Part shown: one piece after another, positions 1 through 64,000 of the stretch
Position numbering within the stretch: position 1 is the stretch's first letter
Layout: each line of letters opens with the position of its first letter
Virus record (IMG/VR): IMGVR_UViG_3300036766_000988
Location: 124,001 to 188,000 of that record
Strand: one strand, 5' to 3'
DNA length: 64,000 nucleotides
Made by a program: the position numbers and the translations under genes
Notes under the pieces: model-generated
The model's database searches: none
The model's input: only the letters and a program-made list of their open reading frames with translations
What the model was told of the DNA's origin: nothing

Positions 1-250
1 TTCAGCGGTGACGGTAACGTACGTGGACTTCATCGAAGTACCTGCTGACGCCGTTGGTAGGGGGTGGGGAAAAGCAGCTCAAGCTTCCGCGCCTCCGAGA
101 GGGGCATCAGGAGCGTGCCGCTCTCGGCAAAGTCTTCATCACCCGGGCCGGTTCTGATGTAGATGCGGATGACCGTGGGGGTCGAAGGTGCCTGTTGGCC
201 ACCATCAGGGTAGAGGGTGGCCACGAAGTCCTTCGTGAGATCGAGCAGCA

Positions 251-949
251 TCACCCCTCCGGGTTCTGGTGCCGGGGGCAGTTACGCATCGAGGTCTCGG
301 CGCAGTAACAGGGGATCTTCAACAATGCTCGTGCTTCTTCACCGAGGCGCTGACACCATCCGCATTCCGGAGCCTGAGACGACATATGCAGCGGACAGGA
401 CGGGTTCTGAAGCTCGCCCCGTACCTCGAAGCCACACAGCGACAGGCAGTATCGATACCTGGGGGTGCCGACAGGGTGTGTGCCATCGCCCAGGATACCG
501 CCGCACTTGGGACACGGGTCCGCAGGCTTGGGAGGTTCTTGCTGGCCCGTTCCACGGCAGACGGTGCATGGATACGATTTGAAGTCATGCAGCTCGCCGG
601 AGCCTTCACATTCAGGACAAGGACGAGGTGACTGAGCGAGACGCCGGTTTTTGGTGTTCACGAGGTCGTTGAGCCGCAGGGCAGCCCTGCACGCCACCTC
701 AATGTCCGGCACGGAGCCTGTCGCCAGCATCTCCTTCGATGTTGGAGCGATCGACAACAGGCTCTCGACAGCATGCTGTTCTGCTTCCGTCAGCCCCTCG
801 TACCCGGGTGGAGCAGCTTGCTTCTCTTGTGCCGCCAAGGCCTTGTTGATCGAGCACGAAGCCCGCATTGCACAGGCCTCGGGATCGGCGCACATGTACG
901 GTTTGTCGTTGGCCTTGAGTGGAGCGTGGCATTTACGACACTGGTTCAT
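251..949 (-). CDS. Cys-rich protein with DnaJ-type zinc-finger repeats
   Basis: CPECEGSG and CTVCRGTG (CxxCxGxG) plus further CxxC pairs; start overlaps the upstream ORF stop. Confidence 0.55.
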   Translation of the reverse strand: MNQCRKCHAPLKANDKPYMCADPEACAMRASCSINKALAAQEKQAAPPGYEGLTEAEQHAVESLLSIAPTSKEMLATGSVPDIEVACRAALRLNDLVNTKNRRLAQSPRPCPECEGSGELHDFKSYPCTVCRGTGQQEPPKPADPCPKCGGILGDGTHPVGTPRYRYCLSLCGFEVRGELQNPSCPLHMSSQAPECGWCQRLGEEARALLKIPCYCAETSMRNCPRHQNPEG

Positions 950-1884
950 CCCGGGTTCCCGCTCCCCTCCGGCTTACGATCTCGTTCAGGGCCCCCAGTC
1001 CGCAGCTCACTGCATCGGGTACTCTGACACCAACCTTGACGAGCATCTGGACCGTCCACGTTGTTCAGGAAGGCACAGACCCAGCACCGCCACGGAACGA
1101 ACTTGGGGGTCTCCTTCTCAACCATGGCAGGCGCGTAGTCGCAAACATCGTGGCGCTCTCCATCCGCGCAGTCGTAGCAGATGGTACCTGGAGGGGGCTT
1201 TCTTGCCTGAACCAGAGCCGCGAGCTTTCCCCGCAGCACGTACGCGACCTCCTGACCGGTCTGGCGGCTGAGCATCTTGCTGTCCTCAGCCCATCGGGCG
1301 CAGTCCTCGACCAGAGCTTCCAGCTCATCCACCCGGGTGCGCTCGACCGTGAGGTTGGCTTCGAGGTCGTTGCGCCATGCCTGGAAGTCGTCGTCTAGTT
1401 GGGACCAGCGCTCGATGATGGGCTGATGCCGTTCGAGGATGTCCTCAACGTGCTTGAGCTTCTCCTGGGTCTCTTCCAGGGCGTTCTCGGCCACCTGACG
1501 GGCGTTGCGTTCCAGCCACAACAGGGCCGACGGAGGATGAGGCCCCATCGCCGCCCTGACGGCCTCGATGCCAGCTCGCCACTCCGGGTTCAGCGCCATC
1601 GACTGGCGGATGTACTCCCCGAGGCTGGTCAGCAGGGCCTCGCAGGCTTCCATGGCCAGGTCAGCTCGGGCCTGCTCGACACGGGGGGCAGCGGCCTGTG
1701 TCCTTCGCATCTCATCGATGATCCGAAGCAGTGTATCCCGGTCGACATGAGCCTCATGGATCTCGGTCTCGGTGCGGGACTCGGCCCACCCCCGACTCTC
1801 GACCTTGAGACTCCAGTTCTTGCGGATGCGCTCCTGTTCCGCGTGTCGCTTGCGGATCTCAGCTTCAGACTCGGGCGTTGTCAT
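946..1884 (-). CDS. hypothetical coiled-coil-rich protein
   Basis: 312 aa ORF packed end to end with neighbours; helical E/R/A-rich composition. Confidence 0.6.
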   Translation of the reverse strand: MTTPESEAEIRKRHAEQERIRKNWSLKVESRGWAESRTETEIHEAHVDRDTLLRIIDEMRRTQAAAPRVEQARADLAMEACEALLTSLGEYIRQSMALNPEWRAGIEAVRAAMGPHPPSALLWLERNARQVAENALEETQEKLKHVEDILERHQPIIERWSQLDDDFQAWRNDLEANLTVERTRVDELEALVEDCARWAEDSKMLSRQTGQEVAYVLRGKLAALVQARKPPPGTICYDCADGERHDVCDYAPAMVEKETPKFVPWRCWVCAFLNNVDGPDARQGWCQSTRCSELRTGGPERDRKPEGSGNPG

Positions 1885-2176
1885 GGGCTTTCGTTCGATA
1901 GGAGCTGTTTCGCACCGCCTCCATCATCATCAGGAAGTTCCAGCGCGTCTGCATGTACCCGTTCCATCGAGAAAGAGCCGCCCCACACCCACCCAAACCA
2001 CTGACCACCATCCATCCGCACTTGGGGGTGTACTTCATCGCCCACTGATCTGCGCCGTTGATCAGATCAGGATTGAATCCGAGCGACTGCTTGCCCAACA
2101 CAGCGCACATGTGATTGAACACCCCGAGGAGTTCGGTCTTCGTCACCGTCGGGACTGTAACGCGTACGCGTTTCAT
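1865..2176 (-). CDS. hypothetical protein
   Basis: 103 aa ORF whose start overlaps the clpX stop. Confidence 0.55.
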   Translation of the reverse strand: MKRVRVTVPTVTKTELLGVFNHMCAVLGKQSLGFNPDLINGADQWAMKYTPKCGWMVVSGLGGCGAALSRWNGYMQTRWNFLMMMEAVRNSSYRTKAHDNARV

Positions 2177-3450
2177 CCCGATGCCTGTTTGACGGTCTTC
2201 GGCTCCTTCGTGACGATCACGGCCTTGCCCTTCTTCTCGACGACTTCCTCGGTGATCCGGATGGCCTTGATGTTGGGCTGGCTGCGGCTCTCGAACGAGT
2301 ATGGCTGCAAAATCGACTCGACGATGCTCCGGAGCGCACGAGCCCCAGTGGGGCGCTTCTTGGCTTCACGCCCGATTGCCTTGAGGGCAGCCTCGTCGAA
2401 CTGGAGGTCGATGCCATCGAGGCCGAAGAGCGCCTTGAACTGACGGATGATCGCGTTCTTGGGCTCGGTCAGGATCTGGACCATCTCGCCTTCGGTCAGG
2501 TCGATGGTGGTGGTCAGGACGGGCAAACGGCCCATCACTTCGGGAATGAGCCCGAACTCCAAGACGTCTTCCTCGGTAACCGAGAGGTAGGTCTCCGAAC
2601 CCGAGAGCTTCACGCGCTCGACCGACCCGAACCCAAGGCTCGTATGCCGGTTCACACGCTTGCTGATGACCTCTTCGATGCCCGCAAACGAGCCCGCGCA
2701 GATGAAGAGCACGTTGGTCGTGTCCATCACGTCTACGGCGCCCCCCATCCCGACCCGCATGCCGTTGCCGCGAGGGACAGGTACCTTCGAGCCTTCGAGA
2801 AGCTTCAAGATGGCTTGCTGCACCATCTCGCCGCCAACGTCACGGTAGCCCGTGGCTCCGCGTCCCGACTTGCGGGCGATCTTGTCGAACTCGTCGATCA
2901 GGACGATGCCCCACTGGGCACGCTCCATGTCTCCCCCGGCTTCCTGCATGAGGCCTTGGAGCAAGCTCTCGACGTCATCCCCAACATAGCCCGCCGCCGT
3001 CAGCTTCGTCGCATCACCGACGAAGAACGGGACGTTGAGCATCTTGGCCAGAGCCCGGGCGATGTGGGTCTTGCCCGTGCCGCTCGGCCCCATCAGCAGG
3101 ATGTTCGACTTCTCGATCTCGACATCTCCGAGATCGACGCCCTGTCGGAGAGCTTCACGCCGCCGGTAGTGGTTGTAGATCGCGATGCTGACGTCGGTCT
3201 TGGCCTTGTCCTGCGCGATGACCCGCTCGTCCAGGTAGCTCTTGATCTCGACCGGCTTCTTGAGCGGTGCCTCGTTCTCCTTGGCCGCCTGCTCCTTCTT
3301 CTGCTCTGCCGTGAAGGCCTTGAACCCCTGATCGATGCAGCGGTTGCAGATGAAAGGCCCCTCATCCGATGCGGAAATGAGGCCTTTTACTTCGTTCCGC
3401 GGACGCTTGCAGAACGAGCACTGGGCGATCGTGCTCTTGGGAGGGCTCAT
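2173..3450 (-). CDS. clpX: ATP-dependent Clp protease ATP-binding subunit ClpX
   Basis: N-terminal C4 Zn finger CSFC...ICNRC, Walker A GPSGTGKT, Walker B IVLIDEFDKI, RDVGGEMVQQAILKLLEG, LGF loop, GRLP, TGARALRSIVE. Confidence 0.95.
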   Translation of the reverse strand: MSPPKSTIAQCSFCKRPRNEVKGLISASDEGPFICNRCIDQGFKAFTAEQKKEQAAKENEAPLKKPVEIKSYLDERVIAQDKAKTDVSIAIYNHYRRREALRQGVDLGDVEIEKSNILLMGPSGTGKTHIARALAKMLNVPFFVGDATKLTAAGYVGDDVESLLQGLMQEAGGDMERAQWGIVLIDEFDKIARKSGRGATGYRDVGGEMVQQAILKLLEGSKVPVPRGNGMRVGMGGAVDVMDTTNVLFICAGSFAGIEEVISKRVNRHTSLGFGSVERVKLSGSETYLSVTEEDVLEFGLIPEVMGRLPVLTTTIDLTEGEMVQILTEPKNAIIRQFKALFGLDGIDLQFDEAALKAIGREAKKRPTGARALRSIVESILQPYSFESRSQPNIKAIRITEEVVEKKGKAVIVTKEPKTVKQASG

Positions 3451-3487
3451 GTCTTACCTTACACCAACTAAGGAGGGTCGTCCGCCG

Positions 3488-3694
3488 CTAGTATTCGCCT
3501 GGGTGGGACGGGGATCCCAAGCCGTGGGTGTACTCCCCACAGGTCGAACCCGGAAGCTGCTGGCTGACCTGCCGGGCGTCCTCAGCGGAGTCACAGTAAA
3601 TGACCTGAACGTCCCCGAGGCGGCGTATCCGGTGGCCTTGAACTACCACAAGGTCTGCATCCGGATGCAGAGGCAGGTAACAGCAGTGGGGCAT
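3488..3694 (-). CDS. hypothetical protein
   Basis: GGTGTA motif 11 nt before the ATG. Confidence 0.5.
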   Translation of the reverse strand: MPHCCYLPLHPDADLVVVQGHRIRRLGDVQVIYCDSAEDARQVSQQLPGSTCGEYTHGLGSPSHPGEY

Positions 3695-3710
3695 GGGGCC
3701 CTCTTACACC

Positions 3711-4010
3711 CTAGGGCTTCAAGAACGTGAGGCCACTCCGGGCCAAGGCTGCTTGAAGCGACGGCGGATCTTCCTCGCCCGGCTCGTCATCGAGAAAGCC
3801 CTGACGGACTTTGGCGAAGGCATCCTTGTTCTTCTTCCAGCCATCGACCACATCCCCGAAGGCCTTGGTTACCTGATCCTGCTCTTCCGTGGTTTTGCAC
3901 CGGCGGTACATCACCTCGAAGGCATCCGTGGCGAACTGGGTGAGGCCGTAGGCTTTCGCCCGTGCCTTCATGAGCCCAATCAGGGTGTGCTTGCGATCTC
4001 GGATCCCCAC
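3711..4010 (-). CDS. hypothetical protein (GTG start)
   Basis: 3' part of the 3711..4289 ORF; GGTGTA motif 10 nt before the GTG at 4010. Confidence 0.5.
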   Translation of the reverse strand: MGIRDRKHTLIGLMKARAKAYGLTQFATDAFEVMYRRCKTTEEQDQVTKAFGDVVDGWKKNKDAFAKVRQGFLDDEPGEEDPPSLQAALARSGLTFLKP

Positions 4011-4018
4011 AAGATCCT

Positions 4019-4252
4019 TTACACCGAGCAGTACCCTTGGCGAATGTCCGCTCGACGGCACTCTTCCTTGGTGGCTTGTCGAAGGGTTCCGTCGTGGACC
4101 ATCTCGTCGAGGAGTTCCTCGGTGCCCCGTAAGGTAGACCACCATCCAAACATGAGCGACACGGCACCACTTAGGATCGGCATCGGCTGCTGCTTCCGGG
4201 CGTAATCCAGGACGAGCTGCTTCTGCACATCCCGGGGCGGGATCGGCATCAT
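4019..4252 (-). CDS. small hypothetical protein, possibly winged-helix-like
   Basis: 77 aa ORF coupled to the upstream ORF 4249..4467. Confidence 0.5.
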   Translation of the reverse strand: MMPIPPRDVQKQLVLDYARKQQPMPILSGAVSLMFGWWSTLRGTEELLDEMVHDGTLRQATKEECRRADIRQGYCSV

Positions 4253-4467
4253 TCGAGCTGCTTGGGGGGATCGACCGACTCGAACTCATCGAGACAGTTC
4301 ATCTGAACGATCCTCACCCCCTCCTCTCGAAGGGCCTTCACGAACAGATCGGGGTTCTCGATTTGGGTGTTGAAGACGTTCTGTCCTGTGTCGAGGACAA
4401 GATAGTGCTCGGGGATCATGACGACATCCCCAGACTGGTTGTCCACGATGAGGCTGTAGAAGCCCAT
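4249..4467 (-). CDS. hypothetical protein
   Basis: 72 aa ORF in a tightly packed run. Confidence 0.5.
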   Translation of the reverse strand: MGFYSLIVDNQSGDVVMIPEHYLVLDTGQNVFNTQIENPDLFVKALREEGVRIVQMNCLDEFESVDPPKQLE

Positions 4468-4469
4468 GG

Positions 4470-4709
4470 TCAGATGTTGTTGGGGTCTGGGTAGCCGAGC
4501 GCCATGATGGCCGCCCGGGCTCCGGAGCCCATCAGGGTGGCCTTCGTAGGGTCCACGGTGTCAAAAGCCGCAGAGGTCCAAAATCCCCCTGTCGAGGGTG
4601 GAACCGCAACACGCACTGAAACCGTGACACCTGGGGCCGTGATCTTGCCGAAAGGAGCAGTAAAAGGGGGCAACAGAGGGAGAGGTTGCGGACCGCCGAT
4701 GATGGGCAT
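4470..4709 (-). CDS. Pro/Gly-rich hypothetical protein, possibly structural
   Basis: 79 aa ORF, 2 nt from both neighbours. Confidence 0.5.
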   Translation of the reverse strand: MPIIGGPQPLPLLPPFTAPFGKITAPGVTVSVRVAVPPSTGGFWTSAAFDTVDPTKATLMGSGARAAIMALGYPDPNNI

Positions 4710-4711
4710 GA

Positions 4712-5086
4712 TCAGCCTCGTAGGGGGGTGCCAAGGGTCCCAGGTTGAAAGAAGACAGGCAAATTCGTGAGAGCAGCCACCGTAGCCGCCCCCGGCTGGC
4801 CGATCACGAACGGAGCTGACCGAACTCCTGCGGGGTCTCCCGCAAGAAGGATGAAGAAGAAGCCGTTGGCTCCCACCTGGGCATCCGCCGGAATGGTCAC
4901 GACAATCGCGGTATCAGACCACGACGTTACAGAAAAAGAGAGGTCGACGAAGGCCCCTCCTGCTGGGTAGAACAGGAACTTGGTGGTGCCTTGAACGGCT
5001 CCAAACCCTGTCCCATTGACGGTGGCCGGGAGATTTGGGCGGCCGGTCGGAGTGACCCCAGAGACGCTAGAGATGGTGGCAGGCAT
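4712..5086 (-). CDS. IPT/TIG (Ig-like) domain protein
   Basis: ISSVSG...TVNGTGFG...SWSDTAIVVTIP is the typical IPT/TIG pattern. Confidence 0.6.
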   Translation of the reverse strand: MPATISSVSGVTPTGRPNLPATVNGTGFGAVQGTTKFLFYPAGGAFVDLSFSVTSWSDTAIVVTIPADAQVGANGFFFILLAGDPAGVRSAPFVIGQPGAATVAALTNLPVFFQPGTLGTPLRG

Positions 5087-5110
5087 CGCTTCTGCGATGC
5101 TATCAAAGGC

Positions 5111-6268
5111 CTAAACGATCTCCGTAGGAGGTTCGAACGGGAGGTCTGGCACCTGGAGGCCGACGATCTGCTGGGGATCAACGTAGAGCGTGTAGCTCAA
5201 GGTGGCCTCGACTTCCCACCGGCTAAATACCTCCCGAGCTTGAACCGAATACCCTTCGGGCCCGATTTCGATAGCCCCCACGTGCCCAAGAAGACCTGTG
5301 GGCTCAACGTTCTCGACAGGCAGCAGTCCATCCGTGAACGGGGAGAACGTCGAGTAGGCATGGGGCGGGAGAATCCAGAAGTCTGCGTATTCGAGGGTCT
5401 TCCAGTTGAGGTCCGCCATGTTGATGGGCTTGCGGGGTTCTGCTGCCGACGCTACCCGGCGGGCGATCTCGCGCACCCAAGAGGTTCCAATCCTGGCGGC
5501 AAGAGCCCGGAGGCCGTCATGCCGAAGACTGAACGTAAGAGGATCCCCAATTGACTGTTGACTTCGAGCGACCGCCACCGAGGGAGGGAGCTGCATGAAC
5601 CCCTTTGGGGGTGTATCCCGGACCTCGAAGTGGTCGAGGAACAGCTTGGCTGCCCCCTTGGTCGCATCGAGCAGTCCTGGGAGACTGGTTCGGAGGTCGT
5701 CGATCATGCTGGCGCGTCCCGAGCGGGTGATGACCCGCAATCGGGGATCGCCTCCATCTCGAAGAGCCAGTGTTTGGGGGTACCTGGCTTGAACCCGGGC
5801 GAGCCGCTCGACGTCCTTCGCTTGGTCGAAGTAGTGAGAGACCAGGAAGCCTTCGAGGTCTGGACGCAACCGGGGGAGCGGTTGGGCCATCGAGCCGTCT
5901 TCTCTGGGGACAGGCGCTGGGGTCCAGATGTCGTGATCGGTAAACCGCGCAACGGCCCGACCCGTGACCCGGTTGATGACCAACATCGCGTCCCCAAGCT
6001 GGAAGTACTCGTCCGCCAAGTACTGAGCGACCTGGATGGCTTCCTCGGGGGTGCATTCGAGCACCCGCTCTAGCTCAGGTGTGATGGCGCCAGCAAGCTG
6101 CTCTGGCGTGCTGTTTTGCTGCCTGGCTTGCTCGAAAGAAGCACGCAAGGCCTGGTTCCGTTGAACCTCCCCACGAGCAGCCAACAGAGGGCCGGAGGCC
6201 GGTTGCGCAAGCGTCCTGACCTCGGGGGTGAACCGAGCCAACTCTTGGGAGGGAGGATTGGGCATCAT
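5111..6268 (-). CDS. hypothetical protein; C-terminal half weakly resembles an HK97-fold capsid protein
   Basis: The 385 aa ORF is clear; the fold guess rests only on a long helix (ALAARIGTSWVREIARRVA) and the C-terminal LYVDPQQIVGLQV. Confidence 0.35.
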   Translation of the reverse strand: MMPNPPSQELARFTPEVRTLAQPASGPLLAARGEVQRNQALRASFEQARQQNSTPEQLAGAITPELERVLECTPEEAIQVAQYLADEYFQLGDAMLVINRVTGRAVARFTDHDIWTPAPVPREDGSMAQPLPRLRPDLEGFLVSHYFDQAKDVERLARVQARYPQTLALRDGGDPRLRVITRSGRASMIDDLRTSLPGLLDATKGAAKLFLDHFEVRDTPPKGFMQLPPSVAVARSQQSIGDPLTFSLRHDGLRALAARIGTSWVREIARRVASAAEPRKPINMADLNWKTLEYADFWILPPHAYSTFSPFTDGLLPVENVEPTGLLGHVGAIEIGPEGYSVQAREVFSRWEVEATLSYTLYVDPQQIVGLQVPDLPFEPPTEIV

Positions 6269-6495
6269 TTGAGAATATGGTCCCAGGCCGAGAGACGATC
6301 ATGGTTATCGAACTCTTGTTGGTTGGTGTCTGCCTCGGCCTTCACAGCAGGCTCAGCAACTCTACCCCCATCCCCACCAATATAGGCCGCTGTGGGTGTG
6401 TAAACTCGACGCCGAAGGATTGCTTCGATGGCCCGCAACATGGCCTCAGCCTCAGCTTCCCCAGCAAAATGGATTTCGACTCCCTGATCTGTCAT
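6265..6495 (-). CDS. hypothetical protein ending in SAWDHILK
   Basis: 76 aa ORF; stop overlaps the next start. Confidence 0.55.
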   Translation of the reverse strand: MTDQGVEIHFAGEAEAEAMLRAIEAILRRRVYTPTAAYIGGDGGRVAEPAVKAEADTNQQEFDNHDRLSAWDHILK

Positions 6496-6720
6496 CCGAG
6501 CGAAAGGGATGAAAGAAGAACCCTGCTCTAGGACTTCGAAATGTAGGACAACACCCCCACGATCCTCGACACCATTGGATGTGAAGAGTATCGCGCTTGC
6601 GGTGCCTACAGCTCCCGAAGCGTATTCAACATGTTCAACATCGATGAACGTTGTTGTAGCACGATTTTCCCATTGATCCTCACCCTTGCGAGGTGGTCGA
6701 AATAGTTGTCCCCCAGGTTA

Positions 6721-7659
6721 TTACATCCTGGTAGACGGTCGATGCTGATGATGTCCATGTGTACCTCCGTCCTGGCTTACACCATCCAAGACGAGTCCTA
6801 GTTGCCTTTCCATGAAGGCCTCTACCGGACACGCATGGTAGGGCACCACCAAGAGCCGTACGCCATGGGCAGCGCACTTGACGACCTTCTCGGCGTCTCG
6901 CTGCTGCTGAGCCTCGAAGTCGGCCGTGGATTTGCCGAACCACAAGGCAGGACGGTAATGCTGGGGGCCTTGGTACTCGAAGGCCAGCCTCAGCTCCTCG
7001 TTGTACCCATCAAGCTGTAGCCTGGTGCCACTGCTTCTGCGCAACCATTCCGGATTAGCCTTGGGGAACGGCTTGCCGAAACGTTGCTCCAACCACGCTC
7101 TGCACGAAGCTTCACCGACCAGGTCGCGACAATAAGGGCACCATCGTTTGTTGTTCCGTACGTTGTTGGGCACAGCCTCCCAGGTGTGGCCCTTGGCACA
7201 CTGCCACTGAAGCTTCGTCTCACCGTTGATGTAGGTCTCGGAGAGGCACTTTCCTCCATGGGAGGCAGCCATCTCTTGCATGAGCCCGATGGTGAGCCGG
7301 GCCTTCCCGCTACAGTGGGGGCACCAGTGCTTCTGAATCGTGTTGGGCACTGCTTCCCAGACGTGCCCCTCAGCACACTGCCATCGTAGCTTGGTAGCAG
7401 TGTTGACGTACGTGGTTGAGAGACACTTCCCGCCATGCGCAGCAGCCCGAGCTTGCATGTCCTCCAGGGTGAGAGGAGCGTTGCCGCTACAGAAAGGACA
7501 CCACTGCCGTGGGACCATACTCGGTCGAGCCTCCCAAGTGTGTCCTTCGGAGCACTGCCACGTCAGGTTGGAATGAGCCTCGACGAAGACGATAGAGAGA
7601 CACAGGCCGCCCCGGAGAGCGGCACGAGCGTGCATGTCTTGGAGCGTAAGACGACCCAT
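6721..7659 (-). CDS. zinc-ribbon repeat protein with C-terminal PD-(D/E)xK nuclease (putative freestanding homing endonuclease)
   Basis: Three ~57 aa repeats GGxCLS...WQCxxGHxWEA...WCPxC, then LQLDGYNEELRLAFEYQGPQHY. Confidence 0.8.
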   Translation of the reverse strand: MGRLTLQDMHARAALRGGLCLSIVFVEAHSNLTWQCSEGHTWEARPSMVPRQWCPFCSGNAPLTLEDMQARAAAHGGKCLSTTYVNTATKLRWQCAEGHVWEAVPNTIQKHWCPHCSGKARLTIGLMQEMAASHGGKCLSETYINGETKLQWQCAKGHTWEAVPNNVRNNKRWCPYCRDLVGEASCRAWLEQRFGKPFPKANPEWLRRSSGTRLQLDGYNEELRLAFEYQGPQHYRPALWFGKSTADFEAQQQRDAEKVVKCAAHGVRLLVVPYHACPVEAFMERQLGLVLDGVSQDGGTHGHHQHRPSTRM

Positions 7660-7690
7660 ACCCTACGTCATTCTACCCTATCCCCGAACG

Positions 7691-7725
7691 AAAAGAGGCC
7701 CGAATCTTTCGATCCAGGCCTCTTT
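7691..7725 (-). terminator. intrinsic terminator downstream of the AAA ATPase gene
   Basis: AAAGAGGCC/GGCCTCTTT inverted repeat; inner stem with GAAA loop and a following T-run on the minus strand. Confidence 0.7.
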
Positions 7726-7744
7726 GGGGCTACAGGAAAAACCT

Positions 7745-9328
7745 TCAGTCCTCGGTCTTGACGAGCTTCAAAGCGCCGCTCTTGTTGGGGTCCGCAGCGA
7801 ACCGAGCCCGAACTCCCTCGTTCAGATCCGGATCGTACCCAACCCAGTCGATCACTTCCTTGACCTCGTCGACCATGGTCTTGAGGATGCGGGGCTTCGA
7901 CTCCAGCTCATCCGCGAGGATCGCCTCATCGAGCGTGGCCTTACCCGCCGCGAAGCTTTCGATCATCGCAGCTTTGATGCTCTGCTCGATCTCACGTCCG
8001 ACCATGCCCTGAGCCTTCTCGGAGAGCATCGCAAGATTGAAGTCCTCGATCCTCTGACCGACCTTGACGATGTGGATCTTGAGGATGTCGATGCGGTCTT
8101 CCTCCGACGGGAGGTCGAAGAAGAAACGCTGATCCATGCGGTTGACGAACTCGACCGGCAGGGTCTTGAGGCTGTTCGCCGTCATGGCGAGGCACACGGG
8201 AGCCTTGGTCTCCTGAAGCCACGTGCTCAGGATCCCGATGGTGCGGCTCGTCGTACCGGCGTCCGAGGCCCCACTCGACTGGCCGCCCGAGAGGGACTTC
8301 TCCGCTTCGTCGATCCAGACGATGCAGGGAGCGACCGCTTCGATGATCTTGAGCGCACGGTAGACGTTCGCCTCCGAATCACCGACGCCCGAGCTGCGGA
8401 GCCGACCCATCTCCAGCCCGACCACCGGGAGCCCCCAGGCGTTGCCCAGGGCCTTCGTGGTGAGGCTCTTGCCGGTACCCCAGATGCCGACGCACAGGAT
8501 GCCCTTCGGAGGCACGAGCCCGAACTGACGACCCTTCTCGCTCCACGAAAGAGCCGACTTCCGCGCCCAGTCCTTGAACCGGCCGACGCCGCCGACCGTA
8601 TCGAACGAGCACTCGTCCGTGTTGATGTACTGCACGAGGTCCGTCTTGCGGAGCTGCCGACGACGGAACTCCGAGATGTAGTCGGGGTCGATCCGCTTCG
8701 GGTTCACCGCATCCTTGCGGGTCTTCACGATGCTCTGGGCGATCGACATGTCGATTTCGTAGCTCGTGAGCCCCTTGAAGTGCTTGGCGGAGTCCTTCGG
8801 AGGCGTCATCCCGAGGTAACCGCAGGCCTCTTCGACGGTCGAGAGGATCTCTTCCGAGGAAAGCCCGTTGTCGTGAACGACCTCGATGTAGCGCGAGAGC
8901 TTCTCGGGCACGACCTTGCGGGCGCCGACGAAGATCAGAAGCTTGATCGTCCGGATGTCGTTGTGGACTTGGTGGATGATGTTGAGGATGCGCCGCTGGA
9001 CGTGGGGATCGTTGAGGTAGCGCTCTGGGTCCGTGATGACGTAGAAGTTCTGGTCGTCCTTCGGGTCGTCCTTGTAGACCTGGATGAGCGCAGTGTGGAT
9101 GTCCGCCGCGTCACGGTTCTCCTGGTGGAGACGCGAACCCCAATCCTTGATGAGCTGGTTGAGCGGGACCAGACCGAGCGCCGCATTGAAGACCCACACG
9201 CGATCGGCGAGCTTCTTCAAGGTGTCGCGAAGCGTGATCAAGAAGCGGTCTTCCTCGTCGGTGACGAAGTAGATGCACCGCGACAGGCTTCGGAGGTGGA
9301 ACAGCAGCTCTTCGTTCGTCTTGGCCAT
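7745..9328 (-). CDS. Ycf46-family AAA+ ATPase
   Basis: Degenerate N-terminal AAA-like domain; active domain with GIWGTGKS, IVWIDEAEK, MTANSLKTLPVEF..RMD..FFFDLP. Confidence 0.88.
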   Translation of the reverse strand: MAKTNEELLFHLRSLSRCIYFVTDEEDRFLITLRDTLKKLADRVWVFNAALGLVPLNQLIKDWGSRLHQENRDAADIHTALIQVYKDDPKDDQNFYVITDPERYLNDPHVQRRILNIIHQVHNDIRTIKLLIFVGARKVVPEKLSRYIEVVHDNGLSSEEILSTVEEACGYLGMTPPKDSAKHFKGLTSYEIDMSIAQSIVKTRKDAVNPKRIDPDYISEFRRRQLRKTDLVQYINTDECSFDTVGGVGRFKDWARKSALSWSEKGRQFGLVPPKGILCVGIWGTGKSLTTKALGNAWGLPVVGLEMGRLRSSGVGDSEANVYRALKIIEAVAPCIVWIDEAEKSLSGGQSSGASDAGTTSRTIGILSTWLQETKAPVCLAMTANSLKTLPVEFVNRMDQRFFFDLPSEEDRIDILKIHIVKVGQRIEDFNLAMLSEKAQGMVGREIEQSIKAAMIESFAAGKATLDEAILADELESKPRILKTMVDEVKEVIDWVGYDPDLNEGVRARFAADPNKSGALKLVKTED

Positions 9329-9475
9329 GATCGTTTCTGTATCCTCGTGATCCTAGTACACCGCTTGAGGCTTGTTTTCAGCCAGCTTTTGCCGCTACAA
9401 ACACGAACGCCCGGCCCATGTGGACCGGGCGTCGAGTCCGGGGATCAAGGGCTGATCGTCAGCCCATCACGCACC

Positions 9476-9805
9476 TCAGCCCATCGCGCACATCAGCACG
9501 ATGTTGCCCTGCTGATCGACGACGCGGCTCTCGATGGAGATGCCCTGCTTCATGCACTCCTGGCGGTACTTGCTCTCGCCGTACGCCTGCTTGAGGACGC
9601 CGAGCGCCTCCGACGTGTGGCCGTAGTCGGAATCACCCGTGATGCGGCCCGACCGGAGGTCGAGCGTCGCGTTGTTGAGCTTGCCCGACGTGAAGCGGAG
9701 GCTGTCGTTCCCCTGCTCGACGTAGGAGATGCCCGCCGTCTTGCACGCCTGAATGGCGAGCGTCTTGTCCTTGATCTCGGTGTCGGTGGTTACTCGGTGG
9801 CTCAT
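9476..9805 (-). CDS. DUF1257 (Ycf35-like) protein
   Basis: MSHRVTTDTEIKDKTLAIQAC N-terminus, LKQAYG..., size and position next to the Ycf46-type ATPase. Confidence 0.7.
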   Translation of the reverse strand: MSHRVTTDTEIKDKTLAIQACKTAGISYVEQGNDSLRFTSGKLNNATLDLRSGRITGDSDYGHTSEALGVLKQAYGESKYRQECMKQGISIESRVVDQQGNIVLMCAMG

Positions 9806-9847
9806 GTCTCGTGCCTCTTCCTCTGTGGTGGCCCGGAGGCCGGTTGG

Positions 9848-10030
9848 TCAGCCTTCCCCGGAGATTTCGTGAACGGTGTCGCCCTCGGGCCCGATGTGCT
9901 CATCCGACTCCTGGCGCCCGACCGCGTTCGTCACCTTGTAGATCGACGAGCACAGATGCTCTCCTCGATCGAGAACCTCGGTGACGATCTTGCCGTTCTT
10001 GTCGATGACTGCTTTGAACTTCATGGCCAT
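9848..10030 (-). CDS. DUF2997 protein
   Basis: FKAVIDKNGKIVTEVLDRGEHLCSSI...LG-like pattern, ~60 aa, immediately upstream of DUF1257. Confidence 0.62.
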   Translation of the reverse strand: MAMKFKAVIDKNGKIVTEVLDRGEHLCSSIYKVTNAVGRQESDEHIGPEGDTVHEISGEG

Positions 10031-10108
10031 GGCGCTTGGGTCTCCTGTGGATGTTTGCGTCCTTGCCCCTAACCTATACACCGGTTCCGCGTCCAGACTT
10101 CAGAACGT

Positions 10109-10729
10109 CTAGCTGCTTTTGCGAAATTGCACCGTGGTACCAGGAGAGACAATCTGCTCGGTTGTGTCAGACGGCAAGGGGGTTGTCCAAGGATCTCGCT
10201 TAGGAATAGACGCAGACGGAGGAGATGGCAAGGTCTTCCCCGACTGATCGGGGGCATTGCCGAGCGCTAACCGGGCTGCGGTCGCAGTACTTCGAGTGGA
10301 AGCTGTGTTCTTTTGTGGGCTTGCCGTCCGATCCTCCGGCGACGTTGGTACGTCATTTTTCGTCGCAGGAGCCTGCATTGCAAGAGGGGCGGGCGGGGCA
10401 GGAATTGGGGATAGAGCTGCGGGCTCGACGAGATCCCGTGGATCGTTCCATGCCGAACGGATCTCGGGAGTCCGCCCCACATCGATCGTGATAAACTTCT
10501 GCGCGGTGATCTGCGGGAAACGAGGGTCGTCGGGCGTCATGCGGGAGGGGTTGTTGAAGAGCCTGTCCTCCCAGTTCGACACCCGTACCTCAAACCTCGA
10601 CTTGCCCCCAATGCTCCGGGTGCAGTCGAGGTTGAAGCACCGGGCACACCACTGCTCCTGGAACGTGTCGAGCGCTGTCCCACTCTCTGCGCACTCCGGC
10701 AGTAGATCTCGACGTGTCCCGGCCATCAC
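10109..10729 (-). CDS. hypothetical protein with N-terminal Cys cluster and low-complexity Pro/Ala/Thr tail
   Basis: ECA...WCARCFNLDC; 206 aa ORF. Confidence 0.55.
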   Translation of the reverse strand: MMAGTRRDLLPECAESGTALDTFQEQWCARCFNLDCTRSIGGKSRFEVRVSNWEDRLFNNPSRMTPDDPRFPQITAQKFITIDVGRTPEIRSAWNDPRDLVEPAALSPIPAPPAPLAMQAPATKNDVPTSPEDRTASPQKNTASTRSTATAARLALGNAPDQSGKTLPSPPSASIPKRDPWTTPLPSDTTEQIVSPGTTVQFRKSS

Positions 10730-11001
10730 CTAGGGAATTATATCAAAGTTTCAGGCTCGAAGGGCTACAAAGTGTACCCGAGGAAGCGCGGCTTCTTCGG
10801 CGCATCCTCGGGATCCCTCTTGGCAGCTCGTCGGATCGAGCGGTTCACCAACCGCTTCAAGTAACGACGCGACAGCGTATGATCGTGCCTACTGATCTGC
10901 TCGGCTCTCTTCACGGAAAAACACCTCCAGCGCCCGTTGGAGCGCTGGGTGTGGAATCCATGAGGGCATAAGCATCCCCGTACCCTAGCAGGGAGGCCGG
11001 G

Positions 11002-11874
11002 CTAGAGGAAGGCGCGGATGCAGATCCGCTTCTTGGCCGGAGTCAGGCTGGACTTGTTGATCGCCTCGGTGAGCGTGTAGCCGTCCGTGAGGAGCGTGAA
11101 GATCTCCTTCTGGGCCGACTCGTCGACACCCTTGGACGAGAGCTTGTCGAGAGCCCTCGACAAGGCGACCTGAGCCTCGATGCGCGTCTCGGCGACGTCA
11201 TCGCGGATCGTGTCCTCCCAGTAGTTGTTGTAGCCGCCCGCTGCCGTGTGGAACTGCGGGACGTTGTCCCCAAGAAGGTTCTTGCCGGGCATGGAATCCC
11301 CCGTGCGATCCTTCCACTTGCGCGAGCGGGTACGGCAGAAGTTCGCGAAATGATGGCGAACGCTGGTCCCGAGGTAGTTGAGAAACTGGTACGGCGTTGC
11401 CTTCGGAGCCGAGATCGTGATCTCCCCCTGATCCTTCCACTTCATCTCGTCGTTCCGCGTGGACAGCTCGACGATATCCTCACCACGGTAGGTGGCCTTC
11501 GGCGACGCATAGCCACCCGTGATCGGATCCGGCATCCACTTGCAGATGACCCGAGCGCCGTCCTTCTTCTTCCCCTGCTTGTGCCCCTTGCGGTAGCTCC
11601 ACTGACGAGATCGCCACTGCGTGAAGCGGATGCCGCCGAGGAACGCGCAGGCTTCGAGAGCCGTCATGGTCTCCGGAACAGAGCACGAGACGCGCTCGTG
11701 GAACTTCTCGATCACCTGCGCCTGGAGAAGCTTCTCCCACACATCCTGGCAAGCGTCTTCGAAGTTGGTGACGACCGTGTTCAGCTTGCGAATCTCGTTC
11801 GCAACGAACGGAGCGAAATCCCGGTACAGCTCGGTGTTGTCGCGGGGAATACCCGGACGCACGCGCATCGTCAT
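11002..11874 (-). CDS. ECF-like RNA polymerase sigma factor with internal insertion
   Basis: Region 2-like FAPFVANEIRKL..NFEDACQDVWEKL and FLNYLGTSVRHHFANFCR; region 4-like EIFTLLTDGYTLTEAI; start codon uncertain. Confidence 0.6.
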   Translation of the reverse strand: MTMRVRPGIPRDNTELYRDFAPFVANEIRKLNTVVTNFEDACQDVWEKLLQAQVIEKFHERVSCSVPETMTALEACAFLGGIRFTQWRSRQWSYRKGHKQGKKKDGARVICKWMPDPITGGYASPKATYRGEDIVELSTRNDEMKWKDQGEITISAPKATPYQFLNYLGTSVRHHFANFCRTRSRKWKDRTGDSMPGKNLLGDNVPQFHTAAGGYNNYWEDTIRDDVAETRIEAQVALSRALDKLSSKGVDESAQKEIFTLLTDGYTLTEAINKSSLTPAKKRICIRAFL

Positions 11875-12215
11875 GATGATCGTCCTCTCTCGTAGGTTGA
11901 GGCTACTACGCGGGCGACCCATGCCGTTCAGCCGCCCCCGTACCCAAAACGCCGTGCCCAGCTTTTTGGGAGCCCACTTCGTACCGCTTTCCTGATCTTC
12001 CTGTCAACCTCTACGGAGACGAAAGTAGTAAAAATTAAGGCAGTCCCGTATAGGAACTTTCCTGTGGGCTACGTACCGGTACTTCCTCTCTAGCTGGACT
12101 GTACGTTAGGGTTGAACCTGAGCGATTCCCGGTGTATGGGTGTCGATGTCTCTCGTGCCTCCTTCGGCGATCCCGCTGTCGAAGTGAGTCGTGCCAAGGC
12201 GGGGGCCGCTCCTTC

Positions 12216-12842
12216 ATGCACCGCAAAATGAGGGAGCGGCAGCTCTTTCCGCGACACATCTTTTCCTACATGGACGAACAATTCGGCGAAGGAGATCCCG
12301 AGGTAAAGCGCATCATCGCCGAGATGAACGCGCTCAACACGGCGCTCCAAGCCCTCGACAATCCACAAGAAGTCCCCAACGCACTGCGTCTCGTGCGTCA
12401 AGTCCGAGAGACCCATCTCGAACCGGAGACCTTCGAGGGCTTCGTCATCCTGGTCGCCATGTCGAAAATCGTAGCCGCTCAAGCTCCTACGAATCCCCCC
12501 CGACTTCTTCTGGGGCACCCCTGGACGACCCACGTCTTCGAGCAGGTCGGGTTGGCTTGGGTAGCCTGGACGGCCCAACGCAGCCCCGAAGCCTTGAGGT
12601 GCATCTACCGACTGCGTGATGTCCAGAAGGAGCGCGAGCTGGGGGAAGACCGCTCGGGAGCAATCCAGCTCCTGGCCCTCTACGACTGGGCCCGGGCTGT
12701 CGAGGCCCTGGCCAACGAAATGCCGACAGAGGCCGAACGCTTCTTCAAGCGGGCCACAGCGATCGGGGCAAGTTTCGGTACGGAGAGCCATCCCGTTGTC
12801 CTGTGGACGATGGCGGCGAGTCTTTTCCCACCCACCATCTGA
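12216..12842 (+). CDS. hypothetical all-helical protein
   Basis: GC3-rich long ORF; start uncertain. Confidence 0.55.
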   Translation: MHRKMRERQLFPRHIFSYMDEQFGEGDPEVKRIIAEMNALNTALQALDNPQEVPNALRLVRQVRETHLEPETFEGFVILVAMSKIVAAQAPTNPPRLLLGHPWTTHVFEQVGLAWVAWTAQRSPEALRCIYRLRDVQKERELGEDRSGAIQLLALYDWARAVEALANEMPTEAERFFKRATAIGASFGTESHPVVLWTMAASLFPPTI

Positions 12843-12844
12843 GG

Positions 12845-13285
12845 TCACTTCGGGAGGTTCACCCGGGGCGTCGAACGGACCATCTCGACGTAGTTCGAGA
12901 GCACCGCCTTCTGGGCGGGGTTCAACCTGGGAAGCTTGCTTTCGTAATCGGCTGCGATGTCGATCATGACAACGGGCCTTTTCACGAAGAGGCTGTGGAA
13001 GACCTCGGGAGGCAACGAAGTCTCCAAGCTGGCGAGGTTCATCCCCTTCTTGGCCGTCGGAACGGGCTTCACGCCCACGATCGTGGCCACCCCGAGGTTG
13101 CCCTCGATCTCCACGGAGTTCTCCCCCGAGAGCGCCTGTCGAGCCACCCCCTCAGCACGGAGGTGGGGCTTCACAGCTTCCAGCTCCTGGGTGAGCTGCA
13201 CGATCTCTCGGTGGGTTTCGATGGCGAAGTCGACCACCGAGGCCAGATTCCCTGAAGCCAAGACGTCCTTGGAGGACTTGAGCAT
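12845..13285 (-). CDS. hypothetical protein
   Basis: GC3-rich ORF starting MLKSS with a GGAG-type SD-like sequence upstream. Confidence 0.55.
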   Translation of the reverse strand: MLKSSKDVLASGNLASVVDFAIETHREIVQLTQELEAVKPHLRAEGVARQALSGENSVEIEGNLGVATIVGVKPVPTAKKGMNLASLETSLPPEVFHSLFVKRPVVMIDIAADYESKLPRLNPAQKAVLSNYVEMVRSTPRVNLPK

Positions 13286-13439
13286 CGTTCTCTCCTGCCA
13301 GGAGACGATCCGCTCGATGGTCGAGCTTGGATGGCCTACAAGGCTTCGAGCCCACTCTACACGGGATCTTCGTCGAGGACAAACCCGCCACATCTGAGGC
13401 GCTTCGGCTACCGCTTTTTGCGTCTCTTACCTGGCCTTT

Positions 13440-14040
13440 TGCAGCAGCTCTCGTTCGAGCTGTCGTACTTCCGCTACCTTACACAGCAGCTCTAGATGGA
13501 CTCAGAGTTGCTCTGCTCGGATCCCGACCGTCTGCCGTACATGCCGTACGAAGACTCGCTCTGGTTGTTGCTACTCTACGTGCCATCACTGCTGTCGCTA
13601 CTGCTGTGCCGCTTGAGAAACCACTCGAAGCAGAGCTTCTCGTGAGAATCTTTGAACAGAGAATGGGGTCTCAGGTTTCACTCAGTATCTTCTTCAAGGA
13701 GTGATCCAAGGAGAAGAGTGAAGGATCAGATAGTTTCGGGATGATCCTTCTGCGAGCTACTTCGAAGCCTCTCAGGGGATCCCGACCCTTGAGAGGCTCT
13801 TCCTCGATGTGCAGCTTGAAGTGGCCTTCCTCCAAGCGAGAGATCGAGGTCCGTTGGCAGGTTCTTCCGAGGAAGAGGCTCTCCTGCCACCTGAGCAGTT
13901 GGATTTTTCAGCAGCTTGGGTCCTCGAAGGAAAACCTGAGCTGGCTGTCCCTCCAAAGAGGGTACGGAACCTGGTAACCGTTGGCTGAGCCTCGGAGGGG
14001 ATACACCTCGGTTCCGGGCTTCGCAAGGAAGAAAGAAGAG
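13440..14040 (+). ncRNA. candidate large structured non-coding RNA
   Basis: At least nine complementary stems in ~600 nt with no credible CDS; G-T wobble pairs are compatible only on the plus strand. Confidence 0.55.
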
Positions 14041-14107
14041 ACCGAAAGAACGCGTCTCATAAGGGATTTCTCAAGCGCAGAATCTTCGATGAAAGCGCTC
14101 TAGTAAG

Positions 14108-14440
14108 ATGAAAATGAACCCCGCTACCCTCGTCGAGATGAGCGATGTCGTTGGCCGTCCGAAGGTGAAGATGACGCTCCCTGTTCCTTTGCGGATCGGA
14201 GACCGCATTCACCTGGCGTTTCAGCTTCGTCGTGTAAACGGAGGCCGGTCCGAAGTCTTGGACATCTCAGGGGACTTCCGAATCACAGCCGTCTCGTTCG
14301 ACGCCTCCAACGGCCCCACCCGGCAGATCCTCGCGGTCGAAAGCGCTGGGAAAGCTCCCACCTGGCGTGCCGTGAAGACGGTCCCGGCTCCTGAGCGCAA
14401 GCTCGGGCCGACCCGCTTCCCGCGCACCTCTGTCGTATGA
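14108..14440 (+). CDS. hypothetical beta-rich protein
   Basis: 110 aa ORF coupled to the next ORF (ATGA overlap). Confidence 0.6.
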   Translation: MKMNPATLVEMSDVVGRPKVKMTLPVPLRIGDRIHLAFQLRRVNGGRSEVLDISGDFRITAVSFDASNGPTRQILAVESAGKAPTWRAVKTVPAPERKLGPTRFPRTSVV

Positions 14441-14709
14441 CGTCGGCACTTCCCGAGGCCATTTGGATTCCCGGGCGGAGTCCGTCGGTCTACGTCGGCA
14501 CGCCTTTCGAGATGGTGCGGTCGATGGCCGCCGAGATGGGCGAAGACGTGACGGTACGGGATGCCGTGGAGCTGCTGCTCCACGCGCTGGCCGAGAACCG
14601 ACGCCTCATCATCGGCCTTCCAGCCAACGTGCCGGTGGAAGACCTCACCCGGCTATTCGTCACGGCCTTGCTCGACACAGGGCTCGCCAAGACGATGGCC
14701 GCCGCCTAG
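14437..14709 (+). CDS. hypothetical protein
   Basis: 90 aa ORF, start overlaps the upstream stop. Confidence 0.55.
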   Translation: MTSALPEAIWIPGRSPSVYVGTPFEMVRSMAAEMGEDVTVRDAVELLLHALAENRRLIIGLPANVPVEDLTRLFVTALLDTGLAKTMAAA

Positions 14710-15137
14710 CTCAAGAGCGCCTTGGCTCGCGTCCAGAGAGCCCGCCAGAAGTCGACCTCGGGTTCGGACGCCCTACCGGCGCCTCGGTACGGGTGGGGCC
14801 CTGGAATGGGCAGCACGACGGCAGGGAGGTCGTTCTCCGAGCGGTCCTTGGCCCAGGACTCTTGCAGAGCAGCAAGTCCTATCGGGTAGGGTTTCTGCAC
14901 CTCGTTCAACAGGGAGGGCCTGATGGATGGCTGTCGGGCGGTTTCATTTTCGGCAGCCCACGGGGGACCGGGGATCACCTGGCCGCCGCCCGTGACGCCT
15001 CCTTGAGCTTGGCGCATCTCCGTCATCAGCCGCTGGGACCAGGCCGGAGACGAAGTTCGTTGCGATAGCCGCTTGTCTTGCTCGCGGAGTTCCTTGATCG
15101 TCTCGACCACTTCGTCCGACCACTGTTTTCCCGACAT
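14706..15137 (-). CDS. hypothetical protein
   Basis: 143 aa ORF with upstream GGTGTA motif. Confidence 0.5.
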   Translation of the reverse strand: MSGKQWSDEVVETIKELREQDKRLSQRTSSPAWSQRLMTEMRQAQGGVTGGGQVIPGPPWAAENETARQPSIRPSLLNEVQKPYPIGLAALQESWAKDRSENDLPAVVLPIPGPHPYRGAGRASEPEVDFWRALWTRAKALLS

Positions 15138-15166
15138 CGTGGTTCTTCTTCTACACCTGGAAGGGC

Positions 15167-15892
15167 ATGGATCGTCTCGCCCAGCGGGTGTTGACCCGCT
15201 TCATGACCCGGGTGGCCTTCGAAAAGGGCCTGGTCTCCTTCGGGATCAAGGATCTCGAACAGCTTTCGAAGATGGGGCGCCAGTTCGCGGTCATCTCCGC
15301 CTACCGGCCGCCGGATGAGCACGGCAAGCACGAGAACAAGCAACGCCACGGGGACTTGATGGCTGACCTCCAGCGCATGGGGTACCGCAAGTTCGAGACG
15401 CTCCGCAGCTCCTGGGAGGACATGGCCTCGGGCACCCGCCACGGTGAGCGCTCTATCCTGGTTCCCGGGATGAGCTTCAAGGACGCTACCCACCTGATGA
15501 AGAAGTACAACCAGGACGGGATCCTCTACAAAGATCCCTCCGGGTCGGTCGGCATCTACAAGAAGGACGGCAAGGCCGAGATGGCGTACGACCCCAAGAC
15601 CGGCGATCCCGCCATCTCGAAGGCGCTCGACAAGAGCGAGTACTCGAAGGGCCGTTCGATGAGCTTCGGCCTCCAGCTCGTCGAGGGAGAGATCCCCTGG
15701 TCCGACGGGCCGGTCACCGGCGAGCAGATCAAGAAGCACGTCGAGGCTACGGCCGCGAAAGCAGAGAAAAAGACGCCCAAGGAGTCCCCCAAAGAGGAAG
15801 CTCCCGAATCCTCGAAGTGGTGGGAATCCCAGACCCCCGCCTTCAAGCGGAAGTACATCGAAGAGCACCCGCAGAGCGTGTACGCGCCTTAA
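15167..15892 (+). CDS. DUF3293-like phage protein
   Basis: FAVISAYR...ENKQR..DL..MGY...ERSILV....KKYNQDGIL pattern. Confidence 0.5.
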   Translation: MDRLAQRVLTRFMTRVAFEKGLVSFGIKDLEQLSKMGRQFAVISAYRPPDEHGKHENKQRHGDLMADLQRMGYRKFETLRSSWEDMASGTRHGERSILVPGMSFKDATHLMKKYNQDGILYKDPSGSVGIYKKDGKAEMAYDPKTGDPAISKALDKSEYSKGRSMSFGLQLVEGEIPWSDGPVTGEQIKKHVEATAAKAEKKTPKESPKEEAPESSKWWESQTPAFKRKYIEEHPQSVYAP

Positions 15893-16116
15893 TTCTCCGG
15901 CTGCTTCTTGGTCAGCTCCACCAGCATGGCCTCGGTCTTCTCCAGCAGCTCCTCGGGCGATGCAGCCTCGACCACGATTCCACTCGGGACGAGATCCTGA
16001 AGCACCGGACACCGTCTGCTGGTCAGACTCCCAAGGGTCTGCCGCAGACGGCTCTCGTTGATGGGCTTGTCCGGCGCTTCCGTCCTGGCCCTCTTCTTCG
16101 ATCTCCGATTGCCCAT
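15889..16116 (-). CDS. hypothetical protein
   Basis: GGTGTA motif 11 nt before the ATG at 16116. Confidence 0.5.
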   Translation of the reverse strand: MGNRRSKKRARTEAPDKPINESRLRQTLGSLTSRRCPVLQDLVPSGIVVEAASPEELLEKTEAMLVELTKKQPEN

Positions 16117-16132
16117 CTCGCTCACCTACACC

Positions 16133-16564
16133 TTACAGCACTCTGGACACAGAATGGACCCAGGTGGCGAACGCGTCTTCCGGGGTGATCTCATGGTACG
16201 TCCCGAAGTGGAAGTTCCACTTGTGGTGGTTTGCCGGGAATCCCACCGGGAACGGCCGTTGCGTCGGCTTGCCCCAGTCCTCTTGCTGCTGACGCAGGAT
16301 GTCTTCGAAACTCCCGAAAACGGTCATGTACCCATCGTTGGCGAGCAGCCCCTTCTCACCCTCCCGGTAGTGGATGGTGATGCCGTACGGACCGAACTTG
16401 GTGGGCAGCGTCCAGGTGTACCCGGAAGAAGGGATGTCCTTCACGTAGCCGTCGTTCTTCTTCCCACCGTGGGCCAGCACGAACTCACCGACGAGGGAGA
16501 ACAGCTTGCTGAGCGCAGCATCCGCCTTCTTCTGGGAGAAACGGGGCTTGGGTGAGGTCTTCAT
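16133..16564 (-). CDS. hypothetical protein
   Basis: Class A promoter motif 6 nt before the ATG. Confidence 0.6.
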   Translation of the reverse strand: MKTSPKPRFSQKKADAALSKLFSLVGEFVLAHGGKKNDGYVKDIPSSGYTWTLPTKFGPYGITIHYREGEKGLLANDGYMTVFGSFEDILRQQQEDWGKPTQRPFPVGFPANHHKWNFHFGTYHEITPEDAFATWVHSVSRVL

Positions 16565-16644
16565 GACGGTACTACGTCGGGTGAGGGGAAGCGTTCAACT
16601 TCAAACTGACTTGACTTCTTTGTAGACAACCTGGATGATAAAGG

Positions 16645-17589
16645 ATGCGCAAAGTCCTCTTACAAGGAATCTACCAGATTCGGAACACTACCAACGGGCA
16701 CTCCTACATCGGAAGCTCAGTCAACATTCACAGCCGATGGTCCGGGCACAAGTGCGACTTACGACGGGGCACCCACGACAACCCCATCGTGCAGGCGGCT
16801 TGGTTGAAGTATGGGGAAGACGCCTTCGAATGGCTCGTGCTTGAGACCGTAGAAAACAGGCTGAAGCTGCTTGAGCGTGAAGCTCAACACATGCTCGTTC
16901 TGAAACCCGAGTACAACCTGTCAAACCCCAACGAAGAGACCCTTAACATCGGACATCCCATGTCTGATGAGGCAAAGGCTCGAATCAGCAAGGCCAATAA
17001 GGGACGGAAGCGCACTGAAAAGACCCGCGACTTGATGAGTCGGCTCGCGAAGGTTCGAGGCATGCCTCAAGAAGCACAGGCACGTCAACGAGAGGCGGTG
17101 ACAGGAAGGCATCGTTCTCCCGAAGTGCGGGCGAAGATTGCTGCATCGCATCTCGGGATACGTCCTTCGGAAGAAACGAAGGCGAAGATCAGTCAAGCGT
17201 TGACGGGACAACCTGGTCGAAAGCACTCAGAAGAAGCTAAAGCTAAAATCGGTGCTGGTCGGAGGGGGAAGAAGCACACCCCAGAATCTCGGGCAAAGAT
17301 GTCAGAAGCACACAAAGGACATGAAGTCACCCCCATACATCGGGCCAACATGTCTGCTGGACAGAGGGGTCGAAAACACTCTGAAGAAACGAAAGCCAAA
17401 ATCGGAACTGGGCGAAAGGGAAAACGACACACGGCCGGGGCCAAAGCCAAGATCGCGGCTGCTCGACGTGCCCGATCTACCAGCGGTGTCGCTGCTGTTG
17501 CGCTCGTTGAGCAAGCAGAGTGTCTCGCTGCCAGGAATCCATCCATCCATCCGACGTCTTGTACTGGCCGAACCGACGATGCAGCTTGA
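16645..17589 (+). CDS. GIY-YIG homing endonuclease with NUMOD3 repeats
   Basis: GIYQIRNTTNGHSYIGSS...RW..H...KYGEDAFEWLVLE; repeated KHSEExKAKI / KHTPESRAKMS. Confidence 0.92.
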   Translation: MRKVLLQGIYQIRNTTNGHSYIGSSVNIHSRWSGHKCDLRRGTHDNPIVQAAWLKYGEDAFEWLVLETVENRLKLLEREAQHMLVLKPEYNLSNPNEETLNIGHPMSDEAKARISKANKGRKRTEKTRDLMSRLAKVRGMPQEAQARQREAVTGRHRSPEVRAKIAASHLGIRPSEETKAKISQALTGQPGRKHSEEAKAKIGAGRRGKKHTPESRAKMSEAHKGHEVTPIHRANMSAGQRGRKHSEETKAKIGTGRKGKRHTAGAKAKIAAARRARSTSGVAAVALVEQAECLAARNPSIHPTSCTGRTDDAA

Positions 17590-18088
17590 TCATCTCCGGT
17601 AAATTGTCGAGGGTAACGTACGGCCAGATGTCGTGGTAGATGGTCGAGAACTTGGTACCCTTCACCGGCTTCCACTCGAAGATGTCGGCTTCGACGACCT
17701 CGACCTTCTTGGGGAGGTAGGGTCCGACGAGCTTCACGACGTCGGGGCTCATCTCGACAACCGTCACCTTGGTGACCTCGGGCTTTGCCGCGATGGGGTG
17801 CAGGATCATCCCGAGGCCGAGTCCGGCGATCAGGACGTGACCGTGCGCCTGTCGGATGACCTGACGGTTGGTCCGCTGCTCCATCGGGGTGTCGCTCATC
17901 ATGAGGGTCCCGTTGACGAGCAGGTGCGCGTACACACCTGCCGGAACGTAGTCGTCCATGCGGCGGTGAATCGCGGCTCGGAGCTGCGTCATGTCGGCCG
18001 CCTGCGGGGTGACCTCGACGTGTCGGATCTCCACCTTGCCCGAGATACCCTCGGGGATGATCTTGGCGAGGCTGGGGAACTGGATCAC
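17477..18088 (-). CDS. class I SAM-dependent methyltransferase (spermidine-synthase-like)
   Basis: VLIAGLGLGMI, VTVVEMSPDVVKLV, EADIFEW, IYHDIWP. Confidence 0.8.
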   Translation of the reverse strand: MIQFPSLAKIIPEGISGKVEIRHVEVTPQAADMTQLRAAIHRRMDDYVPAGVYAHLLVNGTLMMSDTPMEQRTNRQVIRQAHGHVLIAGLGLGMILHPIAAKPEVTKVTVVEMSPDVVKLVGPYLPKKVEVVEADIFEWKPVKGTKFSTIYHDIWPYVTLDNLPEMIKLHRRFGQYKTSDGWMDSWQRDTLLAQRAQQQRHRW

Positions 18089-18600
18089 GACTCGTCTCCG
18101 AGGTCGGGGAGGATGCCGGGATTTCGGCGTTCGATGGCCCGGATGGCGGCGGTGATGTCCTTGACCGTCGTGGCAGCGGGAGTCTTGGGAAGCGCTTCGT
18201 AGTAGGCCTTCATCTTGTCGAGGATGTACTCGACTGCGAGATCGACCCTGCCGTAGTTGACGGTGTGCCGACCCTTGTAGGCCTTATCGTTGTAGTCCTT
18301 GAGGGTCGGCGGGTTCATGAAGTGACCCTTGTGGACCCAGCAGTCGATGAAGATGCCGTCGGTGTTTCGGTGCTCCCCAAACGTGATGAGGAGACAGGTC
18401 TTGTCCGAGAAGCTCCGACGGACGTTCAAGCAGACGCCGCGCTCCCGACCGTTGTACCAGGGGGACGTCTCGATCTCGATCTTGTACGTACCAAGATCCT
18501 TGTCGTACTCGGCGAAGGCGGGCTCCCGACGCGAGAGCATCGCCAAGACCGCCAAGGCCTGGGGGTTGAGGTTGAAGGTGGGGTCGCCGATGGTGTTCAT
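18085..18600 (-). CDS. hypothetical protein
   Basis: 171 aa ORF coupled to the methyltransferase. Confidence 0.6.
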   Translation of the reverse strand: MNTIGDPTFNLNPQALAVLAMLSRREPAFAEYDKDLGTYKIEIETSPWYNGRERGVCLNVRRSFSDKTCLLITFGEHRNTDGIFIDCWVHKGHFMNPPTLKDYNDKAYKGRHTVNYGRVDLAVEYILDKMKAYYEALPKTPAATTVKDITAAIRAIERRNPGILPDLGDES

Positions 18601-18607
18601 GGTTGTG

Positions 18608-18970
18608 CTACGCCGGGCAGGTCTCTTCGATCAACCGGCGAAGATCGTCCGGCCGCATCGGTTTCAGGAACACCTTGGTGGCCCCACAGGCGGTCCCGAT
18701 TCGGAAGACCTCCATGTTCCCCGAAATGAGCACCACGGGGATCTCGGGGTATCGAGCCCGCACGATCTCACAGAACTCGTCGCCGTCCATCCTGGGCATT
18801 TCGAGGTCCGACAGGATGAGGTCCGGCCTGAAGCCCCCTTCGAGAAGCGGTAACGCCTCCCCAGGGCACATGCACAGGGTGGAGTCGCAGTTCAGCATCG
18901 AGAGCATCCGGCCGTACGCGGAACGTATCTGCCGATCGTCTTCGACGACGAGAACCTTGGGAGCTGCCAT
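18608..18970 (-). CDS. stand-alone response regulator receiver (CheY-like)
   Basis: VLVVEDD, DLILSDLEMPRMDG (phospho-Asp), VVLISG, FLKP. Confidence 0.9.
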   Translation of the reverse strand: MAAPKVLVVEDDRQIRSAYGRMLSMLNCDSTLCMCPGEALPLLEGGFRPDLILSDLEMPRMDGDEFCEIVRARYPEIPVVLISGNMEVFRIGTACGATKVFLKPMRPDDLRRLIEETCPA

Positions 18971-18995
18971 GGGGGCCTTCTTGGGGGTGAGGGGT

Positions 18996-19493
18996 TCAGG
19001 CGGTGTGGCGGGCGAAGTCGAGCTTCTTCGAGGTGAGCGCCGCCGCAGCCAGCTCGGCCGCGTTGGGGGCACCAGCCGCCACAGCTTCGAGGACGGCTTC
19101 GAAGAGCTTGTCTTCGAGCCCGTGGGCGGCATCGAAGTCGCCAGCACAGGCCATGATCTCGGCGACCTTCTGGGTCACGTCCTTGACCGTCAGGCTGAGA
19201 TGGGCGGCGAGGTACCACTGGCCCTTGTCGAACTTGATGAGCCCGCCCTTGCGGAGGCTCTGAAGGGCGCGGTCGACGACGCGCTCGACGGGCAGCCCGT
19301 GATCGCCATCGACGAAGCGGGTCGTGAAGCCGCACACCACGACGAAGTGGCCCGACGTGCGACCCTGGGTCGGGTTCTTGAGGTACTCCAAGATCTTCGT
19401 CTTGGTGGTCTCGACCGCGAGCTTCTCGGTGCTGCCTTCGGGGGTCTTCATGGGGGTCTCCTGGGGGACGTGAAAGACGGGGAGAGCCCCCAT
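18996..19493 (-). CDS. hypothetical two-domain phage protein
   Basis: Class A promoter upstream; C-terminal GDFDAAHGLEDKLF..VL.A.A pattern. Confidence 0.55.
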   Translation of the reverse strand: MGALPVFHVPQETPMKTPEGSTEKLAVETTKTKILEYLKNPTQGRTSGHFVVVCGFTTRFVDGDHGLPVERVVDRALQSLRKGGLIKFDKGQWYLAAHLSLTVKDVTQKVAEIMACAGDFDAAHGLEDKLFEAVLEAVAAGAPNAAELAAAALTSKKLDFARHTA

Positions 19494-19534
19494 CTAGCAG
19501 TACTACGCCGTGGGGGCCCTTGGTTCAGCAGCTT

Positions 19535-19876
19535 CTAGAAGCTGGGATCGCGGTAGGCCGAGTACTCGCCGAGCGAGAGGAAGCCGCTGCGCTTGTTGCC
19601 CTTCGAGACGTAACGGCCGTTCTTGCGGCGCGTGAAGACGCGGACGGCGCCCTCGGGGTCGGCGACGAACAGGTAGCGCTGCTGCTCCGAGAAGATCGAG
19701 CCCGATGCCAAGCGGCTCTTGGCATCGCGTGTGGTGACCTCGTGGCCGCTCTTCGAGACGGCGACGACCGTCACGGCGTAGCGGTCACTGCCGACCTGGT
19801 AGGAGGCGGGCAGCCCGACGACGGGGACGACGGGGGTTTCTTCGGACGAGAGATTCGAGGCGGTCGAGGTGGGCAT
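19535..19876 (-). CDS. hypothetical protein
   Basis: Class A promoter 6 nt before the ATG. Confidence 0.6.
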   Translation of the reverse strand: MPTSTASNLSSEETPVVPVVGLPASYQVGSDRYAVTVVAVSKSGHEVTTRDAKSRLASGSIFSEQQRYLFVADPEGAVRVFTRRKNGRYVSKGNKRSGFLSLGEYSAYRDPSF

Positions 19877-19905
19877 GAGGCTACTACGCTCCTTGAAGAT
19901 TTGGT

Positions 19906-20187
19906 TCAACCCTGGATCGGATCCCGCGTGTAGGTCGCCAGGATCTCGCCCGTCCGCTGGTCCTTGATTCGAGCCGTCAGGATGTGGGTCAGCCCGATGT
20001 GGCTGTTGACGCCCCCTGGGGAGGTCGAGGCCTCGTACCCAAGAGCGTACTTCTTGAGGTTCTCGGTCGTGGCCTTGCCGTCAGCCGGGATCAGGCCCCG
20101 CTTGCGCATCCTCCACTCGGAGGGAGTCCAGTGCCCACGATCCGTGGTGACCTCGACGACGAACGGGATGAGTCGGCTGTGTCCCAT
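19906..20187 (-). CDS. hypothetical protein
   Basis: Class A promoter 6 nt before the ATG. Confidence 0.6.
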   Translation of the reverse strand: MGHSRLIPFVVEVTTDRGHWTPSEWRMRKRGLIPADGKATTENLKKYALGYEASTSPGGVNSHIGLTHILTARIKDQRTGEILATYTRDPIQG

Positions 20188-20217
20188 GAAGTTACTACGC
20201 CGTCGATCCCTTTGGGT

Positions 20218-20517
20218 TCAGCCGAGAAGATGCAGCACTTCTCGGACGTCGCTGTCGGTCAGCCCACAGGACTCTCCCTCCGCGTCCGCCTTGCAGACGA
20301 AGAAAGTACCCACGATGTGGGTATCGCCGACCACCCGGTTGAACGGCAGCCGTTGGAGGAGCCCTTCCTCGTTGCAGAAGAGGTCGAACCGGCCCAGCCG
20401 GACCAGCTCGATCAAGCCGCCCACGACCGCCTGCATCCCTTCCAAGGACGACGGAATCTCCTGGATCATGGGAAATCCGCCCGGCTTGCAGATGACGACC
20501 TGCATGGTTTTCGGCAT
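20218..20517 (-). CDS. DUF3846 domain protein
   Basis: LEGMQAVVGGLIE...LFCNEEG...LPFNR...IVGTFFV. Confidence 0.75.
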   Translation of the reverse strand: MPKTMQVVICKPGGFPMIQEIPSSLEGMQAVVGGLIELVRLGRFDLFCNEEGLLQRLPFNRVVGDTHIVGTFFVCKADAEGESCGLTDSDVREVLHLLG

Positions 20518-20528
20518 GAAAGTCTCCC

Positions 20529-20735
20529 TCAGATCTTTCGGATGCGGTCCGGCGGACAGACGACCATCAGGGTGCGGCCGTTGTCCCACAGGACATCGAT
20601 TTGGGTGAAGTTGTCGCCGGGCCCGAGCCGCACAGGTTCGACGTGACGAACCGTGCCCTTGGTACCCGGCGCAATCGGATTGGGGTCGTCGCTCATGCGG
20701 ATCATCTCGATCCGGTCACCGGTGGCGAACATCAC
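20529..20735 (-). CDS. DUF4314 domain protein
   Basis: GDRIEMIRMSDDPNPIAPGTKGTV...QIDVLWDNGRTL. Confidence 0.75.
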   Translation of the reverse strand: MMFATGDRIEMIRMSDDPNPIAPGTKGTVRHVEPVRLGPGDNFTQIDVLWDNGRTLMVVCPPDRIRKI

Positions 20736-20946
20736 TCCGCCCCCATGTAGGTGTAGGCGAAGAGCGCACGACGAACCTCTGCCACAGCCGCCTTCTCCTC
20801 GTTCGCACGAGCCACCTTGTCCGCCGCCGGAGCGGGGACAACGACGAACCGGATGACGACAGGGGTAACAGGGGTGAGGACCATCGAAACCATACAGCTA
20901 CTACACCTCGGGATCCCTTAGTTCAGCCAGGATTCGTTCTTGGGTG

Positions 20947-21246
20947 TTACTTGATCAGCTCGACGAAGTCCTCGAAGTAGATGATGACCTCGTGCTTCCC
21001 TTCGGCGTGACCGTGCTCCCAGGCCAGCTCGAAACAGCGCTGTGCCTTCGGGTTTCCGGTGACCCCGTGCTCCTCGAAGAGATCTTGCTTGAATTGCTCG
21101 CGGAGCTGCTGCACCTCGTCCCGGTAGGCCTTCTTGAGGGCCTCTTCCTGGGCGTTGATCTTGGTGGGCCAGGGGCTCTTGGGGGCATAGCAGCCCTGCT
21201 TCAACCTCTCCAACACGGTACGGGTATCCACGATGGTTTTGGGCAT
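20947..21246 (-). CDS. hypothetical protein
   Basis: Class A promoter 6 nt before the ATG. Confidence 0.6.
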   Translation of the reverse strand: MPKTIVDTRTVLERLKQGCYAPKSPWPTKINAQEEALKKAYRDEVQQLREQFKQDLFEEHGVTGNPKAQRCFELAWEHGHAEGKHEVIIYFEDFVELIK

Positions 21247-21275
21247 GCTGCTACTACGCCGCCAAGAGGCTGCGT

Positions 21276-21608
21276 TCAGCGAGCTTCGGGAATGTCGTTG
21301 AGGTCTGCCTCGAACCAGTAGCCGCCCGTCCCCGCCCAGCGAACGCTCGGGTTCGTCAGGGGCACCTTGGTGACGATGAAGTGGTACGGAGGCTCCGTCG
21401 CCTGCTCGTGTTTGGTATCCGTCGAACCAGGGAGGATGTGGTCGACTTTGACCCGGTAGGTACGAGCGGCGACGCGATCCTTCATCTGGGGATGCGTCGT
21501 TCGAAGGTGCGTACCCTTCGGGATCGTCACCGTGTCGCCTCGCTTGACGGGCAGATCCGCGTCCTCGTGGAAGCCGACGTACTTCGGGGTGTTAACAGAA
21601 GGGGCCAT
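21276..21608 (-). CDS. hypothetical SH3-like protein
   Basis: 110 aa ORF; TACTAG variant motif 6 nt upstream. Confidence 0.55.
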   Translation of the reverse strand: MAPSVNTPKYVGFHEDADLPVKRGDTVTIPKGTHLRTTHPQMKDRVAARTYRVKVDHILPGSTDTKHEQATEPPYHFIVTKVPLTNPSVRWAGTGGYWFEADLNDIPEAR

Positions 21609-22086
21609 GAAAGTACTAGGGTGTTGTATATACTTGTTGAACCAAAAAACGACTCCGGAGCGGCTATTTTTATTCAGGGTCTAGGCATCAAGGTAGGAAA
21701 TCTCACTTGATTTGAGCCGGGTTCTAGGACTTAGACCGAATAGGTCACCCCGTTAGTTCTGGGTTATTATGAAAAACGGTTCCGGAGCGGGGATTTGATC
21801 TTGTCCCTAAGTACGACCTACTGATGCGTGCCCAGCTCGACGCCAGCCAGGAAGGCCCAGATGAGCTGCCACAGAGCCAGATCGGTGACTTCCTGGAAGT
21901 TCCCAAGCCAGGCATCGGCGAATCCATCCCGGCGACGAACCTGAAGGTCGTACCCACGCCCTCTTTGGATGAGGGTAAACGTCCAGCCTTCGACGACGAA
22001 CTTGGAAGTGCCGCCTTCCTGGTACCGGACCCAGAAGTCGTGAACCTCCGCAGGAACTGTTTCAGGCGTCAGCGTGGTCCTGGGCA

Positions 22087-22467
22087 TCAGGTGTCGAGCC
22101 CCCAGTAGATCTGGAAGGTCTCCAGCTCTTCGAGCAGCTCCACCAGCCGGGTGTTGAGCCTCACGGCCTTGCGGGCTTGGTCGAGACGCGAGAGGGTTGT
22201 GCCGCACTGGATGCGGAGATTCACGGGCAGCAGGTGCTGCTCCACGGACGAAATCTCCGCCCTGATGAGGGCCTCGTCGCGATGGGCCTGGGGGAGCTTG
22301 GCGAGCTGCACGCATTCGAGCCCCACGCACCAGATGGTACCCACGGGATGATCGTCGCGAACGACGAGCTGCTCGACCGTTGCGTCTTCGGCATCGACCG
22401 CGATGATTTTCCCCAGGGTCTTTTGCCCGTGGAGACGTCCAAACAGCACCCGATCACCCTTCAACAT
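22087..22467 (-). CDS. SH3/KOW-like domain protein, paralog of 23725..24174
   Basis: GDRVLFGRLHGQKTLGKII...VGTIW vs GDKVYFGRAHGEKTLGEVV...VGTIW. Confidence 0.6.
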   Translation of the reverse strand: MLKGDRVLFGRLHGQKTLGKIIAVDAEDATVEQLVVRDDHPVGTIWCVGLECVQLAKLPQAHRDEALIRAEISSVEQHLLPVNLRIQCGTTLSRLDQARKAVRLNTRLVELLEELETFQIYWGLDT

Positions 22468-22732
22468 GGCCTCTACCCTTACTTGGGGTCCCGCAGGATG
22501 GCCCCGAGATCTTGCATGGCCCCATCACCCGAGAGCCCGCTCTTGACGGGCTCCCACTCGTCGTAGAGGGCCTGGATGCGAGCGAGCTTCTGCTCGGCCT
22601 CAGCCAGCCGTTCCTTCGTGCCCTCGAAGCACGCCTCATCCGTGTGGGGCTCGGCCCACTGGCTCATCAAGACAAGGGCCTTGCAGTGCGGACAGAGGAC
22701 GAAGCCGGGGGGCAGCGGTTCAGCCATGGGGA

Positions 22733-23140
22733 TTATACCTTCCGGCGTTTCGAGACGGGTTTCTTGGGCATCGGGGGCGGGTTGCAGCCATCGCAGTCGA
22801 TGCTGAGCGCCCCCACGGGGTGGTCGGGATTGTCCGATGCGACCTCGGCGAACCAGAAGCGCCCGTGGGGGCACTGGTCACCCGCCTTCGTGGGAGGCGG
22901 CGGCTTGTAGTCGACGATGGGAAGCAGATCGAGGGCCATGTTCCACCGGATGATGTCCTGGGTCAGCGAGTTCGCGTTGTGGATCAGGTGGTTGTTGAGC
23001 GGCTTGCCCTCGGCGATTTCCTTGAGGGCAACCTCGACCTCATACGCCAGGCTGCGGAGCCCGTTCTCTAGATGGAGGCGGGCCGAGTCCTGCGCGATCG
23101 TGAGGCGGCTGTGGAGTAGACGCTTGGCTGTGGAGTCCAT
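22733..23140 (-). CDS. hypothetical protein
   Basis: Class A promoter 6 nt before the ATG at 23140. Confidence 0.6.
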   Translation of the reverse strand: MDSTAKRLLHSRLTIAQDSARLHLENGLRSLAYEVEVALKEIAEGKPLNNHLIHNANSLTQDIIRWNMALDLLPIVDYKPPPPTKAGDQCPHGRFWFAEVASDNPDHPVGALSIDCDGCNPPPMPKKPVSKRRKV

Positions 23141-23169
23141 GGCGGTACTACGTTGCCAGAAGCCAGGGT

Positions 23170-23679
23170 TCAGCGAGCGTTCAACTCTTCTTGGGTAGGT
23201 GGTAGGAGATACGGACGAAGCTCGTGTTTGTCGTGTCGCTTGATCCATTGACAGTTCATACAGAGGGTCTGGAATCCTACTGGAAACCCTTGCCGCACAA
23301 GCCATCGGTAGAAGTTGATGCCCCCAAGGGTTCGGCGATGATCCGCACCACCGCTGTCTACGTGGTCGATGGAGAGCGCACGCATGTCAGGGAAACCACA
23401 CCCAACGCATATGACTCCATAGTGCGCAAAGACCCTCTCTTTGGCGCGGTAGTACGAGCTTCGACACGCAACGAGATGCCTGTCGTGGTACCGCTCGCGT
23501 TCGGTCGCGTAATGACCTGTTTTGGCTTTACGAGCCGCCTGGCGACGCTTGTTGTGGCATGTCTTACACTCGGTTTGAAGGCGGTCCCTAGTGGTCCGGT
23601 GGGGATGAAACTCGCTTACAGCGATTGGGCCCCGTTCTGGACCACACATAGCGCATCGTTTCAGTCGTTCTTCACTCAT
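23170..23679 (-). CDS. HNH endonuclease with N-terminal Zn finger
   Basis: CAMC...ECKTC; YGVICVGCGF...LSIDHV...QTLCMNCQWIK. Confidence 0.78.
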   Translation of the reverse strand: MSEERLKRCAMCGPERGPIAVSEFHPHRTTRDRLQTECKTCHNKRRQAARKAKTGHYATERERYHDRHLVACRSSYYRAKERVFAHYGVICVGCGFPDMRALSIDHVDSGGADHRRTLGGINFYRWLVRQGFPVGFQTLCMNCQWIKRHDKHELRPYLLPPTQEELNAR

Positions 23680-23724
23680 GCTTTACGTTCGCCATCGAAA
23701 AACTATTCGATGGCGAACGGGTGT

Positions 23725-24174
23725 TCAGAACGAGCCAGCAAGCCGGTATGCCTCTTCCTCGTCCACCCGACGGCCAATCTCGACGAACAATGTGTTGAGC
23801 TTGGCACGAAGAGCGACCCCATGACGACGAGCAGCCGAGGCTGAGATTTCCCCATCCTGGTGTAAATTCTCGGGACTGAGGTGGCTGTAGACCCCCAGGA
23901 TGTCCTTCAGGATGGCAGCCTCGGGCCTGCGGACCGCCGGGGCCTGAGGAGCCTGCGGGAGGCTCTTGGGCTCGCTGGGGACCGACACGGCACCCGTCAC
24001 CGGGCTCACGAGCGAGAGAGCCACGCGCCAGATGGTGCCCACCGCGAAGTTCTTCATGGTGCCGCGGCTTTCGAGCTGCTTCACCTTGACGGACTTGCCG
24101 TTGACCTTGACCACCTCGCCCAGAGTCTTCTCACCGTGGGCGCGACCGAAGTAGACTTTGTCGCCACGTACCAT
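23725..24174 (-). CDS. SH3/KOW-like domain protein
   Basis: Class A promoter; N-terminal domain shared with 22087..22467. Confidence 0.65.
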   Translation of the reverse strand: MVRGDKVYFGRAHGEKTLGEVVKVNGKSVKVKQLESRGTMKNFAVGTIWRVALSLVSPVTGAVSVPSEPKSLPQAPQAPAVRRPEAAILKDILGVYSHLSPENLHQDGEISASAARRHGVALRAKLNTLFVEIGRRVDEEEAYRLAGSF

Positions 24175-24592
24175 GTAGCTACTACGCCCGTGCCAGCCTC
24201 AGTTCAGCAAGTTTTCGGACAGCGCCCCAGAGCTGTTCCCAGCGAATCTGTGATGTGCTACCCCCAACTTGGGCGAGTAGCTCAGAACCGATTCAGAAGC
24301 GCCGCGTCCAGGAAGCGCAGACGAATTGGGTCACGAGCAGCGGGCTGATAACCCGTCAGGACGCTGGTAGTCGTGACCAGCCTCGTCCTTTTGAACTAGG
24401 GAACAACCCGATGAGGAGCCTCGTCGGGACAATCCCGATCCCAGAGCTTCACGTACTCACGAGCTTCCTTGCGAGTTGCACCGGCTTCGAACTTCTTGCC
24501 CGTGTTGTCCCGCACGTACCACCAGGGCTTCTTGGGGGTCTTGGTCGGCTTCTTGGGCTTCATCCAGCTACTACGCTGGCAGGAGTCCCAGC

Positions 24593-25306
24593 TCAGTCTG
24601 AAGTCCACCAAGCCGAACGAGCGGCCAATTTGACCTTGATCCGGTCGGCCTGCTCCTGGCCTTCCTGCCAGCGCGTCGGGTTGTTCTTCCGCTGGCTGTC
24701 ACAACCAGCCCAGGTCTCGGCAGCGCCCGCACAGGCGGCCTCGAAGGGCATCCCGCTCTTGAGACTGCGGAGGAAGTCCAGAGCCGAAGCCACGCAACCT
24801 CCGGCTCCTGGCACAGCGGTCGCCCCAAGAGCAGCGGCCCAGTTGGACTCCGTGATCGCAAACGCGTCCTCGAAGGTGCGGTAGGTCTCGACGATGCAGT
24901 ACGCGATCGTCACTGGATGGCCGGGGTAGACCGCGAACTCGCCGAGGATGTCCAGGTCGTGCCGGGTATCCTCCCCAGGGTAACGGGGCAGCCTCATGCG
25001 GATGTTGCGAGGAAGCTTCCCCGCCACATCGTAGGTGTCCATGGTGCCCGTGCGGTCGTAGCAGTACCAGCCGTGCAGCTCCGAAGAGTACTCGCTGTCG
25101 TGCTGCCGCCCGTAGAGCTTCGTCAGGCTGTTCGCCGTGTTGATGGCGTCCGCTCGGTTGAGCCAGAGCCGCAGGACGTAGTTTCCCCGAGTCACCCGCA
25201 CTTCCTGGGGCGGTCCCTTGGGAATATCCCGCACCGGCACACGCTTCTTGGCTGCCTTCTTGGGGGTCTTGGCTGCCTTCTTGGATGCGGGGCTCCCGGT
25301 CTTCAT
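24593..25306 (-). CDS. hypothetical protein with Lys-rich N-terminus
   Basis: Class A promoter 7 nt before the ATG; 237 aa. Confidence 0.6.
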   Translation of the reverse strand: MKTGSPASKKAAKTPKKAAKKRVPVRDIPKGPPQEVRVTRGNYVLRLWLNRADAINTANSLTKLYGRQHDSEYSSELHGWYCYDRTGTMDTYDVAGKLPRNIRMRLPRYPGEDTRHDLDILGEFAVYPGHPVTIAYCIVETYRTFEDAFAITESNWAAALGATAVPGAGGCVASALDFLRSLKSGMPFEAACAGAAETWAGCDSQRKNNPTRWQEGQEQADRIKVKLAARSAWWTSD

Positions 25307-25341
25307 GGTGGGTACTACACCTCAGAGGCCCCTGGTTCAGC

Positions 25342-25818
25342 CTACTTGCGTTCGTAAGGCTGGTAGCAGAACAGGCACGAGTCCATGGCGGGGTCGTTCT
25401 CCTGATCGTAACAGCAGTACGTCGTGGGGCTCTTGGGACATTCGTGAACGTGCTCGATCCACAAGTCCTTGGAGTCGAGAGTCCCCTCCGGAGCCCATTC
25501 GGAGTTGTAGATGCCCGTCACGATGCCCCGCAGCAGATCCTGTTGAACCCCGATCTCCTCCATGATCTCGGAGATCTTCTCCCGCATGCCGTCCATTGCG
25601 TTCAGGACCCCAGCAACCCTAGGGTCCGGTTCACGCGGGATGGGCTTCGGGTTCTTTTCCTGACGAGCCTTGTTGCGGCGAGCGTACTGGATGTCGCGAC
25701 AGGGCTTGCATCGAACGATCTGGTGGGTGCGCTTCTTCCTCGCGTGCTCTTCCTGCTCGGCCGCCGTCCAACAGAAGGGTTTTTGACAGTCCCGACAGGT
25801 GAGGTTGAGATCTTCCAT
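25342..25818 (-). CDS. zinc-ribbon (CxxC...CxxC) domain protein
   Basis: LTCRDCQKPFCWTAAEQ...RCKPCR, second Cys/His cluster at the C-terminus. Confidence 0.6.
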   Translation of the reverse strand: MEDLNLTCRDCQKPFCWTAAEQEEHARKKRTHQIVRCKPCRDIQYARRNKARQEKNPKPIPREPDPRVAGVLNAMDGMREKISEIMEEIGVQQDLLRGIVTGIYNSEWAPEGTLDSKDLWIEHVHECPKSPTTYCCYDQENDPAMDSCLFCYQPYERK

Positions 25819-25820
25819 GG

Positions 25821-28800
25821 TTACTCGGCGAGGATCCTGTCCCAAGCAGTTCTGGGCGGAGCTTTGTAGACGTAGATGAGCAGCACCCGCTGGTTGATCT
25901 CCTTGCCCAAAAGATTGTGGCGGATCCAACAGCTCTTCTTGTTGACCTTCGTGACTACGCCGAAACGCCGTCGTCCGTAGGCGTACGGGTAGAACGAAAC
26001 CCGCACCCCCACAGCGAGCCAGAGCAAGTCCATGGCTCAGTCGTGCGTTCCGATGTGCATGGTGCCGTGCTCGGGACAGGTGAACGAGTACATGCAGACG
26101 CAGGGAGAAGGCGTCGCCTTCGAGCAACAGGCGTGCTGCCGGATGTGTTCTTTGCGGCGGCACTCGTCCGAGCAGAGCTGCTGCTCGAAGCGCTTCACCG
26201 CCCACCGGAAAACCTCGTCCGCCACGGGTTGGCCGCAGCAGCGGCACGTGCCGTACTCCTGCATCGCCCTGACAAGCCAGAAGAAGCTCCTGTTCTCCGC
26301 CCGATACTCACCCCTGAACAGGTACTGGTAGGTGGCCAGGTCCGAACGGAGCTTCTTCACGTCGCCTTCGAGCATGCTGAGAAGAAGCAGCACCCGCTCG
26401 TGCATCTCCCCCTTCTTGATCTGCACGGTGACGCGCTTCGGCTTGCTGGAACGCTTCTTGGGAGTGGGCTTCTTGGGGGTCATGGTCTTCCTAGACATTA
26501 CACCTCTACTCCTCGTGTCAGCCGTTACCAGCTTGAGACGGCCCAGTTGAGCAGCGCACGGAGCTTCTCGGGAGCCACCAACACACGGTCACCGCCGTAG
26601 ACCTGAATCGCAAGATGAAGCCCCGACCTGGGAGCATTCACCGTGGTCCGGTACACGAACACTGTCGGGGACTCGCCCAGGAGGTCGTAGGTGGCGTCCG
26701 GCTTCTCCCACCAGAGAAGTAGGCGCTCCACGAGCGCCACGGGTAGCCTGACGTGGTGATGATCGACAGCGATGTGCAGCACCTTCTCGTCCGTCCCCCA
26801 CTCGATGGAGGCCGACTCGCCGGTCTCGAAACAGCAGGCCGAGCCCAAAGGCTGCTGGATCTCGGGGGTCCCCACCGGCTTCGGAGCCGTGTACCCACCC
26901 AAAATCGTGTGGTTGAGGTCGTTCATGACAGTACTACGCCTCCAAAAGTAGGAGTTCAGCTAGGGAACGCCGCCGCCCGCTCCAAGAGCTGGAGAGCTTC
27001 CTCGCATTCGGCCGCCTTCGCCAGCAAAAGCTGGTCAACCTTGCTGCCGACCCCACGAGGAGCCGCTTCGCGGTAGATCTTGGCGTAGCTGCGGAGTAGG
27101 TCCAACGCAGCGTTGGGGCGAACGACGGGGGCAGCAACGGGCTTGGTGTCCATGAGGGTACTACGCCGCCACTTCTTGGGATTCAGCCCGACTTCTTGCG
27201 CTCCCCAGGGAAGTGCCAGCTATCGAGGAGCTTCTGAGGCACCGGCTGGTCGCCAAACATCCGAAGGATCTCGGCCCTGGCCCGGTGACACCGAGCCTCC
27301 TCCCGGTAATACGCCTGACGCTCCCAGTCGGAGAAGATGGCAGCCGCTTCGGCACAGGTCTTGGGTAGGGACGGAGTGCCCATCAGGTGGCCTCTTGAGG
27401 GTTGGGGAGGTTGCTCACGATGTGCGAGACCAACCAGTCGGCCGCGTCGTACATCCCGAGCCGGGACGCCACGAGCCGCAAATCCTCCAACTGGTCGTTC
27501 AGCGAATCCTGACGTTGCGATTGCCGAGGCAGAGCGCGGACAAGAGCGAGAAAGTCTTCGCGGGCCATTTACGCCGCCTTCCTGAGCGCATGGTAGCGCT
27601 GCTGGATCTGGCCGTTCCGGTGCGTCATGCGGGGACTCACCGACCCCAACATGTCGAGCAGGTCTTCACGGGGCCAGCTCCGTAGCTCGGGGAACTCGGC
27701 AAGTAGACGATCGAGGGCGGTGTCCATGAAACTACTACGCCGCCTGGAAGCCCGGTTCAGCGGGCCTTCGCGAGCTTGACGAAGAGCTTGAGCGCCTCGT
27801 CGAACGGAAGGGTGTTGAGAACCACCATCTGGGGATCGAACGGGACAGAGTGTCCGGGCAGGTTCGCCTGGAAAAGCTTTCCGTCACGAACGAAGACGAG
27901 CTTCTTCTTGAAGAGCCTCTTGAGGTCGCGCTCCGCCAGCCAGGTGTCCAGAAGCTCACCGAAAAGAAGCTCGGGGGACTGGGGGAGCGGCCCGAAGGCG
28001 TGATCGACCGGAGGCAGCGTCTTGCAGTAGACCCTGATCTCGTCGGCAAGACTTCCAGGACGAATCAGGTCCGCCCCACCGTGACCGTCGTTCTCGACCG
28101 TCCCGCGCTTCACCCCATCAACCCAGACATCCGCTGCAAAAGCAGACGTCTCGTGGGAAAGTCGCGCGTTGTAGGAGATGCGACGAAGTTCGATCTTCAT
28201 AGGGGTACTACGTCTTGGGTACTGCCGGTTCAGCCAAAATGTTGACCAGTAACGTAGGGTCGCCCGCCTGGGTCCGATGATGCCTGTACTCCCCCGCAGC
28301 CACGGAACGCGTCGAGCCAGACTCCTGCCACCCACAACAGCAGATGGCCGTCCAGCAACGTTCCGCAAGCGACCGCTCGCCGTTTGATTCCAGCGACACC
28401 AACCGGTGCTTCACGCGATGGCCTGAGCCCAGAGGTCGAGCTTGAGTACCAGATCCAAGGTCGCCTGCTCGAACGTGTCCCCCGAGCCCGTGATGTTCGA
28501 CGCTTTGCAGCGGCTCCCACGAAGCTTCACCGGAATACTCATTGTGCAGCCCCAGGCGGCTCACCCGGAACTCGGGCTCACCCAACGGGCCAGGCACCGG
28601 CAGAAGCCGAGGATGAAGACGTACGGCTTCCTCGATCTTGAGGAACAGCGGTTCCAGTTCAGCAGCGGTGGCCATGCAGCTACTACGTCACCATGACCCA
28701 CAGTTCAGCTCGTCCAGCAAGGGTGGAATCCCTACCGCCGGGCGGACAACCAGATGAGGCCGACCGCCAGAAGCCCCACCAGCAAGAGCCCGAAGTCGAC

Positions 28801-29407
28801 CGCGTCCCAGATGCCCATTCTGGGCCCTACACCGAAGGGGAGAAGTACCTGGAAGCCCGGAGCTGCTTGGCGGCTTCCTCGACCGTGTACCGCACCATGA
28901 GGGTCTGCTCCCGCCTGGCTTGCCGCTTCCGCTCCTGTCGATTCAGCTCAAGCTTCACGAGACGCTGAGTCCAATACCCGATCCGGGCAAGATAGCGATC
29001 CCCCAGCCACCGACGATTCGCCCGAGCTGCTTCTTGGCTCAGCCGCTGCTGCTTTCGCTCTCGTCGGGTCTGCTTCACGTCTTGTCTTCCTGAGCGTCCC
29101 CTGGCAGGTCTTCGAGCGGCGTGCGGGTCCCGTCCTCGGCTTCGTACTCGGGCCTGGTGAGCTTCGAGCCCGGCCCAAAACACTTGCTCACGTCGGGATG
29201 ATGCACGATGCGGGTCAGCGGCTTCGCCGTCCTATCGTGATCGACCCGAGCGTACCCCGCCTTCTTCTCGGCCTCGTACTCGGACAACAGCTTCAGGGGG
29301 ACGCCCGGCCAATCACGGCGAAAGCATTCCTCACATCGGGCGCTCTCCCCCATGTGCGAATAGCCCCCGTTCGGCAGCTCCGTCCCGCAGTCTGCACAGT
29401 CTTCCAT
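25821..29407 (-). other. run of small hypothetical genes (25821..26033, 26037..26498, 26525..26926, 26956..27153, 27183..27383, 27383..27568, 27757..28200, 28208..28675, 29075..29407)
   Basis: Contiguous minus-strand ORFs, most preceded by class A or B motifs; no function recognised. Confidence 0.6.
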
Positions 29408-29429
29408 ACGGTACCCCTCCAGTACACCG

Positions 29430-29448
29430 ACTTTCGTTGCACGAAAGT
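29430..29448. promoter_or_regulatory. palindromic operator ACTTTCGT-TGC-ACGAAAGT
   Basis: Perfect 8 bp inverted repeat upstream of an RHH gene; related site at 31141..31169. Confidence 0.6.
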
Positions 29449-29471
29449 AACATCCGTTGTACGAATGTAAC

Positions 29472-29777
29472 GTGGCCCTGGGACGACCTCGCCGAAACCC
29501 CTCCCAAGCAGCTACCGAGTTCGTTGCTTTCCGGCTGACCAAGGACGAGCTGCGGGCCCTCGATGGCTTCGTGGAGCTGAAGAACCAGGAGCTTGCCGCT
29601 TTGGGTAGCTCGATGACCCGAGCTTCGTTCCTGCGAGCCCTGGTGACCCGCAACATCCAGCCCCAGCCGAAGCCAGCCAAACGAAAGCCCGCCCCCGCCC
29701 CAGAGCCGGAGCCCGAGCCCGAAGAAGAAGCTCCCGAACCCGACACCAGCGACATCTTCGAGAACTCACCGCTCTAA
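29472..29777 (+). CDS. ribbon-helix-helix DNA-binding regulator
   Basis: FVAFRLTKDELRALD...MTRASFLRALV; lone plus-strand gene in a minus-strand block; GTG start inferred. Confidence 0.6.
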   Translation: MALGRPRRNPSQAATEFVAFRLTKDELRALDGFVELKNQELAALGSSMTRASFLRALVTRNIQPQPKPAKRKPAPAPEPEPEPEEEAPEPDTSDIFENSPL

Positions 29778-30375
29778 ATGGCTTCGACCCCGGCCTGCTC
29801 TCCTCACCGAGGATAGAAGCAGGACAGGGTCGAGGAAGAGCGGAAAGAAACTGGCCCCTCAGAGCTACTACGCAGGGGCCCGCGGGAGTTCAACCGCTAG
29901 CGAGCAACCCACATGTGTGCGTCGCGATCGTAGGTGGCGAGCCCGTGAAGGACCCGAACCACACGGCGTTCCGACGCCTGGAAGCGCTCGGCGGCAGCCC
30001 AGAGGACGCGAGCCCTGGGGGCAGCGGCGGTGAAGTTGGCCGCACAAAGACGACGTGCCGCCAGGTCACGACGAAGAGCCGAGTGGAGCAGCATGTTCCG
30101 ACGGGCGTTGAGAGTCTTGATCGTGGACATGAAAGGGTCTCCTGGGCCTACTACGCCTCTCATTCAACAAGGTCAGCCCCAAAAAACCTGGGCCGAAACC
30201 CCGACAAGACTACCCGACGAAGTTCGGGTCAATCCCATCGAAGCCTCGGCCCGCTCCCAAGGGAGCCGCCTCGGCAGCACAACCGGCCTCCCAATGAATG
30301 AAAGAGGCAGTTGCGAGGGGCTAGCTGTTCGCCCCTTACCGGAAAAGGTAGCCGGGTCCGCCAGAATCTTGAGCC

Positions 30376-30693
30376 TTAGTAGGCGCCGAGCTTGTCCCAC
30401 CAGACGCGGGGCTGCTTGCGGGACTTGCGGGGAGCGCGGATGGCCACCGGGGGCGGCGAGGTGCCCTGAACCGCCAGCACCTTGCCGGACAGCACGGTCT
30501 GCTGACGGAACGCTTCGAGGTGCTTGCACGAGCGGTTCATCGGATGGTTCTTCTGGAACCGCCAGCTTGGACACGTGCAGTAGATGTTGCCGTCCTTGCC
30601 CAGACGAACCTCGTGAACGTGCAGCGGGTTCGACTTCGAGGCGAAGGTGGCGAGGAGCGTGGGGCGAAAGACTGGAGTCGTCGTCTTGTCCAT
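30376..30693 (-). CDS. SWIM zinc-finger protein
   Basis: HEVRLGKDGNIYCTCPSW...CKHL; class A promoter. Confidence 0.75.
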   Translation of the reverse strand: MDKTTTPVFRPTLLATFASKSNPLHVHEVRLGKDGNIYCTCPSWRFQKNHPMNRSCKHLEAFRQQTVLSGKVLAVQGTSPPPVAIRAPRKSRKQPRVWWDKLGAY

Positions 30694-30891
30694 ACACCTA
30701 CTAGGTCGCTTGACCCCCGCGTTCAGCAGAAAATCGTAACTTTCATCTTAGTCCGTGCGGTCACGGTGTACTGCGGGCCGCCCATGGCCCAAAAGGAAAA
30801 CGCCAGGAAGTACCCGACCACACCTGTGCCCGCAGGATGCGATCCGGTCTTCCTGGCGAAGTTGTTCGAGCCCAGGCCCGTGAGCAGGCGA

Positions 30892-31089
30892 TTACTCGAC
30901 CTCGCTCTGCATGTCCGCCAGAGCCGCCTTGAGGCGAGCCGGGACGTCCTTGCCCGCGGTGGACATGAGAAGGGCGGTCATGGTGATGCCCTCGATCTTG
31001 GCGAGCAGCCGCACCTGACGGGCGAGCTTCTCGGGAAGCGAGATCGAGAGGATGGTGACCTTGGAAGGGGAGCCGGTAGAGGTGTCCAT
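30892..31089 (-). CDS. ribbon-helix-helix (CopG-like) regulator
   Basis: ILSISLPEKLARQVRLLAKIEGITMTALL; class A promoter 6 nt before the ATG. Confidence 0.65.
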   Translation of the reverse strand: MDTSTGSPSKVTILSISLPEKLARQVRLLAKIEGITMTALLMSTAGKDVPARLKAALADMQSEVE

Positions 31090-31316
31090 GGCCCTACTAG
31101 GGCTCTGAACCCGAAGGTTCAGCCTCAAATCGACCCTGTTACTTTCGTGACATTACGTTGCACGAAAGTCGCTAAACTCCGGGCCCCGTTGGCACGGCGA
31201 TTTCCCAACGTTTTGGCACATGGGCCGAACCATTATGACGCACGGCCCATTCGGGCGCAGAGCCCTTAGCCCTCTAATTCCTGGGGGGTCCGGAGGCCGC
31301 ATAAGACTTTCGTCGG

Positions 31317-31955
31317 TCACTCCGAGGCAGCCCGTAGCTTCGCTCGCCGGGCGTAGATCTTCTGCCAACCGGGAGGCAGAGCTGCCCAAGCCTGACGCTC
31401 TTCGGATTCTGCCTGAGCCTGGGACTGCTTCTGAACCCGTAGTCGGTTTTGAGCGGCGACCAGCTTGGCCCTAGTCTCTTCCGAGACTACCCGTCCCATG
31501 CTGGCAGCTTCGCGTCGCTTTCGACCTTCTTCGGATAACCTGAACCTCTGTCGCGGTCTCGACAGCTTCGCTCGGGTTTCAGCGGACGGTCGGAGTCCCT
31601 GGTGAGCCTTCGACATCTTGGCTCGGGCTTCTGGGGTGAGCTTCCAACCGGCCATGGCCGACCATCCCCCTGGGCTCATGTTGAACCCGAGAGCAGGGTC
31701 AGTAGAGCCGAAGTGGGCAACCCACCACAGCTCGGCCTCGTTGGCTTCCTCCAACGTCTCGACCCTCTCTAGGACTTCGGCGGTGAAAGTCTCTGGACCG
31801 AACTCTCGGATCGCCTAGTGGAAGCGTCCTCGACTCCCTCGCTTGAGAGCATCCCCCTTATGCCGAGTCCACCGCTTCTTGGTTGTCTTGGAGGTCTGAC
31901 CAACGTAGCGACGCTGGCTAGCCTGGTGGACGTGGCAGTAGATCTCGAACGGCAT
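31317..31955 (-). pseudogene. GIY-YIG/NUMOD3 endonuclease interrupted by one in-frame TAG
   Basis: FEIYCHVH..RRYVGQT..RW..H..GRFH*AIREFGPETFTAEVLE...GFNM..GG; TAG at 31815..31817, same frame on both sides. Confidence 0.8.
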
Positions 31956-31975
31956 CCCCCGTTCTACACCGCTCC

Positions 31976-32305
31976 CTAGTAGCCGAAGTCGTACGCCACG
32001 ATCCGGCCTGCACGGGTCAGCCCTACTTGCTGGCAGTCGACGTAGTCCGCCCACCTGGGTTGCGCCTCGTCAGGAACGCTGGTGTCGACCCGCTCCATGA
32101 CGAGCCAGCCGTTCTTCAACAACCTGCACCTAGCGTACAGGACCCCGTTCTGGTCCGGCCCACGACCCCACCGCCTTGAGAGCCGGGCTTCGCGGCTGTT
32201 GTCCGCCAGGCCGTAGTCATTGAGCGGCACCTTGATGACCCACCGGCCGTCTGCGTAACAGGCTCGGCTGTAACCACTGCCCAACAAGGTTCCCCTGGGT
32301 TCCAT
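31976..32305 (-). CDS. minimal protein-kinase-like protein, paralog 1
   Basis: GSGYSR Gly loop, VIK, alphaC Glu, LVME hinge, terminal VAYDFGY. Confidence 0.55.
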   Translation of the reverse strand: MEPRGTLLGSGYSRACYADGRWVIKVPLNDYGLADNSREARLSRRWGRGPDQNGVLYARCRLLKNGWLVMERVDTSVPDEAQPRWADYVDCQQVGLTRAGRIVAYDFGY

Positions 32306-32340
32306 CCTGGGACTACTGCGCGAACTTGGGAAGTTCAACC

Positions 32341-32832
32341 TCATCCGTCTTCTCGGCGGATCGTGACCTGACCCTTTCGAATCACGACAGCTTCGAACCC
32401 GACCCCGTGGTCAAGGTACTCGTTGGCGGCGTCGATGCAGGCACAGCAGTAGGGCGCCAGGGCTTCGAAGCTCAGCGGGAAGTCCGCCTCCACCTGTGCC
32501 CCCTCGTGGAAGAACCGTTGGTCCTCTCGGACGAACGCCAACTGGGCACCCTCGATGGTATTATGGTACCGTTGGCTCCACAGAAGCTTCCTAGCTTCAT
32601 CTGCCTTCCAGCACTCGGGGCAAATCCAGTCCCAACACAGCCGTTGGTCGAACCGGGCCGGATCAGGTCTGAACAAGGTGGGCCGGTTGAACTGCCCACC
32701 AAACCTACCAGGGCAGTAGTGGCAATAGGGCGGCGGGTCGTCTTCGACATGATCGGAGCAACGGTAGTCTGGGCGAGGCCTGCCTGGGCTCTTGGGTTGT
32801 TCTCGCCACAAACTACGGAGCCACTCAAGCAT
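32341..32832 (-). CDS. Cys-rich hypothetical protein
   Basis: GGTGTA motif 10 nt before the ATG. Confidence 0.55.
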   Translation of the reverse strand: MLEWLRSLWREQPKSPGRPRPDYRCSDHVEDDPPPYCHYCPGRFGGQFNRPTLFRPDPARFDQRLCWDWICPECWKADEARKLLWSQRYHNTIEGAQLAFVREDQRFFHEGAQVEADFPLSFEALAPYCCACIDAANEYLDHGVGFEAVVIRKGQVTIRREDG

Positions 32833-32852
32833 CTAGTTCAGTACACCGCCCT

Positions 32853-33245
32853 TCACCCGAAGTCGTAGGCGACGATCCTGCCGTCTCGGGCTCTCCCTAC
32901 TTGAGCGCCTTCCACCGCCAAGGCCCACCAAGGAAGCTGCGACCTCTCCAGCATCCTCACCCGTTCCATCACGAGCCAGCCGCAAGGAAGCAACCGACAG
33001 CGGGCGTACCGGACTCCGTTGGAATCAGGGCGATCTCGGAACTCTCGTGACAGGTCAGCTTCCCTGCGGTTGTCTTGGAAGCCCAGCTCGTTCCCCAGTC
33101 CACGTTTGCTGTAGAGCCGACCCACAGGATCGCGTTCGATCCAAAAGTCGACGGAGGTCATCAACGGTACCTTGATGACCCAGGGGCCGTCCGCGTAGCA
33201 GGCTCGGGTGCAGCCTTGACCCAACAAGGTCCCGCGGGGTTCCAT
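32853..33245 (-). CDS. minimal protein-kinase-like protein, paralog 2
   Basis: MEPRGTLLGQGCTRACYADGPWVIKVP...LVMERV...IVAYDFG, clearly homologous to 31976..32305. Confidence 0.55.
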   Translation of the reverse strand: MEPRGTLLGQGCTRACYADGPWVIKVPLMTSVDFWIERDPVGRLYSKRGLGNELGFQDNRREADLSREFRDRPDSNGVRYARCRLLPCGWLVMERVRMLERSQLPWWALAVEGAQVGRARDGRIVAYDFG

Positions 33246-33622
33246 GACCAGCTATTGGCCTGGCCTTTGAGTCCAAGCGGCTTCCAGGACGGCGACGTCC
33301 AGCTCAAAATCCTTCGCTACCTGCCGGAGCAAATGTGGGTAGGCCTCATTCCAGGCCTCAAGCCCCTCGCGGACAACGATGCAGAAAGTCGCGCTAGCCA
33401 TATACTGGACCGCCCGTTGCCGGTGTTCTTCGACGAAGGCAGTTCCGTACAGGAGGACGTGACGCGACCACCAACGTGGCTGGGGACGTTTCAGGTCACA
33501 ACCGCTACACGTCCACTGGTGCTCGTCATGGAGACGCCCGATGCAGCGACAAGCCCAGCGGGTGTCGGCCCACATTCCTCGTCCACGGGTCATCTTTGCA
33601 CGAGCTTCGATGGACATGGGCT

Positions 33623-34102
33623 TCAGTTCAACAGGGTCGAATTGGGCTCCGGCTCACCCGGTTCTCCCAAGCAGGCCAGCATGCAGGCCACGATGGGGGT
33701 CATCCAAGGCCAGAGGTCCGGGATGTCGTCGATCGTATCGGGGTCGGGAAAGTGAACCAGGATCAGCGTGACCTCATGTCCTTCGAACGAGCCTTCGAAG
33801 GACAGCCGTCCTCTTTGCAGCAGAACGTAGGCACTTTCGAACAGCTCCTGGATCCCCGATACCTCGATGGTCTCGATGTCGACCAGATCGTAGTCACCGG
33901 GGTTCTCCTCAGTTGAGAACAGGGGCACCCAGCAAAAGATGGTCAGGCTTTCGTCCGGCGAGTCCCTACCCCAGGCCCAATCGCACGGCATCCCCAGGCA
34001 ATTCATCAGGGGTCCAATTTGGTTGACCAACCGGCCACACCACGGAGGGGCGTCCTTCGAGTTACCGAAGTAGCGGGGCTTCAGGATCGGGCTTTCCGAC
34101 AT
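33623..34102 (-). CDS. hypothetical acidic protein
   Basis: GGTGTA motif upstream; 159 aa. Confidence 0.55.
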   Translation of the reverse strand: MSESPILKPRYFGNSKDAPPWCGRLVNQIGPLMNCLGMPCDWAWGRDSPDESLTIFCWVPLFSTEENPGDYDLVDIETIEVSGIQELFESAYVLLQRGRLSFEGSFEGHEVTLILVHFPDPDTIDDIPDLWPWMTPIVACMLACLGEPGEPEPNSTLLN

Positions 34103-34129
34103 TGGGTTTGTCTTTACACCAACGGGGTC

Positions 34130-34429
34130 TCAGGCGTCGTCCTGGATCAACCGCTCCCAGCAGGTAGGGGCTCCCAAGTGGGCCAGGGTAGCTTCGGCCA
34201 ACTTCAGGACCCGGCGGGCCTCCTGGGGGCGTTCCAGGATGGCCAGTTCATCCGGGTAGGTGTAGATAGAATCTCGACCCTCAAGAGCTTCGATCAAGCG
34301 ACTGCATCGAAGTTCCGCCAACGCGACCCATTGTTGGCATTCCTCGACCCACAGACGGGCTAGCTCAAGTTGTTGAGCTGCCGTGGGGTCTTGCCCCAAT
34401 AGGCGGGTCAACAATTCATCCCGCTCCAT
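34130..34429 (-). CDS. hypothetical helical protein ending in TCWERLIQDDA
   Basis: 99 aa ORF in a packed run. Confidence 0.55.
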   Translation of the reverse strand: MERDELLTRLLGQDPTAAQQLELARLWVEECQQWVALAELRCSRLIEALEGRDSIYTYPDELAILERPQEARRVLKLAEATLAHLGAPTCWERLIQDDA

Positions 34430-34433
34430 TGCG

Positions 34434-34838
34434 CTACCGTTTGACCAGCCGAGGAAGAACCTTCGGGTGCTCCACTGCGTACTCTTGGGGCAAATCCAGG
34501 ATGAGGGTCTGTTGATCGAGCAGGATCTTCACATCGTAGGAGAGCCCGTGCCCGACATTCCTTCGAAGGACCAGTTCGATGTGTTGGGGATCCCCGTCTT
34601 CATCCTCGGGCAAGATGGTCACCTGAAAGGGCCACTCGATGTGGAACCCATCAGGGTCCACCCGCAGAGGGGTGTTCTGAGGCGTGATGTCGAAGAGGCG
34701 CCGGAAACCCTTGGTGTGCCGGAGCTTTTCCCCCTGAAACTCGACGGTACCTACCTTGAAGTCGAACCCAACCTGAAGCTTCGTGGGCTCGTAGTAGGTC
34801 ACGCTCAAGACCCTATCTTCGTTGAAAAAGATTCTCAT
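34434..34838 (-). CDS. hypothetical beta-rich protein
   Basis: 134 aa ORF in a packed run. Confidence 0.55.
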   Translation of the reverse strand: MRIFFNEDRVLSVTYYEPTKLQVGFDFKVGTVEFQGEKLRHTKGFRRLFDITPQNTPLRVDPDGFHIEWPFQVTILPEDEDGDPQHIELVLRRNVGHGLSYDVKILLDQQTLILDLPQEYAVEHPKVLPRLVKR

Positions 34839-34847
34839 GGGGGCTCG

Positions 34848-35612
34848 TCAGACGGCGATGAACAGTTGATCGAGGCTGCGGATCTTGCCCACGAAGGCTT
34901 CCCACGCTCTCACGTAGGCGTCGTGTTGGGCCTCCACTTCTCGGTAGAGCCGTGTGAAGTCCTCGGTCTTTGCCTGAAGCACGCTCTCCGCTGTCACGAG
35001 ATCTTGCGTTCCCTTCCCGACAGAGGTGGCGATTCTTGTCAGATGCGCCGTGAACCACGTGTGGGCCTCTTCTTTACGAGTCATTCCATACTGGTCGTCC
35101 GCATCACATTCGAGAGCGAGGGTGTGTCGCTGGAGACCGTCGTAGGGGCGACCTTCGAATGAACGATCCCATCCCGCTATCTTCATGGGGTCGCCGCTTC
35201 TTTGGTTCTTTTCCGGCCTGGCTCCATCGAGGAAGGCTCGCAGGATGGCGGCTTCCCCGAGTATGTGCATCGCATCCACGCGGTTCTTGAGGTACAGGTA
35301 ATGTTGACCGCCACACTCCCCGTAGTTGGCCTGATGGTTGAAGCACGTGCGCCGAAGCTCGTTCCCCTTCTGCCACACCAGATGCAGATGCCCGTTGCCC
35401 TCCATCCCGCATCCTTGCCAGAAGTAGTTGATGTGCCCCCAAGGCTCCCCCCGAGCCTTTCGTGCCTCGACGTCCCAGATGGGCTCGTTGATGAGCTGTC
35501 GGAAGACCGATTGGGTCATCTGCTTCCGGCCGATCTGCACGGCGTGGATGGTCACCGAGACGGTCCTGACCCCCGCATCCCCCACCTGAACCGCATCCTC
35601 GACGTTCGGCAT
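34848..35612 (-). CDS. hypothetical protein
   Basis: 254 aa; GGTGTA motif 10 nt before the ATG. Confidence 0.65.
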   Translation of the reverse strand: MPNVEDAVQVGDAGVRTVSVTIHAVQIGRKQMTQSVFRQLINEPIWDVEARKARGEPWGHINYFWQGCGMEGNGHLHLVWQKGNELRRTCFNHQANYGECGGQHYLYLKNRVDAMHILGEAAILRAFLDGARPEKNQRSGDPMKIAGWDRSFEGRPYDGLQRHTLALECDADDQYGMTRKEEAHTWFTAHLTRIATSVGKGTQDLVTAESVLQAKTEDFTRLYREVEAQHDAYVRAWEAFVGKIRSLDQLFIAV

Positions 35613-36205
35613 GCCGTACAGTACACCGGGTCCGGAGGCCGTATAAAGAAAACAGCCGCCAGGGCGCTACAGCAGACGTAGCCGCCGAAGGAACCCGGAT
35701 CGGGTGCTTTTACGGCGTGGCCAGAGCCCCAAGCAGGTCTCGGTCGGCTTTGCACCTAAACCCGCCTGACGCCGCTGGTTTCGGTGGAGCCGCCCGCTCT
35801 ACACCGAAACCCAAATGACGCGCCCTCGGACGGGGCCTGAGAGCCGATCTAGACCGGGCCAGCCTCCGACCACCTGGGCCAACGGCCTTGGATTTCGAGC
35901 TGGACGATCCGGCGTAAGTGCGCGAGAATAGGCGCATCATGTCGTACGTTTCCCTCTCTGCGGCCCCGGTCTTCTGTACGCCCTGCCCTCCCTGTCTCGA
36001 CACTTTTTCCGCCCAGCATGACTGGCGACGGAACGTGAGCCGCATCGATGCGGGAGGTTCTCCGGCTCGTGTCCTTGGCTGGACGGCTGCGCTCTTGGCC
36101 GTCGCGGTCGTGGGCAAGAAGCTCCTCGACGGCTGAACCGCCATGGCCCCCCACCGCCGAGGCGGTTGACCCTTGGTGCCGGGACCGCCGGTGTAAGGAT
36201 CAACC

Positions 36206-36571
36206 ATGAGCGACTCGATGTCGAAGAAGGTGGCTGATCGCTTCCTGAAGGAGGCGATGGCAAACATGCGCACGAGGCGAACCGGGATCGATGGGGTCGT
36301 CATCTGGGTCTCCCCCGGGGAGTTCAGCGGCGCGGATAGTCAGCACGGCCCCCGAATCAAGGTGATGCTCGGGGACAAGGTCACGACGGAAGGGCTGGAA
36401 GAGGCAGTCTCGGTGCGGCTCACGAACCCACCCAAGGTGCTTGGAACCCTGCCTGCCAAGGTGGAGAAGCAGGTCGTGAAGTTCATCAACCAGAACCGCA
36501 ATGTTTTGCTCGGTCACTGGAATGGTGAAACGGACACCGAGGAGATGCTGAAGCTCATCGTGAGCATCTAG
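36206..36571 (+). CDS. DUF4160-like phage protein
   Basis: ANMRTRRTG..VIWVS...HGPRIKV...VVKFINQNRNVLLGHWNG; GGTGTA motif upstream. Confidence 0.45.
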   Translation: MSDSMSKKVADRFLKEAMANMRTRRTGIDGVVIWVSPGEFSGADSQHGPRIKVMLGDKVTTEGLEEAVSVRLTNPPKVLGTLPAKVEKQVVKFINQNRNVLLGHWNGETDTEEMLKLIVSI

Positions 36572-36694
36572 ATCGGGGGCAGTGCTGCTCCGCTACTGGA
36601 AGAACGAGATCAGCACCGGCGAGATGCTGGACGCGCTGGCGGCGGGCACGGAGCCGCCCCTGGCTGGATTTGAGCCGTCAAGTCCGCCTGGCCG

Positions 36695-37722
36695 CTAAGG
36701 TGTCGGAACGGGCAGGATCGCGAGCGGGTTGAGCACCAGGCCGGGAGACTGGAACTTGGCGTTCGTTGCGAAGACGTTGCTTGCGTGTGAAAGAACCCCG
36801 GTTCCCTTCGCTGCGTACCCAGCCCCCAGGGGGACGTTGAAGAAGCAGTAGATCAGAAGTCCCGTAGGGAACGGTGGGATGCCCGCCTGGATGATGCCGC
36901 TGTTCCCCGCCGTCCCCTGGGTGATCAAGACGTTGTCGAACTGGTAGGCGCCGCCCGAGGCCACGTTCACGACATCCGGCCCTCTCGCAACCAAGTTCAC
37001 GTTGAAGAACTTAGCGAGTCCGGCGGCGCCGATCTTCAGGCCACGGGCAGCCGCAGCGGCGGAGAGATCGCACGTGACCGCCTGGAGGGTGCCGCTCTCG
37101 ATGTCGTACGCAGTTCCTCCCGCAGCGAGGTTGCCGATGCAGTCCTGCAAGAAGAGCGTCGATCCTGCGTTCCCGTTGATCAGCACGTTTGGTGCGGTGT
37201 TCTCGGCCTTGGTTACGACGCAGTTCCGAACGTAGAGCTGACCGACGTTGGCGCCGAGAAGTTCTACGCAGGGCTTCCCGGCTGGGGCCTGGAGGTAGAG
37301 TCCCTCAACGTGAACTTGGTGAAACAACCCCACGGCGGGCGTGAACGAGATCTTGCCGTTGACGAGGATGCTGTACTCGTCGTTTCCCCAGATGCCTTGG
37401 ATGTGGACGCCCGCCGTCAGGATGATGTCCTCGTTCCAGCCGCCAGCTTTCGGGCTGATGAGGACGACAGCGGAGTTGCCGGAGTCCGTGTGCCCATCGG
37501 CTATTGCTTTTGCCTGAGCTGCGCCAATCGTCGCGAACGGTCCACCTGGGTACACGGGGTAGACAGCACCGGATAACGGGGGGGGGGGCCGCGCCCCCCC
37601 CCCCCCCCCGATTCCGCATCGATCTCATCTTCGACAGCGCGTAGAGCAGCGTCGAGATCTTCTCGGAGATCAGCTTTCCGAAGAAACTTGAAGAGCCGTC
37701 GGCTTCGCTGTTGGTAGCTCAT
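36695..37722 (-). CDS. putative virion appendage / beta-helix fibre protein, split by a frameshift in a G/C homopolymer tract
   Basis: ORFs 37501..37722 and 36695..37555 join at the tract; Gly/Ala/Asn-rich beta-helix-like body (FATIGAAQAKA.. start typical of tailspike-like proteins). Confidence 0.55.
37578..37609. repeat. G11-CCGCG-C16 homopolymer tract
   Basis: Read directly from the sequence. Confidence 0.95.
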
Positions 37723-37893
37723 CAGTCAACGCGATCTTAAAAACAAAAACGGCCCGTGAAGGCTAGGGTACCTACGTTCGCGGCTGCACCCGGCGACGTC
37801 GCCAGTAGGCACGTTCCCAAGCCCAGAAGATGGTGAAGCCGCCCGCGAGCGAGACCATGGTGGCGATGGCCATCAAGATCACGGGCGCCTCAG

Positions 37894-38445
37894 CTACTTC
37901 GGGCAGCAGTAGTTGTTGAAGCTCGGATCCGGCCCCGTTTGGGTGGAGACGTAATGGGCGTGAACGCAGCCTCGGGCGAGCGCCACCTGCTCGTTCTCGG
38001 CGTAGGTGCCGCCCGAGAACTCCAACCCCTTCGGCGGCTTCCCATCGGAGACGCACTTGTCGGACTCGTAGTCCAAGCGGGCGGGCAGGCTCGACGTGTG
38101 GACCTTGGCCTTCAGGACGGCGAGGACGGCTTCCTGCTGCACCGCCTCTGCCGCACGCCTCTCTGCGGCGGCCTTCGCCTTGGTGGCCTGCGCTTCCGCA
38201 TCGGCCCTGTCCTTCGCCGCGAGCTTCGTCTTCAAGCTGAGGAGCTTCTCGGCGGCGGCCTTGCCGCTCTTCGAGTTGGGGTCGAGCATCGTGGCTCCCT
38301 GACACGATTGAACCGCCAAGAGCCAATCTTCCTTCGCTTCCGCCGTCACGCACGCGTCGAACGAGGACTTCGCCTTGTCCTGGCAGCCCGACAGCAGAAC
38401 GAGCACCAGCACCGCGATCACCAAGACCCACGAGTTCTTCACCAT
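37894..38445 (-). CDS. putative lipoprotein
   Basis: MVKNSWVLVIAVLVLVLLSGC signal with LSGC lipobox; strong SD AAGGAGG upstream. Confidence 0.75.
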   Translation of the reverse strand: MVKNSWVLVIAVLVLVLLSGCQDKAKSSFDACVTAEAKEDWLLAVQSCQGATMLDPNSKSGKAAAEKLLSLKTKLAAKDRADAEAQATKAKAAAERRAAEAVQQEAVLAVLKAKVHTSSLPARLDYESDKCVSDGKPPKGLEFSGGTYAENEQVALARGCVHAHYVSTQTGPDPSFNNYCCPK

Positions 38446-38511
38446 CGGCCGAGCCTCCTTGGGTGACAACATATATGAAGGTAGACCCCCAAGGGAAGGG
38501 CCTGTGAACCC

Positions 38512-38781
38512 TTGGGGGTGCCCGAGCATCCCAACGCCTTCGCTGCGAAGATCACCCGCAAGCTCGTCGAGCTGCGGAAGGCCGAAGGGATCACCGTTCA
38601 CGAACTCGCCGAACGCCTCGACACCACCCCGCAAAATATCCAGCGGATCGAGCGCGGTCAGAACATCACCCTCAAGACCCTCGCCAGGATCGCGATGGGG
38701 ATCGGCATGCGGGTCGAGGTGTCGTTCGTACGTGACCCCAAGGGCCCGCGAGCCCCGCCACCAGGACGACCGAAGAAGTGA
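38512..38781 (+). CDS. XRE/Cro-family helix-turn-helix regulator
   Basis: LVELRKAEGITVHELAERLDTTPQNIQRIERGQNITLKTLARIA. Confidence 0.88.
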   Translation: MGVPEHPNAFAAKITRKLVELRKAEGITVHELAERLDTTPQNIQRIERGQNITLKTLARIAMGIGMRVEVSFVRDPKGPRAPPPGRPKK

Positions 38782-38950
38782 TCCCTCTACAGCTCTGACC
38801 TCGGGGTCTTCGCGGGGCCGCCGGGGAGCATCGGATCGCGGGGCAACCCTAGGGACGGTTCGAGCGCCGGACGATCTCGCCGTTCCGGGGATCGACTTCG
38901 GCGAAATACTCTCTCGATAAAATCCCTTCGTCAAAAACGGAGGGATCCCC

Positions 38951-39760
38951 TTGAGCGACAACCAGTACGCCCTCGCGTTCTACAAGCACAACTTCATTGG
39001 CGGGGACCTGGATCCCAACACTGCCCCTCCGGATCCCACCAGGATCTTGCGGACGCCGCACCTGGTGGAGACCTACGGGTACAGTGCGCTCCTGTCAGTG
39101 ATGGACGGGACAAGTCTCGTGGTCACCTGCTGGTTCAACGACCCGCTATCAGGCGTGTGGGTGCCGCTCACCAAGCCTTTGGTGGTGAATGCAGGCGAAC
39201 CCACCTATGTAGTCGTTCCAGCGGATGCCAACATCTTCACCCAGCTCGGGGCCAACGTTGGGGTGGTGACGAAGTTCGGAGTGGGCTGGATGGGGTTGGA
39301 TGCGGTCTCTTCGGAGATGATTGCGGCCCCCATCCCAGCAGGATCAGCAACGGCTGCGAATCAGACCAGCGAGATTGCCGACCTCGACATCATCAAGGCG
39401 CAGCTTGCTCCGAAGATTGCCTACCAGTCGGTGGCACTCGAAGCAGCGGCAGTCATCAAGGCAGGAGCTGGGACAGCGTTTACGGTGTTGGGCCGCGTGG
39501 ACTCCACTGCGGTGAGCGCAACGTACTACGTGCAGTTGGTCAACCGAACGGCGGCCGGAGCCGAAGGCGTCTATGCAGCAGGGGAGCTGCTCAGCGTCCT
39601 CAAGGTGATTCACATTCTCGGTACGGATGACGATTTCGACTTCAAGATCAGCATCGGCGGAATCGTGGCCAGTGTTGGGATCGTCTGCTTGATCTCTTCA
39701 ACCGAGTTCACCAAAACGATCTCAGGGGCTTCTCTGAACGTCTACGCGGAGCACTCATGA
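38951..39760 (+). CDS. hypothetical protein, probably virion-associated
   Basis: 269 aa beta-rich ORF coupled to the downstream tailspike-like gene. Confidence 0.55.
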   Translation: MSDNQYALAFYKHNFIGGDLDPNTAPPDPTRILRTPHLVETYGYSALLSVMDGTSLVVTCWFNDPLSGVWVPLTKPLVVNAGEPTYVVVPADANIFTQLGANVGVVTKFGVGWMGLDAVSSEMIAAPIPAGSATAANQTSEIADLDIIKAQLAPKIAYQSVALEAAAVIKAGAGTAFTVLGRVDSTAVSATYYVQLVNRTAAGAEGVYAAGELLSVLKVIHILGTDDDFDFKISIGGIVASVGIVCLISSTEFTKTISGASLNVYAEHS

Positions 39761-41772
39761 GCGCCGGACGAGGAGGGTATCCGGGTAGGGTCGGACAACA
39801 GCCGAATCAGGTGGTGGCGGCGGCGCTGTCTGCGGTCCCGTTTACCGGTACCGGCGCAGGCGATTGGGCGCGGCTCCACACAATGCTGGTCGCCAATGCG
39901 TACCACCGCCCTGTACTCCTGCTCGGGACGATCACGGCCGACTCGAAGGAATGGATCCCATCCGGCTCTACGATATTGCTCGCCAGCGGCACGATCATCA
40001 ATTCGACGCTGACCAATGCCGTCGACCCGCACGGGGGGACGGGTCACTGGGGGCCGTTCTACGCCGACGACACGGACCTTGGCGCTCGCACTCACGCCAC
40101 TACGCTGGCCGCCGCGTCGCGACCTGGATTCCCCGCACTGGTACTGACCAGCGGCACAGGATACACGGCCGGTGCAGAGATCATCGTCGATGATGCTGGA
40201 CAGCGCGAAGGTGCATACACTGTCGCGAGCGTCGCCGCTGCGTGGCAGGCAGGATATGCGTACGCAGCTTACAATCTCGTCACGAACGATACCGGCAAGG
40301 TCTACGCCTGCATCGTAGCCGGTACGAGCGCTGGCGCTGGAGGTCCCACGGGCACTAGCGCCCAGATCCAAGACAACACCGCGTGGTGGACGTATCTCGG
40401 GACAGGCGCGGGGATCAAACTCGACCGCGCAACGATCAAAACGTTTGCGAACGGCTCTGCCACGGGCGTGTCGGCCGGATTCCCGAAGGACATCTCGATC
40501 ATCGCGGACAAGGGGGCGATCCTTCAGGGTACAGGTCCGCGAGGTATTCAGATCGCCTACGGGCAAAACTGCCTAGTTCGCGGACTGCATATCAAGTCGA
40601 GTTTTGACGCGGCGGCCGGTTCGTTCGACTGGGGAGGGTTCGGCAATACATGGCAGGACATGGCCGTCGAGTACGTGGCGAACAACGGAGGCTGGGGGCT
40701 CGCGCTGGAGGACAACGAAAACGGCGCGTTCGTCCGATGCAACGTCAAGGGGTTCCAGGTCGGGATCCACTTCGAGGGTGCAGTCAACTCGGTCGCCGAC
40801 AATTGCAATGTGGAAGGCTCGACTCAGGCTGGATACTCAGCGAATGAAGATGCTGGAGATACCACCGAGGGCCCGCGTAACATCACGTTCACGGCATGCA
40901 CCGCGACGCGCTGTGGGGTTGGCAGCTACGGAGGTTTCGCATTCGGCATCGGCGCAAACTCGCCAGGGTCCGGCATTCGGCTCATCGGTTGCACGGCGAG
41001 CTACAACTACGTCGGACTCTATAGCTACCTAAGTGGGATCGAGATTGTCGGAGGCCTGTTCGAGAAATCGCAGCAGCAGGCGATGTTTTTTGCGGCGAAC
41101 ACGACCGGACACGTGCTCACGTCGGTGCGCACGACGGGCAACAACACGCAGGTGGCGGCCGGGACGCTGACCGCCACGACGATTTACCTTGGATCCAACG
41201 CCGAGCTCCGGGCCACTGACCTGACCGCGAGCGAGGTGGTCCCCGTGTTCTCATTGCAGAGCGAGACGGGCGTCACGCTGACGCTCGACAATCTTCGAAT
41301 CAATTCGACGTACAGTGGCGGCAATTACTACGGGATCAACGTCGTCGCGACGGGGAGCAAGATCCGCGTCAATGGCTACTCGTTTAACTCTGCTGGCGTC
41401 GGCGGTGTGTACCCGATCGTCGCGACCGCGGCTGCAACGATCTGGCTCAATGGTCTTCGGTCGACGGGATCCGCGCTGACTGGCGCTACGCACGGTGCGG
41501 CTGGGGTCGTGTTCGCATACGGCCCAGACATGAGCGAGGTCACGACTCACGGCAGCGGGCAGACGTACAACTTTGGCACCGTGGTAGCGGCAGGTACGGG
41601 CAACGCGCAGACCGTACCTGCGTCGTGCGCTGCGGGGGGTAGGCCGCCGACGTTTACGCGCACGGTGACCGGAGGGAGCGTGTTCAACCCGCCGATCGTG
41701 GTGATGGGCGCTGGATCATTTACCGCGCAATTCTCGGCGACCGACACCAGCACATACGCGTGGCGGCTGTGA
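39757..41772 (+). CDS. tailspike/tail-fibre-like protein with right-handed beta-helix (pectin-lyase-like) repeats
   Basis: Repeats such as NITFTACTATRCG and GIRLIGCTASYN; CBM-like module AWQAGYAY...KVYACIVAGTS...WWTYLG. Confidence 0.7.
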   Translation: MSAGRGGYPGRVGQQPNQVVAAALSAVPFTGTGAGDWARLHTMLVANAYHRPVLLLGTITADSKEWIPSGSTILLASGTIINSTLTNAVDPHGGTGHWGPFYADDTDLGARTHATTLAAASRPGFPALVLTSGTGYTAGAEIIVDDAGQREGAYTVASVAAAWQAGYAYAAYNLVTNDTGKVYACIVAGTSAGAGGPTGTSAQIQDNTAWWTYLGTGAGIKLDRATIKTFANGSATGVSAGFPKDISIIADKGAILQGTGPRGIQIAYGQNCLVRGLHIKSSFDAAAGSFDWGGFGNTWQDMAVEYVANNGGWGLALEDNENGAFVRCNVKGFQVGIHFEGAVNSVADNCNVEGSTQAGYSANEDAGDTTEGPRNITFTACTATRCGVGSYGGFAFGIGANSPGSGIRLIGCTASYNYVGLYSYLSGIEIVGGLFEKSQQQAMFFAANTTGHVLTSVRTTGNNTQVAAGTLTATTIYLGSNAELRATDLTASEVVPVFSLQSETGVTLTLDNLRINSTYSGGNYYGINVVATGSKIRVNGYSFNSAGVGGVYPIVATAAATIWLNGLRSTGSALTGATHGAAGVVFAYGPDMSEVTTHGSGQTYNFGTVVAAGTGNAQTVPASCAAGGRPPTFTRTVTGGSVFNPPIVVMGAGSFTAQFSATDTSTYAWRL

Positions 41773-41815
41773 CCCCCAGGAGCCCCGATGAGACGAAGCC
41801 CAACTTCAAGCTGCG

Positions 41816-42109
41816 TCATTTGGGCACTCCGTCGTCGGTCAACGACGCAGGGGCATGTCCGCAGTAGGGGCACGCTCCCACGGCCGGGAACCGTCCGGCG
41901 AGAAGGTCATCGAGCGACACGTTGACGAATCTCGACAGACGGAACGCGAGCAGCGGGGTGACCGTGCGGCCCTTCACGATGTTCGTGAGCGTCCTCGGCT
42001 GGAACCGCAGCGTCTCTGCGAGCGGGATCCAGCCGCCGAACCGCGTCCGAAGGAACCGCAAGGCGGCACGTACCCGCACTTGCTCTTCCCGCGTGAGATC
42101 AAGGTTCAT
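41816..42109 (-). CDS. XRE-like HTH protein with C-terminal CxxC
   Basis: ATG overlaps the transposase stop (TGATG); LAETLRFQPRTLTNIVKG...LSRFVNVSLDDLL; CPYC. Confidence 0.65.
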   Translation of the reverse strand: MNLDLTREEQVRVRAALRFLRTRFGGWIPLAETLRFQPRTLTNIVKGRTVTPLLAFRLSRFVNVSLDDLLAGRFPAVGACPYCGHAPASLTDDGVPK

Positions 42110-43356
42110 CACGAGCCTCCCGCCGCCATCAACGGCGGCTCGCCCCAGAACGACGCGTCGATCCCCAACTCGTAGATCGACTGCACCAGCACACGGATGT
42201 TGTGGCAGAGCACCTTCATGTAAATTTCGCTGACCTGCCCCTCGAAGGACTTCGCCCGTACCGAGGATCCGAGCACGCGCTTCACCGAACTGAACGTCGC
42301 CTCGGTCAAGCTGCGCTTGTGGTAGTGCTCCAAGAACGTCGGCCGGTTGTACGTGTAGAACGCGAACAAGCGGTTCCACAGGTCATCGTTGGCGCTCGCC
42401 TTCGAGTTCGACTTGAAGGGGACGAACGGCTCCGCGCCCGCCTTCACGATGGCCTTAAAGTTCTCCCGCGAAAGGTAGCCCATGTCGGCCGAGACCTCGC
42501 GCATCGCGAAGTTCTTCCCGGTCTGTTCGATGAGCCCAGGAAGGAACGGTGAGTCATGCGCGTTGCCTGGCGTGACCTCGGCGCCGGTGATGATCTGCGT
42601 CGTCACGCCGATCATCATGTGGAGCTTGAGCCACTTCTTCTCCCTACGATCCTTCCCCCACTTCTGATCGTGCCACCTGACGTAGCCCTTCGTGGCGATC
42701 CCGGTGCCATCGGCGGCGAAGTCCACCTCGACGGTGCGGAGCGGCTTTGCGCTTTCTTCGATCAGACGACGAAGCACCGGCACGGTCTCGGGCTCCCGCA
42801 TGATGCGGAAGACAGTGTTCGGATGCGGCACCACGTCGGTGAGGCCGCGCTCTTGACACGAACGGATGTCGCTCACGGCGCGGTCGCCGGAGAACAGCGT
42901 GAAGGTCTTGACCCCTGCGGCGAAGATCACGTCGGAAAGCGGGAGCGACGGGCGGCCGTTGCCCTTGTAGCAGGGCTGTTGGACGCCGTCGCAGAGCGCA
43001 CGGAGAAGCTTCTCGAAGATGTCCTTCTCGTTCATCCTCGCCTTGCGGTAGGCAGGCCAGTTCTGCGCGTACGTGATGCGCTTCTCTTCGGTCACGACGT
43101 TCCCGTCCGGCAACGTGATCTCACGGCGGACGATCAAGACCGCGTAGAGGTGCTTGCAGCGGTGCCCTGCCCCATGCTCTTCCGCGTCCGGGCACGAGCA
43201 GGTGCCCGCCACGGGATCCACGAAGTAGCTCCCCGAGTTCTTAGACTGCGAGGGAACGAGGTATTTGCCTTCGAGAACCTGCCGGATCTGCTTGCCCTTA
43301 CCTTGCACGATGGCGAGGCCGCGTTGCGCTCGGTAGTCGATGGCTGCGGTATCCAT
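42109..43356 (-). mobile_element. DDE transposase (IS4/IS5-like DDE_Tnp_1 type) with N-terminal SWIM zinc finger
   Basis: CSCPD..CKH; FAADGTG, KWLKLH, HDSPFL, VSADMGY, YHKRSLTEATFSSVKR. Confidence 0.88.
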
Positions 43357-43361
43357 GTGGA

Positions 43362-43429
43362 CTAATGTTGCCACAACGTAGCAACAGTCAAGACCCGCTT
43401 GACATGTTCCTACGTTGTGGCAACATTAG
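43362..43429. promoter_or_regulatory. 20 bp perfect inverted repeat around divergent promoters
   Basis: CTAATGTTGCCACAACGTAG (43362..43381) and its exact reverse complement (43410..43429); GTCAAG/CTTGAC between them. Confidence 0.85.
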
Positions 43430-43435
43430 CCACGC

Positions 43436-43615
43436 ATGGCACAGAAGAAGACCCGAAAGCCGAAAGCGCTTCGTAAGGAGGACTCGATCCGCATCAGGGT
43501 CACGGAAGAGCAGAAGGAAGGGCTGACCGAAGCGGCTACACGGGCCGGGCTCGGGGTGTCGTCCTGGCTGCTGATGCTCGGGCTGCGCGAAATGAAGAAG
43601 GCCGAAAAGACATAG
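43436..43615 (+). CDS. 59 aa ribbon-helix-helix protein (below the ORF track cut-off)
   Basis: MAQKKTRKPKALRKEDSIRIRVTEEQKEGLTEAATRAGLGVSSWLLMLGLREMKKAEKT. Confidence 0.8.
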   Translation: MAQKKTRKPKALRKEDSIRIRVTEEQKEGLTEAATRAGLGVSSWLLMLGLREMKKAEKT

Positions 43616-43772
43616 ATTTTGGTCACTTGAGAGAGCACGGCTACCTCCGAACACACGTGTACCTTGCGTCCGACGGAGGTGTGGTTAGCTTCGCGCTACC
43701 TTCGACACACACACACACACCGTTTGTGGGGTGAGACAAAGGAAAGCGTGCGGCTTCACCGCCGAACGTGAT

Positions 43773-43796
43773 GAAACCCGGTTGCCACCGGGTTTC
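43773..43796. terminator. hairpin between convergent genes, possible bidirectional terminator
   Basis: GAAACCCGGT-TGCC-ACCGGGTTTC perfect 10 bp stem. Confidence 0.55.
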
Positions 43797-43819
43797 GTCG
43801 TTTGTGGGGTGTAAAGACT

Positions 43820-44470
43820 TCAGACTGCGGGCTGAGCACCTCCGTTCGCGAGCACGAAGAGGCCGCCGTTGTTGGCCCCGACGCCCTTCTGCACGAGCAG
43901 CTTGTCGTGGCGCATCCTGACGAGTTCGGCGTCCACGCTGGGCCGCTTGGCGTCAGGCTTGAGCCGAACGAGACCGTTGAAGATGTCGGTGGCCCCGAGG
44001 GGCGTGTTGGCGGTTGTCAGCACCTCCGTGATCAGGCCTCGCAAAGTCTTCGCCTTGGGCTTGGCGCCTACTACGGGGGCCGAAGAGACAGAGACGGGGT
44101 ACCACTTGCCATCACGGCGTTCGACAGTACCGCGCTTCAGGAGCTGACGAAGCGTACCGTCGGCGTTCGTGGGAGCCTGGCCGATGGCCCTAGCGATCTC
44201 GGTCGTGGTGAGGCCGTTCGGGCTCGCCAAGATGAGCGCCTCGGCCCGATCCACGTAGGTGCGCCGCTTCTGACCGGCCGACGCAGACGTGGGGGGTTCC
44301 TGGGGCTTGGGGGCCGTGACGGGCTGTTCCTCGGCCTCGGCAAGCATGATCAGGTCGGCCAAGACATCGCGGCGCTCATCGAGGGGTAGCCCCATGACGG
44401 CAGCGATGGCTGCCTCCCGACGGGCCTTCTTCTCACGTGCCTGCTGAACGATCTGGTTGACGAGGCTCAA
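43820..44470 (-). CDS. protein with two winged-helix-like segments
   Basis: GLTTTEIARAIG...LRQLLKRGTVERRDGKWY; second HTH-like segment LGATDIFN...VDAELVRM. Confidence 0.55.
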   Translation of the reverse strand: MSLVNQIVQQAREKKARREAAIAAVMGLPLDERRDVLADLIMLAEAEEQPVTAPKPQEPPTSASAGQKRRTYVDRAEALILASPNGLTTTEIARAIGQAPTNADGTLRQLLKRGTVERRDGKWYPVSVSSAPVVGAKPKAKTLRGLITEVLTTANTPLGATDIFNGLVRLKPDAKRPSVDAELVRMRHDKLLVQKGVGANNGGLFVLANGGAQPAV

Positions 44471-44606
44471 GGTTCGTCGAACCTAGCCAACCTTTCAGGT
44501 CTAGCAACCTCTCCGGACCGAAATTCGTACATGACCCTGATGGCTACGCGCTGCGTCAGGTTCTCATGGTTTTGTTACAGCCGATCAGGTTTCGGTGTAG
44601 CGGGGA

Positions 44607-44945
44607 CTAGAACTGCAAAGCCGTCTCGGTCTTGGGCGCCACCTCCGTGTGCCCGAGGTCGACGACCAGAAAGTGGTCGGGCTCTTCTGTCTTGACTCTC
44701 TCGAACTCGGCGTCCGACGCCGCCAAAACGATCTTGCCGTGTTCGCCCGCTTGCCAGAAGCCGAAGTCAGAGAGCCGTAGGGCCTCCAGCTCCGTAGGGA
44801 CAACCGGGTGAACACGCTGACGAAGCCGCACAACTTCGCGGTACAAGTAGTCGACCGCATGGCCGCACTGAGCCCCGACCTTACCCGCGCTGAGATGCAG
44901 GCCAGTACGTACCACGATATACATGACGAAGGGATCGGGATCCAT
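44607..44945 (-). CDS. pth2: peptidyl-tRNA hydrolase type 2, C-terminus apparently short
   Basis: MYIVVRTGLHLSAGKVGAQCGHA...W..GEHGKIVL...VVDLGHTEVAPKTETAL. Confidence 0.8.
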   Translation of the reverse strand: MDPDPFVMYIVVRTGLHLSAGKVGAQCGHAVDYLYREVVRLRQRVHPVVPTELEALRLSDFGFWQAGEHGKIVLAASDAEFERVKTEEPDHFLVVDLGHTEVAPKTETALQF

Positions 44946-45008
44946 GCGGTTGGTCTACACCAAGATCTCGATAGGGATACGGTTCTTCGGGTTGGTGTAC
45001 TGATCCCC

Positions 45009-45344
45009 ATGGATCTCGAAGCTCGTGCCCGGCAGGTGATCGACGATCACTTGTTCGAGGCGTTCTGGGAGAGCGTCGATCACCTTGGGACGACCGATCT
45101 GGTGCTTTGTCTCGACACCACGGTACCCGAGAAAACGCTTCAAGTGTTCGTGCGTGAGCAGCTCATCCAGGATCCCGAAGCTCCCGCGTTCTTGAAGCGA
45201 AAGTTCGCCCGGCCCGCCCGAGAGGTTGCCAGGAAGATGAAGGACGCCTCGACATCCTTCTGGCTCATGATCGCGTTCCCTGACGAACAAGTGCTGGTCC
45301 TGGCTCTCCATGCTCGCCAGATGAGCCCCGGTGGGCAGGCGTAG
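45009..45344 (+). CDS. hypothetical protein
   Basis: GGTGTA motif 10 nt before the ATG. Confidence 0.6.
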   Translation: MDLEARARQVIDDHLFEAFWESVDHLGTTDLVLCLDTTVPEKTLQVFVREQLIQDPEAPAFLKRKFARPAREVARKMKDASTSFWLMIAFPDEQVLVLALHARQMSPGGQA

Positions 45345-45363
45345 CCCCGGTGTAGAGTCTTTC

Positions 45364-45771
45364 ATGAACCTGTGGAAGCGTCTGGTCATGCTGTGGCACG
45401 GGGCGGAAGAGAAGCCCAAGGCTGTCTCCAGTGCATTTGGGGAGGGCCTTCAAAGGTTCGCAGGTCGCCAAGTAGCGGAGGCCAAGGCGGCTCAAGCTAG
45501 GGCCCTGGCTGCAAAAGCCAACTCTCCTGACGGCCAAAATCCCTACACGTTCGAGATCGACTGGGAAGAGCACCAAAAGGTGAAGGCCTTCATGAAGGAG
45601 CACGAGCATCGGGGTCAGTACATGGGGGCCATCGGGGGCCACATCTCGTTCACCTTCTGCCCCACCAGCATCGGGACCGTCGCTAGCGTCCACTGCTCGG
45701 CGTGCGGAGAGCAGTGCTGCAAGAAAGGTTACCGCAAGGGGGCCTCGACCGATTGCTCGGGGATGCTGTAG
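45364..45771 (+). CDS. hypothetical protein with C-terminal Cys cluster
   Basis: GGTGTA motif 10 nt before the ATG; ISFTFCPTSIG..VHCSACG. Confidence 0.6.
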   Translation: MNLWKRLVMLWHGAEEKPKAVSSAFGEGLQRFAGRQVAEAKAAQARALAAKANSPDGQNPYTFEIDWEEHQKVKAFMKEHEHRGQYMGAIGGHISFTFCPTSIGTVASVHCSACGEQCCKKGYRKGASTDCSGML

Positions 45772-45800
45772 AGCTTTAGTCCTTCTCTTGAGGGTCGGGT

Positions 45801-46343
45801 ATGACACTCGACGATTTCAACCGGACTACGCTCCAAGAGTTCCCTGGCTTCAAGCTCGTCTACAAGGAAGAGAGCTTGCTGATGCGCTTTCTGGCGAAGC
45901 TCCTGTGGATCGTGACGTTCGGCCAACAGAAGCTCTTCATGACCCACTTCACCACCACGGTGGGCCAGACGATCTACGTCCCCCTCGGGTGGGATCTGAA
46001 GAATCCTCTCCAACAGCTCCAAGTCTTGCGGCACGAACGCATCCACATGAGGCAGGCAGCCCGCTTGACCTTCCCGCTCTTCATGTTCCTCTACTTGGTG
46101 CCTTTCTTCCCCCTCGGGCTCGCCTACGGGAGGGCCCGGCTCGAATGGGAGGCCTACACAGAGTCGATGCGGGCCATCCGTGATCAGTACGGGGATGAGG
46201 CGCTTCACGATGCCCGGTTCCGGCAGAGCATCGTAGACATGTTCACCACGGGTCAGTACGGCTGGATGTGGCCGTTCCCCACCACGGTCGACCGCTGGTA
46301 CACCGAGACCATGATGCTGATCCTGGCCGAGCCCAAGGGATGA
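45801..46343 (+). CDS. putative zincin-like (HExxH) membrane-associated protein
   Basis: VLRHERIHMRQ, hydrophobic stretch, distal LEWEAY. Confidence 0.6.
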   Translation: MTLDDFNRTTLQEFPGFKLVYKEESLLMRFLAKLLWIVTFGQQKLFMTHFTTTVGQTIYVPLGWDLKNPLQQLQVLRHERIHMRQAARLTFPLFMFLYLVPFFPLGLAYGRARLEWEAYTESMRAIRDQYGDEALHDARFRQSIVDMFTTGQYGWMWPFPTTVDRWYTETMMLILAEPKG

Positions 46344-46344
46344 A

Positions 46345-46410
46345 GCCCGCCTAGTTTAAGCTCCCGGCGGACAGAGAACAGGTTCTGGTGGGGCTCACTC
46401 CCAAGAACCC
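46345..46410 (-). repeat. structured ~65 nt dispersed element, copy A
   Basis: GCCCGCCTAGTTTA...CCCGGCGG...GAGAACAG...GCTCAC shared with 56886 and 57361. Confidence 0.8.
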
Positions 46411-46538
46411 TTCTAATCAAGTTGATAACAGCGAGCTTTTGCCCTCAACTTCTAAAAGGACTGTCCCAACATCGGTCCGTCATGAGACCTAGAAGGGCCA
46501 ATCGAGGACTTGACCAGCCGTCAGAGGCGAGCCCAGAT

Positions 46539-46560
46539 CTCTACACCGGCCGGTGTAGAG
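46539..46560. promoter_or_regulatory. 22 bp perfect palindrome made of two back-to-back GGTGTAG motifs
   Basis: CTCTACACCGGCCGGTGTAGAG; ATG at 46568 lies 11 nt from the plus-strand motif. Confidence 0.75.
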
Positions 46561-46567
46561 TCCCCGC

Positions 46568-46891
46568 ATGAAGCTGACTCGACACCAACACTTCTGGGAG
46601 ATGGCTCGCGAGATCCGAGCCTATTGTCGCGCACAAGGTCTCCAGGTGCTCGTCAAGGACAGCCTCGACAACATGACGTGCGGGTTCGTGACGGACTGCG
46701 CAGAGAACGACCCTCGGCATCGGGAATGGCGCATGCGGCTCGCCGACGTGTCGCTCACGGCCAATGATCGTCGAGGGGGCTTTGATGGGTTGTCCGAAGA
46801 GGACATGATCAAGATCACGCACCCCCACCTGATGGGCTCGACGGGTCGTGAGAAGGTCGCCCAGGCTCTATCTCTCTTGCCCTCCGGGTAG
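46568..46891 (+). CDS. hypothetical protein
   Basis: GGTGTA motif 11 nt before the ATG. Confidence 0.6.
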   Translation: MKLTRHQHFWEMAREIRAYCRAQGLQVLVKDSLDNMTCGFVTDCAENDPRHREWRMRLADVSLTANDRRGGFDGLSEEDMIKITHPHLMGSTGREKVAQALSLLPSG

Positions 46892-47192
46892 AGCCCCCAT
46901 GGATTACGGAGACCGCCAGGCAAGGGCCGAGATGTTGGTCAAGGCCTTCCGTGCCCGAGGCTCAAAAACGATACGCAGTCCGAGGGGCCAGATCCTTACC
47001 TGCGAGGCGGTCGCCGTCGAGATTGAAGGCATGACGGACCTCGGTCGGGATCTGGTGGCCGTTGCGGGGTTGGTTCTTCATGCCATGCAGGCGACCCCCG
47101 AATTCTTCGAAAACCAGGCAGCTCTCGACAAGAGTCCCTGACGCTACGGTGAGCCGGGCAAAGCCGTCCCTTCGGTGTAATGCGGGCGGCCC

Positions 47193-48950
47193 ATGACCCA
47201 ATCCGCCCCGGATCGCCAAGCCCTCGTCTATGAGCAACTGAAGAGCATCCGCGTCTCGAAGACGTGTGCTCTCAAGCCGAGTCCACGGCTCAAACAGGAG
47301 ATCCGCGACCTATCCGGCACGCCGATCCAGTTTCGCCTACGCTACTACCAGGTGCAGGGGATCTACCATCTCTTGCTGATGAAGCGGATGGTGCTCGGGG
47401 ACGGTACCGGGCTCGGCAAGACCGTCGAGATGTTGGGGGCCCTTTGCTACCAGTGGCAAAAGGAGCCAACCAACAAGGTGTTGATCGTCGCCCCGAAGTC
47501 GGCTCTACGGCAGTGGGCTAGCGAGATCGACCGCTTCACGACCGACGTGAAGGTCTTCGTCGTTTCTGGCAAGCTCGATGAACGACGCGAGGTCTGGGAG
47601 GCCTGGGCAGCACACCCGGCGGACTCCGAAACCAAAGCTGTCCTGATCATCAACTACCACTTGCTCATTCGCGACTGGAACGAAGGGGCAGCCCTCCAGA
47701 AGGGAAAGGACGGCAAGCCTGATCCCAAGCTACCGATCATCCCCGGCATGGTCGACAAGATCACTCAGGGGATGAAGGACGTAGTGGTCGTCTACGACGA
47801 GGCTACAGCGTTCAAGAATACGCAGACCAAGACCTGGCAAGTCTGCCGGTTCCTCTCGGACCGGGCTCATCGCTGCTACGGCCTGACGGCGACGCTCCTC
47901 AAGAACAACCTGATGGAGGGCTTCGCGATCTACAAGGTGATCTGCCCGCCTGTCTTCGGGAACAAGACCTCCTTCCTCAAGGAGTACTGCGTCACCAAGA
48001 TGCAGCCTGTGGGGGGCGGTCGAAAGGTACCCATTGTCGTTGGGTATCGGAACCTACAGCACTTCAGGGACCGCATCGATCCGTACTTCCTGGGTCGAGC
48101 GAAGCATATCGTCTCCGATGAGCTACCGACGCTCATCACCAAAGAGATCATCTGCGAGCTGAGCGCCGCCGAGGACGCGAAGTACACGGAAGCTCTCTCG
48201 GGGGTGTTGGAACTCGGGGACGGTGAGGTCAGGGACTTCGAGGAGCACAAGGCATTCGTCAGCCTCATCTATTGCCAGCAGGTCTGCGATTCGATCTCGC
48301 TTTTGCGGTACCAAGATGGCGATGAGGTGCTGACCGGGATCTTCAAGGACGAGGGTCTCAAGGTCAAAGCCACCGGAGCGAAAGAGCAGCAGCTTCTCGA
48401 CATGTTGGCAGACGAACTCGATGGCGAGAAGACCATCATCTACACGCGGTTTGCGAGCCTTGTTCCCCGCCTCCAGAACATCCTCAAGGAGAACGGGATC
48501 AAGTCGGTCGCCATCACCGGCAAGGTGAAGGACACCGCCAAGGATCCCGCACGCCTCCGGGCACAGGAAGCATTCCAGGACATGAACTCCGATGTGAAGG
48601 TCATCTTCATCACGGACGCTGGCAGCGAGGCCATCAACCTACAGGCGGCCTCCGCGATGGTCTTCTACGACGCCCCTTGGTCGTGGGGAAACTACGTGCA
48701 GCTATTGGGGCGTCCTATTCGGATTGGGAGTCCTCATCAGCACGTCGTGGTCTACCATCTGGTGGCCGAGCGGCCCCGAGACAAGGCGAAGGATCGCAAG
48801 ACGATCGACCACCATGTGCTCGCCATGTTGGGCAAGAAGAAAGACCTTGTGGATAAGGTCTTGGGCGAAGCCGCTGTGGGGGCGCTCGATTTCGAGAAAG
48901 AGGGTTCCGGAACCAAGGAACTCGTACGGAAACTACAAGGCAAGGCATGA
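47193..48950 (+). CDS. SNF2/SWI2-family helicase
   Basis: LRYYQVQG, LGDGTGLGKT, VYDEATAFKN, GLTATLLKNN, AGSEAINLQAA, WSWGNYVQLLGR. Confidence 0.92.
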   Translation: MTQSAPDRQALVYEQLKSIRVSKTCALKPSPRLKQEIRDLSGTPIQFRLRYYQVQGIYHLLLMKRMVLGDGTGLGKTVEMLGALCYQWQKEPTNKVLIVAPKSALRQWASEIDRFTTDVKVFVVSGKLDERREVWEAWAAHPADSETKAVLIINYHLLIRDWNEGAALQKGKDGKPDPKLPIIPGMVDKITQGMKDVVVVYDEATAFKNTQTKTWQVCRFLSDRAHRCYGLTATLLKNNLMEGFAIYKVICPPVFGNKTSFLKEYCVTKMQPVGGGRKVPIVVGYRNLQHFRDRIDPYFLGRAKHIVSDELPTLITKEIICELSAAEDAKYTEALSGVLELGDGEVRDFEEHKAFVSLIYCQQVCDSISLLRYQDGDEVLTGIFKDEGLKVKATGAKEQQLLDMLADELDGEKTIIYTRFASLVPRLQNILKENGIKSVAITGKVKDTAKDPARLRAQEAFQDMNSDVKVIFITDAGSEAINLQAASAMVFYDAPWSWGNYVQLLGRPIRIGSPHQHVVVYHLVAERPRDKAKDRKTIDHHVLAMLGKKKDLVDKVLGEAAVGALDFEKEGSGTKELVRKLQGKA

Positions 48951-49527
48951 TCATGAACGCGATCCATCCCAACTCCTACTGGCTCGATGGTACAGTGCAT
49001 CAGTTCGTCGAGAAGCCCACGGTCGTTGACGCAAATGCTTCGACCGCAATCGAGGTCACGAAGGACGAAGCGGAGTCCGTCAACAAGGCCTCCGAACAGG
49101 ACAATTGCCAACCAATGGCGACCGACGCCGAGCAATCCCGGTGGGCCCGAGATACCGCCCGTAAGGAGCATGCTGCTTCCGAGATCGGTCGTCGGAAGCT
49201 CGCCAGGAAACGTCAGCTCGCCAAGGCCGCCCGCAAGGCCCGTAAGGAGAACCGTCGATGAATCACGCCGCTGTCTTCAAGGAAATCGAGATCGAACGTG
49301 AGAAACAAGACCGTATCTGGGGTGGTCAGGACCACGACCGTATTCACACGAGTCACGACTGGATCTCGTACCTCACGAAGCACGTCGGCCGTGCAGTACA
49401 CTGGCCGTGGACGCCCGAGCGTTTTCGGCAGCAGATGATTGTCGTGGCAGCCCTGGCGGTGGCGGCAATCGACTGGTGTGACACGAAGACAGCAACGGTC
49501 GCCAAGCCCTCGGTGTAGAGGCCCCCG

Positions 49528-50403
49528 ATGGCCGAAGCCGAGAAGCCACCCTGCCCTCTTTGTGGGGGCGCCGAGGTCATTTACGTCAATGACTTCGATG
49601 TCGACACGTGCCGTTGTCTCAAGGCTCGGCTGATCAAGCAACATCTAGGATCCGAGATTGCATCGGCTCCCACGATTCTACGAAGCCCTGTGTTCGTCGT
49701 AAAAGACGACGAGGTACGGGTCGACCGCACCAAGGACAACCTCTTCATCAAGGCACCTTGGCAGGACGTGTTACCGCACCTCAAATGGGTGTTCTACTGC
49801 AAGGGGACGCGGTTCCGCTTTCGGATCGTGACCGACGAGAAGATCCGCACGGTCTTCGTAGGGAACGAGAGCTACAGGGCCCGCTCGAAGAGCACCCGAG
49901 ATGACGTCACGACGTTCAATTCTCTTGGGGATCTAGTGGGCTCGGACTTCGACCTCATCATCATCCGGCTAGGGCTCTTGGGACACAAGAACGTGGCCGC
50001 CCCTGGGGCCTTGAAGGAAGCCCTCATGCTCCGTGAGGTCGCATGTCTACCGACCTGGATTGTCGAACAGCCCAACAACCCATTCGGTCCTGGATGCCAT
50101 ACGTACTCTGAGGATGTGGCGGACTACATCGAGCGTCTTTTCGAGGTCGTCAATCTCACCCGAAAAGATCGTCCTGCCCCTGTTCCTCGTCCCCCGGAGA
50201 CCGATGCGGATGAGGTCACGGGGAACGAAGACCCCGCTGCGATGGAATCCCCTGTGGCGGCCGAACCTGTCGAATCCCATTTCGAGACCCCTCCGAGCGC
50301 GATTGACGATGACATGATGTCTCAGCTTGTGGGCAGTGGCGGCAAGAAAAAGTACTCGGGGTCGAGCTGGAAAAAGAAGTCCGGCGGAGGGGGCCCAGTA
50401 TGA
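49528..50403 (+). CDS. DnaC/IstB-like helicase loader (degenerate ATPase) - tentative
   Basis: N-terminal CPLCGG...CRC Zn motif, DLIIIRLG Walker-B-like strand, coupled to dnaB; no Walker A seen. Confidence 0.4.
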   Translation: MAEAEKPPCPLCGGAEVIYVNDFDVDTCRCLKARLIKQHLGSEIASAPTILRSPVFVVKDDEVRVDRTKDNLFIKAPWQDVLPHLKWVFYCKGTRFRFRIVTDEKIRTVFVGNESYRARSKSTRDDVTTFNSLGDLVGSDFDLIIIRLGLLGHKNVAAPGALKEALMLREVACLPTWIVEQPNNPFGPGCHTYSEDVADYIERLFEVVNLTRKDRPAPVPRPPETDADEVTGNEDPAAMESPVAAEPVESHFETPPSAIDDDMMSQLVGSGGKKKYSGSSWKKKSGGGGPV

Positions 50404-51878
50404 AGCGCCTTCTTCGTTCGATCCTCGACTTCGGCGGGATCTCTCAGGAGAACCTCGTTCAGAACTTCCAGAAGCTCTTGGGCGCCCATATCGACTGGAC
50501 GCAGCCTCCGGATCAGAAGATCTACGAATACACGCTCTCGTATTTCCAGCAGCGTTTGGAAATGCCGTCCGGTCAGACGGTGCTCGACTACTACATGACC
50601 GTCGGGGAGTCCGGAGACATCGAGGTCATCGAGCGTCTCAAGGACATCGGGGCGGCTCCTGCGTACATCCGAACGAACTACGTTCAGCTTCTGACCAACC
50701 TGCTCGAAGAGCAGAGCAAAGCGAAGGCAGTCGCTCTCATCAAGGAGACACACGAGATCGTGACTCGTGGTCTCGACGTGCTCGACGGTCGGGAGAAGGT
50801 TCGTCGACAAGGCGTTCGAGATGGGCTCTTGCATTTCGCAGGACGTGCTCACGACCTTCTCTTGCCTGAGTCCAACGCTCGTACGGCCGGGGACATCCGT
50901 CTCGACGGCACTTCCGTGTGGAAGGAGTACGAGCAAGCCAAGATCAACAAGGACAAGGTCTGGGGCAAGTTCACAGGCATCAACGAGATCGACAAGATCT
51001 GTCACGGAATCAAGAAGGGCGAGCTATGGGTACACGCCGCCTTCCCAGGTGAGCTGAAGACCACATTCGCCCTTAATTGGTGCTACAACCTCGTCACCCG
51101 CTACAAGTCGAATGTCCTCTACTTCTCGATGGAGATGCCTTACGAGCAGCTTCGGTTGCAGACGTACGTCATTCACAGCGCCAACGCGAAATGGAAGCAG
51201 TATGGGTACAAGCCTCTCGACTACCGCAAGGTGCGTGACGGTGAGCTGACGCCCGCCGAGGAGGCCTTCTACCAGAAGGTCATCGAGGACTTCTGCACCA
51301 ACCCCGACTACTGTCACTTCGAGATTCGTGCGCCGGATCGAGACTTCACGATTGACGACATCCGGCTCGAAGCCGAGCTGACCCACAAGCAACTCGAAGT
51401 CGGATTGGTTGTTGTGGACCACGGGCAGTTGGTCGAGGCTCGCAAGACGAAGCGGTCGAAGGACTACGTCATCGAGCTGAACTCGGTGGTCCGCGACATG
51501 AAGAAGTTCGCTCTGCACTTCAACCATGGGGAGAAGATCCCTGTCCTAATGCTCTTCCAGATCAACCGTCAGGGGAAGGAAGACGCAGCGAAAAACGAAG
51601 GCCGCTACAAGGCCAGTGCGCTCGCGTACGCCAACGAAGTCGAGAAGTCGGCCGACACGATCACCACATCATATCTCGATGACGACCACCGGCGGAACGG
51701 GACGTCTCTCTTCTGCAACCTCAAGAACAGAGACAATCCGATCTTCGATCCCTTCATGTGCCGGGTCGAGTTTCAATGTCGCCGGATCTACAACCTCAAC
51801 GCGCTCGATGCCCCAATCGGCCGTGGTATGGGGGTCGAGGAACACCAGAGCGTTCTGGATGCGATGGCGAATCTCTAG
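50400..51878 (+). CDS. dnaB: replicative DnaB-like helicase
   Basis: FTGINEIDKICHGIKKGEL, AFPGELKTT, YFSMEM, VVVDHGQL, FQINRQG, EKSADTI. Confidence 0.85.
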   Translation: MKRLLRSILDFGGISQENLVQNFQKLLGAHIDWTQPPDQKIYEYTLSYFQQRLEMPSGQTVLDYYMTVGESGDIEVIERLKDIGAAPAYIRTNYVQLLTNLLEEQSKAKAVALIKETHEIVTRGLDVLDGREKVRRQGVRDGLLHFAGRAHDLLLPESNARTAGDIRLDGTSVWKEYEQAKINKDKVWGKFTGINEIDKICHGIKKGELWVHAAFPGELKTTFALNWCYNLVTRYKSNVLYFSMEMPYEQLRLQTYVIHSANAKWKQYGYKPLDYRKVRDGELTPAEEAFYQKVIEDFCTNPDYCHFEIRAPDRDFTIDDIRLEAELTHKQLEVGLVVVDHGQLVEARKTKRSKDYVIELNSVVRDMKKFALHFNHGEKIPVLMLFQINRQGKEDAAKNEGRYKASALAYANEVEKSADTITTSYLDDDHRRNGTSLFCNLKNRDNPIFDPFMCRVEFQCRRIYNLNALDAPIGRGMGVEEHQSVLDAMANL

Positions 51879-52143
51879 GGGGTTTCGATGGCCAAGCGCA
51901 CCCTTTTGGAACGCATTGAGACCGAGCGGGATCAGTGGATGGAGACAGCCGCTGCCGAATCGCGGAACACTGCCTACTACCGAGGGTTGCTTGACGAGGT
52001 TGCTGCCTATCTGGGTCCCGAAGTATTCATTTCGGACGATGGTACCGTAAATGAGAACCCTCTGCGGTCCAAGATCCCCGAGCTGGTCGCAAGGCTAGCT
52101 GCCTCCAATGTCACATGCACGGTAGAGGTGAACGTGACTCGCC

Positions 52144-52779
52144 ATGGCAAGTAAATACGAAGAAGAAGCTCGGCGAGAGATCGCGCAGCAAGAGGGCTTT
52201 CGACGGTGGATCGCTGAGCGGATCACAATGATCCACGCCACAGCGTCTGCGGCCGATGTCCTGCGACGTAATGGGGTGAGCCTACGGTACGGCGGCCAGC
52301 GGGCGGAGCAGATCTTCTGCCCTTTCCATGGGAACTCGAAGACACCTGCGGCGAGGTTCCACCCCCCGGACGCGAAAAGATCCGACCACGTGTGGTGTTT
52401 CGTCTGCAACGAGCAGTGGGATGCCATCACACTTTTCAAGAAGTTCGCGAACTACACGGGCAAGTTCTCGGGCTTACTCCGGCTCATCGAGCGGGATTAC
52501 GGGATCACGCCGCCCGAAGCCCCTTCGGCTGTACCTGACGACGAACCGGCTGAGCATGAGCTGGCTGAAGCGCATGTCATGCTCGATGTGTGCGAGCGCC
52601 GTCTCGTAAGCTCTCGACGGGCTTTCGAGATGAAGGGCTATTTGGTCCTAGGCTCCGTGCTCGACCGAATAACCCATGGTCTCGACGCTGGTACGCTGCC
52701 TCTGCCAACAGCACGAGAAACCATGCAACGAGTGCTTGACAAGATCGGTGAGAAGAGGCGGGTGTGCCCCGACGGTTGA
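52144..52779 (+). CDS. CHC2 zinc-finger protein (primase Zn-binding domain without TOPRIM)
   Basis: IFCPFHGNSKTPA...VWCFVC...DAITL. Confidence 0.8.
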   Translation: MASKYEEEARREIAQQEGFRRWIAERITMIHATASAADVLRRNGVSLRYGGQRAEQIFCPFHGNSKTPAARFHPPDAKRSDHVWCFVCNEQWDAITLFKKFANYTGKFSGLLRLIERDYGITPPEAPSAVPDDEPAEHELAEAHVMLDVCERRLVSSRRAFEMKGYLVLGSVLDRITHGLDAGTLPLPTARETMQRVLDKIGEKRRVCPDG

Positions 52780-53231
52780 AGCTCTCCACCCGAGAGATGG
52801 GCAATGTTGAGTTGCAGCTCATCTACCAGGTGGGGGAGCTGTGGGAGCCAACGTGGAGGCCTTTACAGGGGTCGACTTTCGCGGCCATTCTGCCGGTGGT
52901 CTCTGACGAGACGATGAACCATGCGCTCCGGGGATGGACGAAGCCTCTCGTGTCGTCGCTCGGGCTGCCTCCCCAGGGCTCTCTACGGAAGCTGCCCAAG
53001 GAGTACCAGCAGTGTGAGCACCGGAATCACTGTCCGTTTTATGCGCCGCACAACTGTGTCCCGATCGCTAAGAAATTGCAGGACTGTTTTCAGCCGGAAA
53101 ACCTAGCAGGAGACGACGCTCGAACTCTTGCCTACGATGCCATTCGGCTTTGGCGAGAAGGGGTGTATATCGTGGTCGTCCAGGAGGCTTCTGATGCCCA
53201 TCGATCCTACCCAAGATCCGACCGAACTTGA
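52764..53231 (+). CDS. hypothetical protein with Cys/His cluster
   Basis: CEHRNHCPFY..NC...DC; overlaps neighbours in the replication operon. Confidence 0.55.
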   Translation: MPRRLKLSTREMGNVELQLIYQVGELWEPTWRPLQGSTFAAILPVVSDETMNHALRGWTKPLVSSLGLPPQGSLRKLPKEYQQCEHRNHCPFYAPHNCVPIAKKLQDCFQPENLAGDDARTLAYDAIRLWREGVYIVVVQEASDAHRSYPRSDRT

Positions 53232-56088
53232 TGAAGATGGTCTAAACGAAGTCTTCGACCTGATGCACGAGAACAGGGACGTGGCGAAGCCTGTGCCCAA
53301 TCTTGATGCTGACGACGATGACGGAACCTCAGCGACTGACTTCCTCGACAACAACGTCTTGCAGGAGCGCGAAGTTCCTGACATCACGAAGCCGTGGATG
53401 AAGCACCACAACTTCGTCCTCGTCCGGACCCTCGAAGAGGTCAACGGCATCGTGGATGCAGCTCTGGCGAACGGGCATTGCTCGCTCGACCTAGAGTGTG
53501 AGGGACTCGACAACCGTATCTTCTACACGGAGATGCCGCCGGATATCGATCCGGTGAGTGGTGTCGAACGAAAGGTGCATGGCAAGCCCTATACGAAGCA
53601 CAAGGTCGTAGGCTTTTGCCTGGCGGTCGGAGACGCCAAGACCGGTTACTACATCCCAATCCGGCACACTCCGCTCGATGGAGGGGTCGATCTCAATGTC
53701 AAGCCTGTCGAGGAGGTCGAGGCGGCTATCAAGCGTCTATGCTTGGCGGCGCAGCCTATCCCTAAACCTGGGGTGAAAGATCCTCTCGCCTTTCGGGAGT
53801 TCGAGAAACCGCCGCAGGTCATCATCGATTTCTGGCACTCGGCGTTCGATCAGGAGTTCCTATTCCCCATCACGGGTATCGACTTCTGGCATCCGGATGG
53901 CTTCGAAGACGGCAACCTGGCAGCCTTCGTGAAGTACTCAGGAGACCGAAATCTCGGGCTCAAGGCGAAGTCCGCTGAGATGCTCCGTGACCCGGATGGG
54001 CACCCCTACGAAATGATCGAGCTGAAAGAACTCTTCCCCCATCGTGGGAGCAAGATCGAGTTCCATCTTCTGGCGCCGGATGAACCCGGCGTCATCAAGT
54101 ACGGCTGCTCGGACGGCATCTGCACGCGGCTCATCTGCGCCCATAAGGATCTCGTCCCGCTGGTGAAGGAGAAGTACAACTTCACGTACCGTCTCGAAAA
54201 GCAGGTCGCTCAGGTGAAGCGGGCGATGGAGCGGCACCGGGTCAAGATCAACCGAACCCGCATCATCGAGCTGCGAGCCCAGCACGAGAAAGCTCGGGAT
54301 GAGATTCGAGCGAAGATCCAGGAGTTCGCTCAGTCGAAGGGGTTCAACAGCTTCGAGCCAGGCTCGCCGAAGCAGCTCTCCGACATGCTCTTCGGAAAAG
54401 ATCCTGGGCTCGACATCACGCTCCCAGGACGCGGCCCTGACGATGCGGACTTCCCCAACGGGAAGCCCCCGATGAACGAGAAGTCGAAGCAGTACAAGAC
54501 GGGCGCCGACGTTCTCGACGAGATGGCGAAGATCATGGGGGACAATGCGCCCCCGATTCTCAAGTGGATCGTTGCCTTCCGTGAGGAAGACAAGATGCTG
54601 GGCACGTACCTCGATAGCCTGGCCAACCATCCGGATGCGGGGACCGACGAGCTTCGGTTCCAGTTCAAGCAGACCGGGGCCGCCACCGGTCGTTTCTCAG
54701 CTCCGGCAGGGGACAACGCCCATGGATACTCGGGCGTTCCGATCCACGGAATCCCGGCGACGTCGGACATCCGGACGTGCTTCGTGGCCCGCGAGGGCTA
54801 CACGATGGTCAAGTGCGACTACTCGGGTGAAGAGCTGCGCATCGTCACCAACCTCTCCAACGAGCGGGTGTGGATCAAGGAGTTCCATGAAGGAACTGGT
54901 GATCTTCACAGCATCACGGCCCGAGCGTTCTTCGGCAAGCAAGAGGTCTCGAAGGACGAGCGCAAGATGGGCAAGATTGCCAACTTCGCGCTCGTCTACG
55001 GTGGGGGTCCCGCAGCCGTCATGCGTGCCACCGGGTGCGACCGTATGGAAGGTCAGCGCCGGAAGCAGGCCTTCGATAAGGCCGTGCCTGACTTCGCCAA
55101 ATGGGTGAAGGTTCAACACGCAAAGGTGAAGAAAGAGTTGGGGGTCTGGACGGCATTCGGTCGTTGGATTCAGATCCCCGATGCGTGCTCTCCGGATAAC
55201 GCGATCAAGGCTGCCTGCGAGCGTCACGCGACCAACTACCCGATTCAGGGTTCGGGCGCGGACATCATGAAGATCGCGATGGTTCTCGTCCACAAGGAGA
55301 TGTGGCGCCGTGGGTGGCTACAGGACGACTCCGTTCGGTTGCTCTTGACGGTACACGACGAGTTGGTCTTCGAGATCAAGCACGCCAGGGTGGTGGAAGC
55401 TGTGCCGCTCATCGTCGAGCAAATGGAGCTGCCGACCATGATGGCTCGACCTCCCTACTCCCCTCAGTGGCAGGTGCCGCTGGTGACCGAGCCGCTGGTG
55501 GGCCCTACGTGGGGGACCGGCTATCCGTGTGAGCGAGCGACGGAGGCCCACAAGCTCAAGGAGGGCGAGGTCGTCGTCAACGGTTTCGTCTACGGCGCGA
55601 TCCGAACCGTCGATCTGGGCAAGGAGATTCCAGGGGTAGGGGAAGTCGAGCATCACCGCGACGAGAAGAACAAGAAGGTCAAGATCCGCATCCTCGAACC
55701 GCAGTGGCTCGTGGGGGTCTCGGACATGAAGTTTGAGCCTGCGCCCCCTCCTAAGAAGGACGAGTCCGGTGGCGGTGGGGGAGGAAGCAACGGAGCTGGG
55801 GGTCCTGGTGAGCCCCAGCGAGCTTCGGCCACCGAGTCCACCAAGAACGGGGCGTCCAAGACAGCTACGTTGAAGTTGAAGCTGCTCACGAAGCAGTCGG
55901 TACAGCAGGTTCGAGGTCTGTGTATGGAGTGGATCGATCCCGACCATGGGGTTCTGCTCAAGCTCATCGATCCGGTGAGCGGACAGATCCTCATCGACCC
56001 CAAGCACGGGGTGCGGATCAACGCCGAGAAGTTCAGGCAGGCGATGTTCGAGAAGAACCTCAGCGACGGGAAAATGGTCGTTTCTTAG
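53194..56088 (+). CDS. polA: family A DNA polymerase with 3'-5' exonuclease
   Basis: ExoI DLECEGL, ExoII AFDQEF, ExoIII YGCSD; motif A DYSGEELR, motif B ERKMGKIANFALVYG, motif C VHDELVF. Confidence 0.95.
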   Translation: MPIDPTQDPTELDEDGLNEVFDLMHENRDVAKPVPNLDADDDDGTSATDFLDNNVLQEREVPDITKPWMKHHNFVLVRTLEEVNGIVDAALANGHCSLDLECEGLDNRIFYTEMPPDIDPVSGVERKVHGKPYTKHKVVGFCLAVGDAKTGYYIPIRHTPLDGGVDLNVKPVEEVEAAIKRLCLAAQPIPKPGVKDPLAFREFEKPPQVIIDFWHSAFDQEFLFPITGIDFWHPDGFEDGNLAAFVKYSGDRNLGLKAKSAEMLRDPDGHPYEMIELKELFPHRGSKIEFHLLAPDEPGVIKYGCSDGICTRLICAHKDLVPLVKEKYNFTYRLEKQVAQVKRAMERHRVKINRTRIIELRAQHEKARDEIRAKIQEFAQSKGFNSFEPGSPKQLSDMLFGKDPGLDITLPGRGPDDADFPNGKPPMNEKSKQYKTGADVLDEMAKIMGDNAPPILKWIVAFREEDKMLGTYLDSLANHPDAGTDELRFQFKQTGAATGRFSAPAGDNAHGYSGVPIHGIPATSDIRTCFVAREGYTMVKCDYSGEELRIVTNLSNERVWIKEFHEGTGDLHSITARAFFGKQEVSKDERKMGKIANFALVYGGGPAAVMRATGCDRMEGQRRKQAFDKAVPDFAKWVKVQHAKVKKELGVWTAFGRWIQIPDACSPDNAIKAACERHATNYPIQGSGADIMKIAMVLVHKEMWRRGWLQDDSVRLLLTVHDELVFEIKHARVVEAVPLIVEQMELPTMMARPPYSPQWQVPLVTEPLVGPTWGTGYPCERATEAHKLKEGEVVVNGFVYGAIRTVDLGKEIPGVGEVEHHRDEKNKKVKIRILEPQWLVGVSDMKFEPAPPPKKDESGGGGGGSNGAGGPGEPQRASATESTKNGASKTATLKLKLLTKQSVQQVRGLCMEWIDPDHGVLLKLIDPVSGQILIDPKHGVRINAEKFRQAMFEKNLSDGKMVVS

Positions 56089-56114
56089 GGGGCAACCCCG
56101 GTGTAGGGCGAGCC

Positions 56115-56570
56115 ATGCCCTCAGCTCTCTCATGCTTTCGAGTCGACACCCTGGTGTTGGCCGAGTCCAGGCCTTGGTACGCAATGGAACAAGGCAGCTT
56201 GGTTGTCGTCGCGCTCGACGGGCAAAACCTAGCTACTTGTCGTATCAGCTCGAATCGAGTGCTGATCCCCATGTGGGAGGTCGGGGATGTGGAGCTGGTA
56301 GCGGGGGAGCTGCTCTACTGCGCCGGATTACAGCAAGGAGTCCGGCGCGCAACGGCCAAGCAAGCGGCTCTAGGGCACCGTCAAGTCCTCACTCATCAAG
56401 ACCATCCAGCGATCCCTCTCGGGATGGCGTTGGGTCTCGATTCACCGGAATATGTAGGAATCCACGTGGTGCGCGGTTCCCAGAAGGGGCTCGTGGTCTT
56501 CCCCGAGGGGGGTGATAACGGCAGGACTGTCGTGCTTTACGATGGTCACGACATGAACGAGTCTGACTGA
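56115..56570 (+). CDS. hypothetical protein
   Basis: GGTGTA motif 10 nt before the ATG. Confidence 0.55.
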   Translation: MPSALSCFRVDTLVLAESRPWYAMEQGSLVVVALDGQNLATCRISSNRVLIPMWEVGDVELVAGELLYCAGLQQGVRRATAKQAALGHRQVLTHQDHPAIPLGMALGLDSPEYVGIHVVRGSQKGLVVFPEGGDNGRTVVLYDGHDMNESD

Positions 56571-56572
56571 CG

Positions 56573-56875
56573 CTAGACGGCGGGCCGCTGCACCCGAGCC
56601 CAACAGGTCTGGGCTCGACGGGCTTCGATACGTTCTTGGTAGAAGCCGATGCTCTTTTGGAGCTTCACCACGTGCTGCCTGAGCAAGGCCCGGATGTGGT
56701 AGTTGCATCCGAGTTGGGTCCTCAGTCGACGTCGAGTCGACCCTCGATGAAGCTTGCTGGCCGAGGCCTCTTGTCGGGAGATCCGCTGTTCGAGGTCGCG
56801 GAGTTCGTTCGAGCGCTTCCGCAACAGATCGTGCGCAGCGTTGAGCTTCTGCTCCCAGAACGTGAGATCTCGCAT
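56573..56875 (-). CDS. 100 aa coiled-coil protein, paralog 1
   Basis: MRDLTFWEQKL...FYQERIE..R..CW. Confidence 0.7.
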   Translation of the reverse strand: MRDLTFWEQKLNAAHDLLRKRSNELRDLEQRISRQEASASKLHRGSTRRRLRTQLGCNYHIRALLRQHVVKLQKSIGFYQERIEARRAQTCWARVQRPAV

Positions 56876-56885
56876 CGGAGTTGAA

Positions 56886-56950
56886 GCCCGCCTAGTTTAG
56901 CGTTCCCGGCGGGCAAGAGAACAGGGCCGATGTCCCGCTCACCAGCACCC
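56886..56950 (-). repeat. structured dispersed element, copy B
   Basis: Same conserved blocks as 46345; ends ~10 nt before the ATG at 56875. Confidence 0.8.
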
Positions 56951-57047
56951 ACGTATTTTAGGCAACCGACCGTCTGGTTCAGCCAAGGAGGCCTTTATCC
57001 TGACGGAGGCGGCGGGCGTAGTTTCTCTACACCAGTCGGGCAGGCCG

Positions 57048-57350
57048 CTACAACATCGGCCGCTGGATCACGTTCCAACAGCTCCGTCGCATCCGGGTTT
57101 CGATGCGCTCTTGGTAGAACACAGCCTGCTGCTCAAGACGTGCGATCTCACGCCGCTGCCGGGCCCGCATGCGGTACGCCACGACGAGCTGCGCCCGTAA
57201 CCGACGCTTCTCCGAACCCTTCGGAAGCTTGAGTGCGGCAGCCTCATGACGTTGAATGACGTTGTGAAGGGTTTTCTGGTTTTCGTGAAACCGCTTCAAG
57301 CGACCCTGACAGTCCTTGAGCTTCTGCTCCCAGAAGGTGCGGTCTCGCAT
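57048..57350 (-). CDS. 100 aa coiled-coil protein, paralog 2
   Basis: MRDRTFWEQKL...FYQERIE..R..CW. Confidence 0.7.
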   Translation of the reverse strand: MRDRTFWEQKLKDCQGRLKRFHENQKTLHNVIQRHEAAALKLPKGSEKRRLRAQLVVAYRMRARQRREIARLEQQAVFYQERIETRMRRSCWNVIQRPML

Positions 57351-57360
57351 GGTAGTAGGG

Positions 57361-57423
57361 GCCCGCCTAGTTTACGGTTCCCAGCGGGCGGAGAACAGAT
57401 GCTTGTGCCCCGCTCACAAGCGA
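57361..57423 (-). repeat. structured dispersed element, copy C
   Basis: Same conserved blocks; ends ~10 nt before the ATG at 57350. Confidence 0.8.
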
Positions 57424-58214
57424 TCCCAACAATAGCGGCTCCCGATGTCCAGGTCGGCCCCCGATACCCTTCCACAAGAGATGTCTTGCCAAATGATGGG
57501 GTAAGACAATTTGCACCGAGGCATCAGAAAGCTTCCCCGACCACCAGTGGCGGGCATCTCTTCTCTACACCGGTTGTCCGAGAAACCCTACGAAGGACGG
57601 GCTCAATTTGGTTTGTTCAAGGTCTCGAAAGTAACCGGTTGTCCATCCCATACTTTCGGAATGTGCCTCTGCTCATCGAACAGAAGTACAGAGCGCACGA
57701 CGTGGATTCCTGAGCGGGAATCCACACTTATCCTTGTCCACTTCCAGTCTCGGGGGATGATCTTCATGAGATAGCGTAACAAGCGTGCGGCAGAGGATCC
57801 CGTAAGTTTCACCGCCATCAACCCTTCCTTGGGTATCTGAGCCTGATGTGCCTCAGCACCCCCAACCAGTAGGTGGTGGTGAGCCGCCCGCTGGCCGAAC
57901 TCTCGTGGTACAATCCCCCATCGTCGGGGTCGAAGTGGATCCAGTCCCCGTGGTCGACGGGCAGCCGATGCTCCCGCACACCAGACATCCCATGGGGTCT
58001 GCGAAGGCTGCGGGCAGCTTCCAGTCTGGACATCGGCATGGGGCTCCTTGCTCACCGGTAGGGCGTTGGGGGCTGGGGTCTCAAGACCGCTTCGAGGATA
58101 GCGCGGAAATCAGCCGTCTCTCGGATGTAGGTGATCGCCAAGCGAAGCTCGTCCACGGACAAGCTCATAAAGCCGCCTTGCTTCGCTTTCCAGTAGAGTT
58201 CTTCGCGATGGGAT

Positions 58215-58445
58215 CTAGGTTGGGTTGAACTGGGCATGTTCCCACTCTTCGTGGACAGCATTGATGAAATGAGACTTGGACAGCCCTGCGGCCTTGAAAA
58301 GAAGAGTCGTGGCGTGAACGGCGGCTGTGGCCAGGAGTAAGCCTGCATCGGGCTCATTCTCTGGAATGGCCTGAGCCGCTTCGTTCATGACGCCATCGAA
58401 AAAAGCTGTGGCAACTCGCTTAACGATCTTAGCGTCGTAGGGCAT
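58215..58445 (-). CDS. hypothetical protein
   Basis: GGTGTA motif 10 nt before the ATG. Confidence 0.55.
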   Translation of the reverse strand: MPYDAKIVKRVATAFFDGVMNEAAQAIPENEPDAGLLLATAAVHATTLLFKAAGLSKSHFINAVHEEWEHAQFNPT

Positions 58446-58516
58446 GAAAGTCTCTACACCAACGGCGTCAGATGGCTTTGGGTGCCAGTCCTAAACCTCT
58501 TATCCAGCATGTCAGC

Positions 58517-58816
58517 ATGACCCTCTCGTACGACCGCCGCGTAGCTGCCCGTCCTGCCCCGGACCAGGATGACCGCCAGCCCTACTACGTCGAGGTCAAG
58601 GTGGGGGTTGCAGTCTTGGCCTCCAACAAGGAAGAGGCGAAGCAGATCGCCCTCCAGAAAACGTTCACGACCTTGGGGTTGACCATGGAGCCCGAAGCTC
58701 AGGCGCGGCGGGCCTCCAAGCTTTCCGACTTCCCTCGGGACTGGCACTCCGGTACCTTCGTCACGGACAAGTCGCGTGAGATGATCGAGCTGAAGGACTA
58801 CTTCACGGACAAGTAG
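58517..58816 (+). CDS. hypothetical protein
   Basis: GC3-rich ORF starting MTLSYDRRVAAR. Confidence 0.55.
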   Translation: MTLSYDRRVAARPAPDQDDRQPYYVEVKVGVAVLASNKEEAKQIALQKTFTTLGLTMEPEAQARRASKLSDFPRDWHSGTFVTDKSREMIELKDYFTDK

Positions 58817-60135
58817 CCGGGCCCTACTGGGCTTTTCTCGACCAGATCACTGAGGGCGTCCCAGTAGCAGTCACTACAGGACGGGCTGCTCTCGTGAAGC
58901 TCTGCCGAGCATGCCTTGCATCGTTGCCTCTTGGACACCCGATGGGCTGTCAGATCGAGACGGGCGAACTGATCGAGGGTGTAGGCCATCGATCTACCCG
59001 GATTGAGGCACTTCGGATGTGTAGACCACGCGGACCGCATGCAACTCGCTCCACATCATGACCAACTCGTCGTACTCCATCCTGCAAATCGACTCGATAG
59101 TCTCACCAAGCCTGTAGGGTAGCTTGTCTGTGAGTTCGAATTTGTGCTCATCGGGGTGAATCAGCCTGTAGGGTTCGGCCCAAGCGGATCCATCAGCTTG
59201 CTCAAGGTGGATTGTCATTGACTCGCGAAGGTCTGGACGAGCCACACCCGACAGGTCCCCAGACAGAAACCTACGGAAAAACGCATCCACCTCGGGCATA
59301 CACCCGAGACAGGCACAGAAACCCTTCGTACGCCGGTGCAAACAGAATCCCTCAAGTCTGAAGCTCCACGTCGCCTGGGTCTGCCGTGCTAGGGCTACGC
59401 CCGGCACAAAGTACACGAGCCCAGCAGCGATCGTCTTGAGTGATGTTCGTCGATTCATGGTGGAGTAGGGTCCTTCTTTGCGGCCTTCCTAGCCCTCTCA
59501 GCTTCCAAGAGCCCCAGCACCTCTTCTACGATGAGGGCGGCGTCTTTCTGGAAGTCTTGCTCGTCAAGCAGGGCACTGTACCAACTCCCATCCGCTTGAA
59601 CGGTCAGCAAGAGCCCTGCAACACCTGGGGGCGGGAGCGTGAACCCATGGTGCTGACCCGAGGGGGGCTGGATCTTGGTGGTCAGGAGCTGGAGAACTTC
59701 GTAGGCGGTCTTCATGGTCTTGATTTCAGCCGCCTGGGCTTCCAGTTCTCCGGTACCCCACACGCCAACACGGCTCGCCACGCATCCCAAAGGGAGTTGT
59801 AGCGAGCGGCCTTCCCTGGGCGGTTGGATCGAGCGGTACCGGCACCGGTCTTCGCATCGAGGTACCACTTCGCTCGGTCACTGCGTCGAACGACCCACAT
59901 CGATCAGCCTCTGAGGTACGGCGGTCGAATGCTGAGGTATCCCAGCAGATACGGGCCTGCTACCGCAGCCGGGGGCCAGCCATGCTCTGCATCTATCCAG
60001 CCCCGTTCGAACTCCAACTGCCGAATCCGATCCGAATCGGGCGGGGTGTTCTGCGGATCTTTGGCGTCCATAGGCTTCACCAAGTTAGCACGAGGGCTTC
60101 TACACCGGAAGAGTCCAGACCTCGCCGCGTTCGGG

Positions 60136-61008
60136 TTAGGCGGCAACCCGGCGCTCATCCAGGTAGCCCACGGCACTTTCAAGGGTTTGAAGCCCCTCCC
60201 GTGAGTGCCCGAGCCCGAGGTTGCAGGAACGGCAGAGGAGCCCCCGCAGACCGGCCTTCTTGCCGACCGTGTGATCGTGGTCGATGTGGGTGCCTGCCCC
60301 TGGCTTCAACGGGTCACGACAGATGCCGCAGGCCCCACCCTGACGGTCGAGCAGCACCTGGAAGGACTCCAGCGTGAGCCCGTAGCCGTACCAGAGGTTG
60401 GAGACTCGGGTACCGGTCTTCTCGGCCCCCTGCGGCCTCTCGGCAGGGATGGGTAACCCCACCACGAATCCTTGGCTGAGGTAGACGAGGGCGTTCTTGA
60501 GCAGCGCAGGATCATCTCGGAAGTGTCCGAGCATCACGTTGCACAGACCGCAAAGCAGCCCCCGTACCTTCCCGGTCGTGTGGTCGTGGTCGAGATGTGT
60601 TCCGGTGCGGCCTGGCTTCAAGAGGTCGGAACAGACGGCGCACTTCCCATCCTGCTTCTCGAACAGAGCTTGCTTGTCCTCGGGGGTGAGGCCGTACCGA
60701 CAGAGAAGCTGCCAGGCCCGTACTTTTTCAGGGTTCTTGGTTTGGTAAGCAAATACCCGGGCTTTTTCACCTTCGGGGTTTGCGGCATAGCGAGCGGCGT
60801 CCTTGGCTTTCAAGTGCTCAGCATTCGAGGCAGCCCAGTTCACCCAAGTCTCGGGGTGCTTTGCTCTGTAGGCCGTTTGCTTCTCGGCGCAGCACTTCTT
60901 GCAGTGGCTCTTGAGCCCATCCTTGGCGACTTTGGATCGTCCGAACGGGCCAGGCCCTTCGCAATTTGAACAAGTCTTCTTGGGTACTACCAACTCGGAA
61001 TCACCCAT
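60136..61008 (-). CDS. endonuclease VII-like (His-Me finger) protein with two tandem nuclease domains
   Basis: YGLT...Q.GKCAVC...LDHDH.TGKVRGLLC..CN..LG twice; N-terminal CSNC...HCKKC. Confidence 0.88.
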   Translation of the reverse strand: MGDSELVVPKKTCSNCEGPGPFGRSKVAKDGLKSHCKKCCAEKQTAYRAKHPETWVNWAASNAEHLKAKDAARYAANPEGEKARVFAYQTKNPEKVRAWQLLCRYGLTPEDKQALFEKQDGKCAVCSDLLKPGRTGTHLDHDHTTGKVRGLLCGLCNVMLGHFRDDPALLKNALVYLSQGFVVGLPIPAERPQGAEKTGTRVSNLWYGYGLTLESFQVLLDRQGGACGICRDPLKPGAGTHIDHDHTVGKKAGLRGLLCRSCNLGLGHSREGLQTLESAVGYLDERRVAA

Positions 61009-61118
61009 GACAACAGAGTAGATCCGACCTAATAATAGTCAAGTATCCCGAGGATTTAGCCACCTATGGCAACTTGACTTCAAAATATCTCCAAAAGAGT
61101 TTGGAGCCTCGTAAGTGC

Positions 61119-61745
61119 CTATACGCACTCATCTCCGCCACGATTGGCCCATTGCGGCAACTTAACCTCGCGAAGAATGTTGAACTTTTTGCCGCCTGAG
61201 AGTGCTGAGAAGACCTTGTGGTAGGGCTCGAACTTCGGGTCACGGGCGGAGGCCTCTTTGAGCACCTTGACGGCCTTGAAGAAGCGATGCCGAACGCGTC
61301 CCTGGGTGAGCTTGAGCTGATTGGCGACTTCGCTTTGGCATGTTGTCTTCCACATGCCGACCAGGATTGAGACGTCGATTGGCTTGAAGATGTCAGGTAG
61401 GTCGCGCCGGATGTCCTCTTCCTGGATTTGGGGGATCGATAGGAGGAACTTGATCCTCTTGAGCCCACGGTCGAGTCGATAGCTGATGGCCGCTTGGGTC
61501 ACGTTGAAGATGACTGCGATGTCGGCCTGACGCTTCTTTTCGACGAAGTAGAGGTAGATGAGGTCTGCTTCCCGTTGGGGAATCCGGTCGAGTAGAGGAG
61601 CAATGCGCTCTTCGTAACTCATCCCGCCGGATAGGAGGGACTGGACCTCTTCGGTATCGTCGTCCTCCTCGGCGTCCTGATCGGGAACTTGGAAGCGGTT
61701 CGAAAGCTGTGCAGGATCGATAGGGATGACATACCCAGTGCTCAT
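61119..61745 (-). CDS. protein with two tandem sigma70 region-4-like HTH domains
   Basis: LLDRIPQREADLIYLYFVEKKRQADIAVIFNVTQAAISYRL and CQSEVANQLKLTQGRVRHRF. Confidence 0.7.
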   Translation of the reverse strand: MSTGYVIPIDPAQLSNRFQVPDQDAEEDDDTEEVQSLLSGGMSYEERIAPLLDRIPQREADLIYLYFVEKKRQADIAVIFNVTQAAISYRLDRGLKRIKFLLSIPQIQEEDIRRDLPDIFKPIDVSILVGMWKTTCQSEVANQLKLTQGRVRHRFFKAVKVLKEASARDPKFEPYHKVFSALSGGKKFNILREVKLPQWANRGGDECV

Positions 61746-61759
61746 CGTGCCCTCCATCG

Positions 61760-63691
61760 TTAGGCTCCGTCCCCAGCCGGGAAGAATACCGGGAGGATCG
61801 ATTCGACTTTCACATCTACATCTAGGAGCCGCTGGGAAGCGACATTTTGATCTGGGTCTGGCGTAGTGATGGTGAGCTGAAGGTCTTGCTGGAGGGTCAT
61901 CAGCTCCACATTGAGTCGAACCTGTTGCTCGGCTGCACGAAGCTTCTGGTACTGCACCGGAGTCAGTCCCGCCAGGTTCGACGAGAAGATGCCGTCCACC
62001 GTACCATAGAGTTTCAGGAGCTTCGAGGCCATTTTCGGGCCGAAGCCGGGGACACCGGGGATGTTGTCAGACGTATCACCGTCGATGGCTCGGAAATGGA
62101 CCATCCTGTCCGGCGTCGTCCCGTATTCCTTCTCGACCAGTGCGGCGTTGTAGAGCTTCTCTTTGCCCGCCCCCACGGCAGGAACCCACACCTGATCTGT
62201 GGCTGAAACGAGCTGCAAAAAGTCCCGATCTGTCGAGATAACGACGTTTTGCTGACCTCGGTACGCCCCTCGGACGAGCGTCGCCACGACGTCATCGGCC
62301 TCTTCCTCGACGTTCCACGCCTGCTTGATCCCGAGCAAGGGGAGGGTTTCGCGAAGCCAGTGGAACTGATCCCACTCGTCGTGAGCTGGGTAGAACGTCC
62401 GCCCCCGAAGACGATTCGCCTTATAGGACGTAAACATTCGGGTCCGCCGCTGGCTCGACCCGTCCCATACGACGGTGATCTTTCCCCCTGGGAAGCGTTT
62501 GAGGAACGAGCCGAGGCTCCGGAGAAAGCCGACGATGGCCCCCGTAGGACGGCCCTTCGAGTCCTTGAGCGTATCCAATCCAGGGCTCATGGAGCATCGA
62601 ACTGCGAGGTTGTGGCCGTCGATGATGATGTTGTCGGTCATGGTCTTTCCCAAAAGGGTCCTCTCGATGGCCTCTACTTCATCATTCAGCACGGCAACTT
62701 TGCCGAGCATCTCCTCAAACCACATCCACTTGAGGTACTGCGCTTCGATCGTCGCAAGCCTGTAGGAGGGCGGCGTGAAGAGAGGCAGGATTCCCAGTAG
62801 ACGGTCTGCCCACCGGTGAAGCACCTCGAAGGATCGGAAGTTTTCTCGTATCGGGGTGGGGTCGAGCTGCTTTTCGGCAGCCTTCACCATCCCCACCAAT
62901 TGGGTACCTCGCTGGTACCATCCGTGAAGCTTGTGCGCTGCTACGAAGGCACGAGCCACGGGGCGTGCATCCAAAGGTTCCCGCTCGACCACCTGTAGCT
63001 CGGCTTGCAACCCCAGCTCTTTGGCGATCCACCCGTCAAACTGATCCACGATCTGGAACCGTTGTCGGATCGGAACGATGCGGGCGTCGTCGAAGAGCAC
63101 GAAGGGCTTGACCTTCTTGAGCCAATCCCGGAGCGCCGCCAGCCTGGGCAGGAAGCTCGTTCGAGGAGCCTTCTCGACGAGCCGTAGGAATGACCTCGGT
63201 AGGGTGACGATCGACTCCTTGGAACGGAGTTTCACGTGGATCTGAACGCTTAGGTTCTCGGGGATGTCCTCGATGACCACCGCTCGGATTTGACGGTAGG
63301 GCCCGCTGGTGACTAGCACCGTATCGCCGACGTCAATTCCTTGGTCTTCCTTGTCGTGGATCTGGGACTTGAACCGGTCGATATCGGCATCGGTCGCGCA
63401 CGCAAGCTTCCTGACGGCACGGTAGCCTGAGCGGTCGATCTTGGTGATGACCGATTGCACGTAGCGGGAGCCTTCGAGCTTGTAGTACTTCTCGTCCGGC
63501 TGGGCGCGCTTGATGAAGGCGTACCCATCCACGAGGTAGTTGATCAGCCGATCCTCTCCCACGTTGGTCACCGACACGGGGAGGTAGATCTCGGCGTCCC
63601 GTATCTGATGCCGAATCGAGGCCCGAATGAAGTCGGGATCTTCGCCCTCAGCCTTCGGACTCAGCTCAAGAACAACCCATTCGTTCGCCAC
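61760..63691 (-). CDS. NusG/RfaH-like (NGN+KOW) domain fused to a 5'-3' exonuclease (PolI N-terminal/FEN type)
   Basis: WVVLEL...LVDGYAFI...VGDTVLVTSGPY; IIIDGHNL, VVWDG, YKANR, EADDVVATL, STDRDFLQL, GDTSDNIPGVPGFGPKMA. Confidence 0.82.
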   Translation of the reverse strand: MANEWVVLELSPKAEGEDPDFIRASIRHQIRDAEIYLPVSVTNVGEDRLINYLVDGYAFIKRAQPDEKYYKLEGSRYVQSVITKIDRSGYRAVRKLACATDADIDRFKSQIHDKEDQGIDVGDTVLVTSGPYRQIRAVVIEDIPENLSVQIHVKLRSKESIVTLPRSFLRLVEKAPRTSFLPRLAALRDWLKKVKPFVLFDDARIVPIRQRFQIVDQFDGWIAKELGLQAELQVVEREPLDARPVARAFVAAHKLHGWYQRGTQLVGMVKAAEKQLDPTPIRENFRSFEVLHRWADRLLGILPLFTPPSYRLATIEAQYLKWMWFEEMLGKVAVLNDEVEAIERTLLGKTMTDNIIIDGHNLAVRCSMSPGLDTLKDSKGRPTGAIVGFLRSLGSFLKRFPGGKITVVWDGSSQRRTRMFTSYKANRLRGRTFYPAHDEWDQFHWLRETLPLLGIKQAWNVEEEADDVVATLVRGAYRGQQNVVISTDRDFLQLVSATDQVWVPAVGAGKEKLYNAALVEKEYGTTPDRMVHFRAIDGDTSDNIPGVPGFGPKMASKLLKLYGTVDGIFSSNLAGLTPVQYQKLRAAEQQVRLNVELMTLQQDLQLTITTPDPDQNVASQRLLDVDVKVESILPVFFPAGDGA

Positions 63692-63692
63692 G

Positions 63693-64000
63693 TTACCCCC
63701 GTCCTGGCCAGGTACGCTCGAACTCCCGACGCCATTCGTCTGGCATGAGTACCCTGAGATCTGCATCTTGGTTTGGATCCGAGGTGAAGATCACCTGGGT
63801 CGGCTGATTGCTTCGTCCCCGAGCCTTCTCCAACGGGACGGTCTTGTGGTCAAGTTCTGTGAGCGCTTCGACATCACTGGACCCGAGAGAACCAATGCCG
63901 TCGGGGCGCAAACCCCGTCCAACGGGCTTCGGAGGCTGAACCGGTGCAGCCGTTACCACGGGGGGAGTAGCAGGAGCAGAGGCCACAGGAGCAGTTTGCA
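63693..64000 (-). CDS. 3' end of a gene that starts beyond the window
   Basis: Open frame runs to the window edge. Confidence 0.5.
   Translation of the reverse strand, partial: QTAPVASAPATPPVVTAAPVQPPKPVGRGLRPDGIGSLGSSDVEALTELDHKTVPLEKARGRSNQPTQVIFTSDPNQDADLRVLMPDEWRREFERTWPGRG

What the first reader, a model, noticed from the sequence alone, without database searches (positions are those of the whole stretch)
13400..14107. ~600-700 nt densely base-paired non-coding region: candidate large structured RNA
Seen: no credible CDS between two divergent gene blocks, yet stems are stacked end to end: CAGCTC/GAGCTG (13445..13462), GCAGCTCT/AGAGTTGC (13486..13511), GAAGGATCA/TGATCCTTC (13720..13750), AGCCTCTCA/TGAGAGGCT (13766..13798), CCTCGAT/ATCGAGG enclosing GCTTG/CAAGC (13802..13849), GGCAGG/CCTGCC (13856..13888), CAGCTTGGGT/ACCTGAGCTG (13912..13943), CCCTC-CAAA-GAGGG (13949..13962), GGAACC/GGTTCC (13966..14015), and a GCAA-capped hairpin near 14020..14034. 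The G-T pairs work as wobbles only on the plus strand, which points to an RNA rather than a DNA structure. Established: large phages carry big ncRNAs of unknown function (for example the GOLLD and ROOL classes). I found no RNase P, tmRNA or group I/II hallmark motifs, so it may be a new class.
Basis: partly seen in the sequence, partly recalled or inferred. Interest (0 to 1): 0.75.

Follow-up and report, generated by a model that had tools for sequence, protein, structure and literature searches.

The report
New structured RNA in jumbo phages
The gap between two divergent genes of this large uncultivated phage holds a roughly 320-base element whose base-paired fold is conserved by compensatory mutations in at least 17 related phages and matches no known RNA family, so it is very probably a new structured non-coding RNA of unknown function.

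Summary
The stems at 13680-13962 are real and conserved. Those at 13400-13650 are no better than chance.

- **Conservation:** The window lies in a 252-kb virus record. Relatives from sediment, freshwater and mat metagenomes all keep a 570-1260 nt gap between homologs of the same two small genes.
- **Not coding:** No frame is kept between relatives, and no frame has the genome's codon usage.
- **Fold:** The conserved part is 13660-13991 and has two domains. The 5' domain has three to four hairpins. The second domain has five hairpins closed by a long-range helix (13889-13895 with 13670-13676).
- **Covariation:** 40 of 56 modelled pairs show double compensatory changes. A structure model built from one clade finds the other clade at E 4e-12 to 3e-6. 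A sequence-only model misses five of those eight sequences.
- **Known families:** No Rfam family, tRNA or tmRNA matches.
- **Strand:** The minus-sense model wins 8 of 8 comparisons. UUCG, GAAA and CUUG loops and a conserved promoter-like element point the same way.
- **Function:** Unknown. My best guess is a stand-alone regulatory or RNP RNA, possibly with a conformational switch.

It is a new RNA family and deserves experimental follow-up.

The parts
14021..14026 (-). -35-like TTGCGA of the promoter-like element P_x that reads into the structured region
   Evidence: cTTGY sits at a fixed distance from GGTGTA in 14 relatives while the spacer sequence varies.
13998..14007 (-). Extended -10-like GGTGTATCCC of P_x. 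The inferred transcript start is near 13991.
   Evidence: Conserved in relatives. GGTGTA is enriched in intergenic DNA of the genome, 88 copies against 41 expected. About two dozen copies lie 15-22 nt before the first start codon of a same-strand ORF. The start site is an inference.
13660..13991 (-). Conserved structured RNA candidate: 5' domain plus closed five-hairpin domain
   Evidence: MFE z = -4.07. Model R1 matches 13658-13916 on the minus strand at E 4e-12.
13965..13980 (-). Hairpin A1: a 3-bp stem (NGG/CCN', closing pair covaries C-G, A-U, G-C) with a conserved 10-nt loop UUACCAGGUU
   Evidence: Loop positions 5-10 are complementary to 13672-13677, which overlaps the 3' strand of the closing helix.
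13949..13962 (-). Hairpin H2, CCCUC-UUUG-GAGGG, with UUCG or CUCG loops in relatives
   Evidence: Six pairs with CG/UA exchanges.
13909..13947 (-). Long hairpin H3
   Evidence: Predicted in both clades by alignment folding. Its sequence differs between clades.
13896..13908 (-). Conserved A-rich linker GAAAAAUCCAACUG
   Evidence: Near-invariant columns.
13889..13895 (-). 5' strand of the closing helix P (CUCAGGU)
   Evidence: Pairs 7 of 7 with 13670-13676. The helix is kept 7 of 7 in 16 of 17 relatives through eight different sequence pairs.
13856..13888 (-). H4: outer stem GGCAGG/CCUGCC, an internal loop, and inner stem UCUUCC/GGAAGA
   Evidence: All six outer pairs have double changes (helix 3).
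13802..13849 (-). H5, an extended hairpin that is shorter in clade 2
   Evidence: Helix 4: 10 of 11 pairs with double changes. It is rich in U.G pairs on this strand.
13766..13798 (-). H6, with the conserved apical loop UCGGGAUC
   Evidence: Helices 5 and 6, where all 13 pairs have double changes. The loop GGGAU/C is near invariant.
13751..13765 (-). Conserved junction containing AGUAG
   Evidence: Conserved in all clades.
13720..13750 (-). H7, GAAGGAUCA/UGAUCCUUC
   Evidence: Helix 8: five of seven pairs with double changes.
13688..13717 (-). H8, a hairpin capped by UUCG, GAAA or CUUG in relatives
   Evidence: It is only partly captured by the model (helix 9).
13670..13676 (-). 3' strand of the closing helix P (ACCUGAG)
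13400..13659 (-). Variable tail: low-complexity sequence with three-base periodicity, 160-750 nt long in relatives, with tandem arrays in L021 and L023
   Evidence: Periodicity. There is no start codon in the open Ser/Thr/Ala frame. Strain-level indels are all multiples of three. Folding z = -0.75.
13354..13365 (-). Promoter-like element P_A (CCCGUGUAGAGU) about 70 nt before gene A
   Evidence: The same cTTG...GGTGTA pattern is conserved in relatives.
13312..13326 (-). Conserved hairpin GCUCGA-nnn-UCGAGC in the 5' UTR of gene A
   Evidence: Compensatory variants CTCTA/TAGAG, CTCAA/TTGAG and GTCCGA/TCGGAC occur in relatives.
13291..13305 (-). Hairpin UCUCC-UGGCA-GGAGA that sequesters the Shine-Dalgarno of gene A
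   Evidence: Kept in relatives, with the variant CUCCC/GGGAG in L016.
12845..13288 (-). Gene A (147 aa, unknown function), always downstream of the element on the same strand
   Evidence: Homologs. Synteny. No Pfam, PHROG or fold match.
14108..14440 (+). Gene B (110 aa, unknown function), divergent from the element
   Evidence: Homologs. Synteny.
14054..14063 (+). -10-like GUCUCAUAAG for gene B. In clade 2 the same place reads GGTGTAGAG.

Best explanation
The gap holds a new family of structured non-coding RNA specific to one clade of uncultivated, roughly 60% G+C jumbo phages.

Inferred transcription:
- It is transcribed leftward, on the window's minus strand.
- The promoter is a conserved sigma-70-like element, TTGCGA-17 nt-TATCCC preceded by GGTG. 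It stands back to back with the promoter of gene B.
- The transcript starts near 13991.

Shown fold, about 320 nt:
- A 5' domain holds a variable hairpin, a 3-bp hairpin with a conserved 10-nt loop, a YNMG-capped hairpin and a long hairpin.
- An A-rich linker follows.
- A second domain holds five hairpins (H4-H8) closed by the long-range helix CUCAGGU/ACCUGAG.
- Conserved unpaired motifs are the loop CGGGAUC and the junction AGUAG.
- Selection acts on base pairing, not on any reading frame.

Function is inferred, not shown. I think it acts as an RNA in its own right, as a regulator or as the RNA part of a particle with the always-adjacent small proteins A and/or B.

The 10-nt loop and the 5' strand of the closing helix are both complementary to the same 3' segment. 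The RNA may therefore toggle between two conformations.

The variable, triplet-periodic tail and gene A lie downstream with no recognisable terminator, so read-through into A is possible.
For: - **Conserved place and size:** The gap sits between A and B homologs in more than 17 distinct relatives, down to 37% identity of A.
- **Not coding:**
- **Alignment folding of clade 2:** 56 pairs, 26 with double changes.
- **Family-wide counts:** 86.6% of cells are paired against 67.8% when shuffled and 38-53% when slid. 40 of 56 pairs have double changes, and 0 of 500 shuffles reach any of the measures.
- **Structure model R1 from clade 2:** It finds eight sequences that were not used to build it, full length, at 23-41 bits. 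The sequence-only model R2 finds three of them, at 11.6-25.3 bits.
- **Closing helix:** Kept 7 of 7 in 16 of 17 relatives through eight sequence variants.
- **Distant relatives:** The same architecture is readable in L027 and L031.
- **Folding energy:** z = -4.07 for 13660-13991, and the MFE fold reproduces the comparative helices.
- **Strand, models:** R1 (minus sense) beats R3 (plus sense) in 8 of 8 sequences outside the seed alignment.
- **Strand, alignment folding:** -58.1 against -45.4 kcal/mol.
- **Strand, wobble pairs:** G.U against A.C is 47:11 in seed sequences and 35:19 in the others.
- **Strand, loops:** UUCG, GAAA and CUUG tetraloops occur only on this strand.
- **Promoter:** P_x has this orientation and is conserved. 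GGTGTA behaves as a promoter element genome-wide.
- **No known family:**
Against: - Transcription is not shown.
- The only hint of RNA is one 153-nt contig on 13891-14039 in a library only guessed to be RNA. It reaches about 48 nt upstream of my predicted start, which does not fit a minus-strand start at 13991.
- Single-sequence folding energies slightly favour the plus strand, by a mean of 3.7 kcal/mol with p = 0.02.
- In helices predicted on both strands, G.U and A.C are equal at 9 and 9.
- No terminator or defined 3' end was found.
- The covariation counts come from an alignment fitted to the model, which leans towards the structure.
- The relatives form a few clades, so the number of independent changes is smaller than the cell counts suggest.
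- Function is a guess. Proteins A and B have no recognisable domains or fold relatives.
- More distant A homologs exist without any gap.
Confidence: 0.5

Rival explanations
1. It is a cis-acting structured 5' leader of gene A. Transcription from P_x runs through the structure and the variable tail into A, and the fold, perhaps through its alternative pairings, tunes A expression.
For: - It lies on the same strand as A in every relative.
- No terminator lies in between.
- The proximal UTR of A is itself structured, with a hairpin that sequesters the Shine-Dalgarno.
- A possible conformational switch exists.
Against: - A has its own conserved promoter-like element about 70 nt upstream.
- The spacer between the fold and A is hypervariable in sequence, 160-750 nt long and poorly folding. 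That is unlike any known expression platform.
- A homologs in other clades do without the element.
Confidence: 0.17
2. It is a replication origin of the ColE1 or T4 type. The structured transcript from P_x extends into the purine-rich repetitive tail, forms a persistent RNA-DNA hybrid there, and primes DNA synthesis.
For: - Genes diverge locally at this point.
- G+C is lower than in the flanks, 51-57% against 60-65%.
- The tail is repetitive and, in L021 and L023, consists of tandem arrays that vary between strains, like iterons.
- The tail is purine-rich on the transcript strand.
- The locus sits among early-type genes such as ArdC, SAM lyase and methyltransferases.
Against: - The cumulative GC-skew extremum of the contig is at about 102 kb, not here at 137 kb.
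- There is no AT-rich unwinding element.
- The repeats are not conserved as defined iterons across relatives.
- No replication initiator is recognisable next to it.
- Nothing here tests R-loop formation.
Confidence: 0.12
3. The functional strand is plus. The element would then be an RNA, or a long leader, transcribed towards gene B.
For: - Single-sequence MFE is on average 3.7 kcal/mol lower on the plus strand.
- In the window, H3 has two G.U pairs only on plus.
- The contig of the possible RNA run spans 13891-14039, across my predicted minus-strand start.
Against: - The plus-sense model R3 scores lower than R1 in 8 of 8 sequences outside the seed alignment.
- Alignment folding is 12.7 kcal/mol worse on plus.
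- G.U exceeds A.C on minus.
- Stable tetraloops read correctly only on minus.
- B has its own promoter-like element within 50 nt of its start, and no such element reads rightward from the A end.
Confidence: 0.1
4. The element works as DNA. It could be a single-strand structure used in replication or packaging, or a set of palindromic protein-binding sites between divergent promoters.
For: - Most helices are Watson-Crick and fold about equally on both strands.
- GATC-containing palindromes are frequent in some relatives.
- The element lies between divergent promoters.
Against: - Long-range nested helices with compensatory changes and a multi-branch architecture are not expected of operators.
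- The strand asymmetry in models and wobble pairs favours one strand.
- GATC enrichment is not conserved across relatives.
Confidence: 0.06
5. Part of the gap is protein-coding after all. The tail would encode a Ser/Thr/Ala-rich low-complexity peptide, or the gap would be a decayed gene.
For: - Three-base periodicity is strong.
- One frame is nearly free of stops in almost all relatives.
- All strain-level indels are multiples of three.
Against: - Five of the 14 relatives examined have no ATG, GTG or TTG anywhere in that open frame, and only three have one near its start.
- G+C at the third codon position is about 0.3-0.45, against about 0.8 in real genes of these genomes.
- Codon-usage scores are not coding-like.
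- Triplet-unit slippage alone would give multiples of three.
- The structured core has no conserved frame.
Confidence: 0.04

Closest known systems
GOLLD and ROOL (large structured non-coding RNAs, often phage- or prophage-encoded, function unknown)
   Same: It is a large, multi-helix, covariation-supported RNA encoded by phages, with no known biochemical function and no coding capacity.
   Different: There is no sequence or structure match to either Rfam model in the window or in 14 relatives, even at E up to 10 for the window. It is smaller, about 320 nt against about 580-800 nt. It sits in a different host range of high-G+C environmental jumbo phages, and in fixed synteny with two small proteins.
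ColE1 RNA II and phage T4 origin transcripts (structured primer RNAs)
   Same: A promoter drives a structured RNA of several hundred nucleotides. A stretch follows that could stay hybridised to DNA, and the element lies in an early region.
   Different: No homology was found. No RNA I-type antisense partner, origin signature or skew extremum is present here. R-loop formation was not tested.
Riboswitch-like or leader RNAs with alternative pairings
   Same: Two upstream segments, the hairpin A1 loop and the 5' strand of helix P, compete for one 3' segment. A downstream gene lies on the same strand.
   Different: It is far larger than known aptamers. No expression platform lies next to the regulated gene, and a 160-750 nt hypervariable spacer and a second promoter-like element intervene.
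phi29 pRNA and other phage RNP RNAs
   Same: It is a phage-encoded structured RNA read from an early-type promoter that might work with phage proteins.
   Different: No similarity was found. It is three times longer and has no link to packaging genes.

Membership tests
Any Rfam 15 family (including GOLLD, ROOL, HEARO, OLE, raiA, 6S, RNase P, group I and II introns, riboswitches) | A match to the family covariance model at or near its gathering score | tested here: not met
   The window has no matches at gathering thresholds. For 13000-14500 at E up to 10, only chance-level miRNA and snoRNA hits of 19 bits or less appear. The 14 relatives have no matches.
tmRNA or tRNA-like | A tRNA-like domain with acceptor and T arms, and for tmRNA a tag reading frame with a resume codon | tested here: not met
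   ARAGORN finds nothing in the window or in L001. The open frame without a start codon in the tail is 55-170 codons long and low-complexity, unlike a tag.
Structured non-coding RNA (generic) | Base pairs maintained by compensatory substitutions in homologs | tested here: met
   40 of 56 pairs have double changes. 86.6% of cells are paired against 67.8% shuffled and 38-53% slid. The closing helix is kept through eight sequence variants.
Structured non-coding RNA (generic) | Structure adds detectable information beyond sequence | tested here: met
   R1 with structure scores 23-41 bits on eight sequences outside the seed alignment. R2 without structure finds three of them, at 11.6-25.3 bits.
Structured non-coding RNA (generic) | Absence of coding signal | tested here: met
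   Codon log-likelihood, frames not conserved, and few or no start codons.
Structured non-coding RNA (generic) | A transcript of defined strand and ends | tested here: inconclusive
   There is one 153-nt contig in a library only guessed to be RNA, without strand information. The promoter is inferred. No terminator was found.
Replication origin with primer RNA | GC-skew switch, AT-rich unwinding element, defined iterons, adjacent initiator | tested here: not met
   The skew extremum is at about 102 kb of the contig, not at 137 kb. The lowest local G+C is 51%. Repeats are not conserved as iterons. The neighbours have no recognisable initiator domains.
CsrB/RsmZ-type protein sponge | Many hairpin loops presenting GGA | tested here: inconclusive
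   One invariant GGGAU/C loop occurs in H6, with further GGA in stems and junctions. The number in loops is small and differs between clades. No statistical test was made.
Retron, OMEGA or CRISPR-type guide RNAs | An adjacent reverse transcriptase, IscB/TnpB or Cas gene | tested here: not met
   The neighbouring genes have no such Pfam domains in the window or in relatives.

The most novel reading that the evidence does not exclude
This is a previously undescribed class of large, complex-fold RNA confined to a clade of environmental jumbo phages. It would act as a catalytic or protein-scaffolding RNA, or as a conformational switch that governs an early phage module (proteins A and B), rather than as a simple leader or origin.
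Probability: 0.45. Interest if true: 0.8.

Novelty: new variant of a known kind. Interest (0 to 1): 0.68.

Why it matters
Large RNAs with intricate conserved folds are rare. The few known ones either turned out to have important biochemistry (ribozymes, RNP cores) or remain unsolved puzzles (GOLLD, ROOL, OLE).

This element adds a well-supported new family from jumbo phages, a group whose early biology is almost unknown. It comes with a precise fold model, a probable promoter, a candidate switch and two always-linked small proteins. Together these make it directly testable: in vitro transcription and probing, co-expression with A and B, and structure determination.

The same analysis also yields a promoter motif (GGTGTA) for this phage group, which helps to annotate their transcription units.

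Tried and rejected
- **Stop-codon recoding.** I checked whether the gap hides a gene read with TAG as sense. One minus frame has six TAG and no other stops. TAG, however, ends a third of long ORFs, and the frame scores badly. Rejected.
- **Relatives from single flanking proteins.** Searching IMG/VR gave nothing.
- **GenBank phages.** blastn found nothing.
- **Conserved 21-mer pattern.** It gave only chance hits in IMG/VR and in GTDB genomes.
- **Further copies in the same genome.** None.
- **GATC clustering as a DNA-level signal.** It is present in some relatives and absent in others. Rejected as a conserved feature.
- **Tail repeats as extra copies of the 5' strand of helix P.** Their sequence does not follow the helix variant. 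Rejected.
- **A conserved frame through the core.** None exists.
- **Protein A structure.** The model from a deeper alignment was good, with pLDDT 93, but Foldseek found no informative relative in the PDB or AlphaFold clusters.
- **RNA evidence.** One low-share run gave one contig, which is inconclusive.
- **Canonical signals.** No sigma-70 promoter or intrinsic terminator was found by the simple scan.
- **Tertiary partners.** I looked by eye for partners of the AGUAG junction and the CGGGAUC loop and found nothing convincing.
Full report
**Setting**

The window is bases 124001-188000 of a 252-kb linear IMG/VR virus record with 59.5% G+C, estimated 53% complete. It is therefore a jumbo phage.

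The finding lies between two divergent genes.
- Gene A is on the minus strand. Its ORF runs 12845-13393, but the likely start is ATG 13288, after a GGAGAG Shine-Dalgarno.
- Gene B runs 14108-14440 on the plus strand.
- The real gap is therefore about 13289-14107, 819 nt.
- Its G+C is 51-57%, against 60-65% in the flanks.

**Is it non-coding?**

Yes, on several grounds.
- A codon-usage log-likelihood trained on 93 long ORFs of the genome gives +13 to +23 bits per 150 nt in gene A. It hovers at or below zero in all six frames of the gap.
- One minus frame carries six TAG and no other stop. TAG, however, terminates 32 of 93 long ORFs, so recoding is excluded.
- Stop-to-stop pieces of the gap were compared between relatives. 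Similarity appears in every frame, and the matching frame changes from relative to relative. That is the signature of nucleotide-level, not protein-level, conservation.

**Relatives**

- Single-protein scans of IMG/VR and blastn against GenBank phages found nothing.
- Protein searches found homologs of A and of B. Their contigs come from sediment, freshwater and microbial-mat assemblies, some 118-350 kb long. One is an NCBI assembly, GCA_902730345.1.
- In every contig that carries both genes they are divergent and separated by 570-1260 nt. This holds even where A is only 37-42% identical.
- Two more distant A homologs, L024 and L026, have no gap. The module is therefore specific to one clade.
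- I ended with 17 distinct gap sequences, plus a partial one (L042) that the structure model also finds. The main groups are clade 1 (window, L003, L017, L038, L002, L015) and clade 2 (L004, L009, L016, L019, L021, L041, L046). L027, L031, L045 and L044 are outliers.

**Anatomy, read on the window's minus strand**

The multiple alignment shows the following order.
- A conserved promoter-like element.
- A conserved core of about 320 nt.
- A hypervariable tail.
- A second promoter-like element.
- A conserved structured 5' UTR of gene A.

Alignment folding first revealed a long-range helix between two near-invariant motifs, YUCARGU and RCYUGAR.
- In the window these are 13889-13895 and 13670-13676.
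- The helix is kept 7 of 7 in 16 of 17 sequences, through eight different sequence pairs. Examples are CUCAGGU/ACCUGAG, CUCGGGU/ACCCGAG, UUCAAGU/GCUUGAA and CCUAGGC/GCUUGGG.
- It encloses five hairpins, H4-H8, with a conserved apical loop CGGGAUC in H6 and a conserved junction AGUAG.

Upstream of this helix lie four elements.
- A variable hairpin.
- A 3-bp hairpin with a conserved 10-nt loop, whose closing pair covaries C-G, A-U and G-C.
- A hairpin capped by UUCG, CUCG or UUUG.
- A long hairpin, followed by an A-rich linker.

**Strength of the structural evidence**

- Folding the clade-2 alignment gives 56 pairs, 26 with double compensatory changes.
- A covariance model built from those seven sequences (R1) finds eight sequences it was not built from. 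These are clade 1, L045 and L042. Matches are full length, at 23-41 bits and E 4e-12 to 3e-6, always on the strand of gene A.
- A model of the same alignment without base pairs (R2) finds only three of the eight, at 11.6-25.3 bits. Conserved pairing therefore carries much of the signal.
- On the 15-sequence model alignment, 86.6% of cells form standard pairs. Shuffled partners give 67.8%, and partners slid by 1-3 columns give 38-53%.
- 40 of 56 pairs have double changes, and no shuffle of 500 reaches any of the five measures.
- Caveats: that alignment was fitted to the model, and the sequences fall into few clades.
- L027 and L031 are too distant for R1, but show the same order of helices and motifs when folded with only the closing helix imposed.
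- For the window alone, 13660-13991 on the minus strand folds at -133 kcal/mol with z = -4.07, and the MFE reproduces the comparative helices.
- The 260-nt tail has z = -0.75.

**Known families**

- Rfam 15 gives nothing at gathering thresholds in the window or in 14 relatives. Only chance-level hits appear at E up to 10.
- ARAGORN finds no tRNA or tmRNA.
- R1 finds a single copy in the phage's own genome.
- It finds no true match among 80 loci of bacterial and archaeal genomes seeded with a conserved pattern.
- A literature search turned up no description of such an element.

**Which strand?**

In the window's model helices G.U and A.C are 3 and 3.

Evidence for minus:
- Alignment folding gives -58.1 kcal/mol on minus against -45.4 on plus.
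- G.U exceeds A.C by 47:11 in seed sequences and 35:19 in the others.
- Hairpin H5 and the extension of the closing helix exist only with U.G pairs on minus.
- UUCG, GAAA and CUUG tetraloops with their usual C-G closing pairs appear only on minus.
- A plus-sense model built in the same way (R3) scores lower than R1 on all eight sequences outside the seed alignment. For the window the scores are 14.8 against 41.2 bits.

Evidence against minus:
- Single-sequence MFEs favour plus by 3.7 kcal/mol on average.
- Helices predicted on both strands have equal G.U and A.C counts.

I put minus at about 80%.

**Promoters**

- A motif cTTGY, a variable spacer, then GGTGTA is conserved just upstream of the core in 14 relatives, oriented to read into it. 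In the window it is 14026 to 13998 on the minus strand.
- A second copy lies about 70 nt before gene A.
- A third, on the other strand, lies 30-50 nt before gene B. In clade 1 it is degenerate and reads YCTAYAAG.
- In the 252-kb genome GGTGTA is twice as frequent in intergenic DNA as expected, 88 against 41.
- About two dozen copies lie exactly 15-22 nt before the first start codon of a same-strand ORF. That fits an extended -10 element (GGTG-TAnnnn) serving many nearly leaderless genes.
- For P_x, the -35-like TTGCGA is 17 nt from TATCCC.
- These are inferences. The simple sigma-70 scan finds nothing, and no intrinsic terminator is present.

**Expression data**

- DNA runs of sediment metagenomes hold the sequence.
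- One library guessed to be RNA holds a single 153-nt contig on 13891-14039 and nothing of the flanking genes.
- That contig has no strand and may be contaminating DNA. It also crosses my predicted start. I count it as inconclusive and mildly against a start at 13991.

**A possible switch**

- Positions 5-10 of the conserved 10-nt loop (window 13965-13980 hairpin) are complementary to the segment ARCYUG. That segment overlaps the 3' strand of the closing helix.
- The match is 5-6 of 6 positions in 14 of the 15 sequences that have the hairpin, and 4 of 6 in L044.
- One position changes U-A, U.G and C-G in step between clades.
- The two pairings are mutually exclusive, and the window's MFE uses a variant of the alternative.
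- This is suggestive only, because it rests on one covarying position.

**The tail (13400-13659)**

- It has a strong three-base periodicity: purine at position 1, G or C at position 2, A or T at position 3. This leaves one frame, Ser/Thr/Ala-rich, nearly free of stops in almost all relatives.
- All indels between near-identical strains are multiples of three: 3, 9, 12, 30, 30, 36 and 84.
- However, five of the 14 relatives examined have no start codon anywhere in that frame, and only three have one near its start.
- G+C at the third position is 0.3-0.45, against about 0.8 in real genes.
- The codon score is poor.
- I regard it as non-coding triplet-repeat-like sequence and leave its periodicity unexplained.

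**Function**

- Proteins A and B have no Pfam or PHROG match.
- A good AlphaFold model of A, pLDDT 93, has no informative structural relative.
- The cumulative GC-skew extremum of the contig is about 35 kb away, which weakens the origin idea.
- GATC clustering in the core is not conserved.
- The repeats of the tail do not follow the closing-helix variant.
- I therefore commit, at moderate confidence, to a stand-alone structured RNA made early from P_x. It would act as a regulator or as the RNA partner of A and/or B.
- A cis-acting leader of A, a primer RNA of an origin, and a plus-strand RNA remain as rivals.

**Verdict**

This is a real, conserved, structured non-coding element and a new family. 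Its function is unknown.

Noticed in passing
Whole genome (G000). In the window, for example 3460 (-), 36190 (+), 46552 (+), 47174 (+) and 58455 (-).: GGTGTA is twice as frequent in intergenic DNA as expected. About two dozen copies lie exactly 15-22 nt before the first start codon of a same-strand ORF. This suggests an extended -10 promoter element and many nearly leaderless genes, or else an unusual translation signal.
   Followed up: partly
window 13291-13326 (-): The 5' UTR of gene A has two conserved hairpins. One pairs UCUCC with the GGAGA Shine-Dalgarno. Compensatory variants occur in relatives, so translation of A is probably regulated.
   Followed up: partly
window 13400-13659; L021:2250-3000 and L023:1620-2481: The tail is triplet-periodic and low-complexity. 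L021 and L023 carry long tandem arrays, pyrimidine-rich then purine-rich, that differ between near-identical strains only by multiples of three bases. One frame is open but lacks a start codon. The cause of the periodicity is unexplained.
   Followed up: partly
window 13891-14039: A library guessed to be RNA (X6) contains one 153-nt contig, 95-99% identical, covering only this part of the gap and none of the flanking genes.
   Followed up: partly
window 16645-17589 (+): This ORF encodes a GIY-YIG plus NUMOD3 homing-endonuclease-like protein in a stretch of lower G+C. GIY-YIG genes also recur near the locus in relatives. I did not check for an intron or for free-standing insertion.
   Followed up: no
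window 15167-15892 (+): A protein with weak matches to S-adenosylmethionine lyase and DUF3293. Relatives carry ArdC-N, dCTP deaminase and N6/N4 methyltransferases nearby. This looks like an early anti-restriction region.
   Followed up: no
window 11002-11922 (-): A 306-aa protein with a sub-threshold match to sigma-70 region 2. In relatives (L046-L048) a 552-571 aa protein at a similar place has a faint match to the same domain. This may be a phage sigma factor.
   Followed up: no
L004:5457-5648 and other relatives' cores: GATC, mostly as GGATC, is strongly enriched in the core of some relatives, for example 7 copies in 192 nt in L004. It is not enriched in L019, L002, L021 or L041. The genome as a whole is GATC-rich at 7.8 per kb. 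The densest 250-nt stretch is at genome position 168851, which is window 44851.
   Followed up: partly
clade-2 loci, e.g. L004:5519-5535 and L004:5633-5645: In clade 2 the apical part of H5 (CUCCGAGAGG) is complementary to the junction CCUCUCCGA before the 3' strand of helix P. This is a possible pseudoknot. Both segments are invariant within the clade, so there is no covariation to test it.
   Followed up: no

What the first reader, a model, noticed from the sequence alone, without database searches (positions are those of the whole stretch)
16564..32340. One-gene-one-promoter array: ~20 ECF-type promoters fixed 6 nt before ATG (leaderless mRNAs)
Seen: on the minus strand (G/A)(C/T)TGAAC-N15/16-CGTAGTA recurs, and the last A lies exactly 6 nt before the ATG in most cases (16570>16564, 19882>19876, 20193>20187, 20899>20893, 21252>21246, 23146>23140, 24180>24174, 26932>26926, 27159>27153, 27733>27727, 28206>28200, 28681>28675, 30699>30693, 31095>31089). 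These genes lack Shine-Dalgarno sequences. Established: -35 GAAC/TGAAAC with -10 CGTA is the ECF-sigma promoter type (B. subtilis SigW-like), and a start site about 6 nt after -10 means transcription begins at the ATG. Inference: the accessory region is built from interchangeable promoter+gene cassettes read by one ECF sigma (host stress sigma or phage-encoded). Leaderless translation could bypass host initiation control, and the repeated promoters could serve as recombination points for cassette shuffling.
Basis: partly seen in the sequence, partly recalled or inferred. Interest (0 to 1): 0.75.

Follow-up and report, generated by a model that had tools for sequence, protein, structure and literature searches.

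The report
Huge-phage private-sigma promoters making leaderless mRNAs
An uncultivated giant phage carries about 50 copies of one ECF-type promoter, most of them butted directly against an ATG so that the mRNA should start at the start codon, and the phage encodes its own very divergent sigma factor that most likely reads them.

Summary
The window lies in a 252-kb IMG/VR phage record (about 53% complete, 61% GC, about 54 tRNAs plus a tmRNA). The motif GCTGAAC-N14-RCGTAGTA occurs 13 times exactly in the window (0 expected). It occurs about 50 times at 20 bits or more in the whole record, always co-oriented with a downstream ORF. In 28 sites an ATG follows after exactly 5 nt, and in 7 after 6-7 nt. 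The 13 sites with a 12-40 nt leader nearly all carry a Shine-Dalgarno core.

A divergent sigma-like gene (window 11002-11874, minus strand) sits behind a perfect copy of the motif. Its sigma-2 fold is supported by structure comparison.

Relatives with a 57-62% identical sigma keep the same motif. A clade with a 26-28% identical sigma keeps CGTAGTA but has a different -35. A 485-kb huge phage without this sigma lacks the motif.

Start sites could not be mapped because no RNA run was listed. Leaderless starts also occur at sigma-70-like promoters here, so "bypassing host control" is unsupported. I class it as a new variant of a known kind.

The parts
11002..11874 (-). Gene for sigma-like protein S1 (290 aa). 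It has a sigma-2 domain split by an insertion of about 100 aa, plus a C-terminal four-helix HTH-like domain.
   Evidence: Pfam Sigma70_r2 positions 1-37 of 71, 18.8 bits. TIGR02937 18.5 bits, below the cut-off. AF2 model with VIA-align: about 45 of the top 50 PDB hits are sigma-2 domains, Z up to 7.8. Nine homologs share the invariant HF.N.CRT..R.
11904..11932 (-). Class-A promoter of the sigma gene (29.6 bits), followed by a 29-nt leader with GAGAGGA. Putative autoregulatory promoter.
   Evidence: Conserved in L005, L007, L008, L025 and L026.
11979..12007 (-). Conserved upstream element TTGACA-N17-GTACGA. Candidate host-type promoter P1 that could supply the first sigma.
   Evidence: Both blocks are invariant and the spacer variable in 4 phages. 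Also present in L025, L026 and L027. Inference only.
16570..16599 (-). Class-A promoter (15-nt spacer), then N5-ATG. Leaderless ORF 16133-16564 (143 aa).
18606..18635 (-). Class-A promoter variant (GTTGATC / GCGTAGCA, 19 bits), then N5-ATG. ORF 18085-18600 (171 aa), followed by SD-led 17477-18088 (203 aa, methyltransferase-like).
19501..19529 (-). Class-A promoter, then N7-ATG. ORF 18996-19493 (165 aa).
19882..19910 (-). Class-A promoter, then N5-ATG. ORF 19535-19876 (113 aa). The TGA of the -35 block is the stop codon of the upstream gene.
   Evidence: The homolog in L005 (2012-2332) has the same promoter, and the proteins align from residue 1.
20193..20222 (-). Class-A promoter (15-nt spacer), then N5-ATG. 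ORF 19906-20187 (93 aa).
20899..20927 (-). Class-A promoter (GTGTAGTA), then N5-ATG. ORF 20732-20893 (53 aa), followed by SD-led ORFs 20529-20696 and 20218-20517.
   Evidence: The homolog L005 1487-1645 has the same promoter.
21252..21280 (-). Class-A promoter, then N5-ATG. ORF 20947-21246 (99 aa).
21614..21642 (-). Weak variant (GTTCAAC / CCCTAGTA, 14.5 bits), then N5-ATG. ORF 21276-21608 (110 aa).
23146..23174 (-). Class-A promoter, then N5-ATG. ORF 22733-23140 (135 aa), followed by SD-led 22087-22467 (126 aa).
24180..24208 (-). Class-A promoter, then N5-ATG. ORF 23725-24174 (149 aa).
24569..24597 (-). Class-A variant (ACTGAGC, 20.5 bits), then N5-ATG. ORF 24396-24563 (55 aa).
25313..25341 (-). 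Class-A promoter (GTGTAGTA), then N6-ATG. ORF 24593-25306 (237 aa).
26932..26960 (-). Class-A promoter, then N5-ATG. ORF 26525-26926 (133 aa), followed by SD-led 26037-26498 (153 aa).
27159..27187 (-). Class-A variant (GCTGAAT), then N5-ATG. ORF 26956-27153 (65 aa).
27733..27761 (-). Class-A promoter, then N5-ATG. ORF 27569-27727 (52 aa), followed by SD-led 27383-27568 and 27183-27383.
28206..28234 (-). Class-A promoter, then N5-ATG. ORF 27757-28200 (147 aa).
28681..28709 (-). Class-A promoter, then N5-ATG. ORF 28208-28675 (155 aa). The coding score is weak (-4.2), so the gene is uncertain.
29866..29894 (-). Class-A promoter (28.2 bits) with no start codon within 40 nt. It may drive a long leader or a non-coding RNA; the next minus-strand ORFs start at 29755 or 29407.
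   Evidence: No Rfam family matched.
30149..30177 (-). Class-A variant (GCTGACC) with an 18-nt leader containing AGGAG. ORF 29897-30130 (77 aa).
30699..30727 (-). Class-A variant (ACCTAGTA), then N5-ATG. ORF 30376-30693 (105 aa).
31095..31123 (-). Class-A variant (CCCTAGTA), then N5-ATG. ORF 30892-31089 (65 aa).
16611..17589 (+). Not part of the array. A GIY-YIG/NUMOD3 homing-endonuclease gene (16645-17589) inserted in it, with its own sigma-70-like leaderless promoter TTGACT-N17-GATGAT-N5-ATG.
61119..61757 (-). Second sigma-related protein S2 (212 aa). It consists of two sigma-4-like HTH domains and has no sigma-2. Its role is unknown; it could be a -35-binding partner or a regulator.
   Evidence: Pfam Sigma70_r4 E 3.9e-14, two stretches. 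TIGR02937 43.0 bits through region 4 only. PDB SigF region 4.

Best explanation
The repeats are promoters of one class, GCTGAAC(-34..-28)-N14-RCGTAGTA(-13..-6). They are most likely read by host core RNA polymerase carrying a phage-encoded, highly divergent ECF-like sigma factor, S1 (window 11002-11874, minus strand).

Proposed sequence of events:
1. S1 is probably made first from a conserved upstream host-type element (TTGACA-N17-GTACGA).
2. S1 then amplifies itself from its own class-A promoter.
3. S1 switches on about 50 transcription units of small, mostly orphan genes, plus RNA/DNA repair enzymes (RtcB, an ATP-dependent ligase, LigA, a phosphatase).

In about 35 units the -10 element ends 5-7 nt before an ATG. 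[quoted passage not shown] This gives leaderless mRNAs, which are translated from a 5'-terminal AUG without Shine-Dalgarno pairing.

There are no terminators between units, and the internal ATGs have no SD. Each such gene would therefore be translated mainly from the transcript started at its own promoter. Follower genes in the same unit use SD.

Shown: the motif, its statistics, its geometry, its conservation, the sigma-2 fold of S1, and the co-occurrence and co-variation of motif and sigma.
For: Motif statistics and fixed spacing:
-.
- The logo shows invariant T-32 G-31 A-30 and T-10 A-9 G-8, a variable spacer of fixed length (14 nt in 53 of the 60 sites used to build the final weight matrix), and C at -1 and A at +1.

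Start codons are real:
- The ORFs from these ATGs have positive coding scores.
- Homologous proteins in the relative L005 align from residue 1 and carry the same promoter.

Complementarity with SD:
- 11-12 of the 13 sites with 12-40 nt leaders contain an SD core. Sites 5-7 nt from the ATG cannot.
- SD cores precede 31% of other gene starts, against a 14% background.
- Sigma-70 consensus promoters and terminators in the array are at chance level.

S1 is a sigma:
- Partial Sigma70_r2 and TIGR02937 hits.
- A region 2.3/2.4-like block is invariant in 9 homologs.
- About 45 of the top 50 PDB structural matches are sigma-2 domains, Z 5-7.8, rmsd 2.6-3.5 A.
- ESM Atlas feature neighbours are Sigma70_ECF clusters.
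- JGI names a homolog 'sigma24 family'.

Link between S1 and the motif:
- A perfect motif lies upstream of S1 in G000 and in six related contigs.
- The clade with 26-28% identical sigma keeps CGTAGTA but has GGACTTCAT as its -35. The motif again lies upstream of the sigma gene there, and once 6 nt before an ATG.
- A 485-kb huge phage, the best hit of this phage's DNA polymerase A, has neither the sigma nor the motif.

Geometry agrees with published work:
- ECF promoters have AAC in the -35, CGT in the -10 and spacers of 14-17 nt, and autoregulatory copies are typical (PMC5758882).
- In C. glutamicum, cGTT lies at about -13 to -10 (PMC10012870).
- The phage phiEco32 gp36 promoter has G at -11 (PMC12276001).
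- In Deinococcus, leaderless genes have the -10 element 6-7 bp before the ORF (PMC12340547).
Against: - No transcript data: no RNA run was listed, so neither promoter activity nor the start site is measured.
- S1 fails every curated sequence threshold (Pfam 18.8 against 24; TIGR02937 18.5 against 42.9).
- Foldseek alone was not significant, and VIA Z below 8 is in the grey zone for helical domains.
- The C-terminal domain could not be shown to be sigma-4.
- If the -10 is aligned as in Mtb sigma-L, with CG at '-14/-13' (PMC6372665), the discriminator would be only 4 nt for a start at the A. This is shorter than usual.
- The co-variation rests on two clades and a few sites.
- The host is unknown, so a host ECF sigma of the same specificity cannot be excluded.
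Confidence: 0.68

Rival explanations
1. The motif is a promoter, but it is read by a host ECF sigma factor (a stress sigma of the unknown host). S1 would then be an unrelated regulator, or would read only its own gene.
For: The motif matches the generic ECF pattern (AAC / CGT) used by many bacterial ECF groups (PMC5758882). S1 is below all curated sigma thresholds. A gene behind its own promoter needs some other factor to start expression.
Against: The motif tracks the phage sigma. It is the same in phages with 57-62% identical S1. The -35 is changed where the S1 C-terminal domain has diverged. The motif is absent from a related huge phage that lacks S1. A conserved TTGACA-type element upstream of the sigma promoter offers a bootstrap route. 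Putting about 50 units under a host stress sigma would make the phage dependent on the host's stress state.
Confidence: 0.15
2. A two-part sigma: S1 supplies sigma-2 (reading the -10 CGTAGTA) and the separate protein S2 (two sigma-4-like HTH domains, window 61119-61757) supplies -35 recognition and flap binding. This would resemble the two-subunit sigma factors and T4 gp55/gp33 (comparison from my own knowledge, not tested here).
For: The sigma-4 identity of the S1 C-terminus is unproven. S2 has clear sigma-4 homology, at or above the curated thresholds, and no sigma-2.
Against: S1 has its own conserved C-terminal long helix plus three-helix bundle, the size and topology expected of sigma-4. 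The -35 change in the distant clade goes with the divergence of that domain. S2 lies 50 kb away, in an operon with a KOW-5'-3' exonuclease protein, and has no class-A promoter. Whether S2 occurs in the relatives is unknown.
Confidence: 0.1
3. The repeat is not a promoter. It would be a start-associated regulatory element acting on DNA or RNA, such as an operator for a repressor or a translation signal, like the SAS/ESAS of Cluster K mycobacteriophages or the stoperators of Cluster A.
For: As with SAS, the repeat lies a few nucleotides before ATG codons of non-structural genes, in one orientation, and sometimes overlaps the stop codon of the upstream gene (PMC3203893).
Against: The element is bipartite, with two invariant blocks and a sequence-free spacer of fixed length, which is the signature of sigma-4 and sigma-2 contacts. 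It contains no SD core, whereas SAS does. When it lies 12-40 nt from the start, a separate SD appears, as expected if it marks the 5' end of the mRNA. No other promoters are detectable in the array. It precedes the sigma gene in every relative.
Confidence: 0.05

Closest known systems
ECF (group 4) sigma regulons with autoregulated sigma genes, e.g. B. subtilis sigma-W (TGAAAC-N16-CGTA) and C. glutamicum sigma-H/E (GGAAC-N17-18-cGTT)
   Same: A -35 with an AAC core and a -10 with a CGT(A) core. Close adherence to consensus. A fixed spacer within the 14-17 nt range. A copy upstream of the sigma gene itself (PMC5758882, PMC10012870).
   Different: The sigma is phage-encoded. It is 290 aa long, with an insertion of about 100 aa inside sigma-2. 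It is below the curated family thresholds, and no recognisable anti-sigma lies next to it. The -10 block is longer (RCGTAGTA). Two thirds of the promoters abut the start codon.
Phage-encoded alternative sigma factors, e.g. phiEco32 gp36 with its middle/late promoters
   Same: A distant sigma homolog encoded by a phage redirects host core polymerase to a conserved phage promoter class. G at -11 lies within a GTA triplet. A C-terminal domain contacts the -35 region (PMC12276001). The gp36 open complex 9m7y_F was the top Foldseek row for S1, though not significant.
   Different: There is no detectable sequence relation: tblastn of S1 against 50,697 phage records found nothing. The promoter has a strong ECF-type -35. 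No gp79-like partner was identified. The transcripts here are leaderless.
Leaderless gene expression from a -10 element placed 6-7 bp before the ORF (Deinococcus-Thermus; Thermus phage phiYS40 middle/late genes)
   Same: The -10 hexamer is followed by 5-7 nt and then the start codon, with no SD and a strong ATG preference. This is phage use of leaderless mRNAs on a large scale (PMC12340547; PMC3594737, summarising Sevostyanova et al. 2007).
   Different: Those promoters are read by the housekeeping sigma and mostly lack a -35. Here the main class has an ECF-type -35 and -10 and a private sigma. This phage also has a smaller housekeeping-like class, GTGTANNNT-N5/6-ATG.
Start-associated sequences (SAS/ESAS) of Cluster K mycobacteriophages
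   Same: A short conserved repeat 3-7 bp upstream of ATG codons of non-structural genes, in one orientation, conserved across subclusters in front of unrelated genes (PMC3203893).
   Different: SAS is a single 13-bp block containing AGGAG, lying in the RBS position, and is proposed to act in translation. The present element is bipartite, has no SD core and looks like a promoter.

Membership tests
ECF-type (group 4 sigma) promoter | -35 element with a conserved AAC core | tested here: met
   G-34 C-33 T-32 G-31 A-30 A-29 C-28. T, G and A are invariant in 47 of 47 aligned sites.
ECF-type (group 4 sigma) promoter | -10 element with a CGT core (CGTA in the sigma-W type) | tested here: met
   C-12 G-11 T-10 A-9 G-8 T-7 A-6. 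T, A and G are invariant, C is present in 41 of 47 sites and G in 44 of 47.
ECF-type (group 4 sigma) promoter | Fixed spacer within the 14-17 bp range | tested here: met
   Of the 60 sites used to build the final weight matrix, 53 have 14 nt between GCTGAAC and RCGTAGTA (15 nt between GAAC and CGTA), 5 have 15, and one each has 13 and 16. The range is as given in PMC5758882.
ECF-type (group 4 sigma) promoter | A copy upstream of the cognate sigma gene (autoregulation) | tested here: met
   A perfect site lies at window 11904-11932 before S1. The same is seen in L005, L007, L008, L025 and L026, and with the variant -35 in L027 and L022. This is sequence evidence only.
ECF-type (group 4 sigma) promoter | Transcription depends on the ECF sigma | not testable with these tools
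   No RNA runs were listed. It needs in vitro transcription or reporter assays.
ECF sigma factor (TIGR02937 / Pfam Sigma70_r2 + Sigma70_r4_2) | Score above the curated family cut-offs | tested here: not met
   Sigma70_r2 18.8 bits against 24, covering only profile positions 1-37 of 71. TIGR02937 18.5 against 42.9; the homolog P0010 scores 25.6.
ECF sigma factor (TIGR02937 / Pfam Sigma70_r2 + Sigma70_r4_2) | Sigma-2 domain fold | tested here: met
   The AF2 model (pLDDT 73) aligns to the sigma-2 domains of sigma-28, sigma-B, sigma-E, sigma-H, sigma-S and sigma-70 with Z 5-7.8 and rmsd 2.6-3.5 A over 73-84 residues. About 45 of the top 50 rows are sigma factors. Caveat: Z below 8 is in the grey zone, and Foldseek E-values were 0.6-5.
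ECF sigma factor (TIGR02937 / Pfam Sigma70_r2 + Sigma70_r4_2) | Sigma-4 domain (HTH that binds the -35 and the beta-flap) | tested here: inconclusive
   The C-terminal 80 aa model well (pLDDT 84.5) as a long helix plus three short helices. There is no Pfam r4 hit. The PDB profile search gave only weak LuxR/RcsB hits, E about 1. Foldseek gave nothing significant.
ECF sigma factor (TIGR02937 / Pfam Sigma70_r2 + Sigma70_r4_2) | Only sigma-2 and sigma-4, no regions 1.1 or 3 | tested here: inconclusive
   No region 3 or 1.1 hit. However, an insertion of about 100 aa (residues about 55-155, with a weak MerR-like wHTH match, Z 5.2) lies inside sigma-2, which is atypical.
ECF sigma factor (TIGR02937 / Pfam Sigma70_r2 + Sigma70_r4_2) | Co-transcribed cognate anti-sigma factor | tested here: inconclusive
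   In the relatives a conserved 271-277 aa protein follows the sigma gene. It matches no Pfam or PHROG family. In G000 its homolog lies 40 kb away.
Leaderless mRNA genes | Transcription start coincides with (or lies within a few nt of) the start codon | not testable with these tools
   No RNA run was listed for this sequence. The start is inferred from the -10 position and from C-1/A+1.
Leaderless mRNA genes | -10 element about 6-7 bp upstream of the ORF and no SD | tested here: met
   The hexamer CGTAGT ends 6 bp before the ATG in 28 sites, and 7-8 bp before it in 7. This compares with PMC12340547. Only 5-7 nt separate the motif from the ATG.
Leaderless mRNA genes | Strong preference for AUG as the 5'-terminal start codon | tested here: met
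   All 35 close-coupled sites use ATG.
Start-associated sequences (Cluster K mycobacteriophages) | Single 13-bp block containing the AGGAG SD core in the RBS position | tested here: not met
   The element is bipartite and has no SD core. SAS is defined in PMC3203893.

The most novel reading that the evidence does not exclude
The phage runs a private expression channel. An insertion-bearing sigma, found so far only in this group of uncultivated huge phages, is coupled to obligatorily leaderless mRNAs. A set of about 35 small host-takeover genes would then be both transcribed and translated by rules that differ from those of most host genes. This could let them be expressed while SD-dependent initiation or host sigma activity is being shut down. 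The identical promoter blocks would also delimit cassettes that are exchanged between related phages.
Probability: 0.15. Interest if true: 0.8.

Novelty: new variant of a known kind. Interest (0 to 1): 0.6.

Why it matters
Transcription programmes of uncultivated huge phages are almost unknown. Published surveys list their tRNAs, ribosomal proteins and initiation factors, but not their promoters (PMC7162821).

This case gives a complete and testable regulatory circuit read from sequence alone. It comprises a sigma gene with a probable bootstrap promoter and an autoregulatory promoter, about 50 target promoters with a sharply defined consensus, and a built-in prediction of the mRNA 5' ends.

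It shows that ECF-type promoter geometry can be fused directly to start codons on a large scale. It also provides an orthogonal sigma/promoter pair, with a natural -35 specificity variant, that could be tested as a synthetic-biology part.

Finally, it corrects gene starts. Gene callers that expect an SD will mis-start such genes, as seen for one gene in L027.

Tried and rejected
- RNA evidence: two run searches. Only one DNA run (a sediment metagenome) holds the sequence, and no RNA run was listed.
- Close relatives in phage collections: megablast of 17 kb against INPHARED found nothing. tblastn of S1 found nothing. S1 in IMG/VR found nothing. The full motif with N5-ATG in IMG/VR gave 0 hits. 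The clade-2 motif in IMG/VR gave 91 single, chance-like hits.
- Host identification: scans of GTDB genomes with the S1 profile and with LigA found nothing. ESM Atlas neighbours of the ClpX-like protein were spread over many phyla. The ENA contig behind L005 is not searchable as a handle.
The T7 search had no positive control, and the record is incomplete.
- Translation factors that might favour leaderless mRNA (IF3, S21, S1): none in the 252 kb held.
- 'The stop codon of the upstream gene is the TGA of the -35 block': true for about 15 of 55 sites. That is no more than the one-in-three expected for any in-frame TGA, so I treat it as a sign of compact packing, not a signal.
- Recombination at promoters: nucleotide identity to the relative is too low (68-79%) to place breakpoints.
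- A sigma-54 reading of the conserved GGCACGGC-N-TTTTG upstream of the sigma promoter: rejected, because the GG-N10-GC spacing is not met (by inspection).
- Simple k-mer enrichment in intergenic DNA found no further strong motif. The second promoter class appeared only when -10-like hexamers were anchored to start codons.

Full report
**Context.** The window is bases 124,001-188,000 of a linear 252,183-bp IMG/VR virus record that CheckV rates about 53% complete. GC content is about 61%. The record carries about 54 tRNA genes, a tmRNA and a CTA-anticodon suppressor tRNA. It also encodes family-A DNA polymerase, RecD2, an SNF2 helicase, NAD-ligase and other replication genes. Its polymerase is most similar (34% identity) to that of an unannotated 485-kb 'uncultivated phage' record, LR745208.1. 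It has no nucleotide match among 50,697 phage records. The only sequencing run found to hold it is a sediment metagenome. This is therefore a fragment of an uncultivated huge phage with an unknown host.

**Observation.**
- TGAAC-N15/16-CGTAGTA gives 13 exact hits in the window, all on the minus strand, against 0.00 expected. CGTAGTA alone gives 22 against 1.3 expected.
- A two-block weight matrix (GCTGAAC, 12-17 nt, RCGTAGTA), built iteratively on the whole record, finds 62 sites at 14 bits or more against 3.7 in Markov-shuffled genomes.
- Fifty sites reach 20 bits. Of these, 28 have an ATG after exactly 5 nt, 7 after 6-7 nt, 13 have a start codon 12-40 nt downstream, and 2 have no obvious gene.
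- Anchoring the search on the other end gives the same picture. Of the 33 genome-wide occurrences of TAGNA-N5-ATG, 29 carry the -35 block at the right distance. The -35 block, the -10 block and the ATG therefore form one unit.
- With the A of the ATG numbered +1, the logo reads g-35 G C T G A A C-28, then 13 unconstrained positions, then G-14 R-13 C G T A G T A-6 S-5, N3, C-1 A+1 T G. There is also a weak A-rich patch at -41 to -39.
The range 16564-32340 holds 21 sites (plus the weak site at 21614).

**Two corrections to the observation.**
- About 33 minus-strand genes lie in that range. Units are therefore 1-3 genes long, and the followers carry SD-like cores.
- The motif is not special to this region. 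A second array lies on the plus strand at genome 95.5-119.4 kb. Isolated copies precede RtcB, an ATP-dependent ligase, NAD-ligase and a phosphatase.
- Of 46 first genes behind the motif, only those few match a family with an assigned function.

**Are the ATGs real starts, and is the mRNA leaderless?**
- The ORFs opened by these ATGs are 50-470 codons long and almost all have positive coding scores.
- Two of them have homologs in a related contig (L005) that align from residue 1 and carry the same promoter at the same distance.
- Where the motif lies 12-40 nt from the start codon, 11-12 of 13 leaders contain an SD core (AGGAG, GAGG, GAGAGGA). Where it lies 5-7 nt away, there is no room for one.
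- SD cores also precede 31% of other gene starts, against a 14% background. The phage therefore does use SD when a leader exists.
- This complementarity is what is expected if the motif marks the 5' end of the transcript.
- The array has no sigma-70 consensus promoters (2 against 2.0 expected) and no excess of terminators (14 against 13.2).
- If the element is a promoter, the start must lie between the -10 block and the ATG. The leader is therefore at most about 5 nt. The conserved pyrimidine-purine step C-1/A+1 favours the A of the ATG itself.
- Published geometry fits. In C. glutamicum sigma-H/E promoters the C of GGAAC is at -31 and cGTT follows after 17-18 nt, at about -13 to -10 (PMC10012870). 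The phiEco32 gp36 promoter has G at -11 (PMC12276001). Deinococcus leaderless genes have the -10 element 6-7 bp before the ORF (PMC12340547).
- Aligning instead as in Mtb sigma-L, with CG at '-14/-13' (PMC6372665), would leave a 4-nt discriminator. The exact start is therefore uncertain by about 2 nt.
- No RNA run was listed for this sequence, so the start sites are inferred and not measured.

**Who reads the promoters?**
- A search of the record for sigma domains found a weak Sigma70_r2 hit in an ORF at window 11002-11874. A perfect copy of the motif lies directly upstream of it.
- This protein, S1 (290 aa), matches only the first half of Sigma70_r2 (18.8 bits) and of TIGR02937 (18.5 bits). 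Both scores are below the cut-offs.
- Nine homologs share an invariant block, F..YL....HF.N.CRT..R, at residues 160-185. I read this block as region 2.3/2.4. If so, sigma-2 is interrupted by an insertion of about 100 aa.
- An AlphaFold model (pLDDT 73) gave no significant Foldseek match. In the VIA-align second look, however, about 45 of the 50 best chains are sigma factors aligned over their sigma-2 domain (Z 5-7.8, rmsd 2.6-3.5 A, model residues about 5-185).
- ESM Atlas feature neighbours are Sigma70_ECF and Sigma70_r2 clusters. JGI names one homolog 'sigma24 family'.
- The C-terminal 80 residues fold confidently (pLDDT 84.5) into a long helix plus a three-helix bundle. They could not be shown to be sigma-4.
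- A second protein, S2 (window 61119-61757), consists of two clear sigma-4-like domains and nothing else. Its role is open.
- No phage RNA polymerase was detected.

**Comparative evidence linking S1 to the motif.**
- Homologs of S1 at 57-62% identity lie on metagenome contigs, one of them 227 kb long.
- Every one of these contigs has GCTGA(A/C/T)C-N14-GCGTAGTA followed by a conserved SD leader in front of the sigma gene.
- The 19 kb available from the 227-kb contig holds seven strong sites, five of them with N5-ATG.
- In a more distant clade (S1 26-28% identical; contigs L027 and L022) the -10 block CGTAGTA is kept, but the -35 is GGACTTCAT at 16-17 nt. It again lies in front of the sigma gene, and once 6 nt before an in-frame ATG.
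- In that clade the sigma-2 invariants are retained, while the C-terminal domain is only 22% identical. The -10 therefore stays with the conserved sigma-2, and the -35 changes with the diverged C-terminal domain.
- The 485-kb phage LR745208.1 has neither S1 nor the motif: one hit, equal to the reversed-pattern control.
- This is a small sample, but it is the pattern expected of a cognate sigma/promoter pair, and not of a host sigma.

**Bootstrap.** Upstream of the sigma promoter, four phages share TTGACA-N17-GTACGA, with invariant blocks and a variable spacer. L025, L026 and L027 have close variants. I take this as a candidate host-type promoter that makes the first S1. After that the class-A promoter would give positive feedback, as in many ECF systems (PMC5758882). 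This step is inference.

**Leaderless starts are general in this phage.**
- Anchoring TANNNT hexamers to start codons revealed a second class, (C/T)CG-GTGTA(G/C)NNT-N5/6-ATG/GTG, without a -35. Thirteen of 43 GTGTANNNT sites have a start codon at 5-6 nt, against about 3 expected. These precede a ClpX-like ATPase, an acyl carrier protein, a nucleotidase and DUF1848.
- Canonical TTGACT-N17-TACTCT-N6-ATG precedes the endonuclease VII gene. TTGACT-N17-GATGAT-N5-ATG precedes a GIY-YIG/NUMOD3 homing endonuclease inserted on the opposite strand within the array.
- The host translation system is thus probably at ease with leaderless mRNA. No IF3, S1 or S21 gene was found in the part of the genome held.

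**Cassettes.** The relative L005 is collinear with window 20893-11008. It then continues at genome 95.5 kb and downwards. In the present phage, therefore, a block of about 40 kb separates the sigma gene from its usual neighbours, a 273-aa protein and an N6/N4 methyltransferase. Within the array, conserved promoter-gene units alternate with non-homologous units at the same slots. DNA identity is too low to see whether exchanges happened at the promoters.

**Comparison with known systems.** The element works like an ECF-type promoter and meets the sequence-level criteria for one. S1 has a sigma-2 fold but fails the curated sequence thresholds, and its sigma-4 is unproven. I therefore call it ECF-like, not a member of a named ECF group. 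The nearest functional parallels are:
- phage-encoded sigmas such as phiEco32 gp36 (PMC12276001);
- leaderless phage transcripts such as those of Thermus phage phiYS40 (summarised in PMC3594737);
- cellular leaderless promoters of Deinococcus-Thermus (PMC12340547).

The Cluster K 'start-associated sequences' (PMC3203893) look similar on a map, but they are a single block containing an SD core.

My literature searches found no paper that combines a phage-encoded sigma with leaderless promoters. The huge-phage survey does not mention leaderless mRNA. These searches are limited to open-access text.

**Verdict.** The promoter and leaderless reading is well supported by sequence and comparative evidence but unmeasured. 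The claims about evading host control and about recombination are not supported. I class it as a new variant of a known kind. Interest 0.6.

Noticed in passing
window 3456(-), 35618(-), 45358(+), 46561(+); elsewhere in G000 at 33031, 56229, 57535, 220384, 234146, 238020, 238456: A second class of leaderless promoter-like sites, (C/T)CG-GTGTA(G/C)NNT followed after 5-6 nt by ATG/GTG, with no -35 block. They lie in front of host-like genes (ClpX-like ATPase, acyl carrier protein, NT5C nucleotidase, DUF1848). Thirteen of 43 GTGTANNNT sites have a start codon at that distance, against about 3 expected.
   Followed up: partly
window 16611-17589 (+): A GIY-YIG/NUMOD3 homing-endonuclease gene sits on the opposite strand inside the promoter array. 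It has its own TTGACT-N17-GATGAT-N5-ATG leaderless promoter and looks like a mobile insertion.
   Followed up: partly
window 11940-12010 (-), and the same place in L005, L007, L008, L025, L026, L027: The region upstream of the sigma gene is more conserved than the coding DNA. It contains TTGACA-N17-GTACGA and then AAAAGC..GGCACGGC.TTTTG.GTACGGGGGCG before the class-A promoter. The second block is unexplained; it is not a sigma-54 site by spacing.
   Followed up: partly
window 29400-29894 (-): A strong class-A promoter (28.2 bits) has no start codon within 40 nt. It may drive a long leader or a non-coding RNA. No Rfam family matches anywhere in the window.
   Followed up: no
window 61119-63766 (-): An operon encoding a 668-aa protein that joins a KOW (NusG-like) motif to a 5'-3' exonuclease (PIN plus SAM fold), followed by a 212-aa protein made of two sigma-4-like HTH domains. 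This is an unusual pairing of transcription-factor-like parts.
   Followed up: partly
G000 62.8-88.5 kb (L012, L013) and G000 36908-36981 (L010 16908-16981): About 54 tRNA genes and a tmRNA (tag ANDNSTALPALLAA) lie in one minus-strand block. A separate tRNA with anticodon CTA is a possible amber suppressor. Whether TAG is recoded in part of the genome was not examined.
   Followed up: no
G000 95.5-135 kb versus L005 9100-9125: In five related contigs (L005, L008, L025, L027 and the P0007 contig) the sigma gene is followed directly by a conserved 256-277 aa protein of unknown family (candidate partner or anti-sigma); an N6/N4 methyltransferase gene follows further downstream in four of them, while L025 ends too soon to tell. 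In this phage about 40 kb, including the plus-strand promoter array, lies between them.
   Followed up: partly
S1 protein residues about 55-155 (window about 11410-11710, minus strand): The insertion inside sigma-2 models as a small alpha/beta domain with a weak structural match to the MerR-family winged-helix DNA-binding domain (5d90, Z 5.2). Its function is unknown.
   Followed up: no
window 43386-43440, both strands: A divergent pair of TTGAC(T/A)-N18-(C)ATTAG-N5/6-ATG sites lies back to back. This looks like two leaderless genes sharing one short control region.
   Followed up: no
LR745208.1 285080-289930 (L024 20001-24851): The best DNA polymerase A relative, in the 485-kb uncultivated phage, matches in 4 separate pieces. 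The gene may be interrupted there by an intein, an intron or a homing element.
   Followed up: no

Follow-up and report, generated by a model that had tools for sequence, protein, structure and literature searches.

Reduced proteins of the protein-kinase-like fold

To our knowledge, the accepted minimum for an enzyme of the protein-kinase-like (PKL) fold comprises helix αE and one or more helices beyond the DFG motif, as in OspG/NleH, HopBF1 and Ark1, which span about 160–200 aa. OspG, NleH1 and NleH2 (PDB 4q5h, 4bvu, 4lrj, 4o96) are secreted bacterial effectors in which the PKL fold is pared down after DFG; NleH/OspG are active though they lack subdomains VIII–XI (PMC12756638), and OspG is active only upon binding of E2~ubiquitin (PMC13395416). 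The kinase SteC offers a second point of reference. Its fragments 202–375 (PDB 8JBI) and 210–375, which end just past a DFG-like motif, are inactive, the αF/αG region being required for substrate binding and catalysis (PMC13395416). Phages carry PKL kinases as well, such as T7 gp0.7 (Phage_T7_kinase, PHROG 2828) and Kinase-PolyVal (PF18762). The phage kinase T7K, which combines a full kinase domain with a shut-off/DNA-binding domain, was recently shown to disarm bacterial defences (PMC13645617).

In the present study, we analyze a pair of phage genes whose products carry the landmarks of a kinase N-lobe and terminate at DFG. This pair had been noticed in a first-pass annotation made from the nucleotide sequence, and the observation is confirmed. 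The interpretation given with it is partly supported: its structural part agrees with the models and alignments presented here, and its functional part, in which the proteins would be minimal kinases or ATP-binding pseudokinases, possibly completed in trans or acting on small molecules or defence proteins, stands as a hypothesis. The predicted domain, of about 105 residues as compared with 160–200 for the smallest characterised members, appears to be an extreme case of PKL reduction that is new here and is the most reduced PKL domain encountered in this analysis.

The locus and its two genes

The DNA under study, hereafter the window, is a stretch of 64,000 nucleotides corresponding to bases 124001–188000 of the 252-kb IMG/VR virus record IMGVR_UViG_3300036766_000988. 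Since this record already reaches 252 kb at an estimated completeness of 53% (CheckV), it belongs to a jumbo phage. The DNA has a G+C content of about 61% and originates from a sediment metagenome; in a search of sequencing runs, the stretch was found solely in its probable source, a sediment metagenome, and in no RNA run. Phage replication genes encoding a DNA polymerase, a DnaB-like helicase, a second helicase and an exonuclease are found in the window, together with a transposase-like gene. The pair lies among small genes that follow one another in the same direction on the minus strand and gave no Pfam match above the cut-off, and these surroundings constitute a replication and accessory region of the phage. 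A scan for promoters and terminators returned none above shuffles.

Two paralogs of 109 and 130 aa had been announced at this place and the corresponding ORFs are indeed present, on the minus strand. Paralog 1 is encoded by positions 31976–32305 (minus strand; 109 aa followed by a TAG stop). The longest ORF (31976–32344, 122 aa) would start from an alternative upstream ATG at 32344, which overlaps the stop codon of the ORF before it. The start at 32305 is favoured because this inner ATG is precisely where the DNA of paralog 1 starts to resemble that of paralog 2, and because the gene call on the record is likewise 109 aa. Paralog 2 occupies positions 32853–33245 (minus strand; 130 aa followed by a TGA stop) and carries a 23-residue insert between strand β3 and helix αC, after VIKVPL.

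At the protein level the paralogs share 54% identity (E 6e-37); at the DNA level, identity is about 84% across the first 85 nt and lower further on. Because this 5′ identity is accompanied by an unusual N-terminus common to both proteins, the pair fits a duplication within this lineage, perhaps with gene conversion at the 5′ end. A quick family tree did not place the paralogs as sisters, its resolution being too poor to decide. Among 11 loci compared, two copies within the flanks were encountered at this locus only, and the GenBank phages possess the gene in one place each.

Homologs and their C-terminus

The paralogs are not isolated ORFs. A phmmer search of 1.84 billion cluster representatives recovered 686 proteins at E ≤ 1e-3, so that homologs make up at least as many clusters, and 191 of them reached E ≤ 1e-10; almost all are 105–200 aa long and the match extends to their final residues. 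A 6001-aa match made of 14 matched stretches was rejected as spurious, the protein being repetitive and adhesin-like. All motifs listed in the first-pass annotation were found in the order given there, namely LGSGYSR or LGQGCTR, VIK, EA, LVME, YVDCQQVG or AVEGAQVG, and a terminal IVAYDFG(Y). In a family alignment of 132 sequences, the residues of these motifs form the invariant columns. With this many homologs and with motif residues that coincide with invariant columns, the pattern lies far beyond chance.

Homologs are encoded by deposited genomes of Xanthomonas phage Xoo-sp13, Ralstonia phage RSP15 and seven PA5oct-type Wroclawvirus phages of Pseudomonas aeruginosa, including Deifobo. When a profile was run against 5.8 billion proteins, 202 members emerged; the 120 that were listed bear no Pfam domain and no name besides 'hypothetical protein'. 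Many of these listed members reside on contigs of 140–660 kb, and in the four such contigs inspected the gene sits among small genes that lack annotation and form arrays of the kind usual in huge phages. The sole curated family matched is PHROG 4301, of unknown function (E 3.8e-9 for paralog 1 and 2e-6 for paralog 2, over profile positions 37–168 of 225); this match is to be regarded as modest, since the same profile, run against the six-frame translation of the genome, retrieved nothing at E ≤ 1. Neither paralog matched Pfam or NCBIfam at E ≤ 1, nor any PADLOC model. The curated PKL-clan models (Pkinase, APH, RIO1, YrbL and others) gave nothing above the cut-off; YrbL-PhoP_reg produced sub-threshold matches in only three of the 132 members, with a best E of 0.004. 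A search of the freely accessible literature found no paper on the family or its GenBank accessions. According to these data, the paralogs are diverged members of a large unnamed phage family, PHROG 4301, built on a core of about 105 residues.

The position of the stop deserves particular attention. In 115 of 155 tallied proteins, nearly all of them homologs, the C-terminus falls 0–5 residues past D[YF]G; a minority of the tallied proteins continue with a tail of 20–50 residues of the type A-x-D-x-x-E-R-x-x-W-E. The homologs in the deposited phage genomes, among them those of Xoo-sp13, Deifobo and RSP15, are all annotated as hypothetical and likewise stop at DFG. Sequence comparison therefore presents the DFG stop as a trait of the family. 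This bears directly on the suspicion that the two genes might be what is left of full-length kinase genes after truncation or decay, the cut being made for instance by an adjacent homing endonuclease. Such a suspicion is understandable, as a GIY-YIG/NUMOD3 endonuclease gene adjoins paralog 1 directly downstream and a full-length kinase-like ORF exists elsewhere in the same phage. Hundreds of diverse homologs nevertheless share the stop position, their core residues are invariant, and the in-frame sequence beyond either gene does not resemble a C-lobe. A real family with a common stop at DFG excludes the truncated pseudogene for practical purposes, and we consider it extremely improbable.

Predicted fold

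The first-pass annotation had proposed to compare predicted structures with the PKL fold. AlphaFold2, run with the 132-sequence family alignment, produced confident models for both proteins and the best structural matches of these models are PKL proteins. For paralog 1 the mean pLDDT is 95.4 and the pTM 0.84; for paralog 2 the pLDDT is 89.3, the insert alone being uncertain (about 64). The predicted elements succeed one another as three strands, a 17-residue helix, two strands, a linker, a one-turn helix and a final two-strand hairpin. In the N-lobe of paralog 1, strands are predicted at residues 6–10, 14–19, 22–27, 60–62 and 68–71 and the helix at 30–46. According to AlphaFold2, Foldseek and VIA-align, this arrangement is that of a PKL N-lobe, with a five-stranded antiparallel sheet, a Gly-rich loop between β1 and β2, and αC.

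Against the PDB, the top Foldseek rows are nearly all PKL proteins (Rio2, APH(2''), CDK6, NleH1/2, OspG, PRPK and PknB), and HopBF1 and Bud32 are also among the best structural matches. Paralog 1 reaches probabilities of 0.9–1.0, TMq values of 0.42–0.58 and a best E of 2e-3; paralog 2 gives weaker results (probability 0.33–0.99), which include rows for SAICAR synthetase. When paralog 1 was compared with 48,161 chains by VIA-align, the best Z scores were 5.3–7.7, a range (Z < 8) that can reflect a common arrangement. Residues 1–109 of the model correspond in these alignments to the stretch from the start of the N-lobe to DFG, that is residues 4–159 of PknB, 11–158 of CDK7 and 26–160 of OspG.

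Other approaches converge on the same fold. Compared with PDB sequences, the family profile retrieves the N-lobe of SteC (E 3e-4) and APH(2'') (E 4e-4), with the G-loop, VxK-P and the αC Glu covered. The nearest clusters bearing a Pfam family, judged by protein language-model features, are Phage_T7_kinase (0.91) and Kinase-PolyVal (0.89), and in the BFVD database small phage proteins that are kinase-like and uncharacterised form a continuum. Kinase-PolyVal (PF18762) itself has no match in this genome. The individual fold scores being moderate, the argument for PKL rests on the uniformity of the hit lists and on their agreement with the sequence evidence; on these grounds, we are nearly certain that the proteins adopt a PKL fold and form a real family.

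The single best VIA-align match is SAICAR synthetase, with a Z of 7.7 over 103 aligned residues. This raises the question of whether the family could be a reduced member of the ATP-clamp enzymes (SAICAR-synthetase/PIPK/ATP-grasp-like) performing ATP-dependent ligation or nucleotidyl transfer, an idea to which the recurrence of PurC/PAICS entries in the searches of both paralogs and a Gln, instead of Asn, in the catalytic loop lend some substance. The kinase rows, however, follow at 7.3–7.0 and a Z gap below 1 counts as a tie by the VIA rule. The family profile has no match to PurC among PDB sequences, and its sequence-profile matches are solely to kinases and phosphotransferases (SteC, APH(2'') and YrbL-type). 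The succession of G-loop, VxK, E, hinge, D..Q and D[YF]G is moreover the PKL motif order. We regard an ATP-clamp activity of this kind as improbable.

Within the PKL fold, the closest relatives differ from the phage family in how much they keep after the N-lobe. OspG and the NleH proteins match paralog 1 with Z scores of 5.8–6.0 and Foldseek probabilities of 0.93–0.98, and the model spans their N-lobe up to DFG. Their domains of 160–170 aa retain αE and about 30 helical residues past DFG, whereas the phage proteins, of about 105 aa, possess neither. The family profile has no sequence-level match to them in the PDB; the likeness is at the general PKL level only and the family does not fall within the OspG/NleH type. 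SteC 202–375 is the best PDB match by sequence profile and shares the pattern G-x-G...V-[IV]-K-[IV]-P-x-N-x-x-G...N..E. Its crystallised fragment ends like the phage proteins, but the match covers only about 50 N-lobe residues, and full SteC has αE, αF, αG and an activation segment that are needed for activity (PMC13395416). APH(2'') gives N-lobe profile matches with E values of 4e-4 to 5e-2, including the K-[FV]-P motif, and structural matches with a Z of 7.3 and a Foldseek probability of 1.0. The phage family lacks, however, the full core C-lobe and the helical subdomain for substrate binding of the APH enzymes, which are about 300 aa long. The small archaeal or bacterial PKL enzymes, comprising the RNA kinase Ark1 (8yv5, 7vnx), HopBF1 (6pwd), Bud32/PRPK and Rio1/Rio2, align from the N-lobe to DFG with Z scores of 5.6–6.5; unlike the phage proteins they comprise 170–270 aa, with αE and at least one helix after DFG, and no sequence similarity between them and the family was detected. 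With T7 gp0.7, hhalign aligned only the G-loop and VIK (probability 10%, 37 columns), the two belong to distinct PHROGs (2828 and 4301) and T7K, as described above, has a complete kinase domain.

Residues retained and elements lost

Eight positions, numbered after paralog 1, are invariant in all 132 sequences: G11, K25, E39, M70, W85, Q93, G95 and D106. Another twelve are conserved in at least 90% of the sequences (R14, V23, P27, G32, N36, A58, C60, L68, P83, D90, A104 and Y105). The β3 lysine and αC glutamate that characterise PKL proteins are thus present throughout the family. In paralog 1 they are Lys25 of VIK (32231–32233, minus strand) and Glu39 (32189–32191, minus strand), the latter within predicted helix 30–46; in paralog 2, the same invariant columns correspond to Lys25 of VIK (33171–33173, minus strand) and Glu62 (33060–33062, minus strand), within predicted helix 51–69. 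M70 occupies the gatekeeper position of LVME. The Asp of DFG is present as well, in the context A-Y-D-[YF]-[GA]. It is Asp106 of AYDFG in paralog 1 (31988–31990, minus strand), three residues from the C-terminus, and Asp128 of AYDFG in paralog 2 (32862–32864, minus strand), two residues from the C-terminus.

The catalytic loop is compressed. Q93 stands 13 residues before D106, immediately ahead of a predicted strand, and is followed by V and the invariant G95. In kinases this place is taken by a metal-binding Asn, with the usual Asn-to-Asp spacing, and the canonical loop reads D-x-x-x-x-N. The phage loop shows neither HRD nor Asn, and its Asp lies three residues upstream of Q93 rather than five, which gives D-x-x-Q (Asp90-Cys-Gln-Gln93 of paralog 1; 32027–32038, minus strand). 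Position 90 is D in 128 of the 132 sequences (97%) and E in the remaining four; we infer that D90 could act as the catalytic base. Paralog 2 carries Glu at this position, its equivalent loop being Glu112-Gly-Ala-Gln115 (32901–32912, minus strand). This Asp-to-Glu change, together with the insert, suggests that the two paralogs may have diverged functionally.

Between the hinge and the catalytic loop, αD and αE are replaced by a linker of about 12 residues and a one-turn P-x-W helix. After DFG, the activation segment and helices αF to αI, and hence the PKL C-lobe, are absent. The lack of a C-lobe was already part of the initial description and it agrees both with the AlphaFold2 models and with structural alignments that end at the DFG of the kinases. 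As read from the alignment, all residues with which kinases touch ATP and Mg appear to be retained under strong selection, in proteins that no longer possess a lobe for substrate binding. In pseudokinases, some of the Lys, Glu, Gln and DFG Asp residues are usually missing. The invariance of K25, E39, Q93 and D106 and the 97% conservation of D90 therefore favour a live Mg-ATP site over a decayed pseudokinase.

Proposed mode of action

Considering the fold and the conserved residues together, we propose that these proteins are minimal Mg-ATP-binding phosphotransferase modules, which would probably rely on a partner from the host or the phage; to this reading we assign a probability of roughly 55%. 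Its components are not equally secure: binding of nucleotide and metal is likely for the family, and catalysis of phosphotransfer has, in our estimate, slightly less than an even chance. According to this proposal, a phosphotransferase would be made early in infection from a small accessory-gene array. Its predicted N-lobe is complete, with Gly-rich loop, β3 Lys, αC Glu and gatekeeper/hinge LVME; the short P-x-W linker takes the place of αD/αE and leads to D-x-x-Q-V-G, then to a hairpin ending in the putative Mg-binding Asp. Mg-ATP would be clamped between the two sheets in the manner of kinases. As no substrate-binding C-lobe is present, the protein would most likely act on any molecule able to enter its open active site, or else only after docking on a protein of the host or phage that would supply the missing surface and present the substrate, by analogy with OspG and E2~ubiquitin. 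Of these, a module working with a docking partner is favoured, because OspG is active only with E2~ubiquitin and the SteC fragments ending at DFG are inactive. By analogy, SteC, the nearest experimental counterpart, argues against stand-alone protein kinase activity.

A bolder version of the proposal sees a working kinase of about 105 residues, acting alone through an open and promiscuous site or using a host protein as surrogate C-lobe, and widely employed in jumbo and mega-phages to take over the host or counter its defences. We advance it tentatively and think it doubtful as a whole.

The main rival to phosphotransfer is a non-catalytic nucleotide binder, which would hold ATP or a nucleotide-derived immune signal and serve as sponge, switch or decoy without transferring phosphate. 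The absence of a substrate-binding lobe, the very small size of the protein and its location within phage accessory-gene arrays are all compatible with such a role, as is the loss of the loop Asp in paralog 2. The SteC N-lobe-to-DFG fragment is inactive, and a dimer model holding ATP has been proposed from its crystal structure (PMC13395416). On the other hand, a simple binder would hardly need the Mg-binding Asp, the Gln and the Lys–Glu pair to be absolutely conserved across 132 diverse sequences, and we consider this explanation unlikely. A co-folding run with two copies of paralog 1, ATP and Mg returned a score of 0.00 with the ligand unscored, and counts neither way.

Completion in trans had been suggested at first, and the missing lobe might be provided by a separate phage protein. 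HipS/HipT offers a precedent for a split kinase (PMC9325769), and a small ORF of unknown function, encoding 163 aa, is situated between the two copies; another phage gene could also play this role. The neighbourhood of the family lends no support to completion by an adjacent gene. Across 11 loci from different phages, no conserved neighbour was found within 2.5–5 kb and only the kinase-like gene itself is common to them. The 163-aa Cys-rich ORF has a single homolog in 5.8 billion proteins, with no member of the family within 6 kb of that homolog. The AlphaFold2 model is, furthermore, compact and confident by itself. A phage-encoded C-lobe of this kind is thus improbable; the completing partner may still be encoded at a distance in the phage genome or come from the host.

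If the phosphotransferase proposal holds and the family proves to be a working kinase, it would represent the smallest PKL enzyme known. An abundant family maintained by selection, which keeps the ATP and Mg residues and drops the helical C-lobe, would define the irreducible core of the fold, and a natural protein devoid of C-lobe would make the purpose of this lobe directly testable. Since phage kinases such as T7K disarm bacterial defences (PMC13645617), a kinase-like family that is common in giant phages but has gone unrecognised would be a candidate tool for host takeover or anti-defence.

A minor observation concerns the endonuclease gene next to paralog 1, which contains an in-frame TAG; ORFs throughout the window read normally under translation table 11. 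The kinase-like family ends at DFG whatever the reading of TAG.

The mini-kinase paralogs and the gene between them

The two mini-kinase paralogs (31976-32305, 109 aa, and 32853-33245, 130 aa, both on the minus strand) were compared at the DNA level over 31976-32320 and 32853-33260. The similarity starts exactly at the ATG, reaches about 84% identity across the first 85 nt after it and is clearly lower beyond, a 5' bias that may reflect either gene conversion of the 5' portion or uneven constraint along the gene. The paralogs are separated by a Cys-rich ORF of 163 aa carrying CxxC pairs (32341-32832, minus strand), whose stop codon shares bases with the upstream ATG of paralog 1. Among 5.8 billion proteins, this ORF has one homolog, P0157, at 45% identity. 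The ORF also gives hits in the C-terminal region of ADP-ribose-binding (macro) proteins, far below threshold (E 1e-3; 18.6 bits for a cut-off of 252).

The adjacent homing endonuclease gene

On the other side of paralog 1, a free-standing homing endonuclease gene (31317-31954, minus strand) starts 22 nt past the paralog stop codon. Pfam detects in it a GIY-YIG domain (E 4.5e-4) and NUMOD3 (E 2e-9), and the gene matches the homing endonuclease family PHROG 314 (E 2e-12). It is broken by one in-frame TAG at 31815-31817, with the frame identical on either side; the codon may have arisen recently as a nonsense mutation, may be an error of the assembly or may be read through.

Tailed family members and a full-length kinase-like protein

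Proteins of one subgroup of the mini-kinase family (P0065, P0073, P0080, P0120, P0126, P0131 and P0151) extend past D[YF]A by a C-terminal tail of 20-50 residues, in which the motif D-[IL]-x-E-R-x-x-W-E-x-x-[WL] is conserved. The PHROG 4301 profile probably owes its additional positions, 169-225, to this tail, which may form a single helix packed in place of the C-lobe.

Outside the window, the same phage encodes a full-length kinase-like protein of 342 aa (G000:C1, about 235768-236796, corresponding to L014:1075-2103; minus strand). Its match to Pkinase (E 9e-5) is under the cut-off, H-G-N replaces the H-R-D of kinases and the DFG position reads D-W-S; its N-terminal region matches PADLOC MkoA with an E-value of 4e-16.

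Other ORFs in the window

Two small minus-strand ORFs, of 105 aa (30376-30693) and 78 aa (30892-31128), gave no Pfam match at E<=0.01; by eye, a SWIM-like C-x-C...C-x-H motif can be made out in the former, and the latter resembles a ribbon-helix-helix protein. Two long ORFs overlap on opposite strands as alternative gene candidates, one of 812 aa (7634-10072, plus strand), for which no PHROG match was found at E<=1e-5, and one of 527 aa (7745-9328, minus strand). Within this phage genome, a transposase-like ORF (42109-43374, minus strand; PHROG 2262, E 7e-24) lies close to replication genes.
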